The notes beneath the pieces were generated by a model. It was not told the DNA's origin, did no database searches, and worked only from the letters and a program-made list of their open reading frames with translations. The position numbers were made by a program, and so were the translations under genes. DNA of 62,138 nt from Atractiella rhizophila (Eukaryota), in NCBI GenBank assembly GCA_021432655.1, contig MU271408.1, positions 9,373 to 71,510 of the forward strand, in the 5' to 3' direction. How positions within the stretch are numbered: the first letter of the stretch is position 1; every line of letters starts with the position of its first letter. This document shows, one piece after another, positions 1 to 62,138 of this stretch.

Positions 1-1890
1 CTCAGCGAAGGCGATCGCAGAAGCGTGTCGAGAGACGAGGGTGTTGTGTTCCGTCGCGGATTTGCCAGAATTGAGTGCGGTGGGATGGCCTGTTACGCTT
101 AGATGGGATGTCGTCGATGAGAGGAAGAAGATGGCTGAGAATGATGAGGAGAGACAAAAGAGTAGTTTGATGGTGGCGGTTGATACTGGACGGAAGGCGT
201 GTAGACTCGGGAGGAGAATTGCTGATACGATCAAGCAGGTGAGCTTTCTCATTCCGTTGCGGAGGGAGGTAGAGACAGAAACTGGCTCGTTTTACGATCT
301 CCACATTTCTCTACTGGGCATTACGTACCCTCCTGCATTTCTGTCTTCCTTCAACTCTTACTCCTCTTGCCAGCCGAGAATGTTTTTGAGCTTGGCAAAC
401 AAATATACCTGCAGCATTTGTGAATGCAGTTTGAATCACCTCGCTTGAGAAAATTTAGAAAGCTCCTCTTACAAGCAGTATTAACTATAACAAGGTATTG
501 ACACAACATCATTTAGGCTCTTCCGAATGATATTGGTACAGCGGTAGAAGCTGTTGGGCTTTTACGTTCGGCGGCGAGGGAACTACAAGATCAAACAACC
601 ACACGGTCAGAAACCTCTTCGTCATCCTCGAGCCTCGTGCTCGATTCTAGTTCATCATCCATCGAAGATTCAGAATCCCTGGTCTCTCTCTCGCTCTCTC
701 CGCCGCTCAATGCTCCTGTTCGTCAACTCGGGCAGTCTCCCGTGCCAGCATCGAAATGCAAAGCCAGGAGGGCTTCATCAGCTTCATCAGAACCCGATCC
801 CCTCCAAATGCGCATGCGTTGGATATCCCAGATATCAGAATTTTGGCCTTTCGAACACATCGCTAAGACTTATTTCGACACCGAAGCAAGGTCACGCATT
901 CTTTCTTTAGCTTCACAATCTACAGATTTACTTCCAAGCCTTCGCCACCATTCCATCGGTCCCTTCCCAGGACAGGATGTTGCTACGAAGCCGAAAAAGC
1001 AAGGTGTCATTCTCCTCGTTGGTTCTGGACCCGGATCTCCTCTTCTACTGCCAGTCTTCACACATCGATTGCTAACTACCTCTTCATCTTCCACAATCGT
1101 CTTGTCCGATAAACTGGTGCCGAGCGAGATCCAAGAGCTGATCCCTGAAGGCACGGAAGTTGTCATCGCGAAGAAGTTCCCTGGGAACGCGGAAGGCGCT
1201 CAGAGTGAACTGATGGAAATTGCGGTCCGAGAGGCGAAGGAAGGGAAGACCGTGATCAGGTTGAAGCAGGGCGATCCTTACATTTACGGACGAGGCGGAG
1301 AGGAAGTGTTACACTTTCGAAAACATGGAATAGAGACGCGCGTCGTTCCTGGCCTCTCCTCAGCGCTTGCTGGCCCTCTACTTGCTGGTATACCATTGAC
1401 ACAGCGAGGCGTGAGTGAAGGAGTTGTTATCTGCACCGGAGTTGGAAGAGGTGGAAAGGAAGTCAAGATCCCGGGTTATGACAGGGAGAAGACGGTGGTG
1501 ATGCTTATGGGAGTCGCACGGATTGGAGAGGTCGTGAAAGCTATCACGGAAGGAATGGGAGGAAGGTTAGGCGGAAATGCTCGACTTTATCCTCCTCATC
1601 TTCCTATCGCGATCGTGGAGAGGGCAGGCATGAAGGACGCGAGGACAGTCATGAGTACTCTTGCTAATGTCGAAGAAGCGATGAAGGAAGTAGGCCAGAA
1701 GCCACCAGGACTGATCGTTGTCGGTTGGAGCGTTATGGCTCTGGACGGTGAGGGATACCTTGACGTGCTCGATCGGAGTGAGGAGGACGATGTTCCTCTG
1801 GTGACTCGTTGGCTCAACGGTGCGAAGTGGAGGGTCGAGCAGAATGGATTGGCTGCTTGGGAAGCACTTCAACTCGGTGTACCCACCTGA
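1..1890 (+). CDS. MET1: Uroporphyrinogen-III C-methyltransferase (Met1/siroheme synthase-like), 5' end outside window; intron 239-516
   Basis: Tetrapyrrole methylase motifs LVGSGPG, DKLV, RLKQGDPYIYGRGGEE, VVPGLSSA, GIPLTQRG. Upstream exon (AIAEACRETRVLCSVADLPELS...) resembles the siroheme synthase N-terminal region and joins in frame via GTGAGC(239)...TTTAG(516). Confidence 0.9.
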
Positions 1891-2146
1891 CGGCGTTGTA
1901 TTAGCTAAGTTTTTATTGATAGAGCTATGCTTGTGCTTGATGTATTACATGTTTGTTTCTATAAGCTGCAACTGATTACAATAGTTTCGTGTCCTGTTTT
2001 GCATTCCAAAGTATGTGCAATAATTGAGATCGGAGCTCTAATGGATGGAGCTATCGTTTCAGCTGAGGTTACAGACGAATACAACCACATAAATGAAAAA
2101 TAGAACACGCTATACGAACAACCTACCCTTCCCTCGTCTGTATCCG

Positions 2147-3401
2147 TCAAGCGCCCTGACTGCTTTCTAGTTCTCCCTGCTTAGCACATTGTACATCATC
2201 ATCTTGCACAACTCTCAATCCCTCGCCGTCAATCACAAAGTCCCTGCCTCCTGGCCGCACAAAAGGCGAAAAGACGACCTCCATTCTCCTCTTGAGGGTC
2301 CCTTCGCCATCGTTCATCTTCCTATCTGTCCTCGCGAGGATCAACCGAGCGTCACAGTGGTCAGCCCAGATAGGTCCTAGCGCGACGTGCGTGCGTGGTG
2401 TGTAAATGGTTCGACCTGGTAGTTTTCGATGGAAAATGTGAGGTGGAGTGAACATTGAAGGAGAGGGACCTACCGTCAAAATACGGAAGCTGGTGGTTCA
2501 CATGCAAGGATGGAATTTCCTCTTTCCCTCCCGTCCCTGCAACTGAAGGAATGATGATAGGCTGCCCATATATCGGCTTTTCAAATACGTCCGCGACTTG
2601 ATTGACAGTCACCACTGCCAATCCAAACTTTTGTGCCGCGTGGCCCAGCGCCTCTGCTATCCTGCCGAGACACTCTTTTCTCTTCTTCAGTTCTCCCGGC
2701 CCCGTCCCGAATTCCGTTCTCAGCAATGCGCTGAGCGAATCAATGATTAGAAGCCGAGGAGGAGGAGAGAGGGAGGAGAGTATGGAGTGAAGGCGGAAGT
2801 CGAGTAGGTTTTCGAAGACAGAAAGGGTGGGGAGGGCGAGGATGGAGACTCGATCAGTTAGTGTGGTTATGTTGGGAAGAGAAGGGTGGAGTATTGAAGC
2901 CCAATTGGATATTGGTGGTGCACGGGACTCTGTGAAGAGCAGTAGAGAGGAATGATTAGCTTGAGAGGTAGCAATGGTGAGGTGCGCCGCCAACGTTGAC
3001 TTTCCCGACCCACTTTTCCTCCCACTTTCATTCCCATTCCACTTTTAAAGACAAAATGAACCACACACCTTTCTCCAGCGATATCAAGTACAGTTCCGAT
3101 CCTCAATCCACCACCTAGAAGCTCATCCAAAGCCGCATCTCCCGTGCCCAGCCATTCCTCCTCGTCTCCCTTCACTTCTCCTTCCTCAATGAACGGCTTC
3201 GATATAAGTGAAAGACATTCTCTTATCGATTCTACAGGCAGTCCTGCGCGGTGTGCAATCACTGCAGGGGGCGAAAGGAGGAGGGAAGATGCACTTGAGT
3301 ATCCAGCTGTATGCCTATTAGAACGCGTCAAAAAGAACAAGATATTGCTCGCCTCGACGTAAACAGCGCTTTCTGTCAAGTGGAAGGCTATCCAGGGACA
3401 T
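2147..3401 (-). CDS. RAD57: Rad51 paralog, Rad57/XRCC3-like DNA repair protein (4 exons)
   Basis: LGTGDAALDELLGGGL, Walker A GE|SGSGKST reconstituted across an intron, Walker B LLIIDSL, AVVTVNQV, ALGPIWA. ATG at 3401 with a probable GC-AG intron 3307-3352. Confidence 0.8.
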
Positions 3402-3802
3402 CCAGGGTGAAATATAAGAAGTCGCGGTCGTTCCTGAGTCACGTGGCTGACTTATTTGCGGAACCAAAATCATCATCCATATTCATCTAACCAACTGCCT
3501 GTTCACTCGCCTGTCTGCACATTCGCTGTCGACCTTTCTGCAAGTTCCCTAGAGTTACTGCATAGCTACTTTTGCTTTTCTGCTGCTTTGTTTAGTCCGG
3601 CTAGCCCGGAGAGGATTTTCGGCGAAAGGACAAGGAGGACATTCGTCATCGACAAGGATATCTTGGCTCACATTACATTACCTTATTCCGGCCAAGTTAT
3701 ATAAAAGAGTCTCTTTCCTGGTCTCTTCCCTCAAACCGCTTCGCCTAGCCTTATCCAGTATCGTTTTACGAAAGACTTCAGTTCATCAGTATAGATTACA
3801 CG

Positions 3803-5914
3803 ATGCTTTTCAACTTCAACACAATCAGTTCACTTCTCCTCTTCGCATCCTCCTTCGACCTTTTACCCTTTCCACAAGCAAATGCAGCGAAGATATCCAT
3901 GCCTATTTACCGCCCCAGCAGCCGGGAACGGCTCAAGAAGAGGCAGACTGACATGGATGGTTGGATGAACTCTCTCAGACAGGGTGTGGGCGATAAGTAT
4001 GGGAAGGCTCTGGAGAGTGAGCGGAGGATGAGTAAGAGGGAGAGGGAGAGGGAGCGAGTTAGGAGAGGGAAAGGAGCAGATTACCTTTTCAATCAGGGTG
4101 ATACGGTCTATTTTGGACAAGGTGTGTTTTTGGTTCTTTCCTTTTTGGATTCAGGCAAAGTGACGAGGAGAGAGATCCCATGAAAGGGAATGGATTTGTT
4201 CATTACATTTGATTATTTGGTTTATGGTGGCGACAGCAAGGCGTGAATAGGGGTTTGCATTCATCCGGACGTGCACTCAAAGCCGAGTGGGTGTACAGCC
4301 CCTCCTCTATTCTTCTCTATTGAGAAACTTCTTCTACATATCAAGGTATGGATGGAAGCGTCGTCTTTTGCAGTGGATATACGCGATTATAATATCAATT
4401 CGGGACGAACGTTCAAGTCTCACACCTGCAATGAGACATAATTTTGCATTTATTGAAATGCAGAAGAACCAATGATAGGAGTGTCGAACCGTACTAATTT
4501 TGCCTGTACCCAGTATCGCTTGGGACACCTCAGCAGACGTTCTTCGTCGTCCTCGACACAGGTTCATCTGATCTCTGGCTCGCCGGTTCCTCCTGCAACT
4601 CTGGTTGTTCAGGAGTGACCACATTTAACCCTTCCTCAAGCTCGACGTTTAAGAACCTCAACAAGTCATTCAGCATCCGCTATGGTTCTGGATCCGCAAC
4701 CGGCACTTTAGGACAAGATACCGTCTCGCTGGCCAACCAAACGATAACCAATCAAATCTTCGCAGTTGCTGATACCGTTGCTTCAGGAACACTAAACTCA
4801 CCGCTCTCGGGACTGATGGGCCTGGCTTTCCAAACCATTGCGGCCTCAAGAGCTACGCCTCTTGCTCAACAACTCGCGGAGGATGGCGTGCTGGATTCTC
4901 CCGTTGTCGCTTTTGCGTTTACTAGATTCAATGACAACAGTGGGCAGAGGGACTTGACCGAACCTGGAGGGCTCATGACGCTCGGTGGGACGGATCCGAA
5001 CCTCTTTACTGGACAAATCACCCAATATGTGAGTCTTCGATTGCTCTGTAACGAGGGTGCCGATTGATGAATTGGGGTAAAGCCACTTGCGAACCAGGGA
5101 ACTTACTGGTTGATCCCCGTCACTGGCGTCTCGGTTGATGGTACCAGCATCTCGGTCGAGTCCGAAAACGCAGCCATCGATACGTGAGTTCTTCATTCTA
5201 TACCTCATCATCCGGATTGTTTATTCTTTGTCTGTAGAGGAACTTCCCTGATTGCTGGCCCTACTGACGATGTAGCCGCGATCTATGCACAGATTCCAGG
5301 TTCTGCTCCTTACTCTCGTGCTCAAGGCTACTATACTGTCCCCTGTGACTTTACCGGCTCCATAGCATTCCAGTTCGGTGGTTCTTCTACGACTTGGACG
5401 ATTAATGCGGACGACTTCCTCGTCGGTCAGGTCTCTTCGACCAGGTGCGTTGGCGGACTCTTCACTCTGCCCAGCTCTTCAGGAACGCCAGATTGGATTG
5501 TCGGAGACGTGTTTTTGAAGGTTTGTATTTGTCTCTAGCCGTTCGAGAAAACATCTGATATGTGAGCAGAATGTCTATTCCGTTTACGACTATACCGCAA
5601 AGACCGTTGGTTTCGCCGCTCTCAATACCGCGAACGTGCAAGGTTTGGAAAATGATACCGGGTCGCTCAACCAACTGGATCGTCCAACAGCGAACAATGG
5701 TACAGGAGGAGCGACTATCGAAGGTGGAACGGCCAGTTCAGGGCAAACTGATGACAATCCTAACAATGTTGGGACGACGGGAAGTGGGGGAACCGTCGGT
5801 GGAGGAGTTGGAAGCACGCCTACCGGAAGCGATGGACAGGTTCCCAGTTCTGCTTCGAGATTACATCCAGTTGCACTCTCACTTATTTTTCTGCCTCTTC
5901 TCGTTTTGTCGTAG
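3803..5914 (+). CDS. Secreted, probably GPI-anchored pepsin-family (A1) aspartic protease; long first intron 4122-4513
   Basis: Signal peptide, basic propeptide, VVLDTGSSDLW and AAIDT|GTSLI catalytic motifs, flap YGSGS, WIVGDVFLK, Gly/Thr-rich linker and hydrophobic C-terminus. Confidence 0.9.
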
Positions 5915-6112
5915 CCGAATGATCTGATTGACATTGTACATTATTCTCATTTTACGTTGGATGTTTTATTACTGTACTTTTAGGAGCTTGGACTTATACT
6001 CTTACGATGTATATTAAGGACACTTTGGAAATATTCCTGCATGTACATATTCCACAGCCTGAGTCCTAACCCTACCTCGCGTCCTCAAAACGAAGCGAAG
6101 TATTGCACCAGC

Positions 6113-8311
6113 ATGCTGACTAGTATCCTATCCCATCCAGGCCGTCGACATCCGACATCCTATCACCCAAATCCTGTGGAAATGGGAGCGAAGCTCGAAG
6201 CAGGGGTCATGCAGTACTTTGACGGAGTGAAAGAGAGAAGAGGAATGCCATGGCGGGTTCACGTGGATAAGGGAGAGTGGGAGGCGTGGAGCAGGGAAAA
6301 GAAGGGCCAGAGAGCTTATGAGGTGTGTTCCACTTTTGGAGACGGTATGTGGCGATGTTGGTGAGGACTCTGCTGGATGCTGTAGCTCGCTCATGAAACG
6401 AAGCGGTGAAATTGTGAATCATGGCCACTATCATTTGAGATGAAGACAAGTCAAGTCGAGTTTCATTCGTCACATTCCTTACAAGGAGCCGTGTGGGCCT
6501 ATACGTGATATAGGGATAGAGTAGCAAGCAGCTTCTAGTCTTGAGGTCTCCACATTCCTCTCATGGTTTATGACCCATCAAAACAAATATGCGGTAACCA
6601 ACAGGGTCATTCCTACAAGTTTATTGGTTGTTGATGGATGCATAAAAATTCACATCTGTATCACTTTTGTACAAGAAGTAGAGCGCCAGTAAAGTGAGAA
6701 ATTGTCTGTCACCTCCACCGAACATCGCCTGCACATTGCTGTTGCACAAGTTTACACGGTGGGATAGGTCTGGGTTTCGGAAATCATGCTGCAACAAACG
6801 CAAGTTGCAACGGTTATTCCTTACTATAATCGGTGGGAATTCTCTTTTCTTCCGCAACAAAAATTGACACTCCGTCCAGGTGGATGGAAGCGTTTCCCAC
6901 ATTACAAGACCTTGCCAAGTCAGATATAGAAACAGTGAACGGCTTGTGGAAAGGTGTGCTTACACTCCTTTCTGCACAAAGGTTTGATGATATGTAGGTC
7001 TCGGATATTATTCTCGAGCATCAAGATTATTATCAGCTGCTCGAAAGGTCGTCGAAAATTTTGATGGCATTCTCCCCATGGACACAAAGACCTTGGAAAA
7101 AGAAGTCGATGGGATGTGAGATTTCTATCGCTCATGCATTGTTACAAGCTAATTTTGAGCTAAGAGGTCCTTATTCTGCTGGTGCTATTTGTTCCATTGC
7201 CTACAAGCAGAATGTCCCAATGGTCGATGGGAACATAGCCAGGGTCATTAGCCGTGTGCCAGATTCTCTGTGCCGTCTCCTACCTTCCTGACTCTGTTTG
7301 CTTGCAGGCCTATTCGCTATCCACGCTCCACCATCATCATCGTCAACAACTAAAGAAATGTATCGGATCGCAGAAGGCCTTGTTCGAAACTGCGATCGAC
7401 CTGGGGATTGGAACCAAGCCTTGATGGAAATTGGAGCTACCGTCTGCATACCATGTCACTCTGACGGGGAGAAGAAACCGAAGAAAAGGAGGGGGAAAGA
7501 GGTTTCGACCGGCCCACGCTGTAGTGAATGTGTGCTGGCAACGGAATGTCTTGCATTGAATGAAGAGAGGTGGCTGCACGGCGAGGCTGCAGTTGAGGTG
7601 GAAGTTGCTCAAGAAGAAAGGCTGGACATTGCAGAGGGCACGAAGTCTAAGAAACGGAAGCGACTCGCGACTGAAGACATTGAAGACGCCTGCCAGTTGT
7701 GTGTTGAGCTAGAGGAAGGTCAGAAGCCTGGTATTTCTCGTTATCCAATGAAGGTGGAGAAAAAGAAAAAGCGGGTGGAAATGACAAAAGGTCCGCTCAA
7801 CCTATCCTCAACTTCTGTATTGACGGTGCCCCCAGTTTGTGTCCTTGAATGTCGGACGGTAGATCAAGGCTGCCAGTTCCTCATGACGAAGAGGAAAGAG
7901 AAAGGCCTTCTTGCTGGTCTGTGGGAGTTCCCCGCCACAACTCCTATAGCTTCCTCCAAGAATGCAAAAACCAATATCAGCAGATCCACACTCTCAAATC
8001 TTTTGAAGGATTTCATTCTTCCTTCATCCCTCAACCTGTTACTGGATCAGCTTTCTGACGCGGAACGTATTTCTCTCAGTCACGTCCATCACGAATTTTC
8101 CCACATCAGCATGGAGTACGTTCCCGAAAGGATCATCATCTCGTGCGAGGCATTACCAGACCTCCTGCAGCCTGTTGGAAATGGAGAAACCGTTAGGTGG
8201 GTGTCGCGGGAAGACGTAGGCGCACAAAATGTTGGCGTTGCGATGGGTAAAATATGGGATCAAATTGATGCACGAGCTTCTCGAGGGAAGTTAAAAAAGG
8301 TCAAGAAATAA
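6113..8311 (+). CDS. MUTY: A/G-specific adenine DNA glycosylase (MutY/MUTYH); long intron 6323-6767; start codon uncertain (6041 also possible)
   Basis: [69 protein letters not shown], Fe-S cysteines, NUDIX-like [10 protein letters not shown]. Confidence 0.92.
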
Positions 8312-8509
8312 CGGACTCTATTCGTTACAAAGGATTTGATGTGTTGACTTTGGATATAGTAAATTATGGGGTATTCAGAATAAAAAAACGATTGGTGTGG
8401 TGCACGCCTGTCATACAACAAAGATGAACTAGTTCAATGCCAACAAAGGATTGAGAACAACACTTCAAACAATGAAAGGACTCCCTTCCACGAACAATGC
8501 GTGAATGAT

Positions 8510-10091
8510 TTATAGGTACATCGAAAGGTCGAGGTATGTGTTGGGAATGGTGGAGTCGTCAGGTTTATCAAAAAGTTGGATAGGAAAATCGATGCATTGT
8601 TGGCTACCACCCCAGACAGAAGGAAGTTGCAACGTTATTCGTATCTCCCACTATTCCTTTGTCAGCTTGATAGAGGTGCACAAAAGAGAAGCGTACTGAG
8701 ACGTCAATATTGCAGGTGCTAATGGCTTGTGAGAGCATGGCTTTGCTCCCGTCCACATTCCAAGCCCTTAGATCCAACTCACCCATCACCTGTTTTGACC
8801 CTCCAGATTCGAGCCGCATGGATTGATGGCCGTAAATGGTACCTTGAATTACGCTCCTCCGATCTTGGAAAGTCTCCACCCGCACCGTATATTCCATACT
8901 TCGTTGGAGAGAGATTGACATGCCAGTGATGAGGGTAACAGGCGTGGGGGTAGGATTTCGACGGTTCGAGGCGAGGGAGAGCATGAAGGGTATTCTGTCG
9001 CCAATAAACAGTTCCACAGGATTAGGGAGCGCAAGCTATCAAGGTGTCAGCATTAGAAATTTGACAAATATGAGGGAATGCGAACCCGCAGTTCAATACT
9101 CCCCATCTTGGATTTTAGATGGTTCATATCGAGGATTCGCCGTTTGACTGTCCACATTTCAGGTTCCAAAGCTGGAACTGGCGGAAAGGTTCCATGAGAG
9201 TTGAGCGAGTTGGAGTGGTATCGATGCCGAGGACGAGATGCATGAATGACTATAGGAAGGAATAGACGTCTGCTAATGCTCCAAGGTCGCTCTGGTCGAT
9301 CAAGCTCAACCTATTCCTCATTATTAGGTGGCATTCTTTGGCACAACAAGTTAACGAACAACTAAGCGATAGCCGATGTACTGAATCTGACCACCAGAAT
9401 CGCGTCCAACAAAACTGGAGGGAAGAGGGTACGTCATTCCGTCTGATGTAGCAGAACAAGCAGCCTTCTTCTTCACCTTCTCCCACGGGCAGTTACATCT
9501 TCCCTTCTCAGGCACTCCAAACTCGAACGGGAACTCAAATCGACCCTGAACTTTCCTCCTCCCGAATCTCGAAGTTCCAAAGCTCTTCTCTCCGTCCAAA
9601 TCGACCGAGGTGCCATCATGAGCCATCACGAGGGTGGTGGAGAGAAATGAGTGCTTGTCCCACTCCGTCGATCCTTGTCCTTGATAGACAGAGGCCGAAC
9701 GACTCGTCGCTATACAGCCTTCCATGCGAACCGATAGCCGTTTGCAACGCATCGGCTTCGTGAGTTCGAGGACGATCTTTCCTTCCACGCGTTCTCCAGG
9801 GTAGAAGGTTGGGACGGCTGGACGCGGAACGGTGTTGGTGAGGTGGAGAGAGAGCGACCCAGATTTGAAGGTGTCGATTCGAGAGTAGGTTGGCGCTGGC
9901 TCGTCGAAGGAGGTGGAGGCTGCAGGGATGAAGAACGTGGAGGAGGAAAAGTCAGGTGTCCATGCTCGTTTTGAGCTTGAACGCAGGGAGGAAAAGGCGC
10001 TTTCCTTCCCGAATCGACTGTCAGCTGGAGATAGAGGACGATCGAGGGCAGAGCTCGTGCGCGATGAATTGAAAGAAAGAATCTGGAACAT
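8510..10091 (-). CDS. Arrestin-like (arrestin N-domain) protein, multi-exon
   Basis: FYPGERVEGKIVLEL...LSVRMEG, FEFPFEF, LPSSF, IQYIGYRLVV are typical arrestin-fold motifs. Downstream exons end ...LDLSMYL* at 8510. Confidence 0.6.
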
Positions 10092-11352
10092 CTCGAGTTT
10101 GCATAAGTAGACTGAGGAGGGTATCAAGTGCTGAAAGGAAGAGAGATGGACGCGAACCTATTTATGTTTGTCTGGTGGACATAAGACCATTCTACACCGG
10201 ATGGAGAGTTCAGTCTAAGACGACCTAACTGGTATCTCGGATATTGCACGCAAACGCAATCCGTAATCTTGCGCAGGATCTTAATCAACAATCTGGGCGA
10301 CGGTTGTGCATGTGGACAGCCCAGATGGGGGGACCTTGTTCGACCGAAGCAACTATTGTTCGTCAGCTGTCAACTACCTTCATGATAAGGTGCGGAAGCA
10401 GTCCGTTTTCGTTGGAGGCGCTTCCCGCGCTCAATCAACCAGAAATCGTGAAAGAAACTGGATTCTAGAAAGGTGCAGCGAGAAGCTCCGTGGAGCCTCT
10501 TGGACATCGTTCAACTGCGGTTGACAGACAGGTCATCGGGGTTTATGACTTCCTTCAAACTTCACTTGTTGAGCTGTTCTATACAGGCTAGCCAACGACT
10601 TCAACAGCGCAAAGCTGTTCCTGATTAAGGAAGTTGTCAACGTCACCAAAGGTCACGTCAACGATACACAGGCAAAAAGTTTCCTTTCCAGTGACTTCCA
10701 TTAATGCATTGAGCGAGCGATGTGCGAGAGACGGAGAAACTGAGAATGCTCATCGCGCTCATGCGGTTATGGACGAGAGCCAACAAAAGACACCAGAAAC
10801 GTTGCAAAGATGTTCGCCCACGTGCTTCGTCTGCAGACTCCTTCAGGGATGTCGATCTCCAACGTAGAACAAGCTGGCTCCAAATAAAAATTCTCGGGAA
10901 TAATGGTTTGAGACCCAGCAAGGAATGGAAACCGCACCGAACTGTCTGGTGGGTTATGCGCATCGTTTCTCCCTACGCCACCCTGACCCTGCACCGACCA
11001 AGATCTGCGAAGAAGCATGCCAGTTCTCCACACATGCAGACACAAGCATATGCATATGATTTTCCAATACACCTTACAGGAAGGCGAACTCCGTGCTCCG
11101 CCACTTTCGCGGCCAAGCAACCCCAATCCAATCCCTTACTAGGTTTGTCCTAGCCGGAGAGGTGCATATTCATTATGGCTTACGACACAGCGTTGGAGGC
11201 TTGGAGTGTGCCCATATTCTCCTAGTGAGTGTTATTGCTCTGTTATGTCAAGCCTGCGCAACCAACGCCTTTGCTGTTTCATCCTCAAGCATTGAACTAG
11301 TATCTTCGGGGAATAAAATCATTAATACCTGCGCGTAATAGTAGTTGCCTCG

Positions 11353-11387
11353 AGAGCTGTAGATGCCTTCAGAGCTGTAGATGCCTT
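11353..11387. repeat. Two-copy 18-bp tandem repeat (AGAGCTGTAGATGCCTT-N)
   Basis: Identical 17-mer at 11353-11369 and 11371-11387. Confidence 0.9.
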
Positions 11388-12172
11388 GAGAACTTGAGCG
11401 GTCAGACGTTCGCATCCTCACACAAGTTCAAAAAACGATATCGTATCCGATGGTCCCTTCTTGTAATTTCATAGTTATTGCCAGAGTGAGTGCAAGGGAG
11501 TCAAGGCGTAGATTAGGCAACTAAGAGAGCGAAGCTCGAAGAGCTCTTTAATGTTTCCAATCGCTGAAGTGCTGGTGAGGTGTAATTCTGTCATTACAAT
11601 AACTTACCTCCTAGTCACACCGCACTTATTTGGTTCTTGTTAGACTCTTGCTCGTCCATAACTGCCACCAAGTTTACGAAAGGACAACCAATGACCATTA
11701 TGCACTCATAATGTTCTTGAAATTGTACTTCGTAGAACCATGTTGTGAGAAATGAAACACTAAATTTCTCACTTGCATTGAAAGCATAATCCTAACCTAT
11801 GCTCAACTCGTCAGCCCGAATACCAGCTAGGGTTAGCAGCCTGCAGCGGTTAGGAAGAAGGTAGACAGTAAGAATGTCCTCGGCTGTGGACGACACCTTC
11901 AGCCTGCGGCCCTCGTTCAAATCCCGGCCATCTCTGTCCTCACTCTCATCCAAATGTTCGTTTACTTCCAATTCCAGCCTCAAACCGTGATCAGAACGGA
12001 GTACGAGTGCCAAGGTGTCCAGAGCCTTCCCATAATAGTGATTTTGATCATGAGCTTGAGAATGACTTCCAGTCACATTCGGAATCAGATTTATTTCAGA
12101 TATGCTGTTAAGATACATTCGAAGGCTTTGTGCCCTCCCGTTTAGACAAACGGGGCTACTTTCAATGATTCA

Positions 12173-13141
12173 TTAGAGGATTTTCGACACAACCGGTCCT
12201 CCGCGCGTCTCTGGTCGTCTGCCTTCGTTCAAGTATTTCTGGATTCCCTCACGATTCAACTAAAACACAGAATAAGCTTAAAATTATACGATGCACGAGA
12301 AATGCTTACAAGCTTGGTGTAGACGGCCTTAAGTTTGGGATGCTTGTCAAGCACAGAGGAGTAGATGGACGTGTACCAGTAGAAGAGTTCGAGGAAACCG
12401 AACTCCGCGAAAGTTGGCTGTCAAGAGTACAACATCAGCCTGGGTTGCTGTGTCTCACACAAGTGAGCATAATACCTTCTCAGTTCCAAAGAAATATCCT
12501 TCTCCCGACTTGTTCCATTTTTCCGTCCAAGCCTCGTACATGTCCAGCTTTTGAGGGAGATCCTCCTCGAACCATTTCTTCAGTGCGCCTTCTTCTCCGT
12601 CCCTCGCCTTCCTGTAAGCGTCATTCACGTCGTCCAAGGTAGTCATGAGACCTTCGGAAAGAGCAGTCTCGAGATTGTTAGATGGGTACCCTGTCATAAT
12701 TTGAGTATGAATCGGCTGCATCCCGAGCGAAAGGACGAACCAAGTTCAGCGCCTAAGAAGCGAAGGATGGCACCAGATTCAGGAATAACGAGATCGCCAT
12801 ATTCGAGCACCTTCACGTCGCCATCAGATTGTGTGTTGAGAAACTAGCTAACTCAATAAAGACAAACCGGAACTTTTCCAAAGGGAGTGATTGTCCTTTT
12901 CGTCTTGTAATCAGACTTGAAGTTGTCCATACTTTGGATTCGAATGTCATCGTGCTCGACGCCTTTCATCCTATCAACATCTCCCTTCCGGAATCAGCAG
13001 AAACTAACCAGAATCGGCGAGGAGGAGACGAATGGCTACCAGGTTTGTTCAGCGTTGCATTCCATAAGAAACGGTGTAGTACTTACGCTCCGCTGGTCCC
13101 TGGATTTTGAAGTAGTGAAGGCGGATTGGGCTGGCAACCAT
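12173..13141 (-). CDS. Glutathione S-transferase, tyrosine-type (sigma/pi-like), about 7 exons
   Basis: Spliced product MVASPIRLHYFKIQGPAEPIRLLLADSG...PFGKVPVLEYGDLVIPESGAILRFLG...YFFGTEK|PTFAEF matches the GST N-domain (Tyr, cis-Pro VP, ES) and C-domain N-capping box. Confidence 0.88.
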
Positions 13142-13512
13142 TTTCGAGGTGTCAAAGAAGGCAGAGTGATGTTGGGCTGAGCGAAAAACTGGCAGTTGGA
13201 TGACACTGGACTCGGATACTCGTTTTATACACCTCTCTAGTCACTTGGAACCGCATGATGTGAACTCGAGACGGCATGTCCTGCTGACGAAGCGCAGCTT
13301 CGCGATGTGTAAGCCAGGTAGGTTCCAGTCGATTCCGATTCCACTGCCGAATCATACAGGTCGTCCCTGTATTCTATTCTGAATATTGTATTCTTCGAGC
13401 GAAATCATATCGTGACAGTATCACTGAGTCTCCTCACCTTTCCTTTCCGTTTCTATTCCTCGCTACAAACCTTCTAGTTGCTTACTGAGACATTTGTTTC
13501 CGAGGGCCTCAG

Positions 13513-14393
13513 GTTTCAACGTAACTTGTATCAAATCGAATTATAGCACCACAATTGGCTGTGGACGGTGGGTACTGGTGGGTTTCACTGAATTCCAGCA
13601 TTCTTGCGATCTTGGGAAGCATGAAGAGTGGCATGACCGAAACCAGTCATTGACCCTCCCTCAGACCCACCTGTTTCAATGTCAAGGTGACAAATCTTTC
13701 TTTCAACGTCAGACCCTCCCGAGATAGGTAGGCGCTCTTTTTCTGTAAAGGGGAAACGTGGGAAACAGGTTCGAAAGATTTTATTTTCACCCTCATGCAT
13801 CGCGCATCATGATGGATGTTTGGAAAGGGGACAATGAGACGGAAAGATTGTACCCTCAACGCTTGAAGGTCGGAACTATCCTGTGAGCCAAAGTGAAAAA
13901 TGCCGAGAAAGCATTGTTCTGGCTTCTCAAACTTCTTCTGTGCTTGCTCGCAATTAAGTTCAACATCGAGCGGGATGGTGATGGCGTGAACATAGCGCTA
14001 TGAGAGGCATTTGATAGCAAAGCAGCTCTTTATATTGGCCATACGATACTTCCAGGCGTCGCTGGGCTCTACACGTAACGACCTACGATGACCTCTTCAT
14101 CTTCACACACTTTGGGCAATTGGCCATGTTTTGACGGAACGGACCGAAAGTACAGGAACGAACAAGAAAATTTTGGATCGAGGATCGACCGTTTGACAGA
14201 GCTCCTTTCACTTGCTGAGGAGACGAAGGTGCAGATACAAGATAGGCTGAGGAAGGATGGGACTTGGTGGAAGAAAACAGAAGCAGAGGATTGGGGAGGA
14301 TCCAAGAAATCAGAAATGGGCTCTTGGTGTGTCTGGTTTGCTTATCTTGTTGCAAGAAAGGGAGGATGGGATAGAGTTGTCGCTGTTAGATAG
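13513..14393 (+). CDS. Tentative multi-exon hypothetical protein
   Basis: In-frame GT-AG-joined segments (FNVTCIKS...GCG|RPTCFNVKV...RD|RFERFYFHP...) and a Trp-rich terminal ORF 14088-14393. Start and middle junctions unresolved; no family recognised. Confidence 0.3.
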
Positions 14394-15148
14394 CGCAATT
14401 TGTGCAGGGGTATGTCTCTGTGACAGAAGGGTTAGAGAGGCATATACCTTCCATCCAGCTGCTGCCGCATGTGCTCAGCTTTGATTTCTATCATTCTGCT
14501 TCGAATTTAATCAAGCGATTTGAACATCTATGTAACTGCCACATTGTTTCCAAGTTGGAGCAGTAACAGCAAGAGGGAAGGGAGGAGGTTAAGATTGTGA
14601 TTTGGAAGTATGCAGTCTCGTCTGTAACTGTAAAACTGACGATGGCATCAACTTGTTTTATAGCACGTTGTGCATTAAGAAACGATCACGTCTATTGTTC
14701 GCTCATCAAACTACGATAAAGTACCTCTTCATCTTGGACAACCAAGCAGCGCGGGAGGCAGTTAATCGTGCATTTATGTCCTTCTTCTAAATGTCCTCTG
14801 AGTAGAAGGCTGGACAAAAGACGAACTCTTGTTAATAGGCGGTGGACAATAAAGTTTGTCTTCAATATTACGCATGTCGGACAATCCGGTATATCCCTGA
14901 TTTCACTTAGCTGTTCTTTACGTTGCGTGCTGTTGTCCTTCCCTGCGAATTAATGGAGTAAAACAGTACTGCTCGCAAGAGAGGGATGTAAGAACTGTTC
15001 TGTACTCCGTTCCATGTGATTTTGCAACAGAACACATCTGTCTGGGTATTCAATCAGTCACAGACCTGGACGATTCTCTTTTCTCGTAGTGATGACGGAA
15101 CATGTCGCACTTGTTCAATAGCTGGGATACTCATTGTTTGTTGGCTAG

Positions 15149-16218
15149 ATGCATCTCGAACCTCATACAAGCTCCTAACATCCATGGGATGGTCCTCCAA
15201 CTCGGATGAGCTCAATCGTTCCAGAACCTACAAGAGCGGTTTCAAGCGTCGTCCTATCGTCCCCAAAGCTCGGTCAAACGATCCTTCACACGCCAATCTT
15301 GGCCTAGGAGCAGCTCCAGGACAATCGATCACCCATGGTGGCTTGTGGGATACGAGCGGACGGGTGAGGCTGATGGGCTTGATTGAGGGCATGGGCTGGG
15401 TGAGGGGTCAGGGTTTGAGAAGCACGATAAATGGAGAGGAATATGCCATCAAAGAACCTAAGAAGACCGTCCAAGGTGGAGAGTTCGGAAGACTCCTAGA
15501 GCGTCTCAATAGTAAAAAGAGAAAGAAAGAGGATCTAGATAAGGAGGCGGTGGAGTCAGCGGCACCTGTACTGAGTCAAGAGGAGCCAAATTTGGCGAGG
15601 GCAGAGGAAGAATCAGAAGAGCCTCTACGGAAGAAGAGGAAAAAGGAAAAGAAGGAGAAGAAGTCTGGATCCTCGAAGAGGGAAGTTTCTACCGTGAAGG
15701 AGGACGAAGAGAAGAAACCTGAAACCCAGACTGATTCTGTGACCGTCTCCTCCTCGACGATTCCCACACCGCCTGATTCCCACCAACCCTCTCCCGCTCC
15801 TCCCCCTCCCCAGCATCGTCTCGCCATTGCTTCACGATCTCGCAACGTTGCAGCCAAACGACGGGCAGCTCAGGACGCGAACGCGATGCGTGAAATCTTG
15901 GGTCTTCCTCCTCTTCCTGTAGAAACGCAAGGTGGTGCTCGAACGGAAACGGCTGAAGTCAAGGAAGAGCTGGCCGAGAACATCGCTGAAACAGAGGATG
16001 GTGAGAAGAGAACGGAGAAGAGAGGGAAATCTGCCAAATCTGAAAACGCGGGAGTCCAAGTAGAAGAAAGCGTTACGACCGCGTCGGATAAGAAACAGGA
16101 GAAGAGGAAAAAGAAGAGAGAGAAAGAGAATACGGAGGCGAAGATCGGTTCTGCGGTAGACGACACAGAGGAGAGGGTGTCTAAGAAGAAGACAAAACGC
16201 AGATCCGAGACTGCTTAG
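15149..16218 (+). CDS. TMA23: Tma23-like nucleolar G-patch/KKE-rich ribosome biogenesis protein (start uncertain)
   Basis: YKLLTSMGW...GFKRRPIV...LGLGAAPG and WVRGQGLRSTI resemble yeast Tma23 N-terminal motifs; long Lys/Glu-rich tail. Confidence 0.55.
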
Positions 16219-16222
16219 ACTA

Positions 16223-16255
16223 ACTCCTGAGACGAGCACTCCTGAGACAAGCACT
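16223..16255. repeat. 15-bp tandem repeat (ACTCCTGAGAC[G/A]AGC x2) just after a stop codon
   Basis: Units at 16223-16237 and 16238-16252 with one mismatch. Confidence 0.85.
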
Positions 16256-16911
16256 TTCTCAGGTTCGTTCTGGATATGCGGAACTTACTGGGACTCTCCA
16301 ATTAGTTCGCCTTCTCTCTGAGCATATGTAGTTCCTGTCATATTACGGGAACAGGCTGGGAGCTTCTGGTGTATTCTCCTGGGCAGAATGTATACTGTGT
16401 TGTTTCTCCCTCACCTCCAATTCTGAAGCGTGTGGTTTGCAAGCAAGTTGGTACTATGGGTTTAAGGCAGCCCTCGATTCTTTGGAGGATAGGAGCAAAA
16501 TATTTGCAAATGGCTTGAAAACAGTTTAATTTCAGGCTCACATCGTAGTCACATCACACACAACATATCAAGAACAACTTGGGGTAGGAAGAGTAACTAC
16601 AACCGGTGAATTACCCTCTTCTCCTTTCCATTCAACATTCTTAACTAGACCTCATTCAAGACCGTCAATCTCTTTGTACAGCAGAATTCAATCTTAGAAA
16701 CACGAGAAGAGAGATGAGTGGGATGCCAAGGAAGAAATGAATAACGTTTATGGATATAGAAACTAGTAAGGGAGTTGCATGACACTAAATAACGGGATCG
16801 AACGCCCAATTTGAGGCTTATTGGCGGTATGATGAGGTTTCGTGAGGCAACGTTGGTTTCTGGATGGGCATCACATGGTTCTCGTCTCCTTCGTTATCGT
16901 GGCCATTAGCT

Positions 16912-21004
<4,093 letters not shown>

Positions 21005-22009
21005 TCCCGCTCTCCCTGGGCAAATTTCAAGAGCGGACACATACCTGAGACGCCATTTTTCCCTAATAAAATATGATTAACAACTCGTCAATGCTCGTGA
21101 ACAGGAGTATGTGGTCGTGATCTAAGGAGAGCGAGAGGAAGATGTAAGATATCTGATTTGTTAAGGTGGTTCGATGGAATGACCTTTGTGCCCTGTAATT
21201 TCGCAACCACGCCCCTGGCTGCGCAAGTCCGCTCAATCGCCCCCGAGTTCTTCGCTTATAGACCTTCGTGTAAAGAGAAAGGCGAGGACGTGCTGGATTT
21301 GCTGAGGACGAGAGGGTCGAGAGATCTTCGCGGTCAATTTGCTTGCCAAATTTGGTTGGCCATGTAATTTCCCGCATTCATGCGCACCACACAGCACAAT
21401 GGCTTCAGACCGATTACAGTGGATACAGATTATTTACACTGGGACGGGGAGCGGCCGTGCATGTTTTTGAGCCCTGGGACCCTGGCAGAACAGCTGATGG
21501 AGCGAGGGTCTGTACGAGTAATCAATGGGCTCGGATGTCATCAGATGTAAACTGATAAGACAAAGCCCCTGAAGACCACCAGGTGCAATCCTCCAATCAC
21601 ATCTTCAATCAGATTAATCATGACTGACTTTGATTCTGCATGGAACAACGTCAAGGAGATTGTTTCATTTGGTATCGTAACAGCGGTCGAAGATCACTGA
21701 TTATTGTAAGTCCAAGTCATTGGACGAAACAGAAGGTGCAAAGCAGCCGAAGCTGGGCGAACCAATAACAGTTCCTAAGCGAGGACCGCGTCGGGTAGTG
21801 TGTCCAATGTAACTGATCCGTAGAATTGATCCTGTAGCTTGAAGATTGTTCGAGGCACGTGACGTTAGCATGAGAAGCCTGGACTTGGTTACTTCTGTTC
21901 CACTGTCAGGAAATTCTAGAAACAGAATGAACCTGGAGGAAATTGGAAAGCTGACGTGGTTTCGACTTCCTGCGATTTCTTGTTCTGGGGTTTTGCCACC
22001 ATCCGTCAC

Positions 22010-22080
22010 TTCTCGAAGTTTCCGGCAAGGCCTCGAAGGGGAGCCGATAACTTGCGCGTATTCATTCGCCAGACTATAAA
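22010..22080 (+). promoter_or_regulatory. Heat-shock element (TTCtcGAAgtTTC, 22010-22022) and TATA box (22075-22080) of the Hsp20 gene
   Basis: Perfect 3-unit inverted nGAAn array about 155 nt upstream of a small HSP start codon; a further TTCtaGAA at 21914-21921. Confidence 0.75.
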
Positions 22081-22177
22081 TTCAGCATGATTGTCCCTCC
22101 AGCCCTGAATCTTACAAGCTTGATCGCTCGGGTTTGCGAAGAAGACTCACGACATTTGCCAGCTTCTAGTCAGCAAC

Positions 22178-22756
22178 ATGTCACTCGCCCGATTCTTCCC
22201 AGAGTTCCGCTCCGCCTTACGCGCGTTCGACCATCCCAACCATCACTTTGCGCACATTCGACCTTTCGGTCCTCCTCCCGCTTTTTTCGCTGCTCCATGG
22301 AGAGCATTTGACGAAGCCTTCGCCGCAAATTCCTGGAATCCGCCCATGGACGTCAAGGAGCTGAAGGACAGGTTTAAGGTCGAGATTGAGATTCCGGGTG
22401 CGAGAAAGGAGGATCTGAAGCTTGAATTTGAGGGAGAAGGTGGGAGGACGTTGACATTGACTGGGAAAATTGGGGGAAATGTGAAGGAACCAGCGACTGA
22501 GAACAATTCGGAGGGTTCGGGGGATGCGACCGTGCAACCTTCCAAGGATGGAGACATTGTCAAGGCAAAGGAAGAAGAGATGTCAATTTGGACATCCGAG
22601 AGATTTGTCGGTAGCTTCGCAAAATCGTTCCGGTTCCCAAGCTCCATCGAGGTGGAAAACGTAAAGGCGACATATAAGGATGGCGTTTTGGAGGTGGAGG
22701 TACCCAAGAAGGAGGTGAGGAAGGAAGAGGGGATAAAGGCTATCCAAATCGAATAA
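22178..22756 (+). CDS. Small heat-shock protein (Hsp20/alpha-crystallin family), intronless
   Basis: PPMDVKE...EIPGARKEDLKL, SERFVGSFAKSFRFP, VKATYKDGVLEVEVPK, C-terminal IQI motif. Confidence 0.95.
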   Translation: MSLARFFPEFRSALRAFDHPNHHFAHIRPFGPPPAFFAAPWRAFDEAFAANSWNPPMDVKELKDRFKVEIEIPGARKEDLKLEFEGEGGRTLTLTGKIGGNVKEPATENNSEGSGDATVQPSKDGDIVKAKEEEMSIWTSERFVGSFAKSFRFPSSIEVENVKATYKDGVLEVEVPKKEVRKEEGIKAIQIE

Positions 22757-23304
22757 ACAGTAAGGTGGCCTTCCGCGGAGTCGAAATAAATACTCACAGT
22801 GGCCGATATGTTAGATCCTCACGATTTCCCGCTGCGTTGATTATTTCGGAGCTATTGCTGCAATGATGAGGCGTCGATGGTGTATTCCAGTCATGTAAAA
22901 TATAGCCGCACTTGTAATCTTCACCGCTCCATGTTTAACGTCAATGCAAAACATCATATGTCTCCTGGGTAGAAGAATGCAGGGAAAATGAAATGCAGTT
23001 CCAAGAGACTTGAGATATAACCAGTCCTAACTCGTGACATGTGAGATGAGAACTTGGTGATGGAAGTGCTGAAAGGGAAACAACCTCGAAAATTCTGGGT
23101 TTGTTGAAAACATTGATTGATGATACAGAACAGTGCTCACAATGAATGTAAAAGTTCCGAACTTCGTCCGCCAACATCTCCATTCATTCCAATGTTCATT
23201 AACATCCGATTCCAGTAGAAACCCGTACAAGTACTTTCATTAGTATTCTGAACTGTCTGGCTAATGTCCGAGTCCTAACAAAATCAGAGTTAATTCGGAG
23301 GAGA

Positions 23305-23375
23305 CCTCCACATCAATATCTGCCTCCACACTAAGAATGTGGAGGATTTCTGACTTCTCCTTTCTCCCTATAAAA
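23305..23375 (+). promoter_or_regulatory. CCTCCACA repeat cluster plus TATA upstream of AKR copy 1
   Basis: CCTCCACA at 23305 and 23323, inverted TGTGGAGG at 23338-23345, TATAAAA at 23369; same layout at the paralog. Confidence 0.6.
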
Positions 23376-23438
23376 AGACAGTGACTGGAATGATGTTAAC
23401 TGAAGGCTCGGTTGCATCTGGTCTTAATAAACAGCACA

Positions 23439-25113
23439 ATGGCTACGCCAAATAAAATGAAGTATGTAAACCTTGGAAAATCTGGCTTGAAAGTTTCGAG
23501 GGCAAGTTATATTTGTTTGCTATGCAATACCGCCGTTTATTGAGATTGCTCTTGATGGTGTATTGTAGATCATTTTGGGGACTATGACCTACGGAGGTGA
23601 CGGCAGCGAAGGATGTATGTCTTTCTTCAAGCCACTCTAAACTAGTGAACTCTCTTACGCTCCAAGTCAGGGCAAAAATGGTCTACTACTGTGTTTCTAT
23701 TCTGGCGGAAGAAAAATTGACGTTGATGTGGAAGGGTCCTCCCCGAAGAGACGGGTGTGAAACACATCAAAGAAGCCTGGCGTTTAGGTATCAACACTTT
23801 TGATACTGGTATGTCCTTCCACATTATTTGACGCTGTACTGTGAGTTCAGCGTTACCTAGCTAACGCATACTCGGACGGTCTGTCGGAAATATGTCTTGG
23901 AAAAGCTCTGAAGGAGCTCAACGTCCCTCGAGAAAAAGTTGTCATCATGACCAAGGTGTTCTTTCCCGTCACAGACAATCCTGGGCCATCAATCCACACC
24001 AAGTCGGCTGAAGAACTTGCTGCCGCTGGATACGTCAAGTTCGTATTTCATTCTCCCTCAATCATGTTAACACGGAAAGGTTAACAATACGGCCGGATTG
24101 AATAGTCGTCATGGATTATCAAGGAAGCACATCTTCGATTCCGTACAAGCGTCCCTCAAGAGGCTACAGGTGGACTATATTGATCTCCTGCAGTGTGAGC
24201 CCCTCGCTTCGTGCCATTTAAGATATATAACGAACATGTAGGTCATCGTTTTGACTACGACACTCCGATCGAAGAAACGATGCAGGCTCTTCACGATGTT
24301 GTTCAGAAAGGATGGGTTCGATACATCGGAATGAGTAGCTGTTGGGCTTATCAGGTTCGTCAGTTTTCTCACGGATTATTTGGCCGTGTTTCTAAACGAG
24401 ACACGACAGTTTCATATAATGCAAAACTATGCCAGTGCGCCACTTGGTCCCATTATTCACATAGCACGCACCTAAGACTCATGTAAAGTCAACAACAAAC
24501 TTACACCTTTCATCAGCATGCAGAACCAATATTCTGCGATATACAGAGAGGAAGAGCGAGAGGTTCGATATGTTTCATGCTTTAATAACATTGAACTTTT
24601 TACTGATGTGAGCACAGATGCATCCTACGTTGGAACATTTTGGCGCCGGCTCAGTGACATGGAGCACTCTCGGTAGAGGTCTTCTCACCCGTCCATGGAA
24701 CACAGCGGGCCATCGTACCGGTCAGGATAGTGCGTTCCTCAAATATAGATACAACTGGCACACTAAGACGTATCTGAAGGTTATCTTGCGCAATTCTCGT
24801 CCAAGTCCCAGGCATCGAATGAAGCTATCATCAATGCGTACGTGCTGTTCCCACTCGCCCTGCCTGAAGTTGACACATCGACGTCTCGTTTGATAGAGTT
24901 GAAGCTATTTCCAAAAAACGAGGGAAATCGATGGCAGTCATTGCTCTAGCTTGGTCCCTTTCAAAGAAGGCAGTCAGCGCTCCAATCGTCGGTACGAGCA
25001 AGATCGAGAGCATTCAAGAGTTGTGCGAAGCAGTCGAGGTTGAGCTGACTGCGGAGGAGATCAAGGCAATTGAGGATCCTTACATTCCAAGATGGGTCGA
25101 TGGTCATGCTTAG
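23439..25113 (+). CDS. Aldo-keto reductase (aryl-alcohol dehydrogenase-like), copy 1, about 12 exons, intact
   Basis: [78 protein letters not shown]. Includes a GC-AG first intron and a 10-nt microexon. Confidence 0.92.
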
Positions 25114-26728
25114 AGAATATTTGAAGAATCCTGCTTTGCTCGCATCTGCTACTTGTCACAAATGGTGCTTCTGCAATCCAAGTTGTCCAAGTAAATAAAG
25201 TTCCTGAACTGTCCTGGTCATGTACATTGAACTGGAGAAGCACACGGTTTGTTACCATCCAATTGCGCATCCATAACAACGACACCGACCTCGACACCGT
25301 GACCCCAACGTGAGATCACTTCATTGAGATGCTCGCCCGTGAATTGATAGTTCCCAGCTTTCCTCAGTGTCAGCAACTCGATTACAGCCGACGTCATTGA
25401 GTATGAAAACGGACTTTCTTTTGTGTCATCATCGAAGTAGCGAAAATTGACAACATCACAATGAAATTTTACTCAATCCACTCCAGAATCCACCCAACGC
25501 CTCGGTTCTCATGAGCGATCAAATTGTAATGTCCTTCCCATCGGCTTGGAATCAAACAGGGAGCTTTGGGTTATGAACCGTAACCTACTCTTGTGGAGGA
25601 CTAAGACTCATGTAAAGTCAACAACAAACTTACACCTTTCATCAGCATGCAGAACCAATATTCTGCGATATACAGAGAGGAAGAGCGAGAGGTTCGATAT
25701 GTTTCATGCTTTAATAACATTGAACTTTTTACTGATGTGAGCACAGATGCATCCTACGTTGGAACATTTTGGCGCCGGCTCAGTGACATGGAGCACTCTC
25801 GGTAGAGGTCTTCTCACCCGTCCATGGAACACAGCGGGCCATCGTACCGGTCAGGATAGTGCGTTCCTCAAACATAGATACAACTGGCACACTAAGACGT
25901 ATCTGAAGGTTATCTTGCGCAATTCTCGTCCAAGTCCCAGGCATCGAATGAAGCTATCATCAATGCGTACGTGCTGTTCCCACTCGCCCTGCCTGAAGTT
26001 GACACATCGACGTCTCGTTTGATAGAGTTGAAGCTATTTCCAAAAAACGAGGGAAATCGATGGCAGTCATTGCTCTAGCTTGGTCCCTTTCAAAGAAGGC
26101 AGTCAGCGCCCCAATCGTCGGTACGAGCAAGATCGAGAGCATTCAAGAGTTGTGCGAAGCAGTCGAGGTTGAGCTGACTGCGGAGGAGATCAAGGCAATT
26201 GAGGATCCTTACATTCCAAGATGGGTCGATGGTCATGCTTAGAGAATATTTGAAGAATCCTGCTTTGCTCGCATCTGCTACTTGTCACAAATGGTGCTTC
26301 TGCAATCCAAGTTGTCCAAGTAAATAAAGTTCCTGAACTGTCCTGGTCATGTACATTGAACTGGAGAAGCACACGTTTTGTTACCATCCAATTGCGCATC
26401 CATAACAACGACACCGACCTCGACACCGTGACCCCAACGTGAGATCACTTCATTGAGATGCTCACCCGTGAATCGAGAGTTCCCAGCTTTCCTCAGTGTC
26501 AGCAACTCGATTACAGCCGACGTCATTGAGTATGAAAACGGACTTTCTTTTGTGTCATCATCGAAGTAGCGAAAATTGACAACATCACAATGAAATTTTA
26601 CTCAATCCACTCCAGAATCCACCCAACGCCTCGGTTCTCATGAGCGATCAAATTGTAATGTCCTTCCCATCGGCTTGGAATCAAACAGGGAGCTTTGGGT
26701 TATGAACCGTAACCTACTCTTGTGGAGG
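24472..26728 (+). repeat. Direct tandem duplication, unit 1128 bp (24472-25599 and 25601-26728)
   Basis: Constant offset 1129; six substitutions spotted (24744/25873, 24981/26110, 25247/26376, 25335/26464, 25345/26474, 25348/26477). Confidence 0.95.
25601..26242 (+). pseudogene. Promoterless duplicate of the last four exons of AKR copy 1
   Basis: Second unit of the tandem duplication; starts inside an intron, encodes the same C-terminal peptide ending WVDGHA*. Confidence 0.75.
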
Positions 26729-27652
26729 CAGGTGAGCTTGCTCGGGAGGGCTGGCGGAGGAAGGACTTAAACATTTCAATACGTCTGTGCCTGTGGGATG
26801 TTGTACTTGATCATCCTCTTGTGTGTGGCAACTCAATAGATCTCACTTTTGTCCGATGCTTTCTCATCCCCTCAACATTGAAGTTCTAGAAGGATAACAG
26901 AACTGTCGATTGGAGAAACGTGCTCTGGATTAATCAGATCACCCCCAAGCACCAGGTTTGATACCAAGGCAGCAGAGGATGAACCATATTAATGATCGCC
27001 TGCCTTTTGGTCGCGGACCTGCCGCAATCTTGCCCGCGTCAAGTTTCTGTGAAGAAAGAGAGCTGCTCCAAAACATTCGCAACAATACATCTGATCGATC
27101 TGAACCTTCTATAGTCATTTCAGGTTCAAGAGTCTCCTCCGAGTTGTTGAGATCTGCATATCTACAGCCAACAGACACCTTGAAGTGAATATTGAATATT
27201 GGGAATGCTCTCCGCATTTGGAAAGAACCAGATTGTTGTGTGTTCGGAGCACCAGCATGATCACTTATTTTCCTCCATCCAACTGTCCGAACAAAGTCCG
27301 AAGCTCCAAATTACTGAATTTCAGCGTTACAATTGTGCCAGTTCACAAACTGGATGACATGTTGAGATCTGCGGAGATGGTTTTCATGCTGCTTCCTTGG
27401 AGTCCATGCAGGTATATGAGCCCGACATGAGCGGAATCGACTTAGGAAGCGCTCTGAAATGATTCATTCTTCATTCACAGGAAGAAGAGTCGAGCTCTCA
27501 TTGAAGCGAAAGAGTTCCGCAGTGTAGTTGGAGACGCCCTTCGTACCCAGCCTGCTTCTCTATGGTGTGCTTGCAACTCTTACTTAAACATTGAATCGAT
27601 TCTCGTTCTGGAGATCTCCTCCCTCTTTGCTTTCCTCGTCGTCCTTGCAAAC

Positions 27653-29356
27653 ATGAGCACTGAGCCCCCAGTTCAGACTTTTGTGCAGTGGAAAAGGGGG
27701 GATTACCGACTTCACATTCTACCCATCGTCGTCGGAGCTTCCATAAGCCTCATTTTGTTCGGGATATCCCTCCATATGTTCTCCCACGTCTTCAAACTCA
27801 TGCACGAACGCGGGACAAAGTATACCAGGTCTTGGTGGGTACTGATGGCCTTGTTCTGGATCAGTTTTGGAGATACGTACGAGTTCCCTTCTCCCATTCT
27901 GGCCGCTTTTGATGCCAGGATCAGCCTGAACAAGTTCATTCTTTTCGTGAACTACATGCAGAGTGCTACTCTTGATGGGCCACTCCTGTTTTTCAAACCT
28001 GTCAATCGAACAATTAGTACGTTTTGTCTCTTATTCAACTTTGAAATTCTCTCAGATTTTGGTTTCATAGTCGCAACCCCTATCTTTCAAGGCATACTGA
28101 CGGTTTCCGTCCAGTTGCTCTACATGTACCGCATCTTGCGAATCATTCGGTTTGTCGCCTCTCGCGTCTCAACGTGTTGTCCTTTGGAGACTACTGACTT
28201 TTATCAAGGGGGATGGCGAAGTTCAAGCCCTCTCATCATCGCGCAAGGCTTATCACATACGGGTAAGGCACAGCACTTTTGGTTAGATGTGAATTGACAA
28301 ATTGGACGAAAGCTGTCTATGTGTCGCTGGAGCGTTCATAATTGCTTCAGTAACGTTCCAATCCATACATTCAGATGAAACAGCACAGCTCATGACCCAC
28401 GGCAGCTCGTTGGCTTCGTCATGGCTGCAATGATCGAAACACGTCCGATTGTCGATTTCTTCCCACGTCTTCTCGTTCCGGGGATCCTTGCTCTTGGTTG
28501 TAAGTTTCCTTCTGCATTCCTCGTTGCAACCATGAACTGTGATTGCTAGGTGCGTCAACGGTGGATGTGATCCTATGCCTATGCATGGTTTATCACCTCC
28601 GACAACATAAGACGATTTCGGATTTCGACAAGACCAGCTTCATGGCTAAAAAAGTATGCCCCTCCTTTTGACACTGAATTATTAACCGATCACTATCAAA
28701 TGAATAGTTTATGTGAGACTATCAGGTCATATTTGAGAGAATATTGTCGCTCAACGCACCTTAGCAAACTCACCCTCGAAACTGGCCTCATCCCAACAGT
28801 GACGCAGGTGTGTTGATTGTCAATGGACTGTCACAGATGTTAACAGATCCTGTTAGATACTGGAGCTGCTGCTTATTATCTTTAAGCCAGTTTGTCGTTC
28901 TCTTTTAATGAACGAAAAAAACCTGATGACGGTGTAAAGCGCTCTGGGTTATGGGGCGCAGTTGGCTATTCCATGACAAAGGTCTAATTAGCTTCCATTA
29001 CGTGCGGCTATCTGATGGACGAACCTGTTATATAGGTGTACGTATTAGCGGCACTCGTTCTGTACGAAGCCGCCTTTGCCACCAATATCGCTTCGATATC
29101 TCATGAGCGGGGGAAATCACAACCTTCACGGGATAACTCAAAGGGGCGATTCCATGAACAGATCCTGGTAGTTCTTCTGCTCTTTTCTGTATCAACCAAG
29201 CTGAGCCAGGGGAAGGTCACTGAGACATCTGTGCAGCAAGCTGATGTGATAGAGCAGTCGGTACAGCTCAGGGACGTACACCCTCCGCGTTTTCTTCACG
29301 AGAAGGAGAAGCAAGAGGAGACTGTTTCCAGTCTCCCCAGCTTCGATGCCATCTAA
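27653..29356 (+). CDS. Multi-pass membrane protein, DUF6534-like, multi-exon
   Basis: GASISLILFGISL first helix; STVDVILCLCMVYHL...LTLETGLIPTV...TKVYVLAALV pattern typical of basidiomycete DUF6534 proteins. Confidence 0.7.
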
Positions 29357-29962
29357 AACTTCGGGATGCTGTTGTTGTCACCTTCTTGTTCCTTCTCCTT
29401 TGCGTGCATTCTGATTTTGCTTGTCCGAATCTCGCACTGAAAGCTTGCGAAGCATCGTGTTGTAGACTGTTTGATGATGGCACCGTGAAGCATTCTTCAT
29501 CCTGGAATCCAAGTTTCTCGTACTCCCGCCATGTTGTTCTCCCACGCCGCTTCAGCCCTCAATAATCGCTTTTAACTTCTTCACAACTAAGATGATTTCT
29601 CTTCCGCTGTTCTGTAGCCTGAGCTCTTAGATACCTGACAGTTCGACAAAAGATGTTGCCTTAGTACTCCAGAATTATGCCAATGTCATTTCGCTGCGCA
29701 CAGCAATGGGCTTTGCCTTAACTTTGTTGCTTGCCTGTGGAAGTGGATTGAATGCTGATTATTACTTGAGTTATCAGAGCCTTCCCTTCCCGGTGTGCGT
29801 CGACTCTAGTCGTCTTAAAAATACTCCGACATTGGAGGTCAGTCTGGTGAGTGTGAAGTCTGGTCGACGTCCACTTGAGCAACTATCTACCTTATGTTAG
29901 TTCATGATGTATTATACTACTTTAGAGCTACTTGTTGCGACAGGGGTTTACCTTCCGAGTGA

Positions 29963-30051
29963 CCTCCACATAAAGCCCATCTCCTCCACAAGTTGCCTTT
30001 CCTCCACACCAGCCGTTTGTGGAGGTTCAACGTTCAACTCGGGTATATAAA
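29963..30051 (+). promoter_or_regulatory. CCTCCACA repeat cluster plus TATA upstream of AKR copy 2
   Basis: CCTCCACA at 29963, 29983, 30001, inverted TGTGGAGG at 30018-30025, TATATAAA at 30044. Confidence 0.6.
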
Positions 30052-30110
30052 GCCTATGTGGGACCTCTTTAGACCTCAATTCGAATCAGCCCTGAAGCAA
30101 CAAATACCAA

Positions 30111-31767
30111 ATGGCCACTCCCACTCAGATGAAATACGTCAGGCTAGGCAAGTCTGGTCTCAAAGTGTCGAGAGTATGTTACTACTTACAGATGAAAGAA
30201 GGAAGTCTTATGTCGTCGACATGTTAGATTATCTTGGGAACCATGACATATGGTGGTCCAAAAGGAACAGAGAAATGTATGTCTTCTTTGGCGCTTCAGC
30301 TACCGAGGCACTAAAAGAGCTTGTTGGTTTGGTAGGGCAAGATTGGTGCTTCTTTTTGGAAAAACTTGAGCGGCCCAAACTGACACTCCATCGCTAGGGT
30401 CCTTCCTGAAGAGACTGGTATTGAACACATAAAAGAAGCCTGGCGGTTGGGCATCAACACGTTCGATACAGGTACAGCAGTCTTTCCATCTTCCATTCAT
30501 CTTACTTTATACTTACACACTTAAAAAGCGAACGTGTACTCGAACGGATTGTCGGAAGTCTGCCTTGGAAAGGCCCTAAAAGAACTAAATGTTCCAAGAG
30601 AAAAAGTTGTAATAATGACGAAGGTGTACTTTTGTGTCGGGGATACTCCTGGGTATTCTACCGTCGCCAAAACGCCAGACCAGCTCGCTAACGATGGATA
30701 TGTGAAGTTTGTGCCTTCTTTGTGCAAAATTGTGGGAAATACTGAACTTGGCTGCTGCAGCCGACATGGATTGTCGAGGAAGCACATTTTCGACTCTGTC
30801 CAAGCTTCACTCAAGAGGCTTCAAGTGGACTATATCGATCTTTTGCAATGTACGATGATTCCTTTTGGTTTAAATGCTGAAAGTAAAGGGCGACGTACAG
30901 GTCATCGATTTGATCACGACACTCCGATTGAAGAGACAATGCAGGCTCTCCACGATGTTGTACAAAAAGGTTGGGTTAGGTACATCGGAATGAGCAGCTG
31001 TTGGGCTTACCAGGTGCGTTAGTCATTAGGATGTTTGCTGTGCTGAGCAAAGTCCTAGTTCCACATCATGCAAAATTATGCCAGTGAGGTTCTCCTTTAT
31101 ATCTTCATCCACGCAAGCTTACACAAATGGAAAAGTAAACAACAAGCTCACACCTTTCATCAGCATGCAGAATCAGTACTCGGCGATATATAGAGAGGAG
31201 GAGCGGAGGTCTGTTGTTCCCACCTCAGTCTCAACCGAAGTTAAGTAGTCGTGCAGATGCATCCAACATTGGAACATTTCGGTGTTGGCTCAGTGACCTG
31301 GAGTACTCTCGGTAGAGGGCTTCTCACCCGTCCTTGGAATGCAGCAGGCCACCGAACTGGACAGGATAGTGCGTTTCTTGCTTTTGCTCCACTCAAGCCG
31401 AAATCCTTCTGTTAACGGAGCCGATTTGCAGATTATCTCGCGCAATTCTCAGCCAAGTCTCAAACGTCAAACGAGGCGATCGTCAACGCGTACGCAGCCT
31501 TTCTGCCTTCTCGACAGACCAAGGTTGACGCCTTTCCGTGTATATGATAGGGTCGAGGCCATTGCGAAGAAGAGGGGCAAGTCGATGGCTGTCATTGCTC
31601 TCGCTTGGTCGCTTTCCAAAAAGGCTGTCTCTGCTCCCATTGTTGGAACCAGCAAGATCGAGAGCATCAAGGAACTGTGTGAAGCCGTAGAGGTAGAGCT
31701 GACAGATGAAGAGATCAGGGCGATTGAAGAGCCTTATATCCCAAGGCTGATTGATGGGCATGCTTGA
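30111..31767 (+). CDS. Aldo-keto reductase, copy 2 (paralog of 23439-25113); apparent 1-nt frameshift near 31206
   Basis: Same motifs and intron positions as copy 1 ([21 protein letters not shown]...IDGHA*); one exon is 1 nt short. Confidence 0.85.
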
Positions 31768-32039
31768 AAGCACATCGTACAAGTCGAATTCTTTGTAAAA
31801 TAGTATAAACATAATAATATAATCATCTTCAGTCTCTCTCGCACTCATTACTGTGCCTTTAGGCTCCGAGGTGCATTGAGAGCATCACACGTTGCTTGCT
31901 CAGTCACAATCAATACTAACTCCAAGAAGTATATAACAAGGAGACTATTAAAGACATTACTGCCAACTATTAAGAATCTGTTAGTTCGTAGGTCGGGAAC
32001 TTGCCGCCGAAAGATTGTAACGTCACGAAGCTGCAGGAC

Positions 32040-32262
32040 GTAAAGGAAAAAAACCCCTTGGGTAAAATGAAAAAAAAACCAACAAAACAACCAAAAAAAA
32101 AAAAAAGGAAAACACTCTACTAGTCAAAAATCAATAACGTCCTCAAAAAAAAGAAAAAAAGAAGAAGCAGCGAACAAAAAAAAAAAGAAGAACAAAGAAA
32201 AAAAAGAAACCCAAAACCAAAACCAAACGCCCAAACGCACAGAAACAAAAACAACCAATCAC
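32040..32262. other. A-rich low-complexity tract, probably low-quality sequence
   Basis: Broken poly-A runs interspersed with C/G, replacing the expected stop and 3' UTR of the BSD gene. Confidence 0.6.
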
Positions 32263-33895
32263 AATCACCGTCGTCATCATCATCATCCTTCTCCTTCTCC
32301 TTCTTGATCTCCTTCTTCTCAACCTTCGGGCTCTGACTCGCACTCGCGTTCGCTCCATTCCCTTCGCTGACGAGATCATAGCTGCTCATTGTGCCTTCGC
32401 TCGAATTCCGCTTGCTTTCGTCCCCTTCTTTCTTCGACGTTTCCTTTTCCTTTTCCCCGCTCTCGGACGCTTTGCTGCTTTCTTCTTCATCCATGTCCCA
32501 CGTAAATGATTCTTCCTCGTCAGCTGGGGCCGCTTCAAGAACAGCGCGCCGCCGTGCCTCATCCGCTTCGATTTGGGAAAGACGGTAGAAATAGCGCTTC
32601 CAGTAATCGCTCGCCTGGATCTTTTCCGGTACTACAACGATCTATAATCAACAATTGTCTGGAGTTCAGGAAGAAAGGCCGACGCACCGATTGAAGCCAG
32701 CGATCCAGCAAGTCCATGTTCTTGTGCTGCCGCCTGTTCCAGCTCCTCTTTGATCCGCGTCTTCCATTTTTCACCTTCAATGCCTCCTTCCTCTTCAAGC
32801 GTCTTCTCGAACTTCTCCCATGCCTCTTTCCCTTCCCCATCCTTCTCCGTCTCCAACGGATCGACTAGCAAGATAGCGGGGTCCGTCCGCAGACGCTGAA
32901 TAAGACCTTCCTTCCGAGATGTCGTCAATTTCTCCAGCTGACTTCGACTGCGAGTCATGTCTACCGGAGTGGCCGCAGATGGGGAAGGAGGAAGGACTTG
33001 GATTGCTTCGTTGAGGTATTTACCAATATCGGAGGAGAACTTTGAAAAGCCAGTGGTCGCTTTGAGACGATATTGTTCTGCCAGTTTCTGGGATTGAGTC
33101 AGGCGCGAGTTAGAAGCAAGGGAGTGTTGAAAGTTCGACGCTTGGGATTGAAGCTGTTGAGTGGTCGAGTTCATTTGCTCTTGAAGGTGGTGAAGGTTTT
33201 CAGGAAGATGGGATAGCTGGGATTGAAGCGTTGCGTTCGCAGTCGTCCATTGTGTTTGAAGGGCATTGAAGAACGAATCGACGTTCTTCGCTGCTTGTTC
33301 CTTTGCAGCTTCAGCATCTACTTCCTCGCTCTCCCCTTCAACCCCCTTCTCCTTGCCCTTCGATTCTCGCTCAAAGTTTCCAGTGTCAATCACAGTTCCA
33401 TCGGCAGTGACAATGACATCTCTCCCTGCGGCTCGATTGCGCTCCTGAGCAGCCTTTGCCTCCTCTTCTAGCTTGGCGAGCTCCTCTTTCGCTTTGTTCA
33501 CGAACGGAAGTACCTCCCCTTTCGCCTTCTCGTACATGGGTGCAAGGTCTTGTCGCGCTTTAGTGGCATAGGTATCAAACTCTTTCCGAGAACTCTGAAG
33601 AGCTGCAGTGCTCTAGGGCAAGCCATCATGGTTCGTAACCTGTTCATACGGTGGTAGAGTTACGCACCTGCTTCTTGAACGATCCCCAAAAGCTGCCAAT
33701 GGTGCTCCCTACCCCTTGTAGAGAGTGTAGCATCTGGTCAAACTCCTGCTCAAGGGATGGTCCCCGGTTGACTGCCGCTGAAGGGCTCGAAGGACGAATG
33801 GTTGCCGTCTCAGCGGAGTCGTCATTGAGGGTGGCAGAGGGTGGCGTAGGAGTGGTATCCGTGGGCAGAGTGCCTGTTCCAGCGGTAAGATCCAT
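32120..33895 (-). CDS. BSD-domain protein (Dos2-like); 3' end unreliable
   Basis: N-terminal SLEQEF...GSFWGSFKKQ, LRTDPAILLVDP, BSD core VPEKIQASDYWKRYFYRL, EESFTWD, acidic tail DDDDGDCDW. Confidence 0.8.
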
Positions 33896-34042
33896 AATGT
33901 GTCGAATATTCGTTTGTGCTCGTTGCTCGTTTCAGCTTGAGCCATTGATGTCAGCTGATGCCATTGATGCGAGCTAACGACTTACAATAAACGAGACTCT
34001 CGACAATTCCGGTCATTTCCCAACTTTGTCCCAAGCAAAACG

Positions 34043-36595
34043 ATGGTCTCAGATTATCAGTCTGCTCAAGGGTCTATGCTCATCAGCTCCCTCCCTCCGG
34101 ACACTCCTCAGGATCATATACTCGACTGGGATGAAAGTACCGTCCATGCCTTCTTCTCCGTGCTGGGGTATCCCCATTACAAGTCTCAACTTTTAGGTCT
34201 GTGCCTCCTTTTCCACGACCAATGTCAACCCTAATAACCAGTGAATCAGAGCATGGGATCAGCGGCGAAATCCTGGTCCATTTGGATCATCAGGGACTGA
34301 AGGACGTTGGCGTCCACAGCGTTGGACAGCGTCTGGCTGTGTTGAAAGGAGTTTATACGTTGAAGATTAGGGATGACGTACCAATAGAAGAAGGCCATTG
34401 GGTCCCACCGTGTCAGTGTTTCCGATTTTGCATAGAAAAGTGAAGGTGATTGGGTTGGGAGCAGCCGATGATGTCGACCCGAATGCATGCGATTCTCCGT
34501 TAGGTGCCATTCCTCCCAAACGCCTTATCTCTATGTTTCGCGAAAGGGATGACCGAATCGCACTTCTCGAGTCTCGCCTTCAACAGTTCGAGAAAGAATT
34601 TGGACGCCTCCGTCACAAGACCACACCATCGCGCTCTGGTGGCCGTAATGGAAAGTCACATTCGAACCATGCGCATACAATTTCCTCCGGGACCAACTCA
34701 AGTCTGAATACGGAGGAGCATGCAACGAGCTTCGGCACCCATAGCCCAGAAGGTGGAGAAGACGATGACGAGGAAGGGACACTCAGGACGGGGAGCAGGT
34801 TTCATCAGCAGCAATTGGGGTTCTCGTCTTCGCCTACCAGCCCTGCTGTCTCACCAGGTTTCAAGGAAGACTCCCTTAGGGTGCCACTTAAGGCGAAGTC
34901 GAGCATGACGAACCTTGGGATGCAGCTCCCTGCGGTCAATATAAGCAGCGGACCGGTCATTACGAAAGATTTTACCCCTCTTACAGTTACGCCAGGTGTT
35001 GGGAGCGAGAAGCTAGAGAATCCAATGGACAAAGTGCTGCCCCTTCCTCTTCCCGCCCTTTCAACCTCGTTCTTCCCTGCGACATCGTCGCCTGCTCCAC
35101 CGACAACGGCCAATGGAACTACAAATGGTACCTCGTCCTCATCCGTGACACCAACCCCCGGCTCTTCTTTCCTGAACTCCACTCTTTCACCAGTCATGAC
35201 AACCGCATCCATTGTCACTCCAATGACAGCAGCACACGATCCTCATTCGGTGTCCCCTCCAACTGCTGGACCTTCTGTCGCAAGTTCGACATCATCAACA
35301 GAAACAGCTCGACCACCACTCGGACGTAGCGTTTCAAAACACTCTGCAGAAAACCCATACAAGAGCTTCAGAGTGACGCTGGACGATCCCTGCCATAAAG
35401 TTCTACCTGCAGCTCTGAAGAAGTATAAGATCAATGACGACTGGAAGCAGTATGCTCTCTTTATTCTGTTTGGTCCACCAGGTATTTGGTCGTCTCCTGC
35501 TTCTATAGCATTTTGCTCATAATGACATAGCTGGTTCTGTAGGGAAAGAGCGACAAGAACGTTGTCTAGCTTACGATGAGAAACCTCTCCTTCTCTTTCA
35601 AAAGCTAAAGGAGACGGACCAAAATCCGGTATTTATGCTTCGCCATATCAAGGACATCAAATCCCCTATCGCCGTTGCCGCTGCAAAGCACGAGTCGAAA
35701 AAGTCAAAGCAGGCACAGAGGGAAAAGGAACAGAAAGATCTATCCAAACCTGCCTACTCCCGAGCTAATAGGCTACATCACGCTCCAGCCGCTGTCCTCC
35801 AACCTGTAGGAGACATGGGAGAATTGCAGAGCCCATCAAGTGCAAGAGTCGGAGGCTCTATGGGCAGGGAGGATGATGGAAAGATGAATGGAGCGGGAGA
35901 AGTTTTGGGGTACTGTCTTGCCATCTACCCTTACGTTGCCGAGCGAGAAGACGAGTTCGATGTGGCGGTGGGCGACACTTTCGCTATAGTCAACAAGGTA
36001 CGCTGCAGTGTCATCCTGGAACACAGAGAGACGGGCCACTAACATTCGTCTTCATAGGCAAAGGGATGGTGGGTTGTCTATCGTGATAACGGGCCAGGGG
36101 GACCAATGGGCGAGAACGAAGTGATCAAGTCCGCTTGGGTCCCAGCTGGATGTCTTCTGGAAACTGCCGTCGCACCACTGCGATTCGCAACTCCTGATCA
36201 AATCATGGCAAACGGTCCAGCGAACGCTCGCAATGTTCTTGTACCTCCGATCTCTATCATTTCCGTCTCGACGCCTGGAGTCGCTTTGATGGACTACAAA
36301 CCAAAGGGAAGCGAGGAAGTTGAAATGAGGAAGGACGAGAGGTTGCGGGTTTATAAGAGGTATAATCATTGGAGTTACCTCTGCAATGAGAGCACTGGAG
36401 AGCGGGGTTGGGTGCCGAGTTGGTTGTCAGTCCTCTTTCCCTCCTTATTTGATGACGTCTGAGCAAAGAAAAAGCGTGGGCAAAGTATACACCGGAGGAA
36501 ATGTACCGCCAACGCCAACAGTCGCTACATCCGACGCAAGAGGCAGGAATCAAGACGAGACGAGTGGAGGATCACCGCCTTCTCGCCCATCGTGA
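34043..36595 (+). CDS. STE50: MAPK adaptor Ubc2/Ste50 (SAM, RA, two SH3 domains)
   Basis: SAM (WDESTVHAFF...HGISGEILVHLDHQGLKDVGVHSVGQRL), RA (KSFRVTLDDPCHKVLPAALKKYKI...YDEKPLLLFQKL), SH3 domains (AIYPYVAEREDEF...WVPAG; ALMDYKP...GWVPSW). Confidence 0.9.
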
Positions 36596-37245
36596 GCGGT
36601 AATCGTTGACGAATCGATTTGCTTTAGACGAACAATTCAGCCTGTTGTACAATGTTAAGTGGAGATGTTCGCATTCGATTTTCTGCTCCAATGCTTCACG
36701 ATCAGTTGCTTCAGTTGCAGGATTCAAGGGTTTGACTTGTCTTTTCTCAATCGCTCTATGCTCGTTCAACTCCCCTCTTGCGCATCTTAGTTTCAAAGGT
36801 TCTTCAGCGCCCGGCGCTCGATATCCATTTCGTTGTTCTGTCCTTGTCCAAAATCTCTCCTTTCTTGATCGCTCACACATACCTCAAACCCATATTATAC
36901 GTTGCAATTGTATCGAACTGAATTCATAATACAGAGAAAGACTCTGGCGCCAATCAGTCAGTCTGCAATTACACATTACACATTTCATGGTGGAGCACCT
37001 ATGGTGAATTTGGCACGTACTACTCTAGTCAGAAGTAGAGCTGAAGAAATACATATGGCGCAAAGTTGGCTATGCTCTCTCATCTCATCACCAAGGGCTA
37101 GATGGCCGGATGCCAAATTCACCTCACAGTAGCATATAACTATACTCGTTAAGGTAAAATCGTAAATACAAGAAGAAAGGCTCGACGTTGCCAAAATCAG
37201 GAGCGTCTTTTGTACATTCTCCGTCAAGAAAGAAAGCTTTTACAG

Positions 37246-37887
37246 TCATTCAACAAGCTTGACTTCCACCTCCTGGTTGCGGTCAGCATGTGAAAGAAGA
37301 AGCACCTCAAAGACGCACAATATTACCCCTCGTCGCTCTGGAATAAGGACAGAACTCATGCGCCTTCTCCACTAACTTCTTCGCCTCTTCCACGCTCAAA
37401 TTCGATCCCTCTAAGCTCGAATAAGGCACTTCGAGCTTCACACCGAGCATGAATCCGGGGATGTTCGTGTCCTTAGGTGTTCCAAGATGGACGGATGCGT
37501 CTACACGAGTTGTAGAAGGAAATTTGGGATTCTTAGGATAGAGGGAACGATACACGGCTCCCATTGCTCCTGCGAAACAGGTGGAGAAGCCTTTCTCCCA
37601 GAAAGAACGAAAACATTATACCTCGCTGCTGCATATTGAACTCATCGAGAAGGAAAGCACGGACCCATGCCAAATAATTCCTCTGGATTCCTTCCGGTGC
37701 CCTTTCCTCCCAAACCAGGGGGCATTTCCATATTTAATGTCAACTCCCCATTCTTCAGTTCGCTCCTTCCTCCGGCCCTTCCGCCGATGGAAGACGCCTC
37801 GGCCACATACTTTGTATTGATGCTTGAAAAGCGCCTTACCGCTTGTTTCGAGATGACCAATGAGGTTCTGAGTTGATTCCTCAACAT
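37246..37887 (-). CDS. ohr: Organic hydroperoxide resistance protein (Ohr/OsmC family) with probable mitochondrial presequence
   Basis: GGRAG, GLGGKGTGRNPEELFGMG|FSTCF (peroxidatic Cys), AHEFCPYSRATRGN (resolving Cys); Arg/Ser-rich, acid-free N-terminus. Confidence 0.9.
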
Positions 37888-38034
37888 TGCGTAAATGTTG
37901 ACTTCGTCGTTCTGATCGACAATAATTTTTAGGAAGTGAAGAATGCGTCAAGTCATTCAACAACCACGAGCAACGCGTTTGCCTTGTCTCTTGCCAGTGC
38001 TCAAACTACCGAAGAGTAGTAGCAGAGCACACGA

Positions 38035-41000
38035 ATGTCCTTAGCAGAGGCGTCTGCGGCGCTCTCGTCCCTTGCTTCATCGTCTACGACACTCGACAGC
38101 GTCATACCCATTCTCCTGCCCTTCTTCCTCTCACGGAGACATACACATTGGTTCTGCCTCTCAGATGTAAAGGACAACGAAAAGGAGACGCTTTGGGACT
38201 CAGCCGTCTTTCTCCTTTGTTTATGGAGGTACAAAGCGAAGGATTTGATTGCTGACTGGGGTGCTAAGCTGGAGCGGTTGCTGGGCGAAGATGGATGCGA
38301 AACGTGCATCAAGCGCTATGTAAGGGCTAGGAATGAGCTGGGTGAGAGGTGAGTCTAATTTCTAGTCGAGACGCATTATGTGCTTGATCGTGGTGGTTGG
38401 ACGATGTCAAAATGACAATGTAGCTGAATGCTGCTGGATCATAGAAAGAACTGGCTTAGTAACTGATACGACTTTGCTCCTGGTGCAGATTTTGTTGTTT
38501 TATAGGCAAGCTATCGCTCAGCGTAAGCTTCATAGCTGCTTTTGGGGTTTCTGTCCTCAGTTTGTATAATGGATGGGCAATTCATTCTTGCTTCATAACG
38601 AGCCTCATCGATAGCCTACGATACGCTGCAGCTAGAAATATCATGGTCCCATTTTTCCCGGCGTATATTGTAGTGCTGCATCTGGGAGACTTGATCAAGT
38701 TTTTGACCGTCTGTGCTTGCGATAGGCACTCCTAAGTACTCGGGAATGCAGAATGGTGTTCTCCTTGTTTCTATGCTATGAAGCTTTGTCACCGTTTCAT
38801 CTGAATCTAGAACACCAATATGCCGTGCTCAAAGATTTGACAGCCTGTTAACATCCTCATAGGTATCTGCGGTTGCGCTATGATCACGCCGCTTTAAAGC
38901 AATTTTATACGGCAGTGGCGAAGAAGGAGCGAACCCCTCTCTTGCAGAAATACACTACTTTCCCTCTTCCGGCGCTCATCCAGCTTCGAATCCTGCACGA
39001 TCTCTCACTCTCTGCCGACCGTCAACTTCTAGACCTCCTCATTCAGTCGCCCCCCGTGACAGCCACCCACCCACCTGAAGGACCACTCCTCCTCCTTGCC
39101 TTCCACGAGTCTGAGGATGTTCGAATGTGGGCTATGAAAAGTATGACGGGGAGGAATGTGGTGGATGTTGGAGAGTGGAAGACGGTGGACCCCCTCTTCA
39201 CTACAGTCCTTGTGAGGCTAGGGAGACTTTACAATGACCTGACGCTGGCAGAAGCGAAGGAAGGAAATTATAACCCGTTTGCAACAGGGGACAGCTTCCC
39301 CTTTTCAGACGACAGGAAGGTATTCTGGGACTCTCTAAACCCAATCCTGCCCCTCTTCAGCAAGCCTGTTCTGCGCCAGTTGCCAAAGAGATTTCGCCAA
39401 TTCATCCTCTCCCATCTAGGCGACAACGAGGATTCATTCGAGGGTATTGTGCGGTGTTCTGGCATCCTCATGGATCAGATGAGCATTGGTTTCTGGGAAG
39501 GTCTTGGGGAGTCCAACGTGGTAACGAAAGGGGAATCGTATCCAGTCGTCGTATTGAACCGACTGCTTTCCAACCCTGTTCTGGAGATGCTTCTCAAAAC
39601 CTCACCAAAAACCAATCCTTTCGACCATTTTCTTATCCAATTCTTGTTCTCTGTCCCCTCTTCCAGAGCTGATTGCCTCCGGTATGCATCCGCCGCTCTC
39701 TTTGGCACTTTCCAAGCTTCATGGATACCATCACATGGAATTGCGTACTGCATTCTATCTGGGGTGAAGCTCTGGAAGCTGGTGAATCAAGAGTGGATCT
39801 CGTCGTCTCAAGCTGTAGCAGTAGGAGAATATCTATCTGTCCTCGAATTACACAGCGATTTCTTGTCTCAAGTAGCTTTCAGAAACGAGAAGAAGAAAGA
39901 GTTCAAGGAGAAGATGCAAAAAGAACGGACGACAGTGGTATTGGATGACGAAGCGGCAAAGGCATGGAGGGAAGTGTCTAAGCAAGTCGCTGGCATTTTA
40001 GGAGTGATCATGCTCGAGCAAGCGGAGAAAGTTCAACGTTTTGTCATATCTCTTTCGAAAGGTATCAATCAGCTCATGAAGTCTTTGGAGGATATCGCGT
40101 CCGCTGGAAGAATGGCACAGAAGACGGGTACAGAACCGCCAAAACACAAGCAGCCAGTACTGACGGTTCCACATCGCCCTGACCTAGGAGCAACGGTTTG
40201 GAAACGTGTCTATAAGGAACTCGAGGCGGAGAAATTTGTGTTGCCCGGTCTCGTTCAGCTCATACCGGTAGTCGCTGCTGCCGCTTTCGTCGGAATCACT
40301 CTGCCGTCGAAACCTCCGGACGAGGTCAAGAATGTGAAAGGGACGATTGCTTGGGCTGGCGCGATGTTGGGAAGCTTTAGGGAGGGTTTTGGAGAGTTAT
40401 TAGATAAGGATCAGACCGGGAGGACGGTTCGGGAGATCCTGTCATTGGGTGGAAGGTCTGGGAAGGGTCTCATTAAGCTCATCTTCTCGCCCGTGGAGGA
40501 CGTGCAGACCAGTGTCACGAATGCTCTTCAGCAGAGCTTTGACGCACAGGATCGATTAGAGCTCTTTCGCGCTCTCTTCAAGTTTGCTCCAGAGGTCACC
40601 CTCGCTGGTATCCATGAAGTCCTGAAAACGTTCGTGGCGACCGCAAAGTCTCTCGTGGAGGCGACCGGCTTTTCTAAACGTCTTGTTCGGTGCCTGAACG
40701 ACGTGGTCGAAGTACTGTGCGATTCAACGAGCTCGCCGAAAGGTTTCTTTCACGACATGGCTTGGAGGAAATCGATGAAAGTGTCCGCGTCGGCAAAGGA
40801 TCTGTGGAGTCTCATGTGTCAGGCCACGACGATCATTTACGAAAGGACACAGCACTGGGCACCGTATTATACCACATCTGAGATGGTGGACTGGATGAGA
40901 GATGTCGTCGCTTTCCAAGTTGTGATGGTGGAGAATATCAGGGCGTTCCAAAGCGTTTCAGCTGATATCGTTATCACCAATTCTCCCGCCAAATCGTCGA

Positions 41001-44000
41001 CTCGCTCCTCAGATCCTTTCGTAGCCGATCTCGATAATTCCCTCGAGAGGGTGACCAGTAGTTGGTTGCGATTGAACGATATGCACCTTCTCCAGAACGT
41101 CACAGACCTCATCTGCAAAGTCGTCAATCTCTTCGCTCGATATAACGTTGAACTTTCAAAAGGCTCTCTTCAACAACTTCATAAGTATATTGACAAAGGT
41201 CTCGACATCCGTCCCATCGCCAAGAAAAGTACGCTTCTCACGGCGGATCAGATCACCTCCATGCTCACAGCTCTCGTAAAGCATCCGACGCAAGGAGACC
41301 CGTTCAAAGCCATCTTAGACAAAGCACAGCAGGGTGCTTCTGATAACCAGGAGGTGATAGAAATCCTGGATGATGAAGTCATGGAGGTAGAACAGCCTCA
41401 ACAGGCAAAAGTGGTCCCCAAGAAAGTGAAACCAACACCTGCTCCACAAAAAGGGTCCACTTCAAGGGCTCCACTGCCGCCAAAAACAGTTCAGAAACCG
41501 ACTCGTCCACTTAACCCTCTCAATGTTGCTGCAAAATCGACTCCTCAGCAGCTCAGCTCAGAAGATGACACGGAGTCAGAGGATGAAGGTGGTTTGGCAG
41601 CACTGGGCAAAGCTCAGAAAGATTCTCCCATCAGACGACCTCCTCAGCTCATTCGACCAGCTCGGACTGATCCCTTCACGGCCGCTCCTCCTCGCCGAAC
41701 GATGATGCTTGACGGACCCCCTGGACTGCAACGAAGGCAACCAATGGTCATGACCGAACAACAGCGTCTGCGTGAAGAGCAGAACCGCAGGGTGAACCGT
41801 CGGAATATGTGCAATAAAGTCGCCAAAGAATTCGATGGATTATACCGTACGATCCTACAGTGGGATCCGAGCCAACCAGGAGAATACCCGCCAGGATTTT
41901 CTCGACCACTCAAAAGTGTTGCTCATACCTTTAAGGAAGCGAAGGACTATCATGCTATCTTTCATCCCCTTCTTATGATTGAGTGCTGGCAGCAAATCCT
42001 CAAAGCGAAAGAAGAAGGTGCCTCCTCCGACAGGTCCCCTCTCACTGTCAAGATCGCTGATCGCTCAAACGTCGACGACTTCGTTGAGTTGACAGTCGTT
42101 CCCACGGCTCAGGAGTCTATCGAGAATCAGGAATACAGCGAAGTTGACTTAATTGAACTTTCGCGTAGAGGCAAAACAATCCTCGGCAAGATCTCCTCGG
42201 TACAAAAGAAGAGGACACAAATCGAACTCAAGATCATCTGCAGCTTCGGGAACGATGTTAGCAGAGTCGGGTTGGATCTAATCCCGAATACAGATTGGGA
42301 GCTGAGTAAGGTTACGAGGTATACAAGCTTGTTTGACAAAGCCGATCACTGATTCTGATGTTTGCAGTTTGAGCACGATCATGCGAGAATATGCAGCCCT
42401 TAGGACCCTACCCTACTTAGAAATGCGCGCCGATATTCTTAAACCACATCTTCCTCCACGTCCAAACATCGAATCAGCCGATATTCGTCGCGTTATGCAA
42501 ACTTACAAAGTGAATGAGCCTCAAGCGGCGGCCATTACCGGGTCTTTACAGACTCGCGGTTTCTCTCTCATTCAAGGGTACGCACTCTAAGGCTTCCTTG
42601 ATTTCCACTCAATTCAGGAGCAGACCACCTGGTACTGGTAAGACCTCAACAATCGTTGGCCTTGTTGGCGCTTTCTTGTTCGAGAACAAGCTTTGTGGAC
42701 GACCGGTTGGTCGAAAGCCGAAATTATTGCTGTGTGCTCCTAGTAACGCTGCCGTTGACGAGGTGGCCAAACGACTCAAGGACGGGGTGAGAAACGTGCA
42801 AGGGGCATTGGTTGTTCCGAAAGTCGTAAGAATTGGCGCCGAGGCTTCAGTTAACCTTTCCGTAAAGGACATCTTCGTGGATTCTCTGGTGGACAAAAAG
42901 CTGGAGCGAGAGCCGAAGCCGAATGAAGTTGAGGGCGTCAACGCGGAGGTGAAACAGCTTGCTGCTCAACTCGAAGAGACAAAGACCCGCAAAAATCGAA
43001 AACGGGAGGAGATTGAGACTACGCACAACAATCAAGCCCTTGTTACGAAGTTGGAAGGCGAACTTCGAGCCATAATTGCTCATTCCAACAGCCTCTATCA
43101 GCAGCTTCAGGATAGGAAGGACAAACTCAAAAGCACCTATCGCGCCAGGGACGACGCAAGGGTTAGAGCGAGGAAGGAAGTTCTCGACGAAGCAGATGTT
43201 ATCTGCGCTACCCTTTCAGGCTCCGGTCATGACTATATGGCCAACCTTTCCTATGAATTCGACACCGTTATTATTGATGAAGCTGCTCAGTCAGTTGAGA
43301 TCAGCTCTCTCATCCCGTTGAGGTATGGGTGCACAAAGTGCATCCTAGTTGGGGGTATGTTCCTGAGTACTCGGTCACGTGATCTAAACCAATTTATGTC
43401 GTAGATCCCAATCAGCTGCCGCCCACCGTGATATCTACTGAAGCAACAAAGGCGGGATACAATAACAGCATTTTTGTGCGGTTGCAAGCCGAGTCTGCAC
43501 GAAATGCTTATCTGCTCAGGTTGGGTCCTCCTTGATTTCGATATTCTGCTTACAGGCTACCTTCATAGCATCCAATACAGAATGCATAGCACTATAAGTG
43601 CTTTCCCCAGCAAGCAGTTTTACCAGTCGCGTCTCATGGACGGTCCGGGAATGGATGAGAAGACGAAGCGACCGTGGCATCAAAACCGCTTGTTTCCACC
43701 GTACCGTTTCTTTGATATCGATGGCAGAGAGGAAAGGGACAGGTTTAATTCGATCGTGAACCGATTCGAAGCTAACATGGCCGTTCAACTCTACGCGCGG
43801 CTGCAGACCGCCTGTCCGTCCAGTTTTCTCGATTACCAAGTTGGGGTCGTTGCTCCTTACAAAGGTCAAATGGTCGAACTTCGCCGTCAGTTCAGAGCTC
43901 GATTTGGTCAGGACATCGTTGGAAAAGTAGATTTTAACACAGTCGACGGTTTTCAGGGGCAAGAGAAGGACATAATCATTCTCTCCCTCGCTCGAGGCGG

Positions 44001-44997
44001 TAATGATGACGCTGGCGTCGGTTTCTTGAAGGATACGAGGCGAATGAACGTAGCCTTGACTAGGGCTAGAGCGTCCCTTTTTATTCTTGGGAACTCTAAG
44101 GCCTTACGGCAGAATGAAATCTGGAAGGCGTTACTGGATGACGCCCAGGAAAGAAACGCAATCCAGCAGGTAAGTGGTTGTGAGCACATGATGATCTAGT
44201 TCAGACCTTCTTTCAGTGCGACAAATATACATTTTCCTCTGATATCGCGCCGTCTGTCAACGAGACTTCAAAGACACCAGTTCCCTCCTTGCTAAAAGCT
44301 TCACCTCGAAAAGCAGCGGCCTCGAAAACGTCTAAGGGTAATAATAAACCTGTGGCTGAATCTCCGATCCCGGAGCTTTTCACTCCTGGTCAGTTTTCCC
44401 AAAATCGACGTAGTAACTCTGCATTGCAGCGGTCTCTCTCCTCCAACCTCGGAAAACGCGAACTTGCAGAGCCCCAGTCAGACTTGCCTCGAAAACGACC
44501 ACGAGATAGCGTAGATACCAGTACGAGGGAAAGCTCGACGAACGGACAAGGAACATTGCACAAAACCAACATGTCTGGCCCGCAGGCTGCATTGATTCCA
44601 GGTTGTCCGCGCGACCCCGATGATATGGACATAGACAGTCCTCCTCTCAAAACGACACCGTTGCCTGCAAGTTTGCCTCAGAAACCTAGCAGCGCTGTTG
44701 GCGATTCTTTGCGAACCGATCCACGCAGTGGAATTTATCCCAATATCAATAACCGACCGCCAGCGGCGCTATTCCACAACACAAATGGTCCTTCAAGTCG
44801 TGTCAATGGAATCACGCTTCGTGGCCCTCCTTATAATGAGCCTGAGGTACCAATCTACTTATTTATAGAGTGAATATTGAGCTTATTCAACTACTCACTT
44901 ACAGATCCCAGAAGAATCTCGACGGTCGAGGGGTGATCATGTCGATCGTCGAGAAGGCAGAGGCAGAGGCAGAGGTAGAGGTAGAGGGAGGAGGTGA
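38035..44997 (+). CDS. SEN1: Sen1/senataxin SF1 RNA-DNA helicase; long first intron 38349-38862
   Basis: N-terminal HWFC...GCETC, large SEN1_N region, QG|PPGTGKT, LLCAPSNAAVDE, IIDEAAQ, VGDPNQLPPT, QYRMH, TVDGFQGQEKD, RRMNVALTRAR; last exon ends GRGRGRGRGRGRR*. Confidence 0.93.
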
Positions 44998-45657
44998 AAG
45001 AGACAGAAGCGGACCAGACTTTTTAGATCGGTGACTTCTGTTCGCCCACATTTCAGTCCAATGCATTTCGTGCATTATGCATAATGTACCATCAGACAAC
45101 GTTTCACTCTCTTGCTTCTATAAACTAATATTGTAAACGTATATTCACCTTGATGTTGCCTTGTTGTATTTGCCCCATTTATAACCACATAGTCTTTCCT
45201 CTAGTTTCTTTGGCCACATATATTTATGCAAGTAATATGTTGTCTTAGGGGTGCTTTCCTCTGCAGCGGTAAGTACTTGGAAAGAAGGAAGGTGATCGTG
45301 ATATTGCTGAGCAGACTTGGAGACGACTGGTGACTGGTGGATCGAAGGGTGAGCCTGCCAGTGCCTCAACGCTCCCTTTTCTGTCCTCAGAGCAGGTTTA
45401 TATTTAGGAGAAATTGTTTAGTCTTATTATGTATTTGTTTAGTCGATGGTCTGAAGATCTTCCGCTGACTTTACTCTGCACTCGCAATTTCTTGGCTGCG
45501 TCTTCCTGCCCCCACCAGCGGAGTTTGAATTGCGCGCACCGTGAGACGGGGCGACTGACGACCGGGGGGTGGGGATGGCGCGAATTAAATAAAGGGAAGG
45601 ATAAGCTAGCGGTTCAGACCTTTCCCGCCCCGTTCGCTCTGCTTTGGAACTGTCAGA

Positions 45658-47413
45658 ATGCTCTTCTTGCAGCTCGTCTTTTTGGGGGCAGTTTCTGCCA
45701 GTTGGTCTCCTGAGCTCACTCGACGCAATAACTCCGGCACTCAAATAATCTATTTCGACCACAAGGCGAATGATGCCTTGGCTGCTGACTTCCCGGGAAG
45801 AGACCAGTTCAGTTCGTATCCGAATCTAACAGAGTCCCAGCTTCCCGCCATAGTTGTCTACAACAAAGCGTTTGAACACATCCTTGGATCCAGCCCCGAA
45901 CTGTTCAGTATCGCGACGAACGACGATCCCAACTCCTTTGTGCGCTGTCTTCCGGTTATGGCTTACACTAATACTGACTACTGCCATACGCGAAGGCACA
46001 TGAAGCACCAGTGTGGATACAAGAGACCAATGAAGTCTTCTTCTGCTCGAACGCCAATCCTACCAGCGGTCAAGATCCAGCATTACAATACGTCTCAAAG
46101 CTCAGTCTCGATCTCACACCTGACCGACAAGCGCCTGTGACCAGGTTGAATGTAATCTTCTCCATCGTCTGATGAAAGTGAACGATTGTGACATTTTGGC
46201 TAGACAAGTTTGATCAACACTAACGGTGGTACCAACTGGAAAGGAAAGCTACTATTTTGTGCTCAGGGACGCAACGAAATTGCAGGCGAATTGGCCTTGG
46301 TGGATCCATATCCACCGTACAAAAAAACAGTCAGCCTCCGCTTCTTTCCGCCAGACTGTCTTTCTTACACCTCGGTGTGATGTAGACTGTAGTAAACAAC
46401 TTTTATGGACGCCAGTTCAATTCACCAAACGACGTCGATATCCATCCAACTTCGAAAGCAATTTTCTTTACGGATCCTTTGTATGGCTTCTATCAAGCCT
46501 TTAGACCACCTCAAGTGCGCGCTTTCGCACAATAGCATAGAAGTGCTGCTGACAGTTCGGAGTGCAGCAATTCCCTGTCCAAATCTACCGACTCGATCCT
46601 GACACTGGAGTCGTCACGGCGGTCGCGGATGGCTTCACAGACTGCAATGGACTCGCCTTCAGTCCTGATGGCAAGACTGTTTATGTGTAGGCGTGAAAGT
46701 TCTTTCATAGTGGGTCGAGCTGACGCTTCCTAAAGCGCAGATACGGGAACTGTCCAAGGAACAGGCAATGGTTTGTCCATCTGCCTCCACCCTCAGCCGC
46801 ACCTCAGTTAATTCTTCAATACAGGGACAGTGTTCCGTAACCCTGCTTTCCCAGCAACGATGTGAGCTTTATCCTATGTCCTTACTCGTACTGAATTAAA
46901 GCGTAGTTACGAGTACGATGTGTTACCAGTTTCCAAAGGACAGAGGTTTGCCAACAGACGGATCTTCGCCTACATCGATTCTGGGGTGCCGGGTTGGTCT
47001 TCAACGTTGTCTACTTATTGAAAGTCAGCCTGAATTCTGAGGTATTAGATGGCGTGAAGGTGGACACGAATGGAAATGTCTACGCCAGCTGTGGGGACGG
47101 CGTTCATGTGCGATGTTTCGAGAATACAAGTTCAAAGTATCTAACCACGAGGACAGGTTTTCTCTCCAGATTCAGTGCTTTTAGGGAAGTTCTTGATCGG
47201 AAAGACAAGCGCCAATCTCGCGTTCGCCGTAAGCTACCGAAGTCACGTTGAGAGCATAGTACTGAAGTATATCGATAGGGACATGGAAGACTGATCATTC
47301 TTGCAGAGAATGAAATCTTCTTGGCGAAGGTAAATCGCTCTCTCCACAATTCAGACGCGTCTCTAATGAGTTTGATGCAGTTGGATGCTGGAGGCACTTT
47401 GCCTGTTGCTTGA
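45658..47413 (+). CDS. Secreted SMP-30/gluconolactonase family protein (lactonohydrolase-like), copy 1
   Basis: Signal peptide, AHEAPVW, NGGTNW, NFYGRQFNSPNDV, IFFTDPLYG, NGLAFSPDGKTVY, DGVKVDTNGNVYASCGDGVH. Confidence 0.88.
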
Positions 47414-47548
47414 AAGCAGGAGTCTTAAGCTTCTCACGGGAGGTACAAAGATATCACTCAAAAATATCCATGAAATAAATCGTTAAACGCCTTCATGATT
47501 GGTACGAACATAGCAACTTGCCCAGGGTAACTTAGCAAGAAAAATGCG

Positions 47549-48952
47549 CTACAAATTCCAGCCTGACCAACTATTCCCGCCATCGCGAGATATCTCCACG
47601 TTCTCGCCCTGAGAACCAAAGTATCCCATCCCTGCCCAGTTTATCATTTCGGTTCGGCTAAATGGTCCTTGCACGGTCTTGCTGGAATCATTCAAAAAGC
47701 GATAAGCAATGTCTTTGACCTCAGAGAGGTCGGTCAGGTTTCCAGTGGGGCGAGAGATGAGTGAGCTCGATGTGATGGAAGAATCGATGGCGTCGCTTGC
47801 TCCAGAACCACTGAAGGCGGGGTTGGAAGGTAACCAATCACGTCGCACGGCTCCTTCGTCTTTGAGGGTCTGTAAAATCTCCAATCCGGTCATCTCGAAG
47901 ATTGTAACTTCATTGTGGGCTGACAGAAGGGTAGAACTAAGCGTCGCTAGACGTGCAAGCTGTTCCGCAGCTTTTGTCGCTTCTGAATCATCCGTGGTCC
48001 TGTCTTCCTTCAAATTTTTGGAGCTGGAACGTTTCTTCTGAAGCTTCCCAATCCTCGAAAGGGCTTGCGTAACCGTCTCCCTCGGTCCAACCAGTTCCAA
48101 GACACCCTTCAAACAATCGTCTCGGTCCAAGGCCGCCCCCTCCGTCGCTATTCTCTCCCTCTCTTTCTGCTCCCTTGCCTTCTTCGCCGCTCTTGCAGCC
48201 TTAATTTCCGCCTTCGAATTAACACCATCGAGCCAGACGTCGTGCTTCTCTCCCTGGTCTTTTGCATTCCGAACATAAGAACCGTCTGCAGAGAAGCGTC
48301 CTTCGCGCATCTCTTCGGACATGTTAAAGCCAGTAAGAGAGAAGCCCATTCCCGTTTTGGAGCGACTGGTTCGCGGAGCGTCATCATCGTTCGCTCGGTC
48401 GTCTTCTGACAAGTATTCCTCCTCAGAGACTTCCGAACCAGAACGCGCTTCTTCGTCGTCCGATCCATACGCGTTCTTCTTCTTGTCCCCGTTGCCAAAT
48501 TCTTGACCCTTAATATCTCCTAACTCAAGAAAGCTGTTGCGTCCAATCCGTGAGCTCTAGAAAATGAGGAGTGGAAGAAAGGCGTACTCTTTATTATCCC
48601 CACCACTCTCAATATCCAATCCCTTGTCCAGGAACCTGTCGTCTTTCTTCTTTGTCTTCATCCCCTCACCACCATCGTCGCCACCGAACATATCAACATC
48701 CTCGCCCTTCTTCGTTTCTTCATCTTCCTCCTCATCGCTCGAACTCTCCGACCCCGCCTCCCTCAACTTCCGCTTCTCCTTCTTTCGCGCGGAACCATCG
48801 TTCAGATAGTCAATATCGAAATCGTCGTCGGACTCGTTCCCTGCTCCCTTCTTAGATGTGGAAGGGATGGAGTGGACGGTAGGTTTAGACGACGTGAAAC
48901 GCGCTTTCTTCGATCGAGCGGCTGCTTCGTCAGGAGAGTTTCGTCGCTTCAT
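47549..48952 (-). CDS. LIN1: Lin1/CD2BP2 (U5-52K) GYF-domain protein
   Basis: GFNMSEEMREGRFSADGSYVR, DVWLDG, ETVTQALSRIG, C-terminal GYF domain QGPFSRTEMINWAGMGYFG. Confidence 0.85.
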
Positions 48953-49297
48953 TTGCCTTTGTTCGCTGCAGGGGTTATAATTGACGATATTCTGGACTAT
49001 CGGACAAAAGACGGGATGTTGTGTGTTCAACGTTCACAGACTGTGAAAGTGCAAAGTCAGTACCAAAGCTCAAAATGCACTTCCTAACCAGAGATTTTCC
49101 AATACTCACCCTGCACCTGCGACTACGGCTGAACAAAGGCTGTAAAATCGTGGTCTTCACTTTCGGCGGATGCAGTGAGGAAAGATACATCACGTGATTG
49201 GCTGCGGTTCCCAAGCCTGAACGACAACCAACACTCTGCCTTGCTTTCAAGCTCTCTCTGCACCAGCGTCTTCGAACCAGCGCACATATCAGTCATC

Positions 49298-49902
49298 ATG
49301 AACCCTCACCAGCGAAACAAGGTCGATATTTCGGTGAGTCCGCCGGAAATCCCAAAGGAGCAAAGTGCTGATCCGGGATCTTGTTGGTTGGGATGGGATA
49401 GAAAATGACTGAGGAGGAGCAGAAACTTTTCAGGCTCTATGGAAAGCTCCCTAAACCTAAGGGTCTCCTCACCAAACAGCTTCAGGTTAGTGCCTCTCTT
49501 CTTTCTCATCTGCCTCCAAATTCTCCGCGGCTAAGGCAAATGAATCGGTCGTCTTACTCTGTCCGGGTTGGGGTGGGCGTGTAGGAACGCAAATACTTTG
49601 ATTCTGGCGACTACGCTCTCTCCCAGGCCGGAAAATCCTCTCCTCAATCGGTCGGGACGGCCATCCCTTCTCCCGAGAACATTCCTCATCATAAGCATGG
49701 GCTTTCGAACGAAATCGGGGTCGGATCCCCTATCTCTCCCTCTCCTACTACTTTCACGACCACTACCACTGTCTCGAGCGAAGGCATCCCTGTACAAGCC
49801 GAAACCGCAATTTCAGGAACGAGCCCTACTCACTCTAGTGGGCTCAGGGCAGGCGTGACGAGCATGGTGGATGATGATGAGGAAACTGCGACGAAGTCTT
49901 GA
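49298..49902 (+). CDS. IGO1: Endosulfine/ARPP-19 family protein (Igo1/Igo2), 3 exons
   Basis: MNPHQRNKVDIS|KMTEEEQKLFRLYGKLP...Q|ERKYFDSGDYAL, the Greatwall/Rim15 phosphorylation motif. Confidence 0.92.
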
Positions 49903-50576
49903 AAGCTGATCAATATGGCGTAAGAATAGGGATTGTTGGTTCGGGATTGTGAGAAATCTTCTACTCTTGTTCAGTCTGGAGCTGGGTTCTTGTGTCCCGA
50001 TCTCCCCTTCCCATTTCAATCGTTGAGATCCGCGATTTGACTTTGCGTACATCATCCATATCTTCTCTTCTATGTGTATGTTTACTGTGCTTTGTGCTGC
50101 TGTTGCTTAATCAGTCACCAAATCAAACAAAACATCGAATTCGAACCACATGTCAAAAAATATCTCACTTGTTGCGCTTTTCTGTTTTCATTGTTTTTCA
50201 TTGGCCCCCCCCGTTTTTTTTCCCCCTCTCATCCCCAAGACATCGAATAGGTCTGGTATTCTGTGACTCAAAAGAATAACAATAGCATGTGGGTTTCTAG
50301 TTTGGGTTTGCAGTCTGATTTAGCTGTTTAACTACTCCAGTTAGCGTGATAGTCTTCCTCACTCTCTTCTTTTCTTCGGGTCTCGAAGATCCATTGGATT
50401 CCTTGATTTGAATTCGCTTGAGGAGAGGCTTGTTTACACTGGAGATCTACACGTTCTGTGGTTGTTCTACTTGTATTTTTTTGAATGATGATGACATTTT
50501 ATGACCTATAGCTGTGTTGCCCGGTGATTCTCCTTCTGTAACTGCAACCTCTGGCGAACTGTCAATTGCAGAGAGG

Positions 50577-52478
50577 TTACGCGTTCGGTAAAGTGCCCTG
50601 TGCGCTCAGCTTCCCGATCGTCAGCTGCTGTTCTCGAAGAAGTAGACGTGAAAGCACTGACCCCCGCCAGGAAGATTTCGTCATTAGCTAGAATTATGAG
50701 CCTTCCGAACCCCTAGCAGTCACACATCGTCAACAATATGAAAAGTGCCAAGCTAGGGAAAACAGACAGCGAACACCAGGTTCGAGCTCGTCTTCCCAAG
50801 CAAGAACTTTCCGAGCAACACACCATCTGATGCGAAGACCTAGTTTGCGTCTGTCAAACGGGGTGGGATGCAGTGCACAACAAGCGCATACGTGGACTCC
50901 ATCTCCCGCACTAGCATAAACGTTGCCTCTTGTATCCACTTTGATACCATCTGGAAAATTGATTAGTGTCTCCGTTACCGTTAAACGCTTGCGATGTTTG
51001 AAACCTGCCTGCTGCTCCTGTGTCGACGTATGCAAAAACGCGACGGTTGATAAATCTTTGTCCTAGAGGCACGCTGAGCACATCAAATTCATAGCTAAGG
51101 GCAACTTCAGCTAGCCCCAAGTTGATTGAATACGCCTTACATGGTTGCTGGACTCGACGGATCGAAGAAGACTGTGCCTTGATGCCCAGTCAGTTATTCG
51201 TTCACGTCTGGGATGAGGGAAGTACCGTTGCCGTTCCCTCGTGCAACGCCGGTGTCAGTACTTTCCTTTACAAAATGAGACTAAAAACTTGGCTAGAAGA
51301 ATGATCCCCTTACACATAAGCTTTCTTCCCATCTGGGCTAAACACCAATCCATTACAGGCTACAAAGCCCTCAGCCACCACCGTCACGCGTCCGTTGTTG
51401 GGATCGAAACGGTAGACTTGGACCGGAAGTTGCTTTCCCAAACCAAGCTGAGCTTAATGCAAACTTGATCTTAAGAAGAAGCCTACGGGTGGCGGTCTGA
51501 ACGCTTGATACCATCCGTACAATGGGTCTGTGAAAAAGATAGCCTTTGACTGGGGATGAACTTCGATGTCGTTTGGAGAATTGAATTGACGGCCATACTG
51601 CGCACCGCAACTCAAGATTATTCCTCGTCAGAGGAACAGCGAACGAAATTATTTAACAACGTCTAGATATCGAGCTCAGTTCTTGATTTCGATTGCAGGA
51701 AGGACGGTACCTTCTTCTGGTATGGAGGACGTGTGTCCACGAGCGCCACTTCCCCAGCGATTCCGTGCCTTCCCTCAGTGCAGTACAGAAGTTTACCGTC
51801 AAAGTTTGTTCCTCCATTCGCTGATCTGTTACAAAGTCAGAAACGACTCCTAGCGTTGAAGCATGCTTACCATTTATTAAATCTAACTGGTTCCAGCTCA
51901 ACACGAAGCGAATCTTTGCAAAGCGAGACACTTCACGTTCAAACGCGTCACATTCACCTTCCCTTCAGGAGATAGGTCATCCAAGCTGAACTTGGAAATA
52001 TAGGTGAGCGATTGATCGTGTCCTGTGAGCGCGTTTGCGTCGGATGAAATGAAGATCTGGCAATCAGTTGAGGATACGCAGGGTGCAAGATTATGGAAGA
52101 GAGGATTACTTCATTGTTCTCTTCAACCCAGATCGGAGCCTCATGGAAGGGAAATACCTACATCCCCGGTCAGTCTCCCATTGCTTAGCCAGGAGATTGT
52201 ACACCAGGCGTGCCACTTATAGCAATGCTGACGAGCGACGGTTCAGGTCCTAATATTTCTTCAAACCGTGCATCGAAAACAACGATAGCCGGAAGTTGGT
52301 CCCGCTCAAGTTCTGGGTAAGGACTGAACTGGTTCCTTCCATGAAAATCTGCAGGTAAAATATTGTGCAACTTCCGGTCGAAATAAACTATTTGAGAGCG
52401 CTTTGAAGAAATGAGCGGCAGGTTGAGCGGTCTGCAGGTTGCTCTGCCAGCAAGTGCGAGGAGGAAGAGAAGAATCAT
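50577..52478 (-). CDS. Secreted SMP-30/gluconolactonase family protein, copy 2
   Basis: Signal peptide MILLFLLALAGRA, PFHEAPIW, YGRQFNSPNDI, IFFTDPLYG, NGLVFSPDGKKAY, PDGIKVDTRGNVYASAGDGVH; clear paralog of 45658-47413. Confidence 0.85.
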
Positions 52479-53140
52479 GACTTCACATACAGTATCGTCA
52501 GGAGGCGTACATTCGTGTTTATAATGGGCAGTGACCTGAGCTAGCATCGGATGCCCGCTCTTATGTCGATTTACATCATTCCTGCATGCATCAATGGCGG
52601 ATATGCAGAATCCAAGGCAGGGTTCTTCAGAAGCCTCAAAGAAGGAGAGGGGCAGCAACACATAGGATAGTATTGCCCGAACCTGGCCCGAACACAATTT
52701 TACACCTGCAATTCCCGTCGCTGATTGCTCAGAGTGCCCCGCACCATCAAAAACAACTTGTTGTAAGTTGCGGCAAGCCTTTTGGATAGTCATGACGATG
52801 TCCAAAGTAGGGTATTCTTGCCCCTGTTCTGATCGCAAGTTATCACTACTGAGATATCATTCTCAAACTCATTCTCAAACTTGCAAGGATCGATGGATCA
52901 AAGGGGAGGTGCAACCAACCACACCAGCAAATTTGCTTTCAGAGGGTTGGTTATCCATGGAAATCCTCGAAGAAATTTGCAAAGCCAAAAACCTGACATA
53001 ATCGTACAAGTGCAGGATGCATCACCAACAATGTTGATGTTTTGATTTTGATGATGAGATCAGGTCACGTGTTCTTCAGGTTCCTCTCACGCGTTTCCTG
53101 AATCTATTGTGATTTACCTGAATAAAGAAGCTTTCTCGCA

Positions 53141-53991
53141 ATGGAATCTATAACTCCCTTCCTCGACAAAATATACACATCCGTGCCTGCGCCCAACCCC
53201 TCCGCGCGTCCTTTGATCACACTCACATTCGCGCAATCGCTCGACTCCCGAATCGGCCTCCGCCACGTCTCCTCTCCTCTCATCCTCTCCGGTCCACTCT
53301 CCTCGACGCTCACCCACTCCTTGCGCGCCAGGCACGACGCCATCCTCGTCGGCGTCTCCACGCTCCTTGCCGACAACTCCCAGCTGAACGCTCGCTCGCC
53401 TCCTCTCCCCTCTTCTTCTGTTCCGACATTGGACCAGCAGCCGGTACCCATTGTACTTGACCCGAAGTTGAGAGCCGGGACGGGGAGTAGAGTGTTGAAG
53501 AATGCGAAGGAGGGGAAGGGGAGGAGGCCAATTTGGATCGCCGCATTGGGTCCACAAGATGATCGAGAGGGAGGTCGGTGGGAGAGGAGGAAGAAGGAAT
53601 TGGTAGAGGCTGGTGCTGCTGTTGTATTAGGTTGTAAAACAACGAATGAAGGCATGACATTTCCTCCCTGCGCACGAACTCATCTTTGATAACAGTATTC
53701 TCAGGCCATATAAGTTTACCCGATCTCCTCTCTATCCTCGCAAACACACCTCCACCCCTCACTCCCATACATTCGATAATGGTTGAAGGCGGTTCTCGCG
53801 TCATACGATCGTTCCTCCAACACCACCTCGTCGATCTTCTCATTATCACTATTGCCCCTGTTATCGTCGGCGCCAACGGAGTCCAGGGTTTCGCGTGGGA
53901 TGGAAGCGAAGAGACGATACCCAAATTGGAAAGTTTGGGAAACCTCTTGTTGGGAAATGATGTTGTGATGGCTTGCAAGACGACGATATAG
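53141..53991 (+). CDS. RIB7: 2,5-diamino-6-ribosylamino-4(3H)-pyrimidinone 5'-phosphate reductase (riboflavin synthesis), one intron ending 53704
   Basis: RPLITLTFAQSLDSRI, THSLRARHDAILVGVSTLLADNSQLN, PIVLDPKLR, SIMVEGGSRVI, TIAPVIVG. Confidence 0.92.
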
Positions 53992-54731
53992 CATACCTCG
54001 TCCCGGCCTACTAGCTGAGCGCGGCGCTTTGCATCTGTCCCATATCTCAAGCGTGGAATCGAAATGGAGTGTCAAGATATGCTTCAGCTTCAGCTTCATT
54101 AGCTATCCTTAGCTGTCAGAAGGACGAGGATGGGACTTTTGATGTCCATATTATCATGCAGACTCTTCTGAGCTGGCTTGAATGGGAAAATTAGTAGTCT
54201 TATCTATCCGTGTGCGGCCGCCAGTTTGCGCTGGCTTGAAATGGCTTATGGGAACGTTGGTTGAGAAATAGTTTGTATACGATGTAGCCATTTGCAGCGA
54301 CCCTTGTTTGACGTCGATTGCGATTGTCCTCCTTCGTTGTTATGAGGAGTAGACACATTTACATTCATAATTCAAGTCGAGTTACTAGAAACCGACACCA
54401 GAGTAGTAAAGTAAGCAACATTGGGGGTATGAGAAGTCGATATAATACTAGTGATGTCATTACAGCGCCTCCATTCACACATTGAGTCCCTCCAAGAATC
54501 CCTGCAACCACTTATCCTCCTCTGGCTGCTCAAAACAAAGGCATTAACTCCTTCCTTTGACACAAAAGCAAAAGAGTGCGATCAGACACACCTTGTAGTA
54601 CTTCCTCTTCCTCAACCGCATCGCTTCCAGCACTGTTTCCTCTGTTATCTTACCGCCTTCAAGTTCAGTCTCATTCAAACCACGATAAATAAGCGCTCGA
54701 GCGGCAGGATGGAGCTGTCACAAACGGGAGA

Positions 54732-55796
54732 TCAAAACGCGTCAGTGCTTAAAGTTGAACCTACTTTCACTTCATTCTCCTTCTCCTCGTCAGCCTCAAC
54801 CGCGAGACGAGATGCGACGAAATCTCTTAAGGTCTCCGCATTCCTCTGATTCCGCCTACCAAAACAAAACAGCATCAGCTTAGAGATCTCAAAGGTGACT
54901 AGGAAACGCGCTTCGTCTCTGACCATAGTTGTTTCTGTAGCTCTTCCACCTCTTCAGTTTCGTCCCTCGTGGAATGATGCGCGTCGACATCGTTGGGCAG
55001 GAGGATGTCATCGAGGCATTCCTCCAGTCTCAGCACAATAGGTTCAAGTAAACGTCGCAGAATAAAGGAGAGAAGGAGAAAGTGTACGCAGTCAGGAATG
55101 CAGGCATTTCGGATTCTAAGATCCCTTTCTTTTTGCTTTTGCGCATTCCTTGAAGAAAAGCGCTTCAACATCAAGAAAGGATGAGCTCGTTGCTGGTAAA
55201 AGGAGATGGGACTAACGCTGTGCTTTCTTTGATTAGTGAAAGCAGAAATGAGCGCTCTGAAAGCACGAGATGGCGCGTGTTCCCTGATCCTGCTCTCAAC
55301 TGAGACTTCAACGGGAGAAAAGACGTTCCGGTCTTCTCTTCTTCATTATCGTCAGCCCGCCTCTTCTGTTTCCCCTCTTTCGATTCCGGCTCGTGGTGTT
55401 TGGAACTGTTCTGTCCAAGCCTTGTTTTTGATTTGGGAATGACGTTTGCAGCTACTTCGCTCTCAGACTGCTGACCGTCGGTCCCCGAAGCCTCCGAGTC
55501 GGACAGTGAACGCTTTGCTCTCTTTTTAGGGCGAGATTCCGCGTCAGCCCAACCATGCGTGCGCTTCTTCGTCGTTTTAATTTCGCCCTGAGCTGTTTTA
55601 TGGACACAAGCAGATTTAAACACTCTGGTGGCTCAACACGGAAGGAGAAGACACACAGGTTCTTTTTGGGATTTGACGCGTTCTGGCCATCACGAGATCC
55701 GTTCCTCTCACTTTCAGTCTCCAGCTTGAGCTGCAGCAGAGTACAGTCGGCAATTTCCTGCAGCATAAGGTTTAAATAATTTGAAAACGGAACCAA
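54732..55796 (-). CDS. Hypothetical Lys/Glu-rich protein, multi-exon; 5' end unresolved
   Basis: Chain of minus-strand ORF segments separated by about 50-nt GT-AG gaps; NLS-like RPKKRAKR; no family recognised. Confidence 0.4.
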
Positions 55797-57188
55797 CCTT
55801 GAAACAAGGGGAACTTTATGTCGCTTTGAGAGTACTTCCGTACACTTCCTGGTTCTATCCTTTCCATCTCAAGCGCTCTTCGACAGACACCTAGCATATC
55901 AAGGAGGTTGTTTATAGGATTGTCATGCTGACACGAAGAACGTCAGATTGCAACCATATCATGGTGACCAAGTTTTTCGCTGGCAAGACGGATACAAGGG
56001 GACGAGGATAGAGGGGGAAATGGTGCACAGTAGTAGGCTGATATGTTTATTTATATGTTACTAGTGAGATTTTTTGTATGGATCCGCTTTTCAAACCTCA
56101 GTAAGAATTCGGACGAATTAATAACAGCTCTGGTGCTGTGGCTCTAAGCCAGTGTTGACGCTCTGGCTCAGAACTTCTAGAGACTCACGCTCTCCTTCGT
56201 GAGTAACCTTAATACACCAGAAGGAAGATAGTGTGCAACAAGAATTCAATTACATTCGCCCCTGTCAGCCTTTAAATCTATCATATTGCGTATAACTTGC
56301 TGTCTCCTCAGCCCCTCAGCATTCTTAGATGTCATAATTGCTCCAAAAAGGGATGTGATTGTGTTTTAGACGGAGTAATTAGAGGGAAGAGGATGAATGC
56401 ACCATCCAGTTTAGGTAGAGGACAGTGATGCAGCGCGCTTCGACCCTGCGTTTAGGAAACGGCGTATTTTCAGGGGCTGTTACATAGAATTTTGTTGTAA
56501 TTTGGCTGTTGTATGGAGAACTTCCCATTTTTTATTCTAGAATCTAGCCATGATTCTCGAAGTGATTTCAAGAGACCAACACATTGAAATGAAATGTGCG
56601 CTAGGCAGCTGGTTGTTGAATCGATATCGGACCCAATAGCAATAATTATAGACTTTCAATTATGGCCCCACTTTGTCAGTGTCTTTCAATTCGCCTTTGC
56701 CCCGTGACCAAAATGTGAGCATCGAGAATATTCAGATCACTCAATTACTCAGATTCTCCATCCAGACCCTCCAAATCTACCCTCAATTGACGAGTGACAT
56801 TCTAGAACTTCCACAAACTATTACCTTCTGCTTCAATTTGTACTTTTCCTCCTCACGAGCGGACGCATGGGTCAATGCTAGGCTTATTGCGAGGAGATAC
56901 GCAGGAGTACGAAGGTTCTCCAGTGCTTCTCTCCCGTGTCTGCAGCGCCTGCAGCGCTCATACTCAGCCGCGGGTTATGTCTCAGAGCGGCGTCTCCTTC
57001 AGTGTCAATCTGCATGGACAAGGTCACATTTATTGAGGAAGCGGGGTTCAGGAGATGCATATGATGCTCCACTCTAAGATACAACAGATTGTTTCGCTTT
57101 CGATCCTCAGTTCCTTGGCACACTTAAAGGCTTAAAGGCAGGTTAGACGTGAGACCTCTCACGGAGTTTTCGTTCACGCGTTGTAAAG

Positions 57189-60042
57189 ATGAGCTACCCC
57201 CTCAGCTACACTCATACTGAACCAGAAACGGAAAAGGAAAAGGGAACGATATTGGGAATTACTAAGTTGGAGTGAGCTCTTCAAAATTGCCACTAGATAC
57301 CGTTACTAAGCCTAGCAGTCTGAACTTGCGACACGACCGGTTCCATCGCTCTCTTCACCTGTCCAACAACCCTTTCACTGATCCTGAAAAGAAAGAGTTG
57401 TTCCAAGACTACAAGTTTGTTCAACACCGTCTTTCCTGACTTTCGACTTACTTTTTGCAGCCAACCTGAGCCAACACATTTTCGAAGTATTGCGGGTGGT
57501 CTCCAAACAGGGGAGCCGGAACCGTCCACGTCGACAATCGAGAAAGAAGAGGATCAAGACGCACCGCCAGCACCAGACGAGGAATGGCTCGGTGTGTTTT
57601 CTCTAGGTTAGAGTTACACCCATTGACTGTTGCCTAGATGGTCTGACCGATTTGTTCTTCGTAAGCGGGATGTTGAATTATTCTGCATTCCTCATCTAGT
57701 ATCAGGTCGGAGCCCTTGCCACATTCAATGAGGATCACGAGCTTTCAACAAAAGCACAACTCGTTAACTTTGCTGCCTACTTCATGGTCATTTGGTGGAT
57801 TTGGGTCTCCCAAATATTGCTTGATCTGAAATTTCAAACCTCGGACGGTTTTACTAGGTTCATTAAGATCTATCAGGTCCTGTCATATTCGAAATCATTT
57901 TCCCCCTTTTCACTGACCACTTTCATTGTACAGCTCCTCATCTTCGCTACTCTGGGTTCCTACAGCGCCAAGATGGATATCACCTTCCCCCTAGCTGAAG
58001 TCGGTCTTTGCTCGTTTACAAAAGCTATCTAACTATTAATGCAGGGTTTCACTAGCGAGCAAATGCTGGCAACAGGATGGTTCAGCCAGGAAGAAGCAAA
58101 CGTCTTGCCGATTTTTAATGACAAAGACACGAAATCTGCTCTGCAAGCTTTCGCCATTGTCTACATCATTTCTCGGGCTGTACTCGTCCTCCAGTATATT
58201 CGTCGTAGGTAATCGTCAGCATGCATGGGAAGACTTGTGACATAGGTGAAGTACAACTTTACATCAGTTACGGAAAACAGCCGATTTCCACAGGACAATT
58301 TCGAAAGCCAATCTTTTTTCCCATTCTGTCCGGCACTATCTCTGCGATCGCATGGGCTGTGGGATATGTTCTACTTACAAGACACCCCAGTTCAAAAGCC
58401 CTCGCCATCACGAGGCTCGTTCTTTGGTTCGGCGGCATTGGTGTAGAGCTCGCAGCGGAGGCGATGGTCACGCTTGTGAACGGTTATATCAAGTTCAGGA
58501 GAACTCAGTTGGGAACGAGGGTGGGACTGTTCACACTCATCATTCTCGGTAAGACCACAACTATGCGACTGTACTGTGGCTGATTTAACCAGGCGAATCC
58601 ATCATATCCATCGTTCAAGTAGGCAAATTTCTTGTTGGAGGGTCTGGGTACAGCGTTAGGACGTACATCCAGCTGTTGTGTTCATTTCTCGTCATCTACT
58701 GCGTCTGGTATGTATCTTGGTTGTTTTCACAATCGACTGTCATCATTTTTAGGGCAATTTATTTTGACGGGTTCGCAAAAAAAAATTGATGGAGGTCGTC
58801 TGCGAACTATCTGGTGGTTGTATGCGCATTATTTTGTGCAACTGTGCATTGTTTTCTTGTTCGTCTCAAGCCTGCTGAGTTCCAAGTTGCCCTAATAATC
58901 CTGAATCTAGGTTCGCCAGTATGGCTAGCTGCCTCAACTTCCTGGTCAGCACCAGTAAACTTGTGTTATAATCTGACACCGGTGTATTGGTGGTCAGAAT
59001 GCGGCAGACGTTGCCAACAGGCTGCAGATCATCGTTTATAATCAAACTCTCAACTTTATCCTGGACCATGATGTCAAAAACCTACTCTACCATCCTGCTC
59101 CTGGCCTCCTTTTCAACATCCAGGACGAGAACAACAAAGAAATCATCAACTTTATGAATGAGTACGTGAGCGACTATAGCTGGTTTGTCTCACCCCTCTT
59201 TTCCCACGAACCTCCTAATTTTTAAAGGCTGGGGTTCGTAAGTTATTCCTTTGTTGGCTGAAGAATCGACTCGAAGTTGTTTCAGCTCTCAGAGGCAAAT
59301 ACCACGTTCTACCAAGTTTTGGCCGAGAATGGATTCAATGGAAGTCAGCAGGACCTGTTGAATCAAGCGAACCAGGCTATTCTCTCTGAGGAATACAAAC
59401 TCGATATCGCAATTATTATCGGAGAGTTTAAAGAGTTCAGGATTAATTTGGACGAAGAAACAATATATACGGGCCGGGGCTTCACGATTTCGGATTTTGT
59501 TTCCTTTGGTAGGTATTCTTCAATTCATGACTTCATCTAGAAGTTGTTACTGACTCTGAACATAAGATAATTACTGGGAATGGATTGCCCAAGTCTCCAC
59601 CGACTCTTTGAAACCTTCTCTGTTCCTCCTTCCGGTGGCTGGCGGATTCTTGATTTCTATTGTCGCTCTCCGCTTGAATACTCGCTTGCCAAAAGGTGAG
59701 CTCCGCATTTTGCGAAAGGAAAGGTATAGCTCACACGGGCTCAAAAAGACATGTGGGACTACGTCTCACTTGCAATTATCTCCATCTTTGGGGTTGTGTT
59801 CCTGTTCTTTGCACTATTTTCTATAGGGCATCAGCACATTAGGGAAGATGGGATCTACCCCTTGATACCCTATAAATTGGTGGCAGCGGAATGGTTGAGT
59901 ACGTCCTCGTGTCTCCGTCCTTGCACCGCCAACCTCCAAATATACAGTCCCGACCGTCCTCATCATCTTTGCGACGATCGTCATCAGCGAGCAAGTGTTA
60001 CTATTTTTCGTCCGACGTGCTTACGTGAAACAAGAGAAATGA
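57189..60042 (+). CDS. LtrA-like (low temperature requirement A) multi-pass membrane protein, many short exons
   Basis: EEW..LTDLFF|VGAL, FMVIWWIWVSQILLDLKF, LGTRVGLFTLIILG|ESIISI (compare LtrA ERxGLFTIIVLGE), IWWLYAHY. Confidence 0.7.
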
Positions 60043-60290
60043 ACAGTTTGAGGTTCTTGTCATGAAGCTTTCAGGTTTAATTTTGACGCCTTTCTTGTGC
60101 ATGTGAGAGCTCCGTGCACGCTCCACAGCTCTTTGACCATTTGTTCCAATACTAGCAGCTCATACCAAATGCACGGGCAGGCTTTGAGTGGAATTGCGAC
60201 TGTCGCATTTGATGCTGCCGCACCTCATGACTCGGAATCTCTCACCTTCTCGACCTGAACCTGCAGACGAAAAAATGCCAATGGAAGGCC

Positions 60291-61499
60291 ATGGCTCCAC
60301 CATTACCTACTGAAATTCTCCATGAAATATTTCAAGAAGCGATTTACGATTATCCCGACACTTTGCACTTTTCTGGCGATCCAGCCATGCAGGGACGGCG
60401 AAACCCGGCTTTGGAGGACCTGAAATCTGTTTCTCTCGTCTGCAATTCGTGGACTGCGATGGCTCGCCGCCTTATCATAATGGATTGCTCTATTTTCTCC
60501 CGGAAGCAAGTAGCGTTCATAAAGAGTGCTTGCAAGAAGAACGGCACAAGGGACCTTATTCGACGACTACGCCTGAGTTGTTTCCAGAAAGGCAAATCAT
60601 CTACTTTAAACCCGATGGTTGGGGGTCTTCTGAATGCCCTTCCGTCGTTGCGGGAGCTCATCATCGACTGACACCATGTCAAGAAAGATGAGGTAAATAT
60701 GAGTTCACTCCTGGAGGAAATTCGGTCTCGTGATATCCCAAATCTTACCTTGAAATTGAGATGTGCTGGAGATGGATTTGCTTACTTGTTTTATCTCATC
60801 AGCACGATGAATCTGAGAGGACTAGCTTTAATTGCTTGGGGATGCAATTACTTCCCGCACAATGTTTTCTGGAATGGACAACCTACTTCATCCATCGACC
60901 TTTACACTCTTACGATAGCCAGCGCAAACATTGGATTTACGTTAACCCAATGCATAAAAATCTACAGTCTTTGTTCCTCTTTGAAAGAGCTCAATCTATT
61001 CGACGATTGCGTGAAGTTTTGCTATATATACCGCAGGATTCCACAGAACAGTGTCGTTCCTGAGGCTATTGCGAAGTTCACGTCTCTGCGAATTTTACGA
61101 TTTCTCGCGCTCAGGCACGATTTCACCAAGGAAGATTGGTTAAAGCTTCTCCAAAATCTCATGCACTCCAGCATCCACCACTTGTCAGCTTTTTGGCTAC
61201 CTTTCCGACATACCAAAGCACTTCCGGAAGATGTACTCGAATGCATAGAACTTCTCCCAGCTTCTTTGCGGAGTCTCGAACTGGAATTTACCACAGTGTG
61301 TCAAGCACAAGTCATTCGGCGATTTTCTACAAGTCTCAAGATGCCCACTTTGCGCTTGATCATGTTCAGAAATTGTTTTCTTCCAATCGGAATGGTGGAG
61401 GAGTTAGTTGCTGAATGTAAGGAGCAGCAACATTGCGCCATAGTACTAACAGAAAGGAAGATCAGGAAAGATGATTTCGTTTGGTATTTCACATTCTAG
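60291..61499 (+). CDS. F-box protein with LRR-like C-terminus; in-frame TGA at 60669-60671 (pseudogene, readthrough or hidden intron)
   Basis: PPLPTEILHEIF...LKSVSLVCNSW F-box; ORFs 60291-60671 and 60699-61499 share one frame; LRELII, LKELNL, LRILRF, LRSLEL repeats. Confidence 0.7.
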
Positions 61500-61947
61500 A
61501 GTGTGAACATTGTGAGCTGAAGCAATTTGTTAGAAATCACATGGCTTTGGCCCACAAGCTTACAGTACTTGTAATGTGAAGACTGTTTTGCATGTTTTCA
61601 GGTCACAGCCGTTCACATTCTGGCGATCTGGCTGGTATGAAAGTATGAAATGAACTGAATTGAAAGCATCAATGTGTAAACTCAACGAGTGTCTCCTCCT
61701 CAAGCTCACAACCCTGTTCTTTGAGTTGCTCTTCATCATACACTGTGCATGTGAAGAAGACGCTGGCTTGGAAAGATCCGGAAGGAAGCTTTTGCTCCTT
61801 CTCCGGCCACGTCGGCACGTTGTCGCACCAAACCAAACGACCACAACGAAAAGACTCACTTCCCCAACGCTTGTTGTAAGTTTTTTTCCCTTGATATTTA
61901 GCATGGGAGAGTAGTAATGAGGCGTTCGTAGCATAGAACCTTTAGCT

Positions 61948-62138
61948 ATGGCCCAACCGTGCGTTTTCTGCATTTTTTCTGGCCAGTTCAGGAGGTGAAG
62001 TTTGAATCTTGGTATGGTGTGGGTTTGTAGAGTCCCTCCTGCCTGGAAAGATATCGGAAAGAGCGCTTCCGACCTCCTTGGAAAGGATTACTACATCTCG
62101 TCAACCTCTCTCGAGGTCAAGACTACCGCTCCTAATGG
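61948..62138 (+). CDS. POR1: Mitochondrial outer-membrane porin (VDAC), 5' part; intron 61959-62030
   Basis: Spliced MAQP|VPPAWKDIGKSASDLLGKDYYISSTSLEVKTTAPNG matches the VDAC N-terminal helix and first strand; absent from the ORF track. Confidence 0.9.

Follow-up and report, generated by a model that had tools for sequence, protein, structure and literature searches.

Long introns in a 62-kb window of Atractiella rhizophila: a terminal inverted repeat in the MutY intron and no obligate end-to-end pairing

How are unusually long introns accommodated in a genome whose introns are mostly about 50 nt? For the 62,138-nt stretch of Atractiella rhizophila DNA analysed here (the window), an earlier note described four long introns (MET1, aspartic protease, MutY and SEN1), all with complementary ends that would fold them back to about normal size. 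It suggested that introns above a certain size depend on RNA zipper stems in this fungus, or alternatively that decayed foldback or MITE insertions had lengthened short introns. Its introns and three of its complementarities (perfect 9-mers) held up under our analysis, while the SEN1 pairing and the count of long introns did not; as to interpretation, the obligate zipper fails, and the foldback alternative is the better fit to the kind of signal seen.

Long introns against a short-intron background

Introns in the window are predominantly short. Fourteen of the 15 RNA-contig joints listed (of 44) span 45–62 nt, the shortest RNA-confirmed intron in the window being 45 nt, and in 13 hand-picked gene-finder models 90 of 104 introns are at most 80 nt long (median 53). 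The short class covers 40–76 nt (about 45–70 nt in the earlier note). All four long introns already described are real and correctly placed (Table 1), but a fifth, the longest, had been overlooked in a PinX1-like G-patch gene. All five, at 278–822 nt, are longer than regular introns, whose median is 53 nt.

Table 1. Long introns of the window and the inverted repeats within them
Feature	Positions	Strand	Description	Basis
MET1-like (siroheme synthase) long intron	239..516	+	278 nt, GTGAGC...TTTAG	exact gene-finder recovery, Pfam order
MET1 5' arm	241..249	+	GAGCTTTCT, intron positions 3-11	perfect 9-bp complement of 457-465
MET1 3' arm	457..465	+	AGAAAGCTC, end 51 nt 5' of acceptor	complement of 5' arm
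Aspartic protease first intron	4122..4513	+	392 nt, GTGTGT...CCCAG	RNA contigs, Pfam
Protease 5' arm	4130..4138	+	TTGGTTCTT, intron positions 9-17	perfect 9-bp complement of 4464-4472
Protease 3' arm	4464..4472	+	AAGAACCAA, end 41 nt 5' of acceptor	complement of 5' arm
MutY long intron	6323..6767	+	445 nt, GTGTGT...GATAG	homologue continuity, gene finder
MutY 5' arm	6332..6366	+	imperfect inverted repeat, intron positions 10-44; perfect 9-mer GGCGATGTT at 6351-6359	
MutY 3' arm	6712..6751	+	intron positions 390-429; perfect 9-mer AACATCGCC at 6721-6729	
Fifth long intron, PinX1-like G-patch gene	14327..15148	+	822 nt	public model P0002
SEN1 first intron	38349..38862	+	514 nt, GTGAGT...CATAG	public gene model P0001
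SEN1 internal inverted repeat	38525..38536	+	perfect 12 nt, partner 38775-38786	

The evidence for these introns differs from gene to gene. For MET1 it consists of the gene finder and Pfam domain order only (NAD_binding_7 ends 5' of the intron, Sirohm_synth_C and TP_methylase lie 3' of it), and none of the 15 RNA joints listed (of 44) falls on this intron. For the protease intron, RNA-type contigs from three of four runs (X3, X4 and X6) show one 392-nt GT..AG joint, and the Pfam Asp domain begins directly 3' of it. Separately, part of the MutY intron is retained in a contig of run X3 (insertion reported after 6587), which points to unspliced or genomic sequence in that run and is no proof of an exon.

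The exon downstream of the MutY intron begins at E. coli MutY residue 33. In seven of 14 homologues tested (picked from 150 listed), the junction from 6325 to 6768 falls at the same protein residue and ...RAYE runs directly into VWVSE; judged by these homologues, the intron hides no exon. Of the public models of the remaining two genes, P0001 (SEN1) joins residue 105 (38349) to 38858 onward, reading ...NELGER / YLRLRY, and P0002 maps to 14275-14334 and 15142-16215.

Complementarity between intron ends

The MET1, protease and MutY introns each carry a perfect 9-bp Watson-Crick inverted repeat joining the donor-proximal 40 nt to a segment 38–51 nt before the acceptor. When the first 75 nt were compared with the last 80 nt, the longest perfect complements between the five introns' own ends measured 9, 9, 9, 5 and 7. 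None of 20 non-cognate end pairs reached 9 (maximum 7), nor did any of 37 pseudo-introns (other gene-finder GT..AG candidates of at least 95 nt), four of which reached 8. The probability of at least 9 was 0.019–0.026 in native window segments (~17,600 per length) and 0.010–0.029 in shuffles, or 0.037–0.055 in a set of 400 shuffles, so that a 9-mer is expected by chance in about 2–4% of introns. The nominal odds of finding three in five, ~1e-4 to 6e-4 (arithmetic from the native-segment and 400-shuffle rates), are optimistic, because the statistic was picked after the repeats had been seen and the earlier note had singled out the window for complementarity. The signal is gone once G·U pairs are allowed (p 0.14–0.52), and the most stable contiguous helix in the five introns gives p 0.096, 0.10, 0.07, 0.35 and 0.96 (Fisher 0.08). 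The 9-mer helices, rich in A/U, are weak (-9.8 to -13.2 kcal/mol), and the three arm pairs have no common sequence.

The MutY intron has a genuine inverted repeat at its ends, imperfect and ~35–45 nt long; 9 nt separate its 5' arm from the donor, and its 3' arm ends 2 nt 5' of a putative branch motif, TTTAC. Its arms form 30 Watson-Crick pairs over 34 aligned positions (p 0.0055, DNA local alignment), and none of the four mismatches is a G·U wobble. The end duplex has an energy of -56.8 kcal/mol, compared with -33.4±5.8 kcal/mol in shuffles (RNAduplex p 0.003 and 0.004) and -47.0 kcal/mol in antisense. The predicted probability of the 9-bp core helix is 0.889 for the intron alone and 0.888 with exon flanks, and the intron contains no other 9-mer inverted repeat. 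Neither the donor-to-branch graph distance (p 0.17–0.30) nor the minimum free energy (MFE; z -0.39) departs from shuffles. By RNA-folding measures MutY alone among the five long introns is predicted to pair end to end beyond chance, and it is the only solid candidate for experiments.

MET1 and the protease exceed chance only by the perfect-Watson-Crick-run statistic (p 0.011–0.023 in 2000 shuffles and p 0.0125–0.029 in shuffles, respectively), not by folding energy. Their end duplexes do not go beyond shuffles (RNAduplex p 0.71 and 0.26), nor do their donor-to-branch graph distances (p 0.86–0.94 and 0.07–0.18), and arm similarity outside the 9-mer is not significant (p 0.18 and 0.08, DNA local alignment). 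The MET1 duplex is weaker in sense (-25.0) than in antisense (-31.5), and its MFE is that of shuffles (z 0.03). Its 5' arm covers the donor side from +3 to +11, overlapping donor positions +3 to +6, and the predicted helix probability falls from 0.965 in the isolated intron to 0.0 once 30-nt exon flanks are included. In the protease, the 9-mer is the sole one in the whole intron, yet its predicted helix probability is 0.016 for the intron alone and 0.278 with flanks, compared with a mean of 0.57 for shuffled interiors; the helix appears to be out-competed in the native sequence. The overall folding energy of the protease intron is below that of shuffles (MFE z -2.31, p 0.017).

The two longest introns show no end pairing above shuffles. 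In SEN1 the longest end complement is 6–8 nt (p 0.10–0.49; 6–7-mers near the ends, p 0.22–0.49), the end duplex gives p 0.40–0.59 (RNAduplex 0.59), the graph distance p 0.44–0.72 and the MFE z 0.28. Inverted-repeat pairs of 8 and 9 nt are commoner in this intron than in shuffles (p 0.004 and 0.009); its perfect 12-nt repeat sits 177 nt from the donor, so the intron ends are not joined by it. In the 822-nt intron the longest end complement is 5 (p 0.985, 75/80-nt end windows), with duplex p 0.10–0.15 (RNAduplex 0.10), graph distance p 0.16–0.32 and MFE z -1.35. The claim that all four introns first described have complementary ends is borne out, as perfect 9-mers, in MET1, the protease and MutY, and fails in SEN1, which is at chance. 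End pairing does not hold as a rule among these long introns.

Inserted repeats, chance or zipper stems

From the introns, repeats and statistics described above we infer, with a probability of about 0.45 for the joint reading, that these are ordinary spliceosomal introns, at least three of them first introns, at the long end of the length distribution in a genome of short introns, and that the arms are DNA-level inverted repeats left behind by inserted foldback, MITE-like or introner-like DNA. The inserted DNA would have lengthened introns of normal size or, in MutY, may make up the whole intron; this would explain the near-normal length outside the arms. We favour insertion because the signal does not survive scoring of G·U pairs or helix energy, and also because the MET1 arm covers the donor, the protease helix seems to be out-competed and the MutY mismatches include no G·U. 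In the pre-mRNA the MutY arms would pair and bring the donor near the branch site, like a yeast zipper stem, and this could aid splicing as a by-product. Precedents among fungal introns include terminal inverted repeats without target-site duplication (in the part of PMC8469720 drawn on here) and long, structured introner-like elements (likewise in part of PMC3609843).

Although the decayed-foldback alternative of the earlier note is the better fit to perfect Watson-Crick runs, copies and significant duplications are wanting. No second copy of the intron interiors or arms occurs in the 62-kb window (best match 26 nt, 88%, E 0.002), and a metagenome search returned three distant protease relatives and nothing else. 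The best candidates for target-site duplications lie 2–8 nt off the arms and none is significant: GTGT in the protease (p ~0.10 in a fairer test), none or GGTG in MutY and, flanking the MET1 arms, a CAAGCAG repeat (23 of 3000 random pairs reach at least 7; p ~0.10 in a fairer test). Comparing the donor junction with the last 80 nt in the five introns gave p 0.10, 0.10, 1.0, 0.98 and 0.54. Excising an insertion at the putative duplications would leave ancestral introns of ~35–40 nt, shorter than the shortest RNA-confirmed one.

Chance is a serious rival to insertion, if on balance an unlikely one: with MutY perhaps excepted, the 9-mers would be coincidences from scanning many windows and the long introns simply long. 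First introns are often long. Comparison with shuffled controls, which the earlier note had proposed, singles out MutY (duplex p 0.003) and leaves the other four introns at chance by folding, whether by RNAduplex, by graph distance or, over all five, by contiguous-helix energy; shuffled sequences likewise fold with their ends 26–31 steps apart. Six or more statistics were tried, and for MET1 and the protease only the perfect-run one was significant, in a window chosen for complementarity itself. Against coincidence stand the perfect 9-mers in three of five introns over a 2–4% background each, the failure of any non-cognate pair or pseudo-intron to reach 9, and the MutY repeat, significant by itself in duplex, DNA alignment and helix probability.

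That stems are obligatory beyond a size limit is refuted within this sample of five, since the two longest introns lack end pairing; such pairing is not required for splicing these long introns. Selected zipper stems, as an enrichment that restores long introns to a normal donor-branch distance, seem doubtful, less probable than chance. In MET1, the protease and MutY the donor is 2, 8 and 28 nt away from the arms, and the putative branch A follows them by 24–35 nt, giving donor-to-branch linkers of 37, 32 and 52 nt against 30–45 nt in normal introns here (all with motif-guessed branch points). As had been proposed, removing the looped-out part leaves a near-normal 53 (MET1), 49 (protease) and 66 nt (MutY), but randomly placed arms in the 75/80-nt end windows would leave a mean near 68 nt (estimate), so these lengths are uninformative. 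The stability of the MutY stem, greater in sense than in antisense, and the established zippers of S. cerevisiae (PMC12350175, in part) speak for selection. Yet the proposed antisense comparison revealed no consistent sense advantage, MET1 going the other way; the MET1 arm would sequester the donor, and with exon flanks included its helix disappears; the protease helix falls below its shuffled-interior mean; and the 9-mers are weak, their signal vanishing once G·U or energy is scored.

A combined possibility is more speculative still: long introns would arise mainly by foldback DNA insertion, and a spliceosome tuned to ~50 nt would tolerate only insertions that pair end to end. Inverted repeats near the intron ends would then mark how long introns arose and also explain why splicing persists, and they would be strongly enriched genome-wide in introns >150 nt, the 822-nt and SEN1 introns being exceptions that have other aids or splice poorly. 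Finally, it is very improbable, and close to refuted, that the long introns are several short ones with unrecognised small exons or host a structured ncRNA such as a snoRNA, given the one 392-nt protease joint in three runs, the continuity of MutY homologues, the single long introns of the SEN1 and G-patch models, and zero Rfam matches in the whole window at gathering thresholds and in all five introns at E<=1 (no snoRNA or other curated family).

Should the excess of inverted repeats hold genome-wide, it would extend zipper pairing from budding yeast to an intron-rich, short-intron basidiomycete, extend inverted-repeat, insertion-derived introns from a few ascomycetes and algae to a basidiomycete, and link the origin of long introns to their staying spliceable.

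Comparison with known systems

In the part of Rangan et al. (2025; PMC12350175) used here, probing of 88 S. cerevisiae introns gave high-confidence zipper stems in 32; throughout the genus such stems are enriched relative to shuffled sequences, and their sequence is little conserved. As in RPS17B and other yeast zippers, donor-proximal and branch-proximal segments pair here and the interior is looped out. However, the yeast stems were defined by in-vivo probing and show an enrichment in folding energy relative to shuffles, whereas the pairing here is predicted and one of five introns passes the energy test, MutY alone being more stable than shuffles (p 0.003). The 9-bp helices of MET1, the protease and MutY match the published zipper helix, and SEN1 and the 822-nt intron have none comparable. 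The same source sets the stem at least 10 nt from the donor, with linkers of 42–85 nt, limits modelled on the yeast spliceosome. With motif-guessed branch points, the MutY core (28 + 24 = 52) falls inside this range and MET1 (2 + 35 = 37) and the protease (8 + 24 = 32) outside, and the MET1 (2 nt) and protease (8 nt) stems are too close to the donor.

Like MITE or foldback insertions, the MET1, protease and MutY introns have short inverted repeats around a non-coding interior of 200–360 nt and a normal-size remainder outside; unlike them, they show no significant target-site duplications, no family in the window and no terminal sequence common to the three. As terminal repeats, the MutY arms are significant (30/34 paired, p 0.0055), whereas the extended arms of MET1 and the protease are not (p 0.18 and 0.08).

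Introners and introner-like elements, as treated in the portions of Collemare et al. (2013; PMC3609843) and Gozashti et al. (2022; PMC9860276) consulted, are longer than regular introns, are thought to decay into ordinary ones, and have a stable predicted structure or, in 72 of 177 families, terminal inverted repeats. In those portions of the latter survey, Pezizomycotina are the sole non-aquatic group with introners; searched by name, the paper yields neither Atractiella nor Pucciniomycotina. Many near-identical copies are the introner hallmark, compared with no copy within the 62-kb window, and the low folding energy of introners recurs in the protease only (z -2.31; the other four between -1.35 and 0.28).

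A close parallel to MutY is found in the internally symmetrical sister (stw)introns of Hypoxylaceae, whose terminal inverted repeats measure 45–55 nt and are not flanked by duplications (Fekete et al., 2021; PMC8469720, in part). Those form families of highly similar copies in Ascomycota, whereas the MutY intron has no copy in the window and its host is a basidiomycete (Pucciniomycotina). As in those introns, the MutY intron, of canonical U2 type, has an imperfect repeat of ~35–45 nt that extends nearly to the splice sites and is free of target-site duplication.

Short and long introns of the window

The host is a root-associated basidiomycete of the Pucciniomycotina, and the window, 62 kb of one genome on which all of our results are based, has 48% G+C and many short introns. 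The earlier note had put nearly all of these at about 45–70 nt, and this holds: 14 of the 15 joints listed, of 44 in RNA-type contigs, were of 45–62 nt, and among 104 introns from 13 gene-finder models picked by hand, 90 were ≤ 80 nt (median 53, range 40–76). The remaining introns of > 150 nt in these models were artefacts bridging adjacent genes; the gene finder recovers RNA-confirmed introns but joins adjacent genes via false long introns, which served as negative controls only.

The four long introns listed in the note are real. For the protease intron (4122–4513), RNA-type contigs of three out of four runs (X3, X4 and X6) skipped exactly 392 nt with GT..AG ends, and the Pfam aspartyl-protease domain begins in the exon directly 3′ of it. 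For the MutY intron (6323–6767), we aligned 14 homologues with extended N-termini, hand-picked among the 150 that a representative protein search listed: in seven an upstream match ended ...RAYE(V) at 6325, with the downstream match resuming from 6768 at the same protein residue, two gave overlapping but consistent alignments, and the full upstream match was absent in five. These alignments across the junction revealed no hidden exon, and the exon 3′ of the intron begins at E. coli MutY residue 33. Against the PDB the upstream MutY exon gave chance HMG matches only, and the large MutY exon as query returned no homologous proteins of 186–594 residues. The SEN1 intron is supported by the public model P0001 (1613 aa), which places residues 1–105 at 38035–38349 and those from 104 on at 38858 and beyond. 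Support for the MET1 intron is indirect: 239–516 was recovered exactly by our custom splice-aware gene finder, and its flanking exons encode the end of NAD_binding_7, then Sirohm_synth_C and TP_methylase, the Pfam order expected of siroheme synthase.

The list was, however, incomplete, as a fifth long intron of 822 nt had been overlooked in a gene with a G-patch-like N-terminus, which presumably resembles PinX1. The public model of this gene (P0002, 379 aa) maps to 14275–14334 and 15142–16215. Being absent from the list, this intron serves as a small out-of-sample test. At least three of the long introns (protease, SEN1 and the 822-nt intron) are first introns; that of MutY is, by our reading, the second of its gene, and the start of the MET1 gene falls outside the window.

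Two further features of the window concern gene structure. P0001 ends near 43532, and AAA_12, the C-terminal domain of the helicase, is encoded further on (ORF 43432–44196). The 3′ end of this public model may be missing or wrongly spliced (region 43383–44196). Within an aldo-keto reductase gene, or past its end, at least 300 nt are repeated exactly and in direct orientation (24472–24771 and 25601–25900, spaced by 1129 nt), and ORFs 24874–25110 and 26003–26239 have identical Pfam matches; the cause is a tandem duplication of very recent date or else an artefact of the assembly.

Complementarity between the intron ends

Complementarity had been claimed for the ends of all four introns. Short perfect inverted repeats are indeed present in MET1, protease and MutY, where the longest end-to-end complement is exactly 9 bp each, but there is none of this length in SEN1, nor in the 822-nt intron. 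The MET1 and MutY pairs came from an inverted-repeat listing, and the protease pair was added by scoring the longest perfect end-to-end Watson–Crick complement.

Features of the long introns; positions of the 9-mers are counted within their introns
Feature	Position	Strand	Description
822-nt intron	14327–15148	+	donor GTGTGT at 14327, acceptor CTAG ending 15148 (DNA reading); longest in window
G-patch gene exon 1	14258–14326	+	69-nt first coding exon, read from DNA; gene spans 14258–16215
MET1 9-mer	3–11 with 219–227	+	GAGCTTTCT, perfect Watson–Crick; 2+51 nt outside stem
Protease 9-mer	9–17 with 343–351	+	TTGGTTCTT, perfect Watson–Crick; 8+41 nt outside stem
MutY 9-mer	29–37 with 399–407	+	GGCGATGTT, perfect Watson–Crick; 28+38 nt outside stem

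Against 2000 shuffles a 9-mer has p 0.010–0.029 per intron, varying with the end windows chosen (p 0.037–0.055 with 400 shuffles and 100-nt windows), and in the native background, for which ~17 600 segments of each length were taken from the two strands of the window, 1.9–2.6% reach 9. The longest complements between an intron's own ends were 9, 9, 9, 5 and 7 in the five introns, and non-cognate pairings of ends (20 in all) did not exceed 7. Direct repeats shared by the two ends measured 5–7. Among 41 gene-finder GT..AG ‘introns’ of ≥ 95 nt, the 9-mer occurred only in MET1, protease and MutY, and the 37 GT..AG candidates other than the claimed introns, most of them false, reached 8 in four cases and 9 in none. 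In protease and MutY the end-to-end pair is the sole 9-mer inverted repeat of the entire intron.

The duplex test singles out MutY. When the best RNAduplex between the 80 nt past the donor and the 100 nt before the branch motif was compared with 1000 shuffles, MutY reached −56.8 kcal/mol against −33.4 ± 5.8 (p 0.003; p 0.004 with 50/60-nt windows), and the others did not exceed shuffles (MET1 p 0.71, protease 0.26, SEN1 0.59, 822-nt intron 0.10). At the DNA level, aligning the first 75 nt locally to the reverse-complemented last 80 nt gave the same picture, with 30 Watson–Crick pairs among 34 aligned positions in MutY (p 0.0055), and p 0.08, 0.18 and 0.16 for protease, MET1 and SEN1 respectively. 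Thus pairing of the ends beyond shuffled controls stands for MutY by both duplex and alignment, but not, by energy, for MET1, protease, SEN1 or the 822-nt intron. The sense strand had no consistent advantage over the antisense in the four claimed introns (MET1 −25.0/−31.5, protease −35.3/−29.7, MutY −56.8/−47.0, SEN1 −32.4/−30.2), and the minimum free energy of the whole intron was unusually low for protease only (z −2.3).

We also folded each intron with the donor and the branch-to-acceptor segment held unpaired, sampling the donor-to-branch step distance from the ensemble against 36–120 dinucleotide shuffles of the interior; unconstrained folds were replaced by these because they paired the splice sites themselves, as in a 4-bp closure in SEN1. 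No intron brought donor and branch significantly closer than shuffles did (MET1 p 0.86–0.94, protease 0.07–0.18, MutY 0.17–0.30, SEN1 0.44–0.72, 822-nt intron 0.16–0.32). Graph distance is a weak measure here: since shuffled introns likewise reach 26–31 steps, a short fold-back distance holds for any sequence of such size.

The SEN1 intron carries a perfect 12-nt inverted repeat far from both ends (38525–38536 and 38775–38786, AAGCTTCATAGC / GCTATGAAGCTT), and has more 8-mer and 9-mer inverted repeats than its shuffled versions (p 0.004 and 0.009 respectively).

Origin of the end repeats

We tentatively favour, with a probability of roughly 0.45, the reading that the end repeats are inverted repeats derived from insertions and that RNA pairing is a by-product of them. 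A DNA-level inverted duplication, such as the ends of an insertion of foldback or TIR-bearing type, would leave as its trace a perfect Watson–Crick run, indifferent to G+C and to wobble pairs; such an origin would also explain, without selection, why about one normal intron length lies outside the arms. The MutY intron carries a genuine, though imperfect, terminal inverted repeat, which starts 9 nt past the donor and stops 2 nt short of the putative branch motif. The foldback or MITE alternative raised in the earlier note is preferred on account of the perfect runs, but several results count against it: the window holds no second copy of any intron sequence, the arms of MET1, protease and MutY have no sequence in common, target-site duplications are not significant (p ~0.10 each for MET1 and protease in the fairer junction test), the ancestral introns implied, of 35–40 nt, fall under any confirmed intron in the window, and minimum free energies, protease aside, are ordinary. 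What defines introners and MITEs is their copy number, and the search for copies covered this 62-kb window.

At the MET1 junction, the 7-mer CAAGCAG occurs at 232–238, at the exon end directly before the donor, and again at 472–478, 6 nt past the 3′ arm; repeats of this type reached at least 7 in just 23 of 3000 random pairs. AGGTGTGT at the protease donor recurs as AGGAGTGT, 4 nt past the 3′ arm. The two pairs resemble decayed target-site duplications with the old donor included, but neither is significant in the fairer test. The sole intron-to-window match with E < 0.1 joins 6539–6564 (MutY intron positions 217–242) to 54825–54850 (26 nt, 88% identity, E 0.002). A contig of run X3 (depth ~8) reads through the MutY intron with a 5-nt insertion, TATGC, after 6587, which points to unspliced RNA or close-relative DNA in public data that could give variants of the stem arms. 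One metagenome scan with protease exon 2 found three related loci (51–59% identity), none with an intron at the 4122–4513 position: L001 is uninterrupted there, and the introns of L002 and L003 lie at other positions. These loci are too distant, and may be paralogues, and so cannot date the protease intron.

That the three 9-mers arose by chance is a possibility to which we give less weight. At 2–4% each, a 9-mer in at least three of five introns has nominal odds of ~1e-4 to 6e-4 by our arithmetic. These odds are optimistic, because the statistic was chosen post hoc, at least six statistics were tried, and the window had been picked for complementarity. The MET1 and protease 9-mers are odd statistically and marginal structurally.

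It is unlikely that the 9-mers are RNA zipper stems under selection, that is, stems pairing donor-proximal with branch-proximal segments, as known from S. cerevisiae (PMC12350175). First, the signal is gone once G·U pairs count (p 0.14–0.52 for MET1, protease and MutY) and under a score based on the most stable contiguous helix (p 0.096, 0.10, 0.07, 0.35 and 0.96 in the five introns; Fisher 0.08 over all five, 0.07 over the claimed four). Second, two of the three helices are A/U-rich and weak (energies of all three −11.7, −9.8 and −13.2 kcal/mol). The MET1 arm overlies donor positions +3 to +11, and its helix has a probability of 0.965 in the intron alone but 0.0 with 30 nt of exon per side; the protease helix has a probability of 0.016 or 0.278, below the mean of 0.57 with shuffled interiors, so that the native sequence competes with it. 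The MutY core helix is the sole robust one of the three (0.89 with and without exon flanks), and by these models the MutY repeat should act like a zipper stem in RNA. As the fungus splices 45-nt introns, its own limits for such stems may be shorter than those published for yeast. Finally, pairing is absent from the two longest introns, SEN1 (514 nt) and the 822-nt intron, which excludes it as a requirement. The earlier observation on end complementarity is partly confirmed, and the rule proposed from it, that long introns need zipper stems, is unsupported.

Ranked by energy, a different contiguous helix, CAGGCAAAGT with ATTTTGCCTG (4152–4161 and 4497–4506), is the most stable one of the protease intron. 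Its 3′ arm occupies the stretch from the putative branch motif to the acceptor, covering the last two bases of this motif, and the helix, if formed, would hide the 3′ region rather than zip the donor to the branch.

That the long introns are really several short ones with hidden exons, or host non-coding RNA, is very improbable, with hidden exons excluded by RNA joints for protease, by homologues for MutY and by the public models for SEN1 and the G-patch gene, and Rfam yielding no match to the five introns even with the threshold at E ≤ 1; any other explanation we regard as scarcely worth considering.

Relation to known introns

Our literature search found nothing on Atractiella intron structure or on obligate stems in short-intron fungi, and among the matches listed, papers naming Atractiella rhizophila concerned, by title, ecology or taxonomy. 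Pairing stems and inverted-repeat introns are both already known, so that the novelty here is at best that of a new lineage. The MutY repeat is like the long, structured introner-like elements (PMC3609843). It is also like the symmetrical introns of the Hypoxylaceae, which are described as having terminal inverted repeats of 45–55 nt without flanking duplications (PMC8469720).

Follow-up and report, generated by a model that had tools for sequence, protein, structure and literature searches.

Candidate recursive splicing around a 17-nt poison exon in the long first intron of SEN1 in Atractiella rhizophila

The SEN1 locus and its first intron

The analysed stretch of 62,138 nucleotides (the window) carries SEN1 of Atractiella rhizophila (Pucciniomycotina), recognised by the Pfam domains SEN1_N, SEN1_barrel, AAA_11 and AAA_12. 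Coding exon 1 (38035..38348, plus strand, as are all SEN1 features below) opens the annotated protein P0002, and its HWFC and CxxC motifs align with basidiomycete Sen1. It is followed by intron 1 (38349..38862), a phase 2 intron of 514 nt and single copy in the genome, which starts with the donor GTGAGT and ends with a branch-like TTAAC and the acceptor TAG (38848..38862). Exon 2 (38863..42318) is defined by its open reading frame, its Pfam matches and P0002, which is identical to the protein predicted from it. Intron 1 is a real intron, because P0002 joins 38348 straight to 38863, with no residues from within the intron, and the homologous proteins require zero extra residues at this junction.

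The length of intron 1 sets it apart from the other six SEN1 introns (49, 46, 50, 49, about 30-35 and 58 nt), which are about ten times shorter, and from donor-to-acceptor distances in 523 kb of the genome (both strands), which peak at 40-59 nt. Intron 6 (44170-44204) appears to be about 35 nt long, a size that fits the reading frame and is very short for a spliceosomal intron; an alternative with a nearer AG would be 30 nt and truncates the frame. P0002 ends at 1613 aa, where the annotation runs into a 49-nt intron (43520-43568) with the weak donor GTTGGG; once this intron is spliced out, the reading frame continues into the AAA_12 domain. The annotation may be wrong at this point, or SEN1 may have here a second unproductive event, by intron retention.

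On the minus strand lies an OsmC/Ohr-like gene (37307-38035), with a weak match to Pfam OsmC (E 0.002). About 100 nt separate its start from the start codon of SEN1, which implies that the divergent promoter between them is very compact. Upstream of the 3' end of the OsmC-like gene there is a perfect inverted repeat of 13 bp (37003-37123, arms at 37003 and 37111). Two contigs, from sequencing runs X1 and X4, stop at 37966 and 37970, which hints weakly at the 5' end of SEN1. Elsewhere in the assembly UPF1, Mago and some flanks are found in at least two near-identical places (contigs C351/C32, C502/C411 and C4/C1073) and U1 in five, as if two haplotypes had been partly assembled. SEN1, unlike these genes, is present in one copy only, and protein and DNA searches of the genome found no second SEN1 allele.

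Contigs of four of the six listed runs (X1, X2, X4 and X5) each contribute one exonic piece (137-244 nt) with no joints, leaving intron 1 uncovered. Of the six runs only X6 has a large word share, 0.66; a source containing exons only would give about 0.60 (827/1371, by our own arithmetic), so X6 may be spliced RNA, although this share is no evidence of splicing.

Among relatives, an alignment scan of metagenomes gave three loci from six stretches, and the intron position is covered by just one of these loci, L003. There, in the same phase, L003 carries an intron of 82 nt without internal YAG|GY or GTRAG. At 1105-1250 L003 has an extra intron of 146 nt where the window has a continuous exon 1. 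Two metagenome proteins (P0030 and P0016) have short in-frame insertions at the junction that look like retained introns, and four others (P0008, P0013, P0029 and P0036) have none. Because the L003 intron is only 82 nt and the insertions are short or missing, the long form of intron 1 is not general. The compared lineages, about 25% identical, cannot serve as a test of a recent element. No close relative came out of the protein searches (best-segment identities 24-42%), the exact 23-nt pattern at the exon end occurs in 0 metagenome stretches, and no relatives were found in the bacterial-genome (0/2 stretches) and viral (0/37 stretches) collections.

Internal splice signals of intron 1

An earlier note on this DNA had placed in intron 1 a branch-like ACTGAT, two acceptors and a donor, which together would create a poison exon, and we found all these motifs at their positions. 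The branch-like ACTGAT occupies 38462..38467, and the same CTGAT stands before the acceptor of SEN1 intron 2. The first internal acceptor, TGCAG (38484..38488), is predicted to be paired and would be non-productive; it is followed by a T-rich tract (10 T in 14 positions) with the second acceptor TAG (38489..38505), the motif TTTTATAG ending at 38505. The GT donor GTAAGC (38523..38528) then closes a cryptic exon of the “RS” (recursive splicing) type, 17 nt long (38506..38522), or one of 34 nt if the first acceptor is used. Translation confirms the frameshift proposed for both exons, with stops after 121 aa (17 nt) and 122 aa (34 nt), and all five non-productive routes through the intron stop early, at 105-186 aa. 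Inclusion of either exon is thus predicted to create the premature stop expected of a poison exon, and the presence of NMD machinery in the organism is suggested by UPF1, the one UPF protein searched for, whose UPF1_Zn_bind domain scores above the cut-off; Mago is also present. No protein of the short isoform was found among 18 candidate proteins.

The same note had called GTAAGC a strong donor, a description that does not hold. Scored against the U1 of this genome its duplex reaches -4.7 kcal/mol, weaker than each of the six real SEN1 donors scored out of seven (-5.6 to -11.2). GTAAGC is overrepresented at the short-intron donor distance (7 vs 2.7 expected; 523 kb, both strands), and we regard the donor at 38523 as usable but not strong. 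Pseudo-exons consisting of a branch, an acceptor and GTRAG arise in 3894 of 20000 shuffles of the intron (19.5%).

A further motif had been missed. Directly 3' of the acceptor at 38505 lies GCAAGC (38506..38511), a donor of the GC type and a candidate recursive splice site. Joining exon 1 to 38506 would rebuild a GC donor with the junction AG|GCAAGC, and splicing of this donor to 38863 gives exactly the annotated mRNA. After the first splice its U1 duplex (-5.0) would be about equal to that of the GT donor (-4.7). The order expected at a recursive site, a branch and 3' splice site followed by a 5' splice site motif, is recognisable here as ACTGAT, the T tract and TAG|GCAAGC, and the rival donor that RS-exons carry within about 100 nt downstream would be GTAAGC, 17 nt on. 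The junction itself reads AG|GC and not the canonical AG|GT; since the AG|GT is lacking and no intermediate has been observed, we do not class the site as a member of the RS-exons.

The combination of a branch with YAG|GYRAG appears in 123 of 20000 intron shuffles, and in 3 of 256 tiles of the window (the 38505 site included). For the rest of the genome the count is 6 of 798 tiles; none of the 798 adds GTRAG within 100 nt, and none adds a tract of at least nine T in 14. Neither of the two other matches in the window has an evident intron around it. AGGC[AG]AG at donor positions shows no excess that would mark GC donors (2 vs 2.7 expected in 523 kb, an underpowered sample). The TAG at 38505 is the second AG after the branch, 39 nt from the branch A, while the distance from branch to first AG in this genome is mostly 9-23 nt. 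The segment 38506-38522 resembles 38523-38536, so the two donors may derive from a short tandem duplication; if they do, these features are not independent.

Several other readings of these signals were rejected. The intron is not a [D] stwintron: if it is removed as far as 38488 or 38505, a split GT donor is not restored, and use of the upstream GTGAGA at 38342 would shift the frame. In-frame coding microexons conflict with the zero insertion needed by the homologues at the junction, and an intronic ORF of 90 aa has no Pfam match. Motifs of the Nrd1/Nab3 type are not enriched (4 vs 2.3 and 1 vs 3.5).

Predicted RNA structure and a model of two-step removal

The last 38 nt of exon 1 (38311..38348) are predicted to fold back on the intronic segment 38511..38541, forming a helix of 28 pairs with a duplex energy of -29.5 kcal/mol. 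In the part-spliced intermediate the fold-back probability is 0.83-1.0 at all five lengths folded. Positions +1..+5 of the GC donor are unpaired there (0.84-1.0) and stay so at 20, 25 and 37 C, while the GT donor is mostly paired at -3..-1 and +2..+6, with +1 excepted. In the unspliced RNA the helix has a probability of 1.0 in folds reaching up to 38700 and of 0.001 in two longer folds; a third longer fold gives 0.92 at 37 C and 0.09 at 25 C. The C and A of the acceptor at 38488 have an unpaired probability of at most 0.03 in 12 of 12 folds. The TAG at 38505 is partly open in folds that include exon 1 (0.8 at 37 C, 0.3-0.5 at 20-25 C), and its last base is paired in the shorter folds.

How special the exon-1 helix is depends on the null model. 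Its duplex energy is matched by 99 of 12420 segments of the window (self matches included), and by 16 of 3000 shuffles that keep composition; among 56 genomic YAG|GYRAG sites it is reached at one, the 38505 site itself. A null of random 11-mers for the exon body gives 21 of 3000. In terms of net folding gain the helix is unremarkable, being equalled by 286 of 3106 segments (9%), and intron 1 itself holds at least 12 further segments with a better score. The nulls therefore disagree, with 0.5-0.8% in three and 9% in the fourth.

A second helix had been pointed out in the earlier note, namely the perfect match between AAGCTTCATAGC (38525..38536) and GCTATGAAGCTT (38775..38786). Both arms are present and the 12-bp match is perfect, with a duplex energy of -17.2 kcal/mol. 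Perfect helices of at least 12 bp occur in 20 of 3000 intron shuffles (0.7%); the window has three of them, and 20 shuffles of the window have 0-6. Only 2 of 20000 intron shuffles contain a pseudo-exon whose donor is covered by a 12-bp helix, a figure we discount because the finding was chosen for that very coincidence from very many windows.

From the motifs, reading frames, gene model and predicted folds described above we infer each of the following splicing steps, and any regulation. We tentatively prefer the reading that intron 1 is removed recursively via the rebuilt GC donor, with a leak into the 17-nt poison exon and a bias imposed by the fold-back of exon 1. In the first step intron definition would pair the donor at 38349 with the internal branch (38462) and with the acceptor that follows the T tract (38505), removing 157 nt and bypassing the nearer CAG at 38488, presumably concealed by pairing. 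In the second step the donor AG|GCAAGC, plain in the sequence, would be spliced to 38863, removing 357 nt and giving the annotated mRNA. If GTAAGC, 17 nt on, were used instead, the 17-nt exon would be kept and the message, with its stop after 121 aa, would probably be directed to NMD. The bias would come from exon 1 folded on 38511-38541, with the GC donor looped out and most of the GT donor buried. With the former displayed and the latter buried, the productive route would be the default, and the distal 12-bp stem could act at most as a transient second mask. All the features that speak for recursion were found after the fact; each occurs at about 0.5-1% by shuffle, and one other null gave 9%.

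One can further suggest that a structure-gated choice after the first splice determines how much SEN1 is produced, with opening of the exon-1 arm flipping splicing to the poison exon; we consider this extension unlikely. The arm might be opened by Sen1 itself as it travels along exon 1 in the 5' to 3' direction. Another candidate is the exon junction complex, which usually sits about 24 nt upstream of a junction; this site is predicted to fall within the part of the arm that pairs with positions +4..+8 of the GT donor. If the extension were true, the opened exon-1 arm would act as a recursive-splicing feedback switch in a fungal intron of 514 nt. Feedback by Sen1 is unsupported.

Other readings and comparison with known systems

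A serious possibility is that intron 1 is a long first intron peculiar to this lineage and taken out by a single splice, in which the internal sites and helices arose by chance and produce splicing noise only. In favour of this reading, pseudo-exons arise in a fifth of the shuffles (19.5%), the whole intron folds no better than shuffled sequence (z = 0.0), the two further branch and YAG|GYRAG matches of the window lie outside evident introns, and scanning very many windows picks out rare coincidences. The distant relative L003 has no conserved internal sites, and early branching, reported as common in longer fungal introns (10.1101/224170), also backs the noise reading. What speaks against chance is the coincidence of three uncommon features on a 36-nt element: the recursive motif (0.6-0.75%), the exon-1 helix (0.5-0.8%, and 9% in the fourth null) and the distal stem (0.7%), two of which played no part in selecting the finding. 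Under intron definition, moreover, there would be a cost to having a good branch and acceptor at 140-157 nt from a strong donor if their use were always non-productive. If the internal sites are not used, SEN1 intron 1 is an ordinary long first intron.

Rather unlikely, in our view, is ordinary AS-NMD with no recursion, either as a poison cassette or by choice of an alternative 3' splice site; part of the transcripts would then use the internal acceptor, never productively, and a protein factor would set how many. The early stops of all five non-productive routes (105-186 aa) and UPF1 in the genome agree with it, and AS-NMD is known for fungal RNA-processing genes (PMC4379411, 10.1101/226894). 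It leaves unexplained why a GC donor lies at the exact junction and is displayed in a loop, and fungal exon skipping is described as rarer than retention (PMC12861292).

The earlier note had proposed that the 38525/38775 duplex normally hides the GT donor, and that Sen1 or slow elongation opens it in a negative feedback. Despite the perfect match (-17.2 kcal/mol; 2/20000 together with a pseudo-exon donor), and although the stem does form in some partial transcripts, this model is very unlikely. The stem has a probability of 0.00-0.04 in five of six folding contexts, the exception (0.65) being the window trimmed to the stem; it is 0.0 in all eight span and temperature settings of the whole-locus folds and near 0 in the part-spliced intermediate. 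Only transcripts that lack exon 1 and end at 38787-38795 raise it to 0.8-0.99, and the stem is lost as soon as a local hairpin (38748..38823; own z-score -1.24) can close. Nothing ties Sen1 to this duplex. In full-length folds this hairpin takes most of the 3' arm, and the stem also loses to pairing with exon 1. The 3' arm of the stem, moreover, is transcribed about 240 nt after the donor at 38523. In fungi intron definition prevails, with splice sites paired across introns (PMC12861292, PMC6616335, PMC7138796), so a masked downstream donor would leave the upstream donor free to use the internal acceptor, and plain skipping of a cassette by the stem is therefore poorly explained. The long intron, the exon with a premature stop, UPF1 and the idea that structure may bury the GT donor stand from the earlier interpretation, while the distal 12-bp stem as the gate on this donor is not supported by the predicted folds.

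It is highly improbable that the intron is long as the host of an unrecognised non-coding RNA or as the remnant of a mobile element, with the inverted repeat as part of it: a recursively spliced S. pombe intron of 336 nt does sit in a snoRNA locus (10.1101/226894) and there is a hairpin at 38748-38823, but an Rfam search of the intron gave no match at E up to 5, the sense strand has no C box and no rRNA complement above 10 nt, the intron is single copy with no visible target-site duplication, and the 12-mer, with 10 genomic occurrences where a control has 5, lacks its partner arm at all eight other sites. A C/D snoRNA host was rejected for want of a C box, an rRNA guide and an Rfam match (H/ACA forms were judged by Rfam only), and a MITE was rejected on terminal inverted repeats, target-site duplication and copy number. 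We also rejected an antisense-strand match of 13 nt complementary to LSU, since about 0.1 such matches are expected by chance (our own estimate).

Among the titles and abstract openings listed in literature searches none concerned a SEN1 poison exon or recursive site, and where PMC12511879 deals with Sen1 it says nothing of how its gene is spliced. The SR protein and Smndc1 poison exons, examples of autoregulation by AS-NMD (PMC4379411, PMC11357089), are alike in that a frameshifting exon lies in an RNA-processing gene; they are described as conserved and demonstrated, whereas the SEN1 exon is a candidate read from the sequence.

Parallels for the preferred, recursive reading include RS-exons, in which competition involves an acceptor, the donor rebuilt at it and another donor that follows within less than 100 nt (PMC6224609, PMC5126111). 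The cryptic RS-exons of vertebrates and Drosophila would share with SEN1 the competition of donors in part-spliced RNA and an inclusion that may cause decay. As described in these sources, they belong to very long introns, exon definition and mostly AG|GT junctions, whereas SEN1 has an intron of 514 nt, a GC donor and an upstream-exon fold-back that is predicted to set the bias. AGGT is required for recursive sites in 10.64898/2026.09.10.750672, and non-GT donors at such sites are discussed in PMC5126111.

In the papers compared here the documented cases of recursive splicing in fungi are few, one in C. neoformans and two in S. pombe (10.1101/224170, 10.1101/226894), and the excerpts of these papers link none of them to a poison exon or RNA structure. 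In C. neoformans BOT1/CNAG_07884 an intron of 375 nt is split recursively into 210 + 165 nt (10.1101/224170), and S. pombe SPNCRNA.445 is also spliced recursively (10.1101/226894). Like them, SEN1 has a fungal intron of a few hundred nucleotides that would be cut where a 3' splice site abuts a 5' splice site (157 + 357 nt); those two are proven by junction, branch or end reads, whereas the SEN1 case is predicted only. SEN1 would combine a rebuilt GC donor with a rival GT donor defining a premature-stop exon, neither of which is mentioned for BOT1/CNAG_07884 and SPNCRNA.445 in the same excerpts.

If our reading is true, a spliceosome working by intron definition would skip a poison exon without exon definition, via a rebuilt GC donor. 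The locus would also be a candidate route to control of Sen1 dosage. Since the locus is of minigene size, the rivalry of two donors 17 nt apart in part-spliced RNA is directly testable. Fungal [D] stwintrons and the exon skipping in rtnA present a similar logic, in which consecutive splicing under intron definition allows a short exon to be skipped via a rebuilt donor (PMC6616335, PMC7138796). Donor duplication has been proposed as their origin, and in SEN1 the segment that begins with the GC donor likewise resembles the one that begins with its GT rival.
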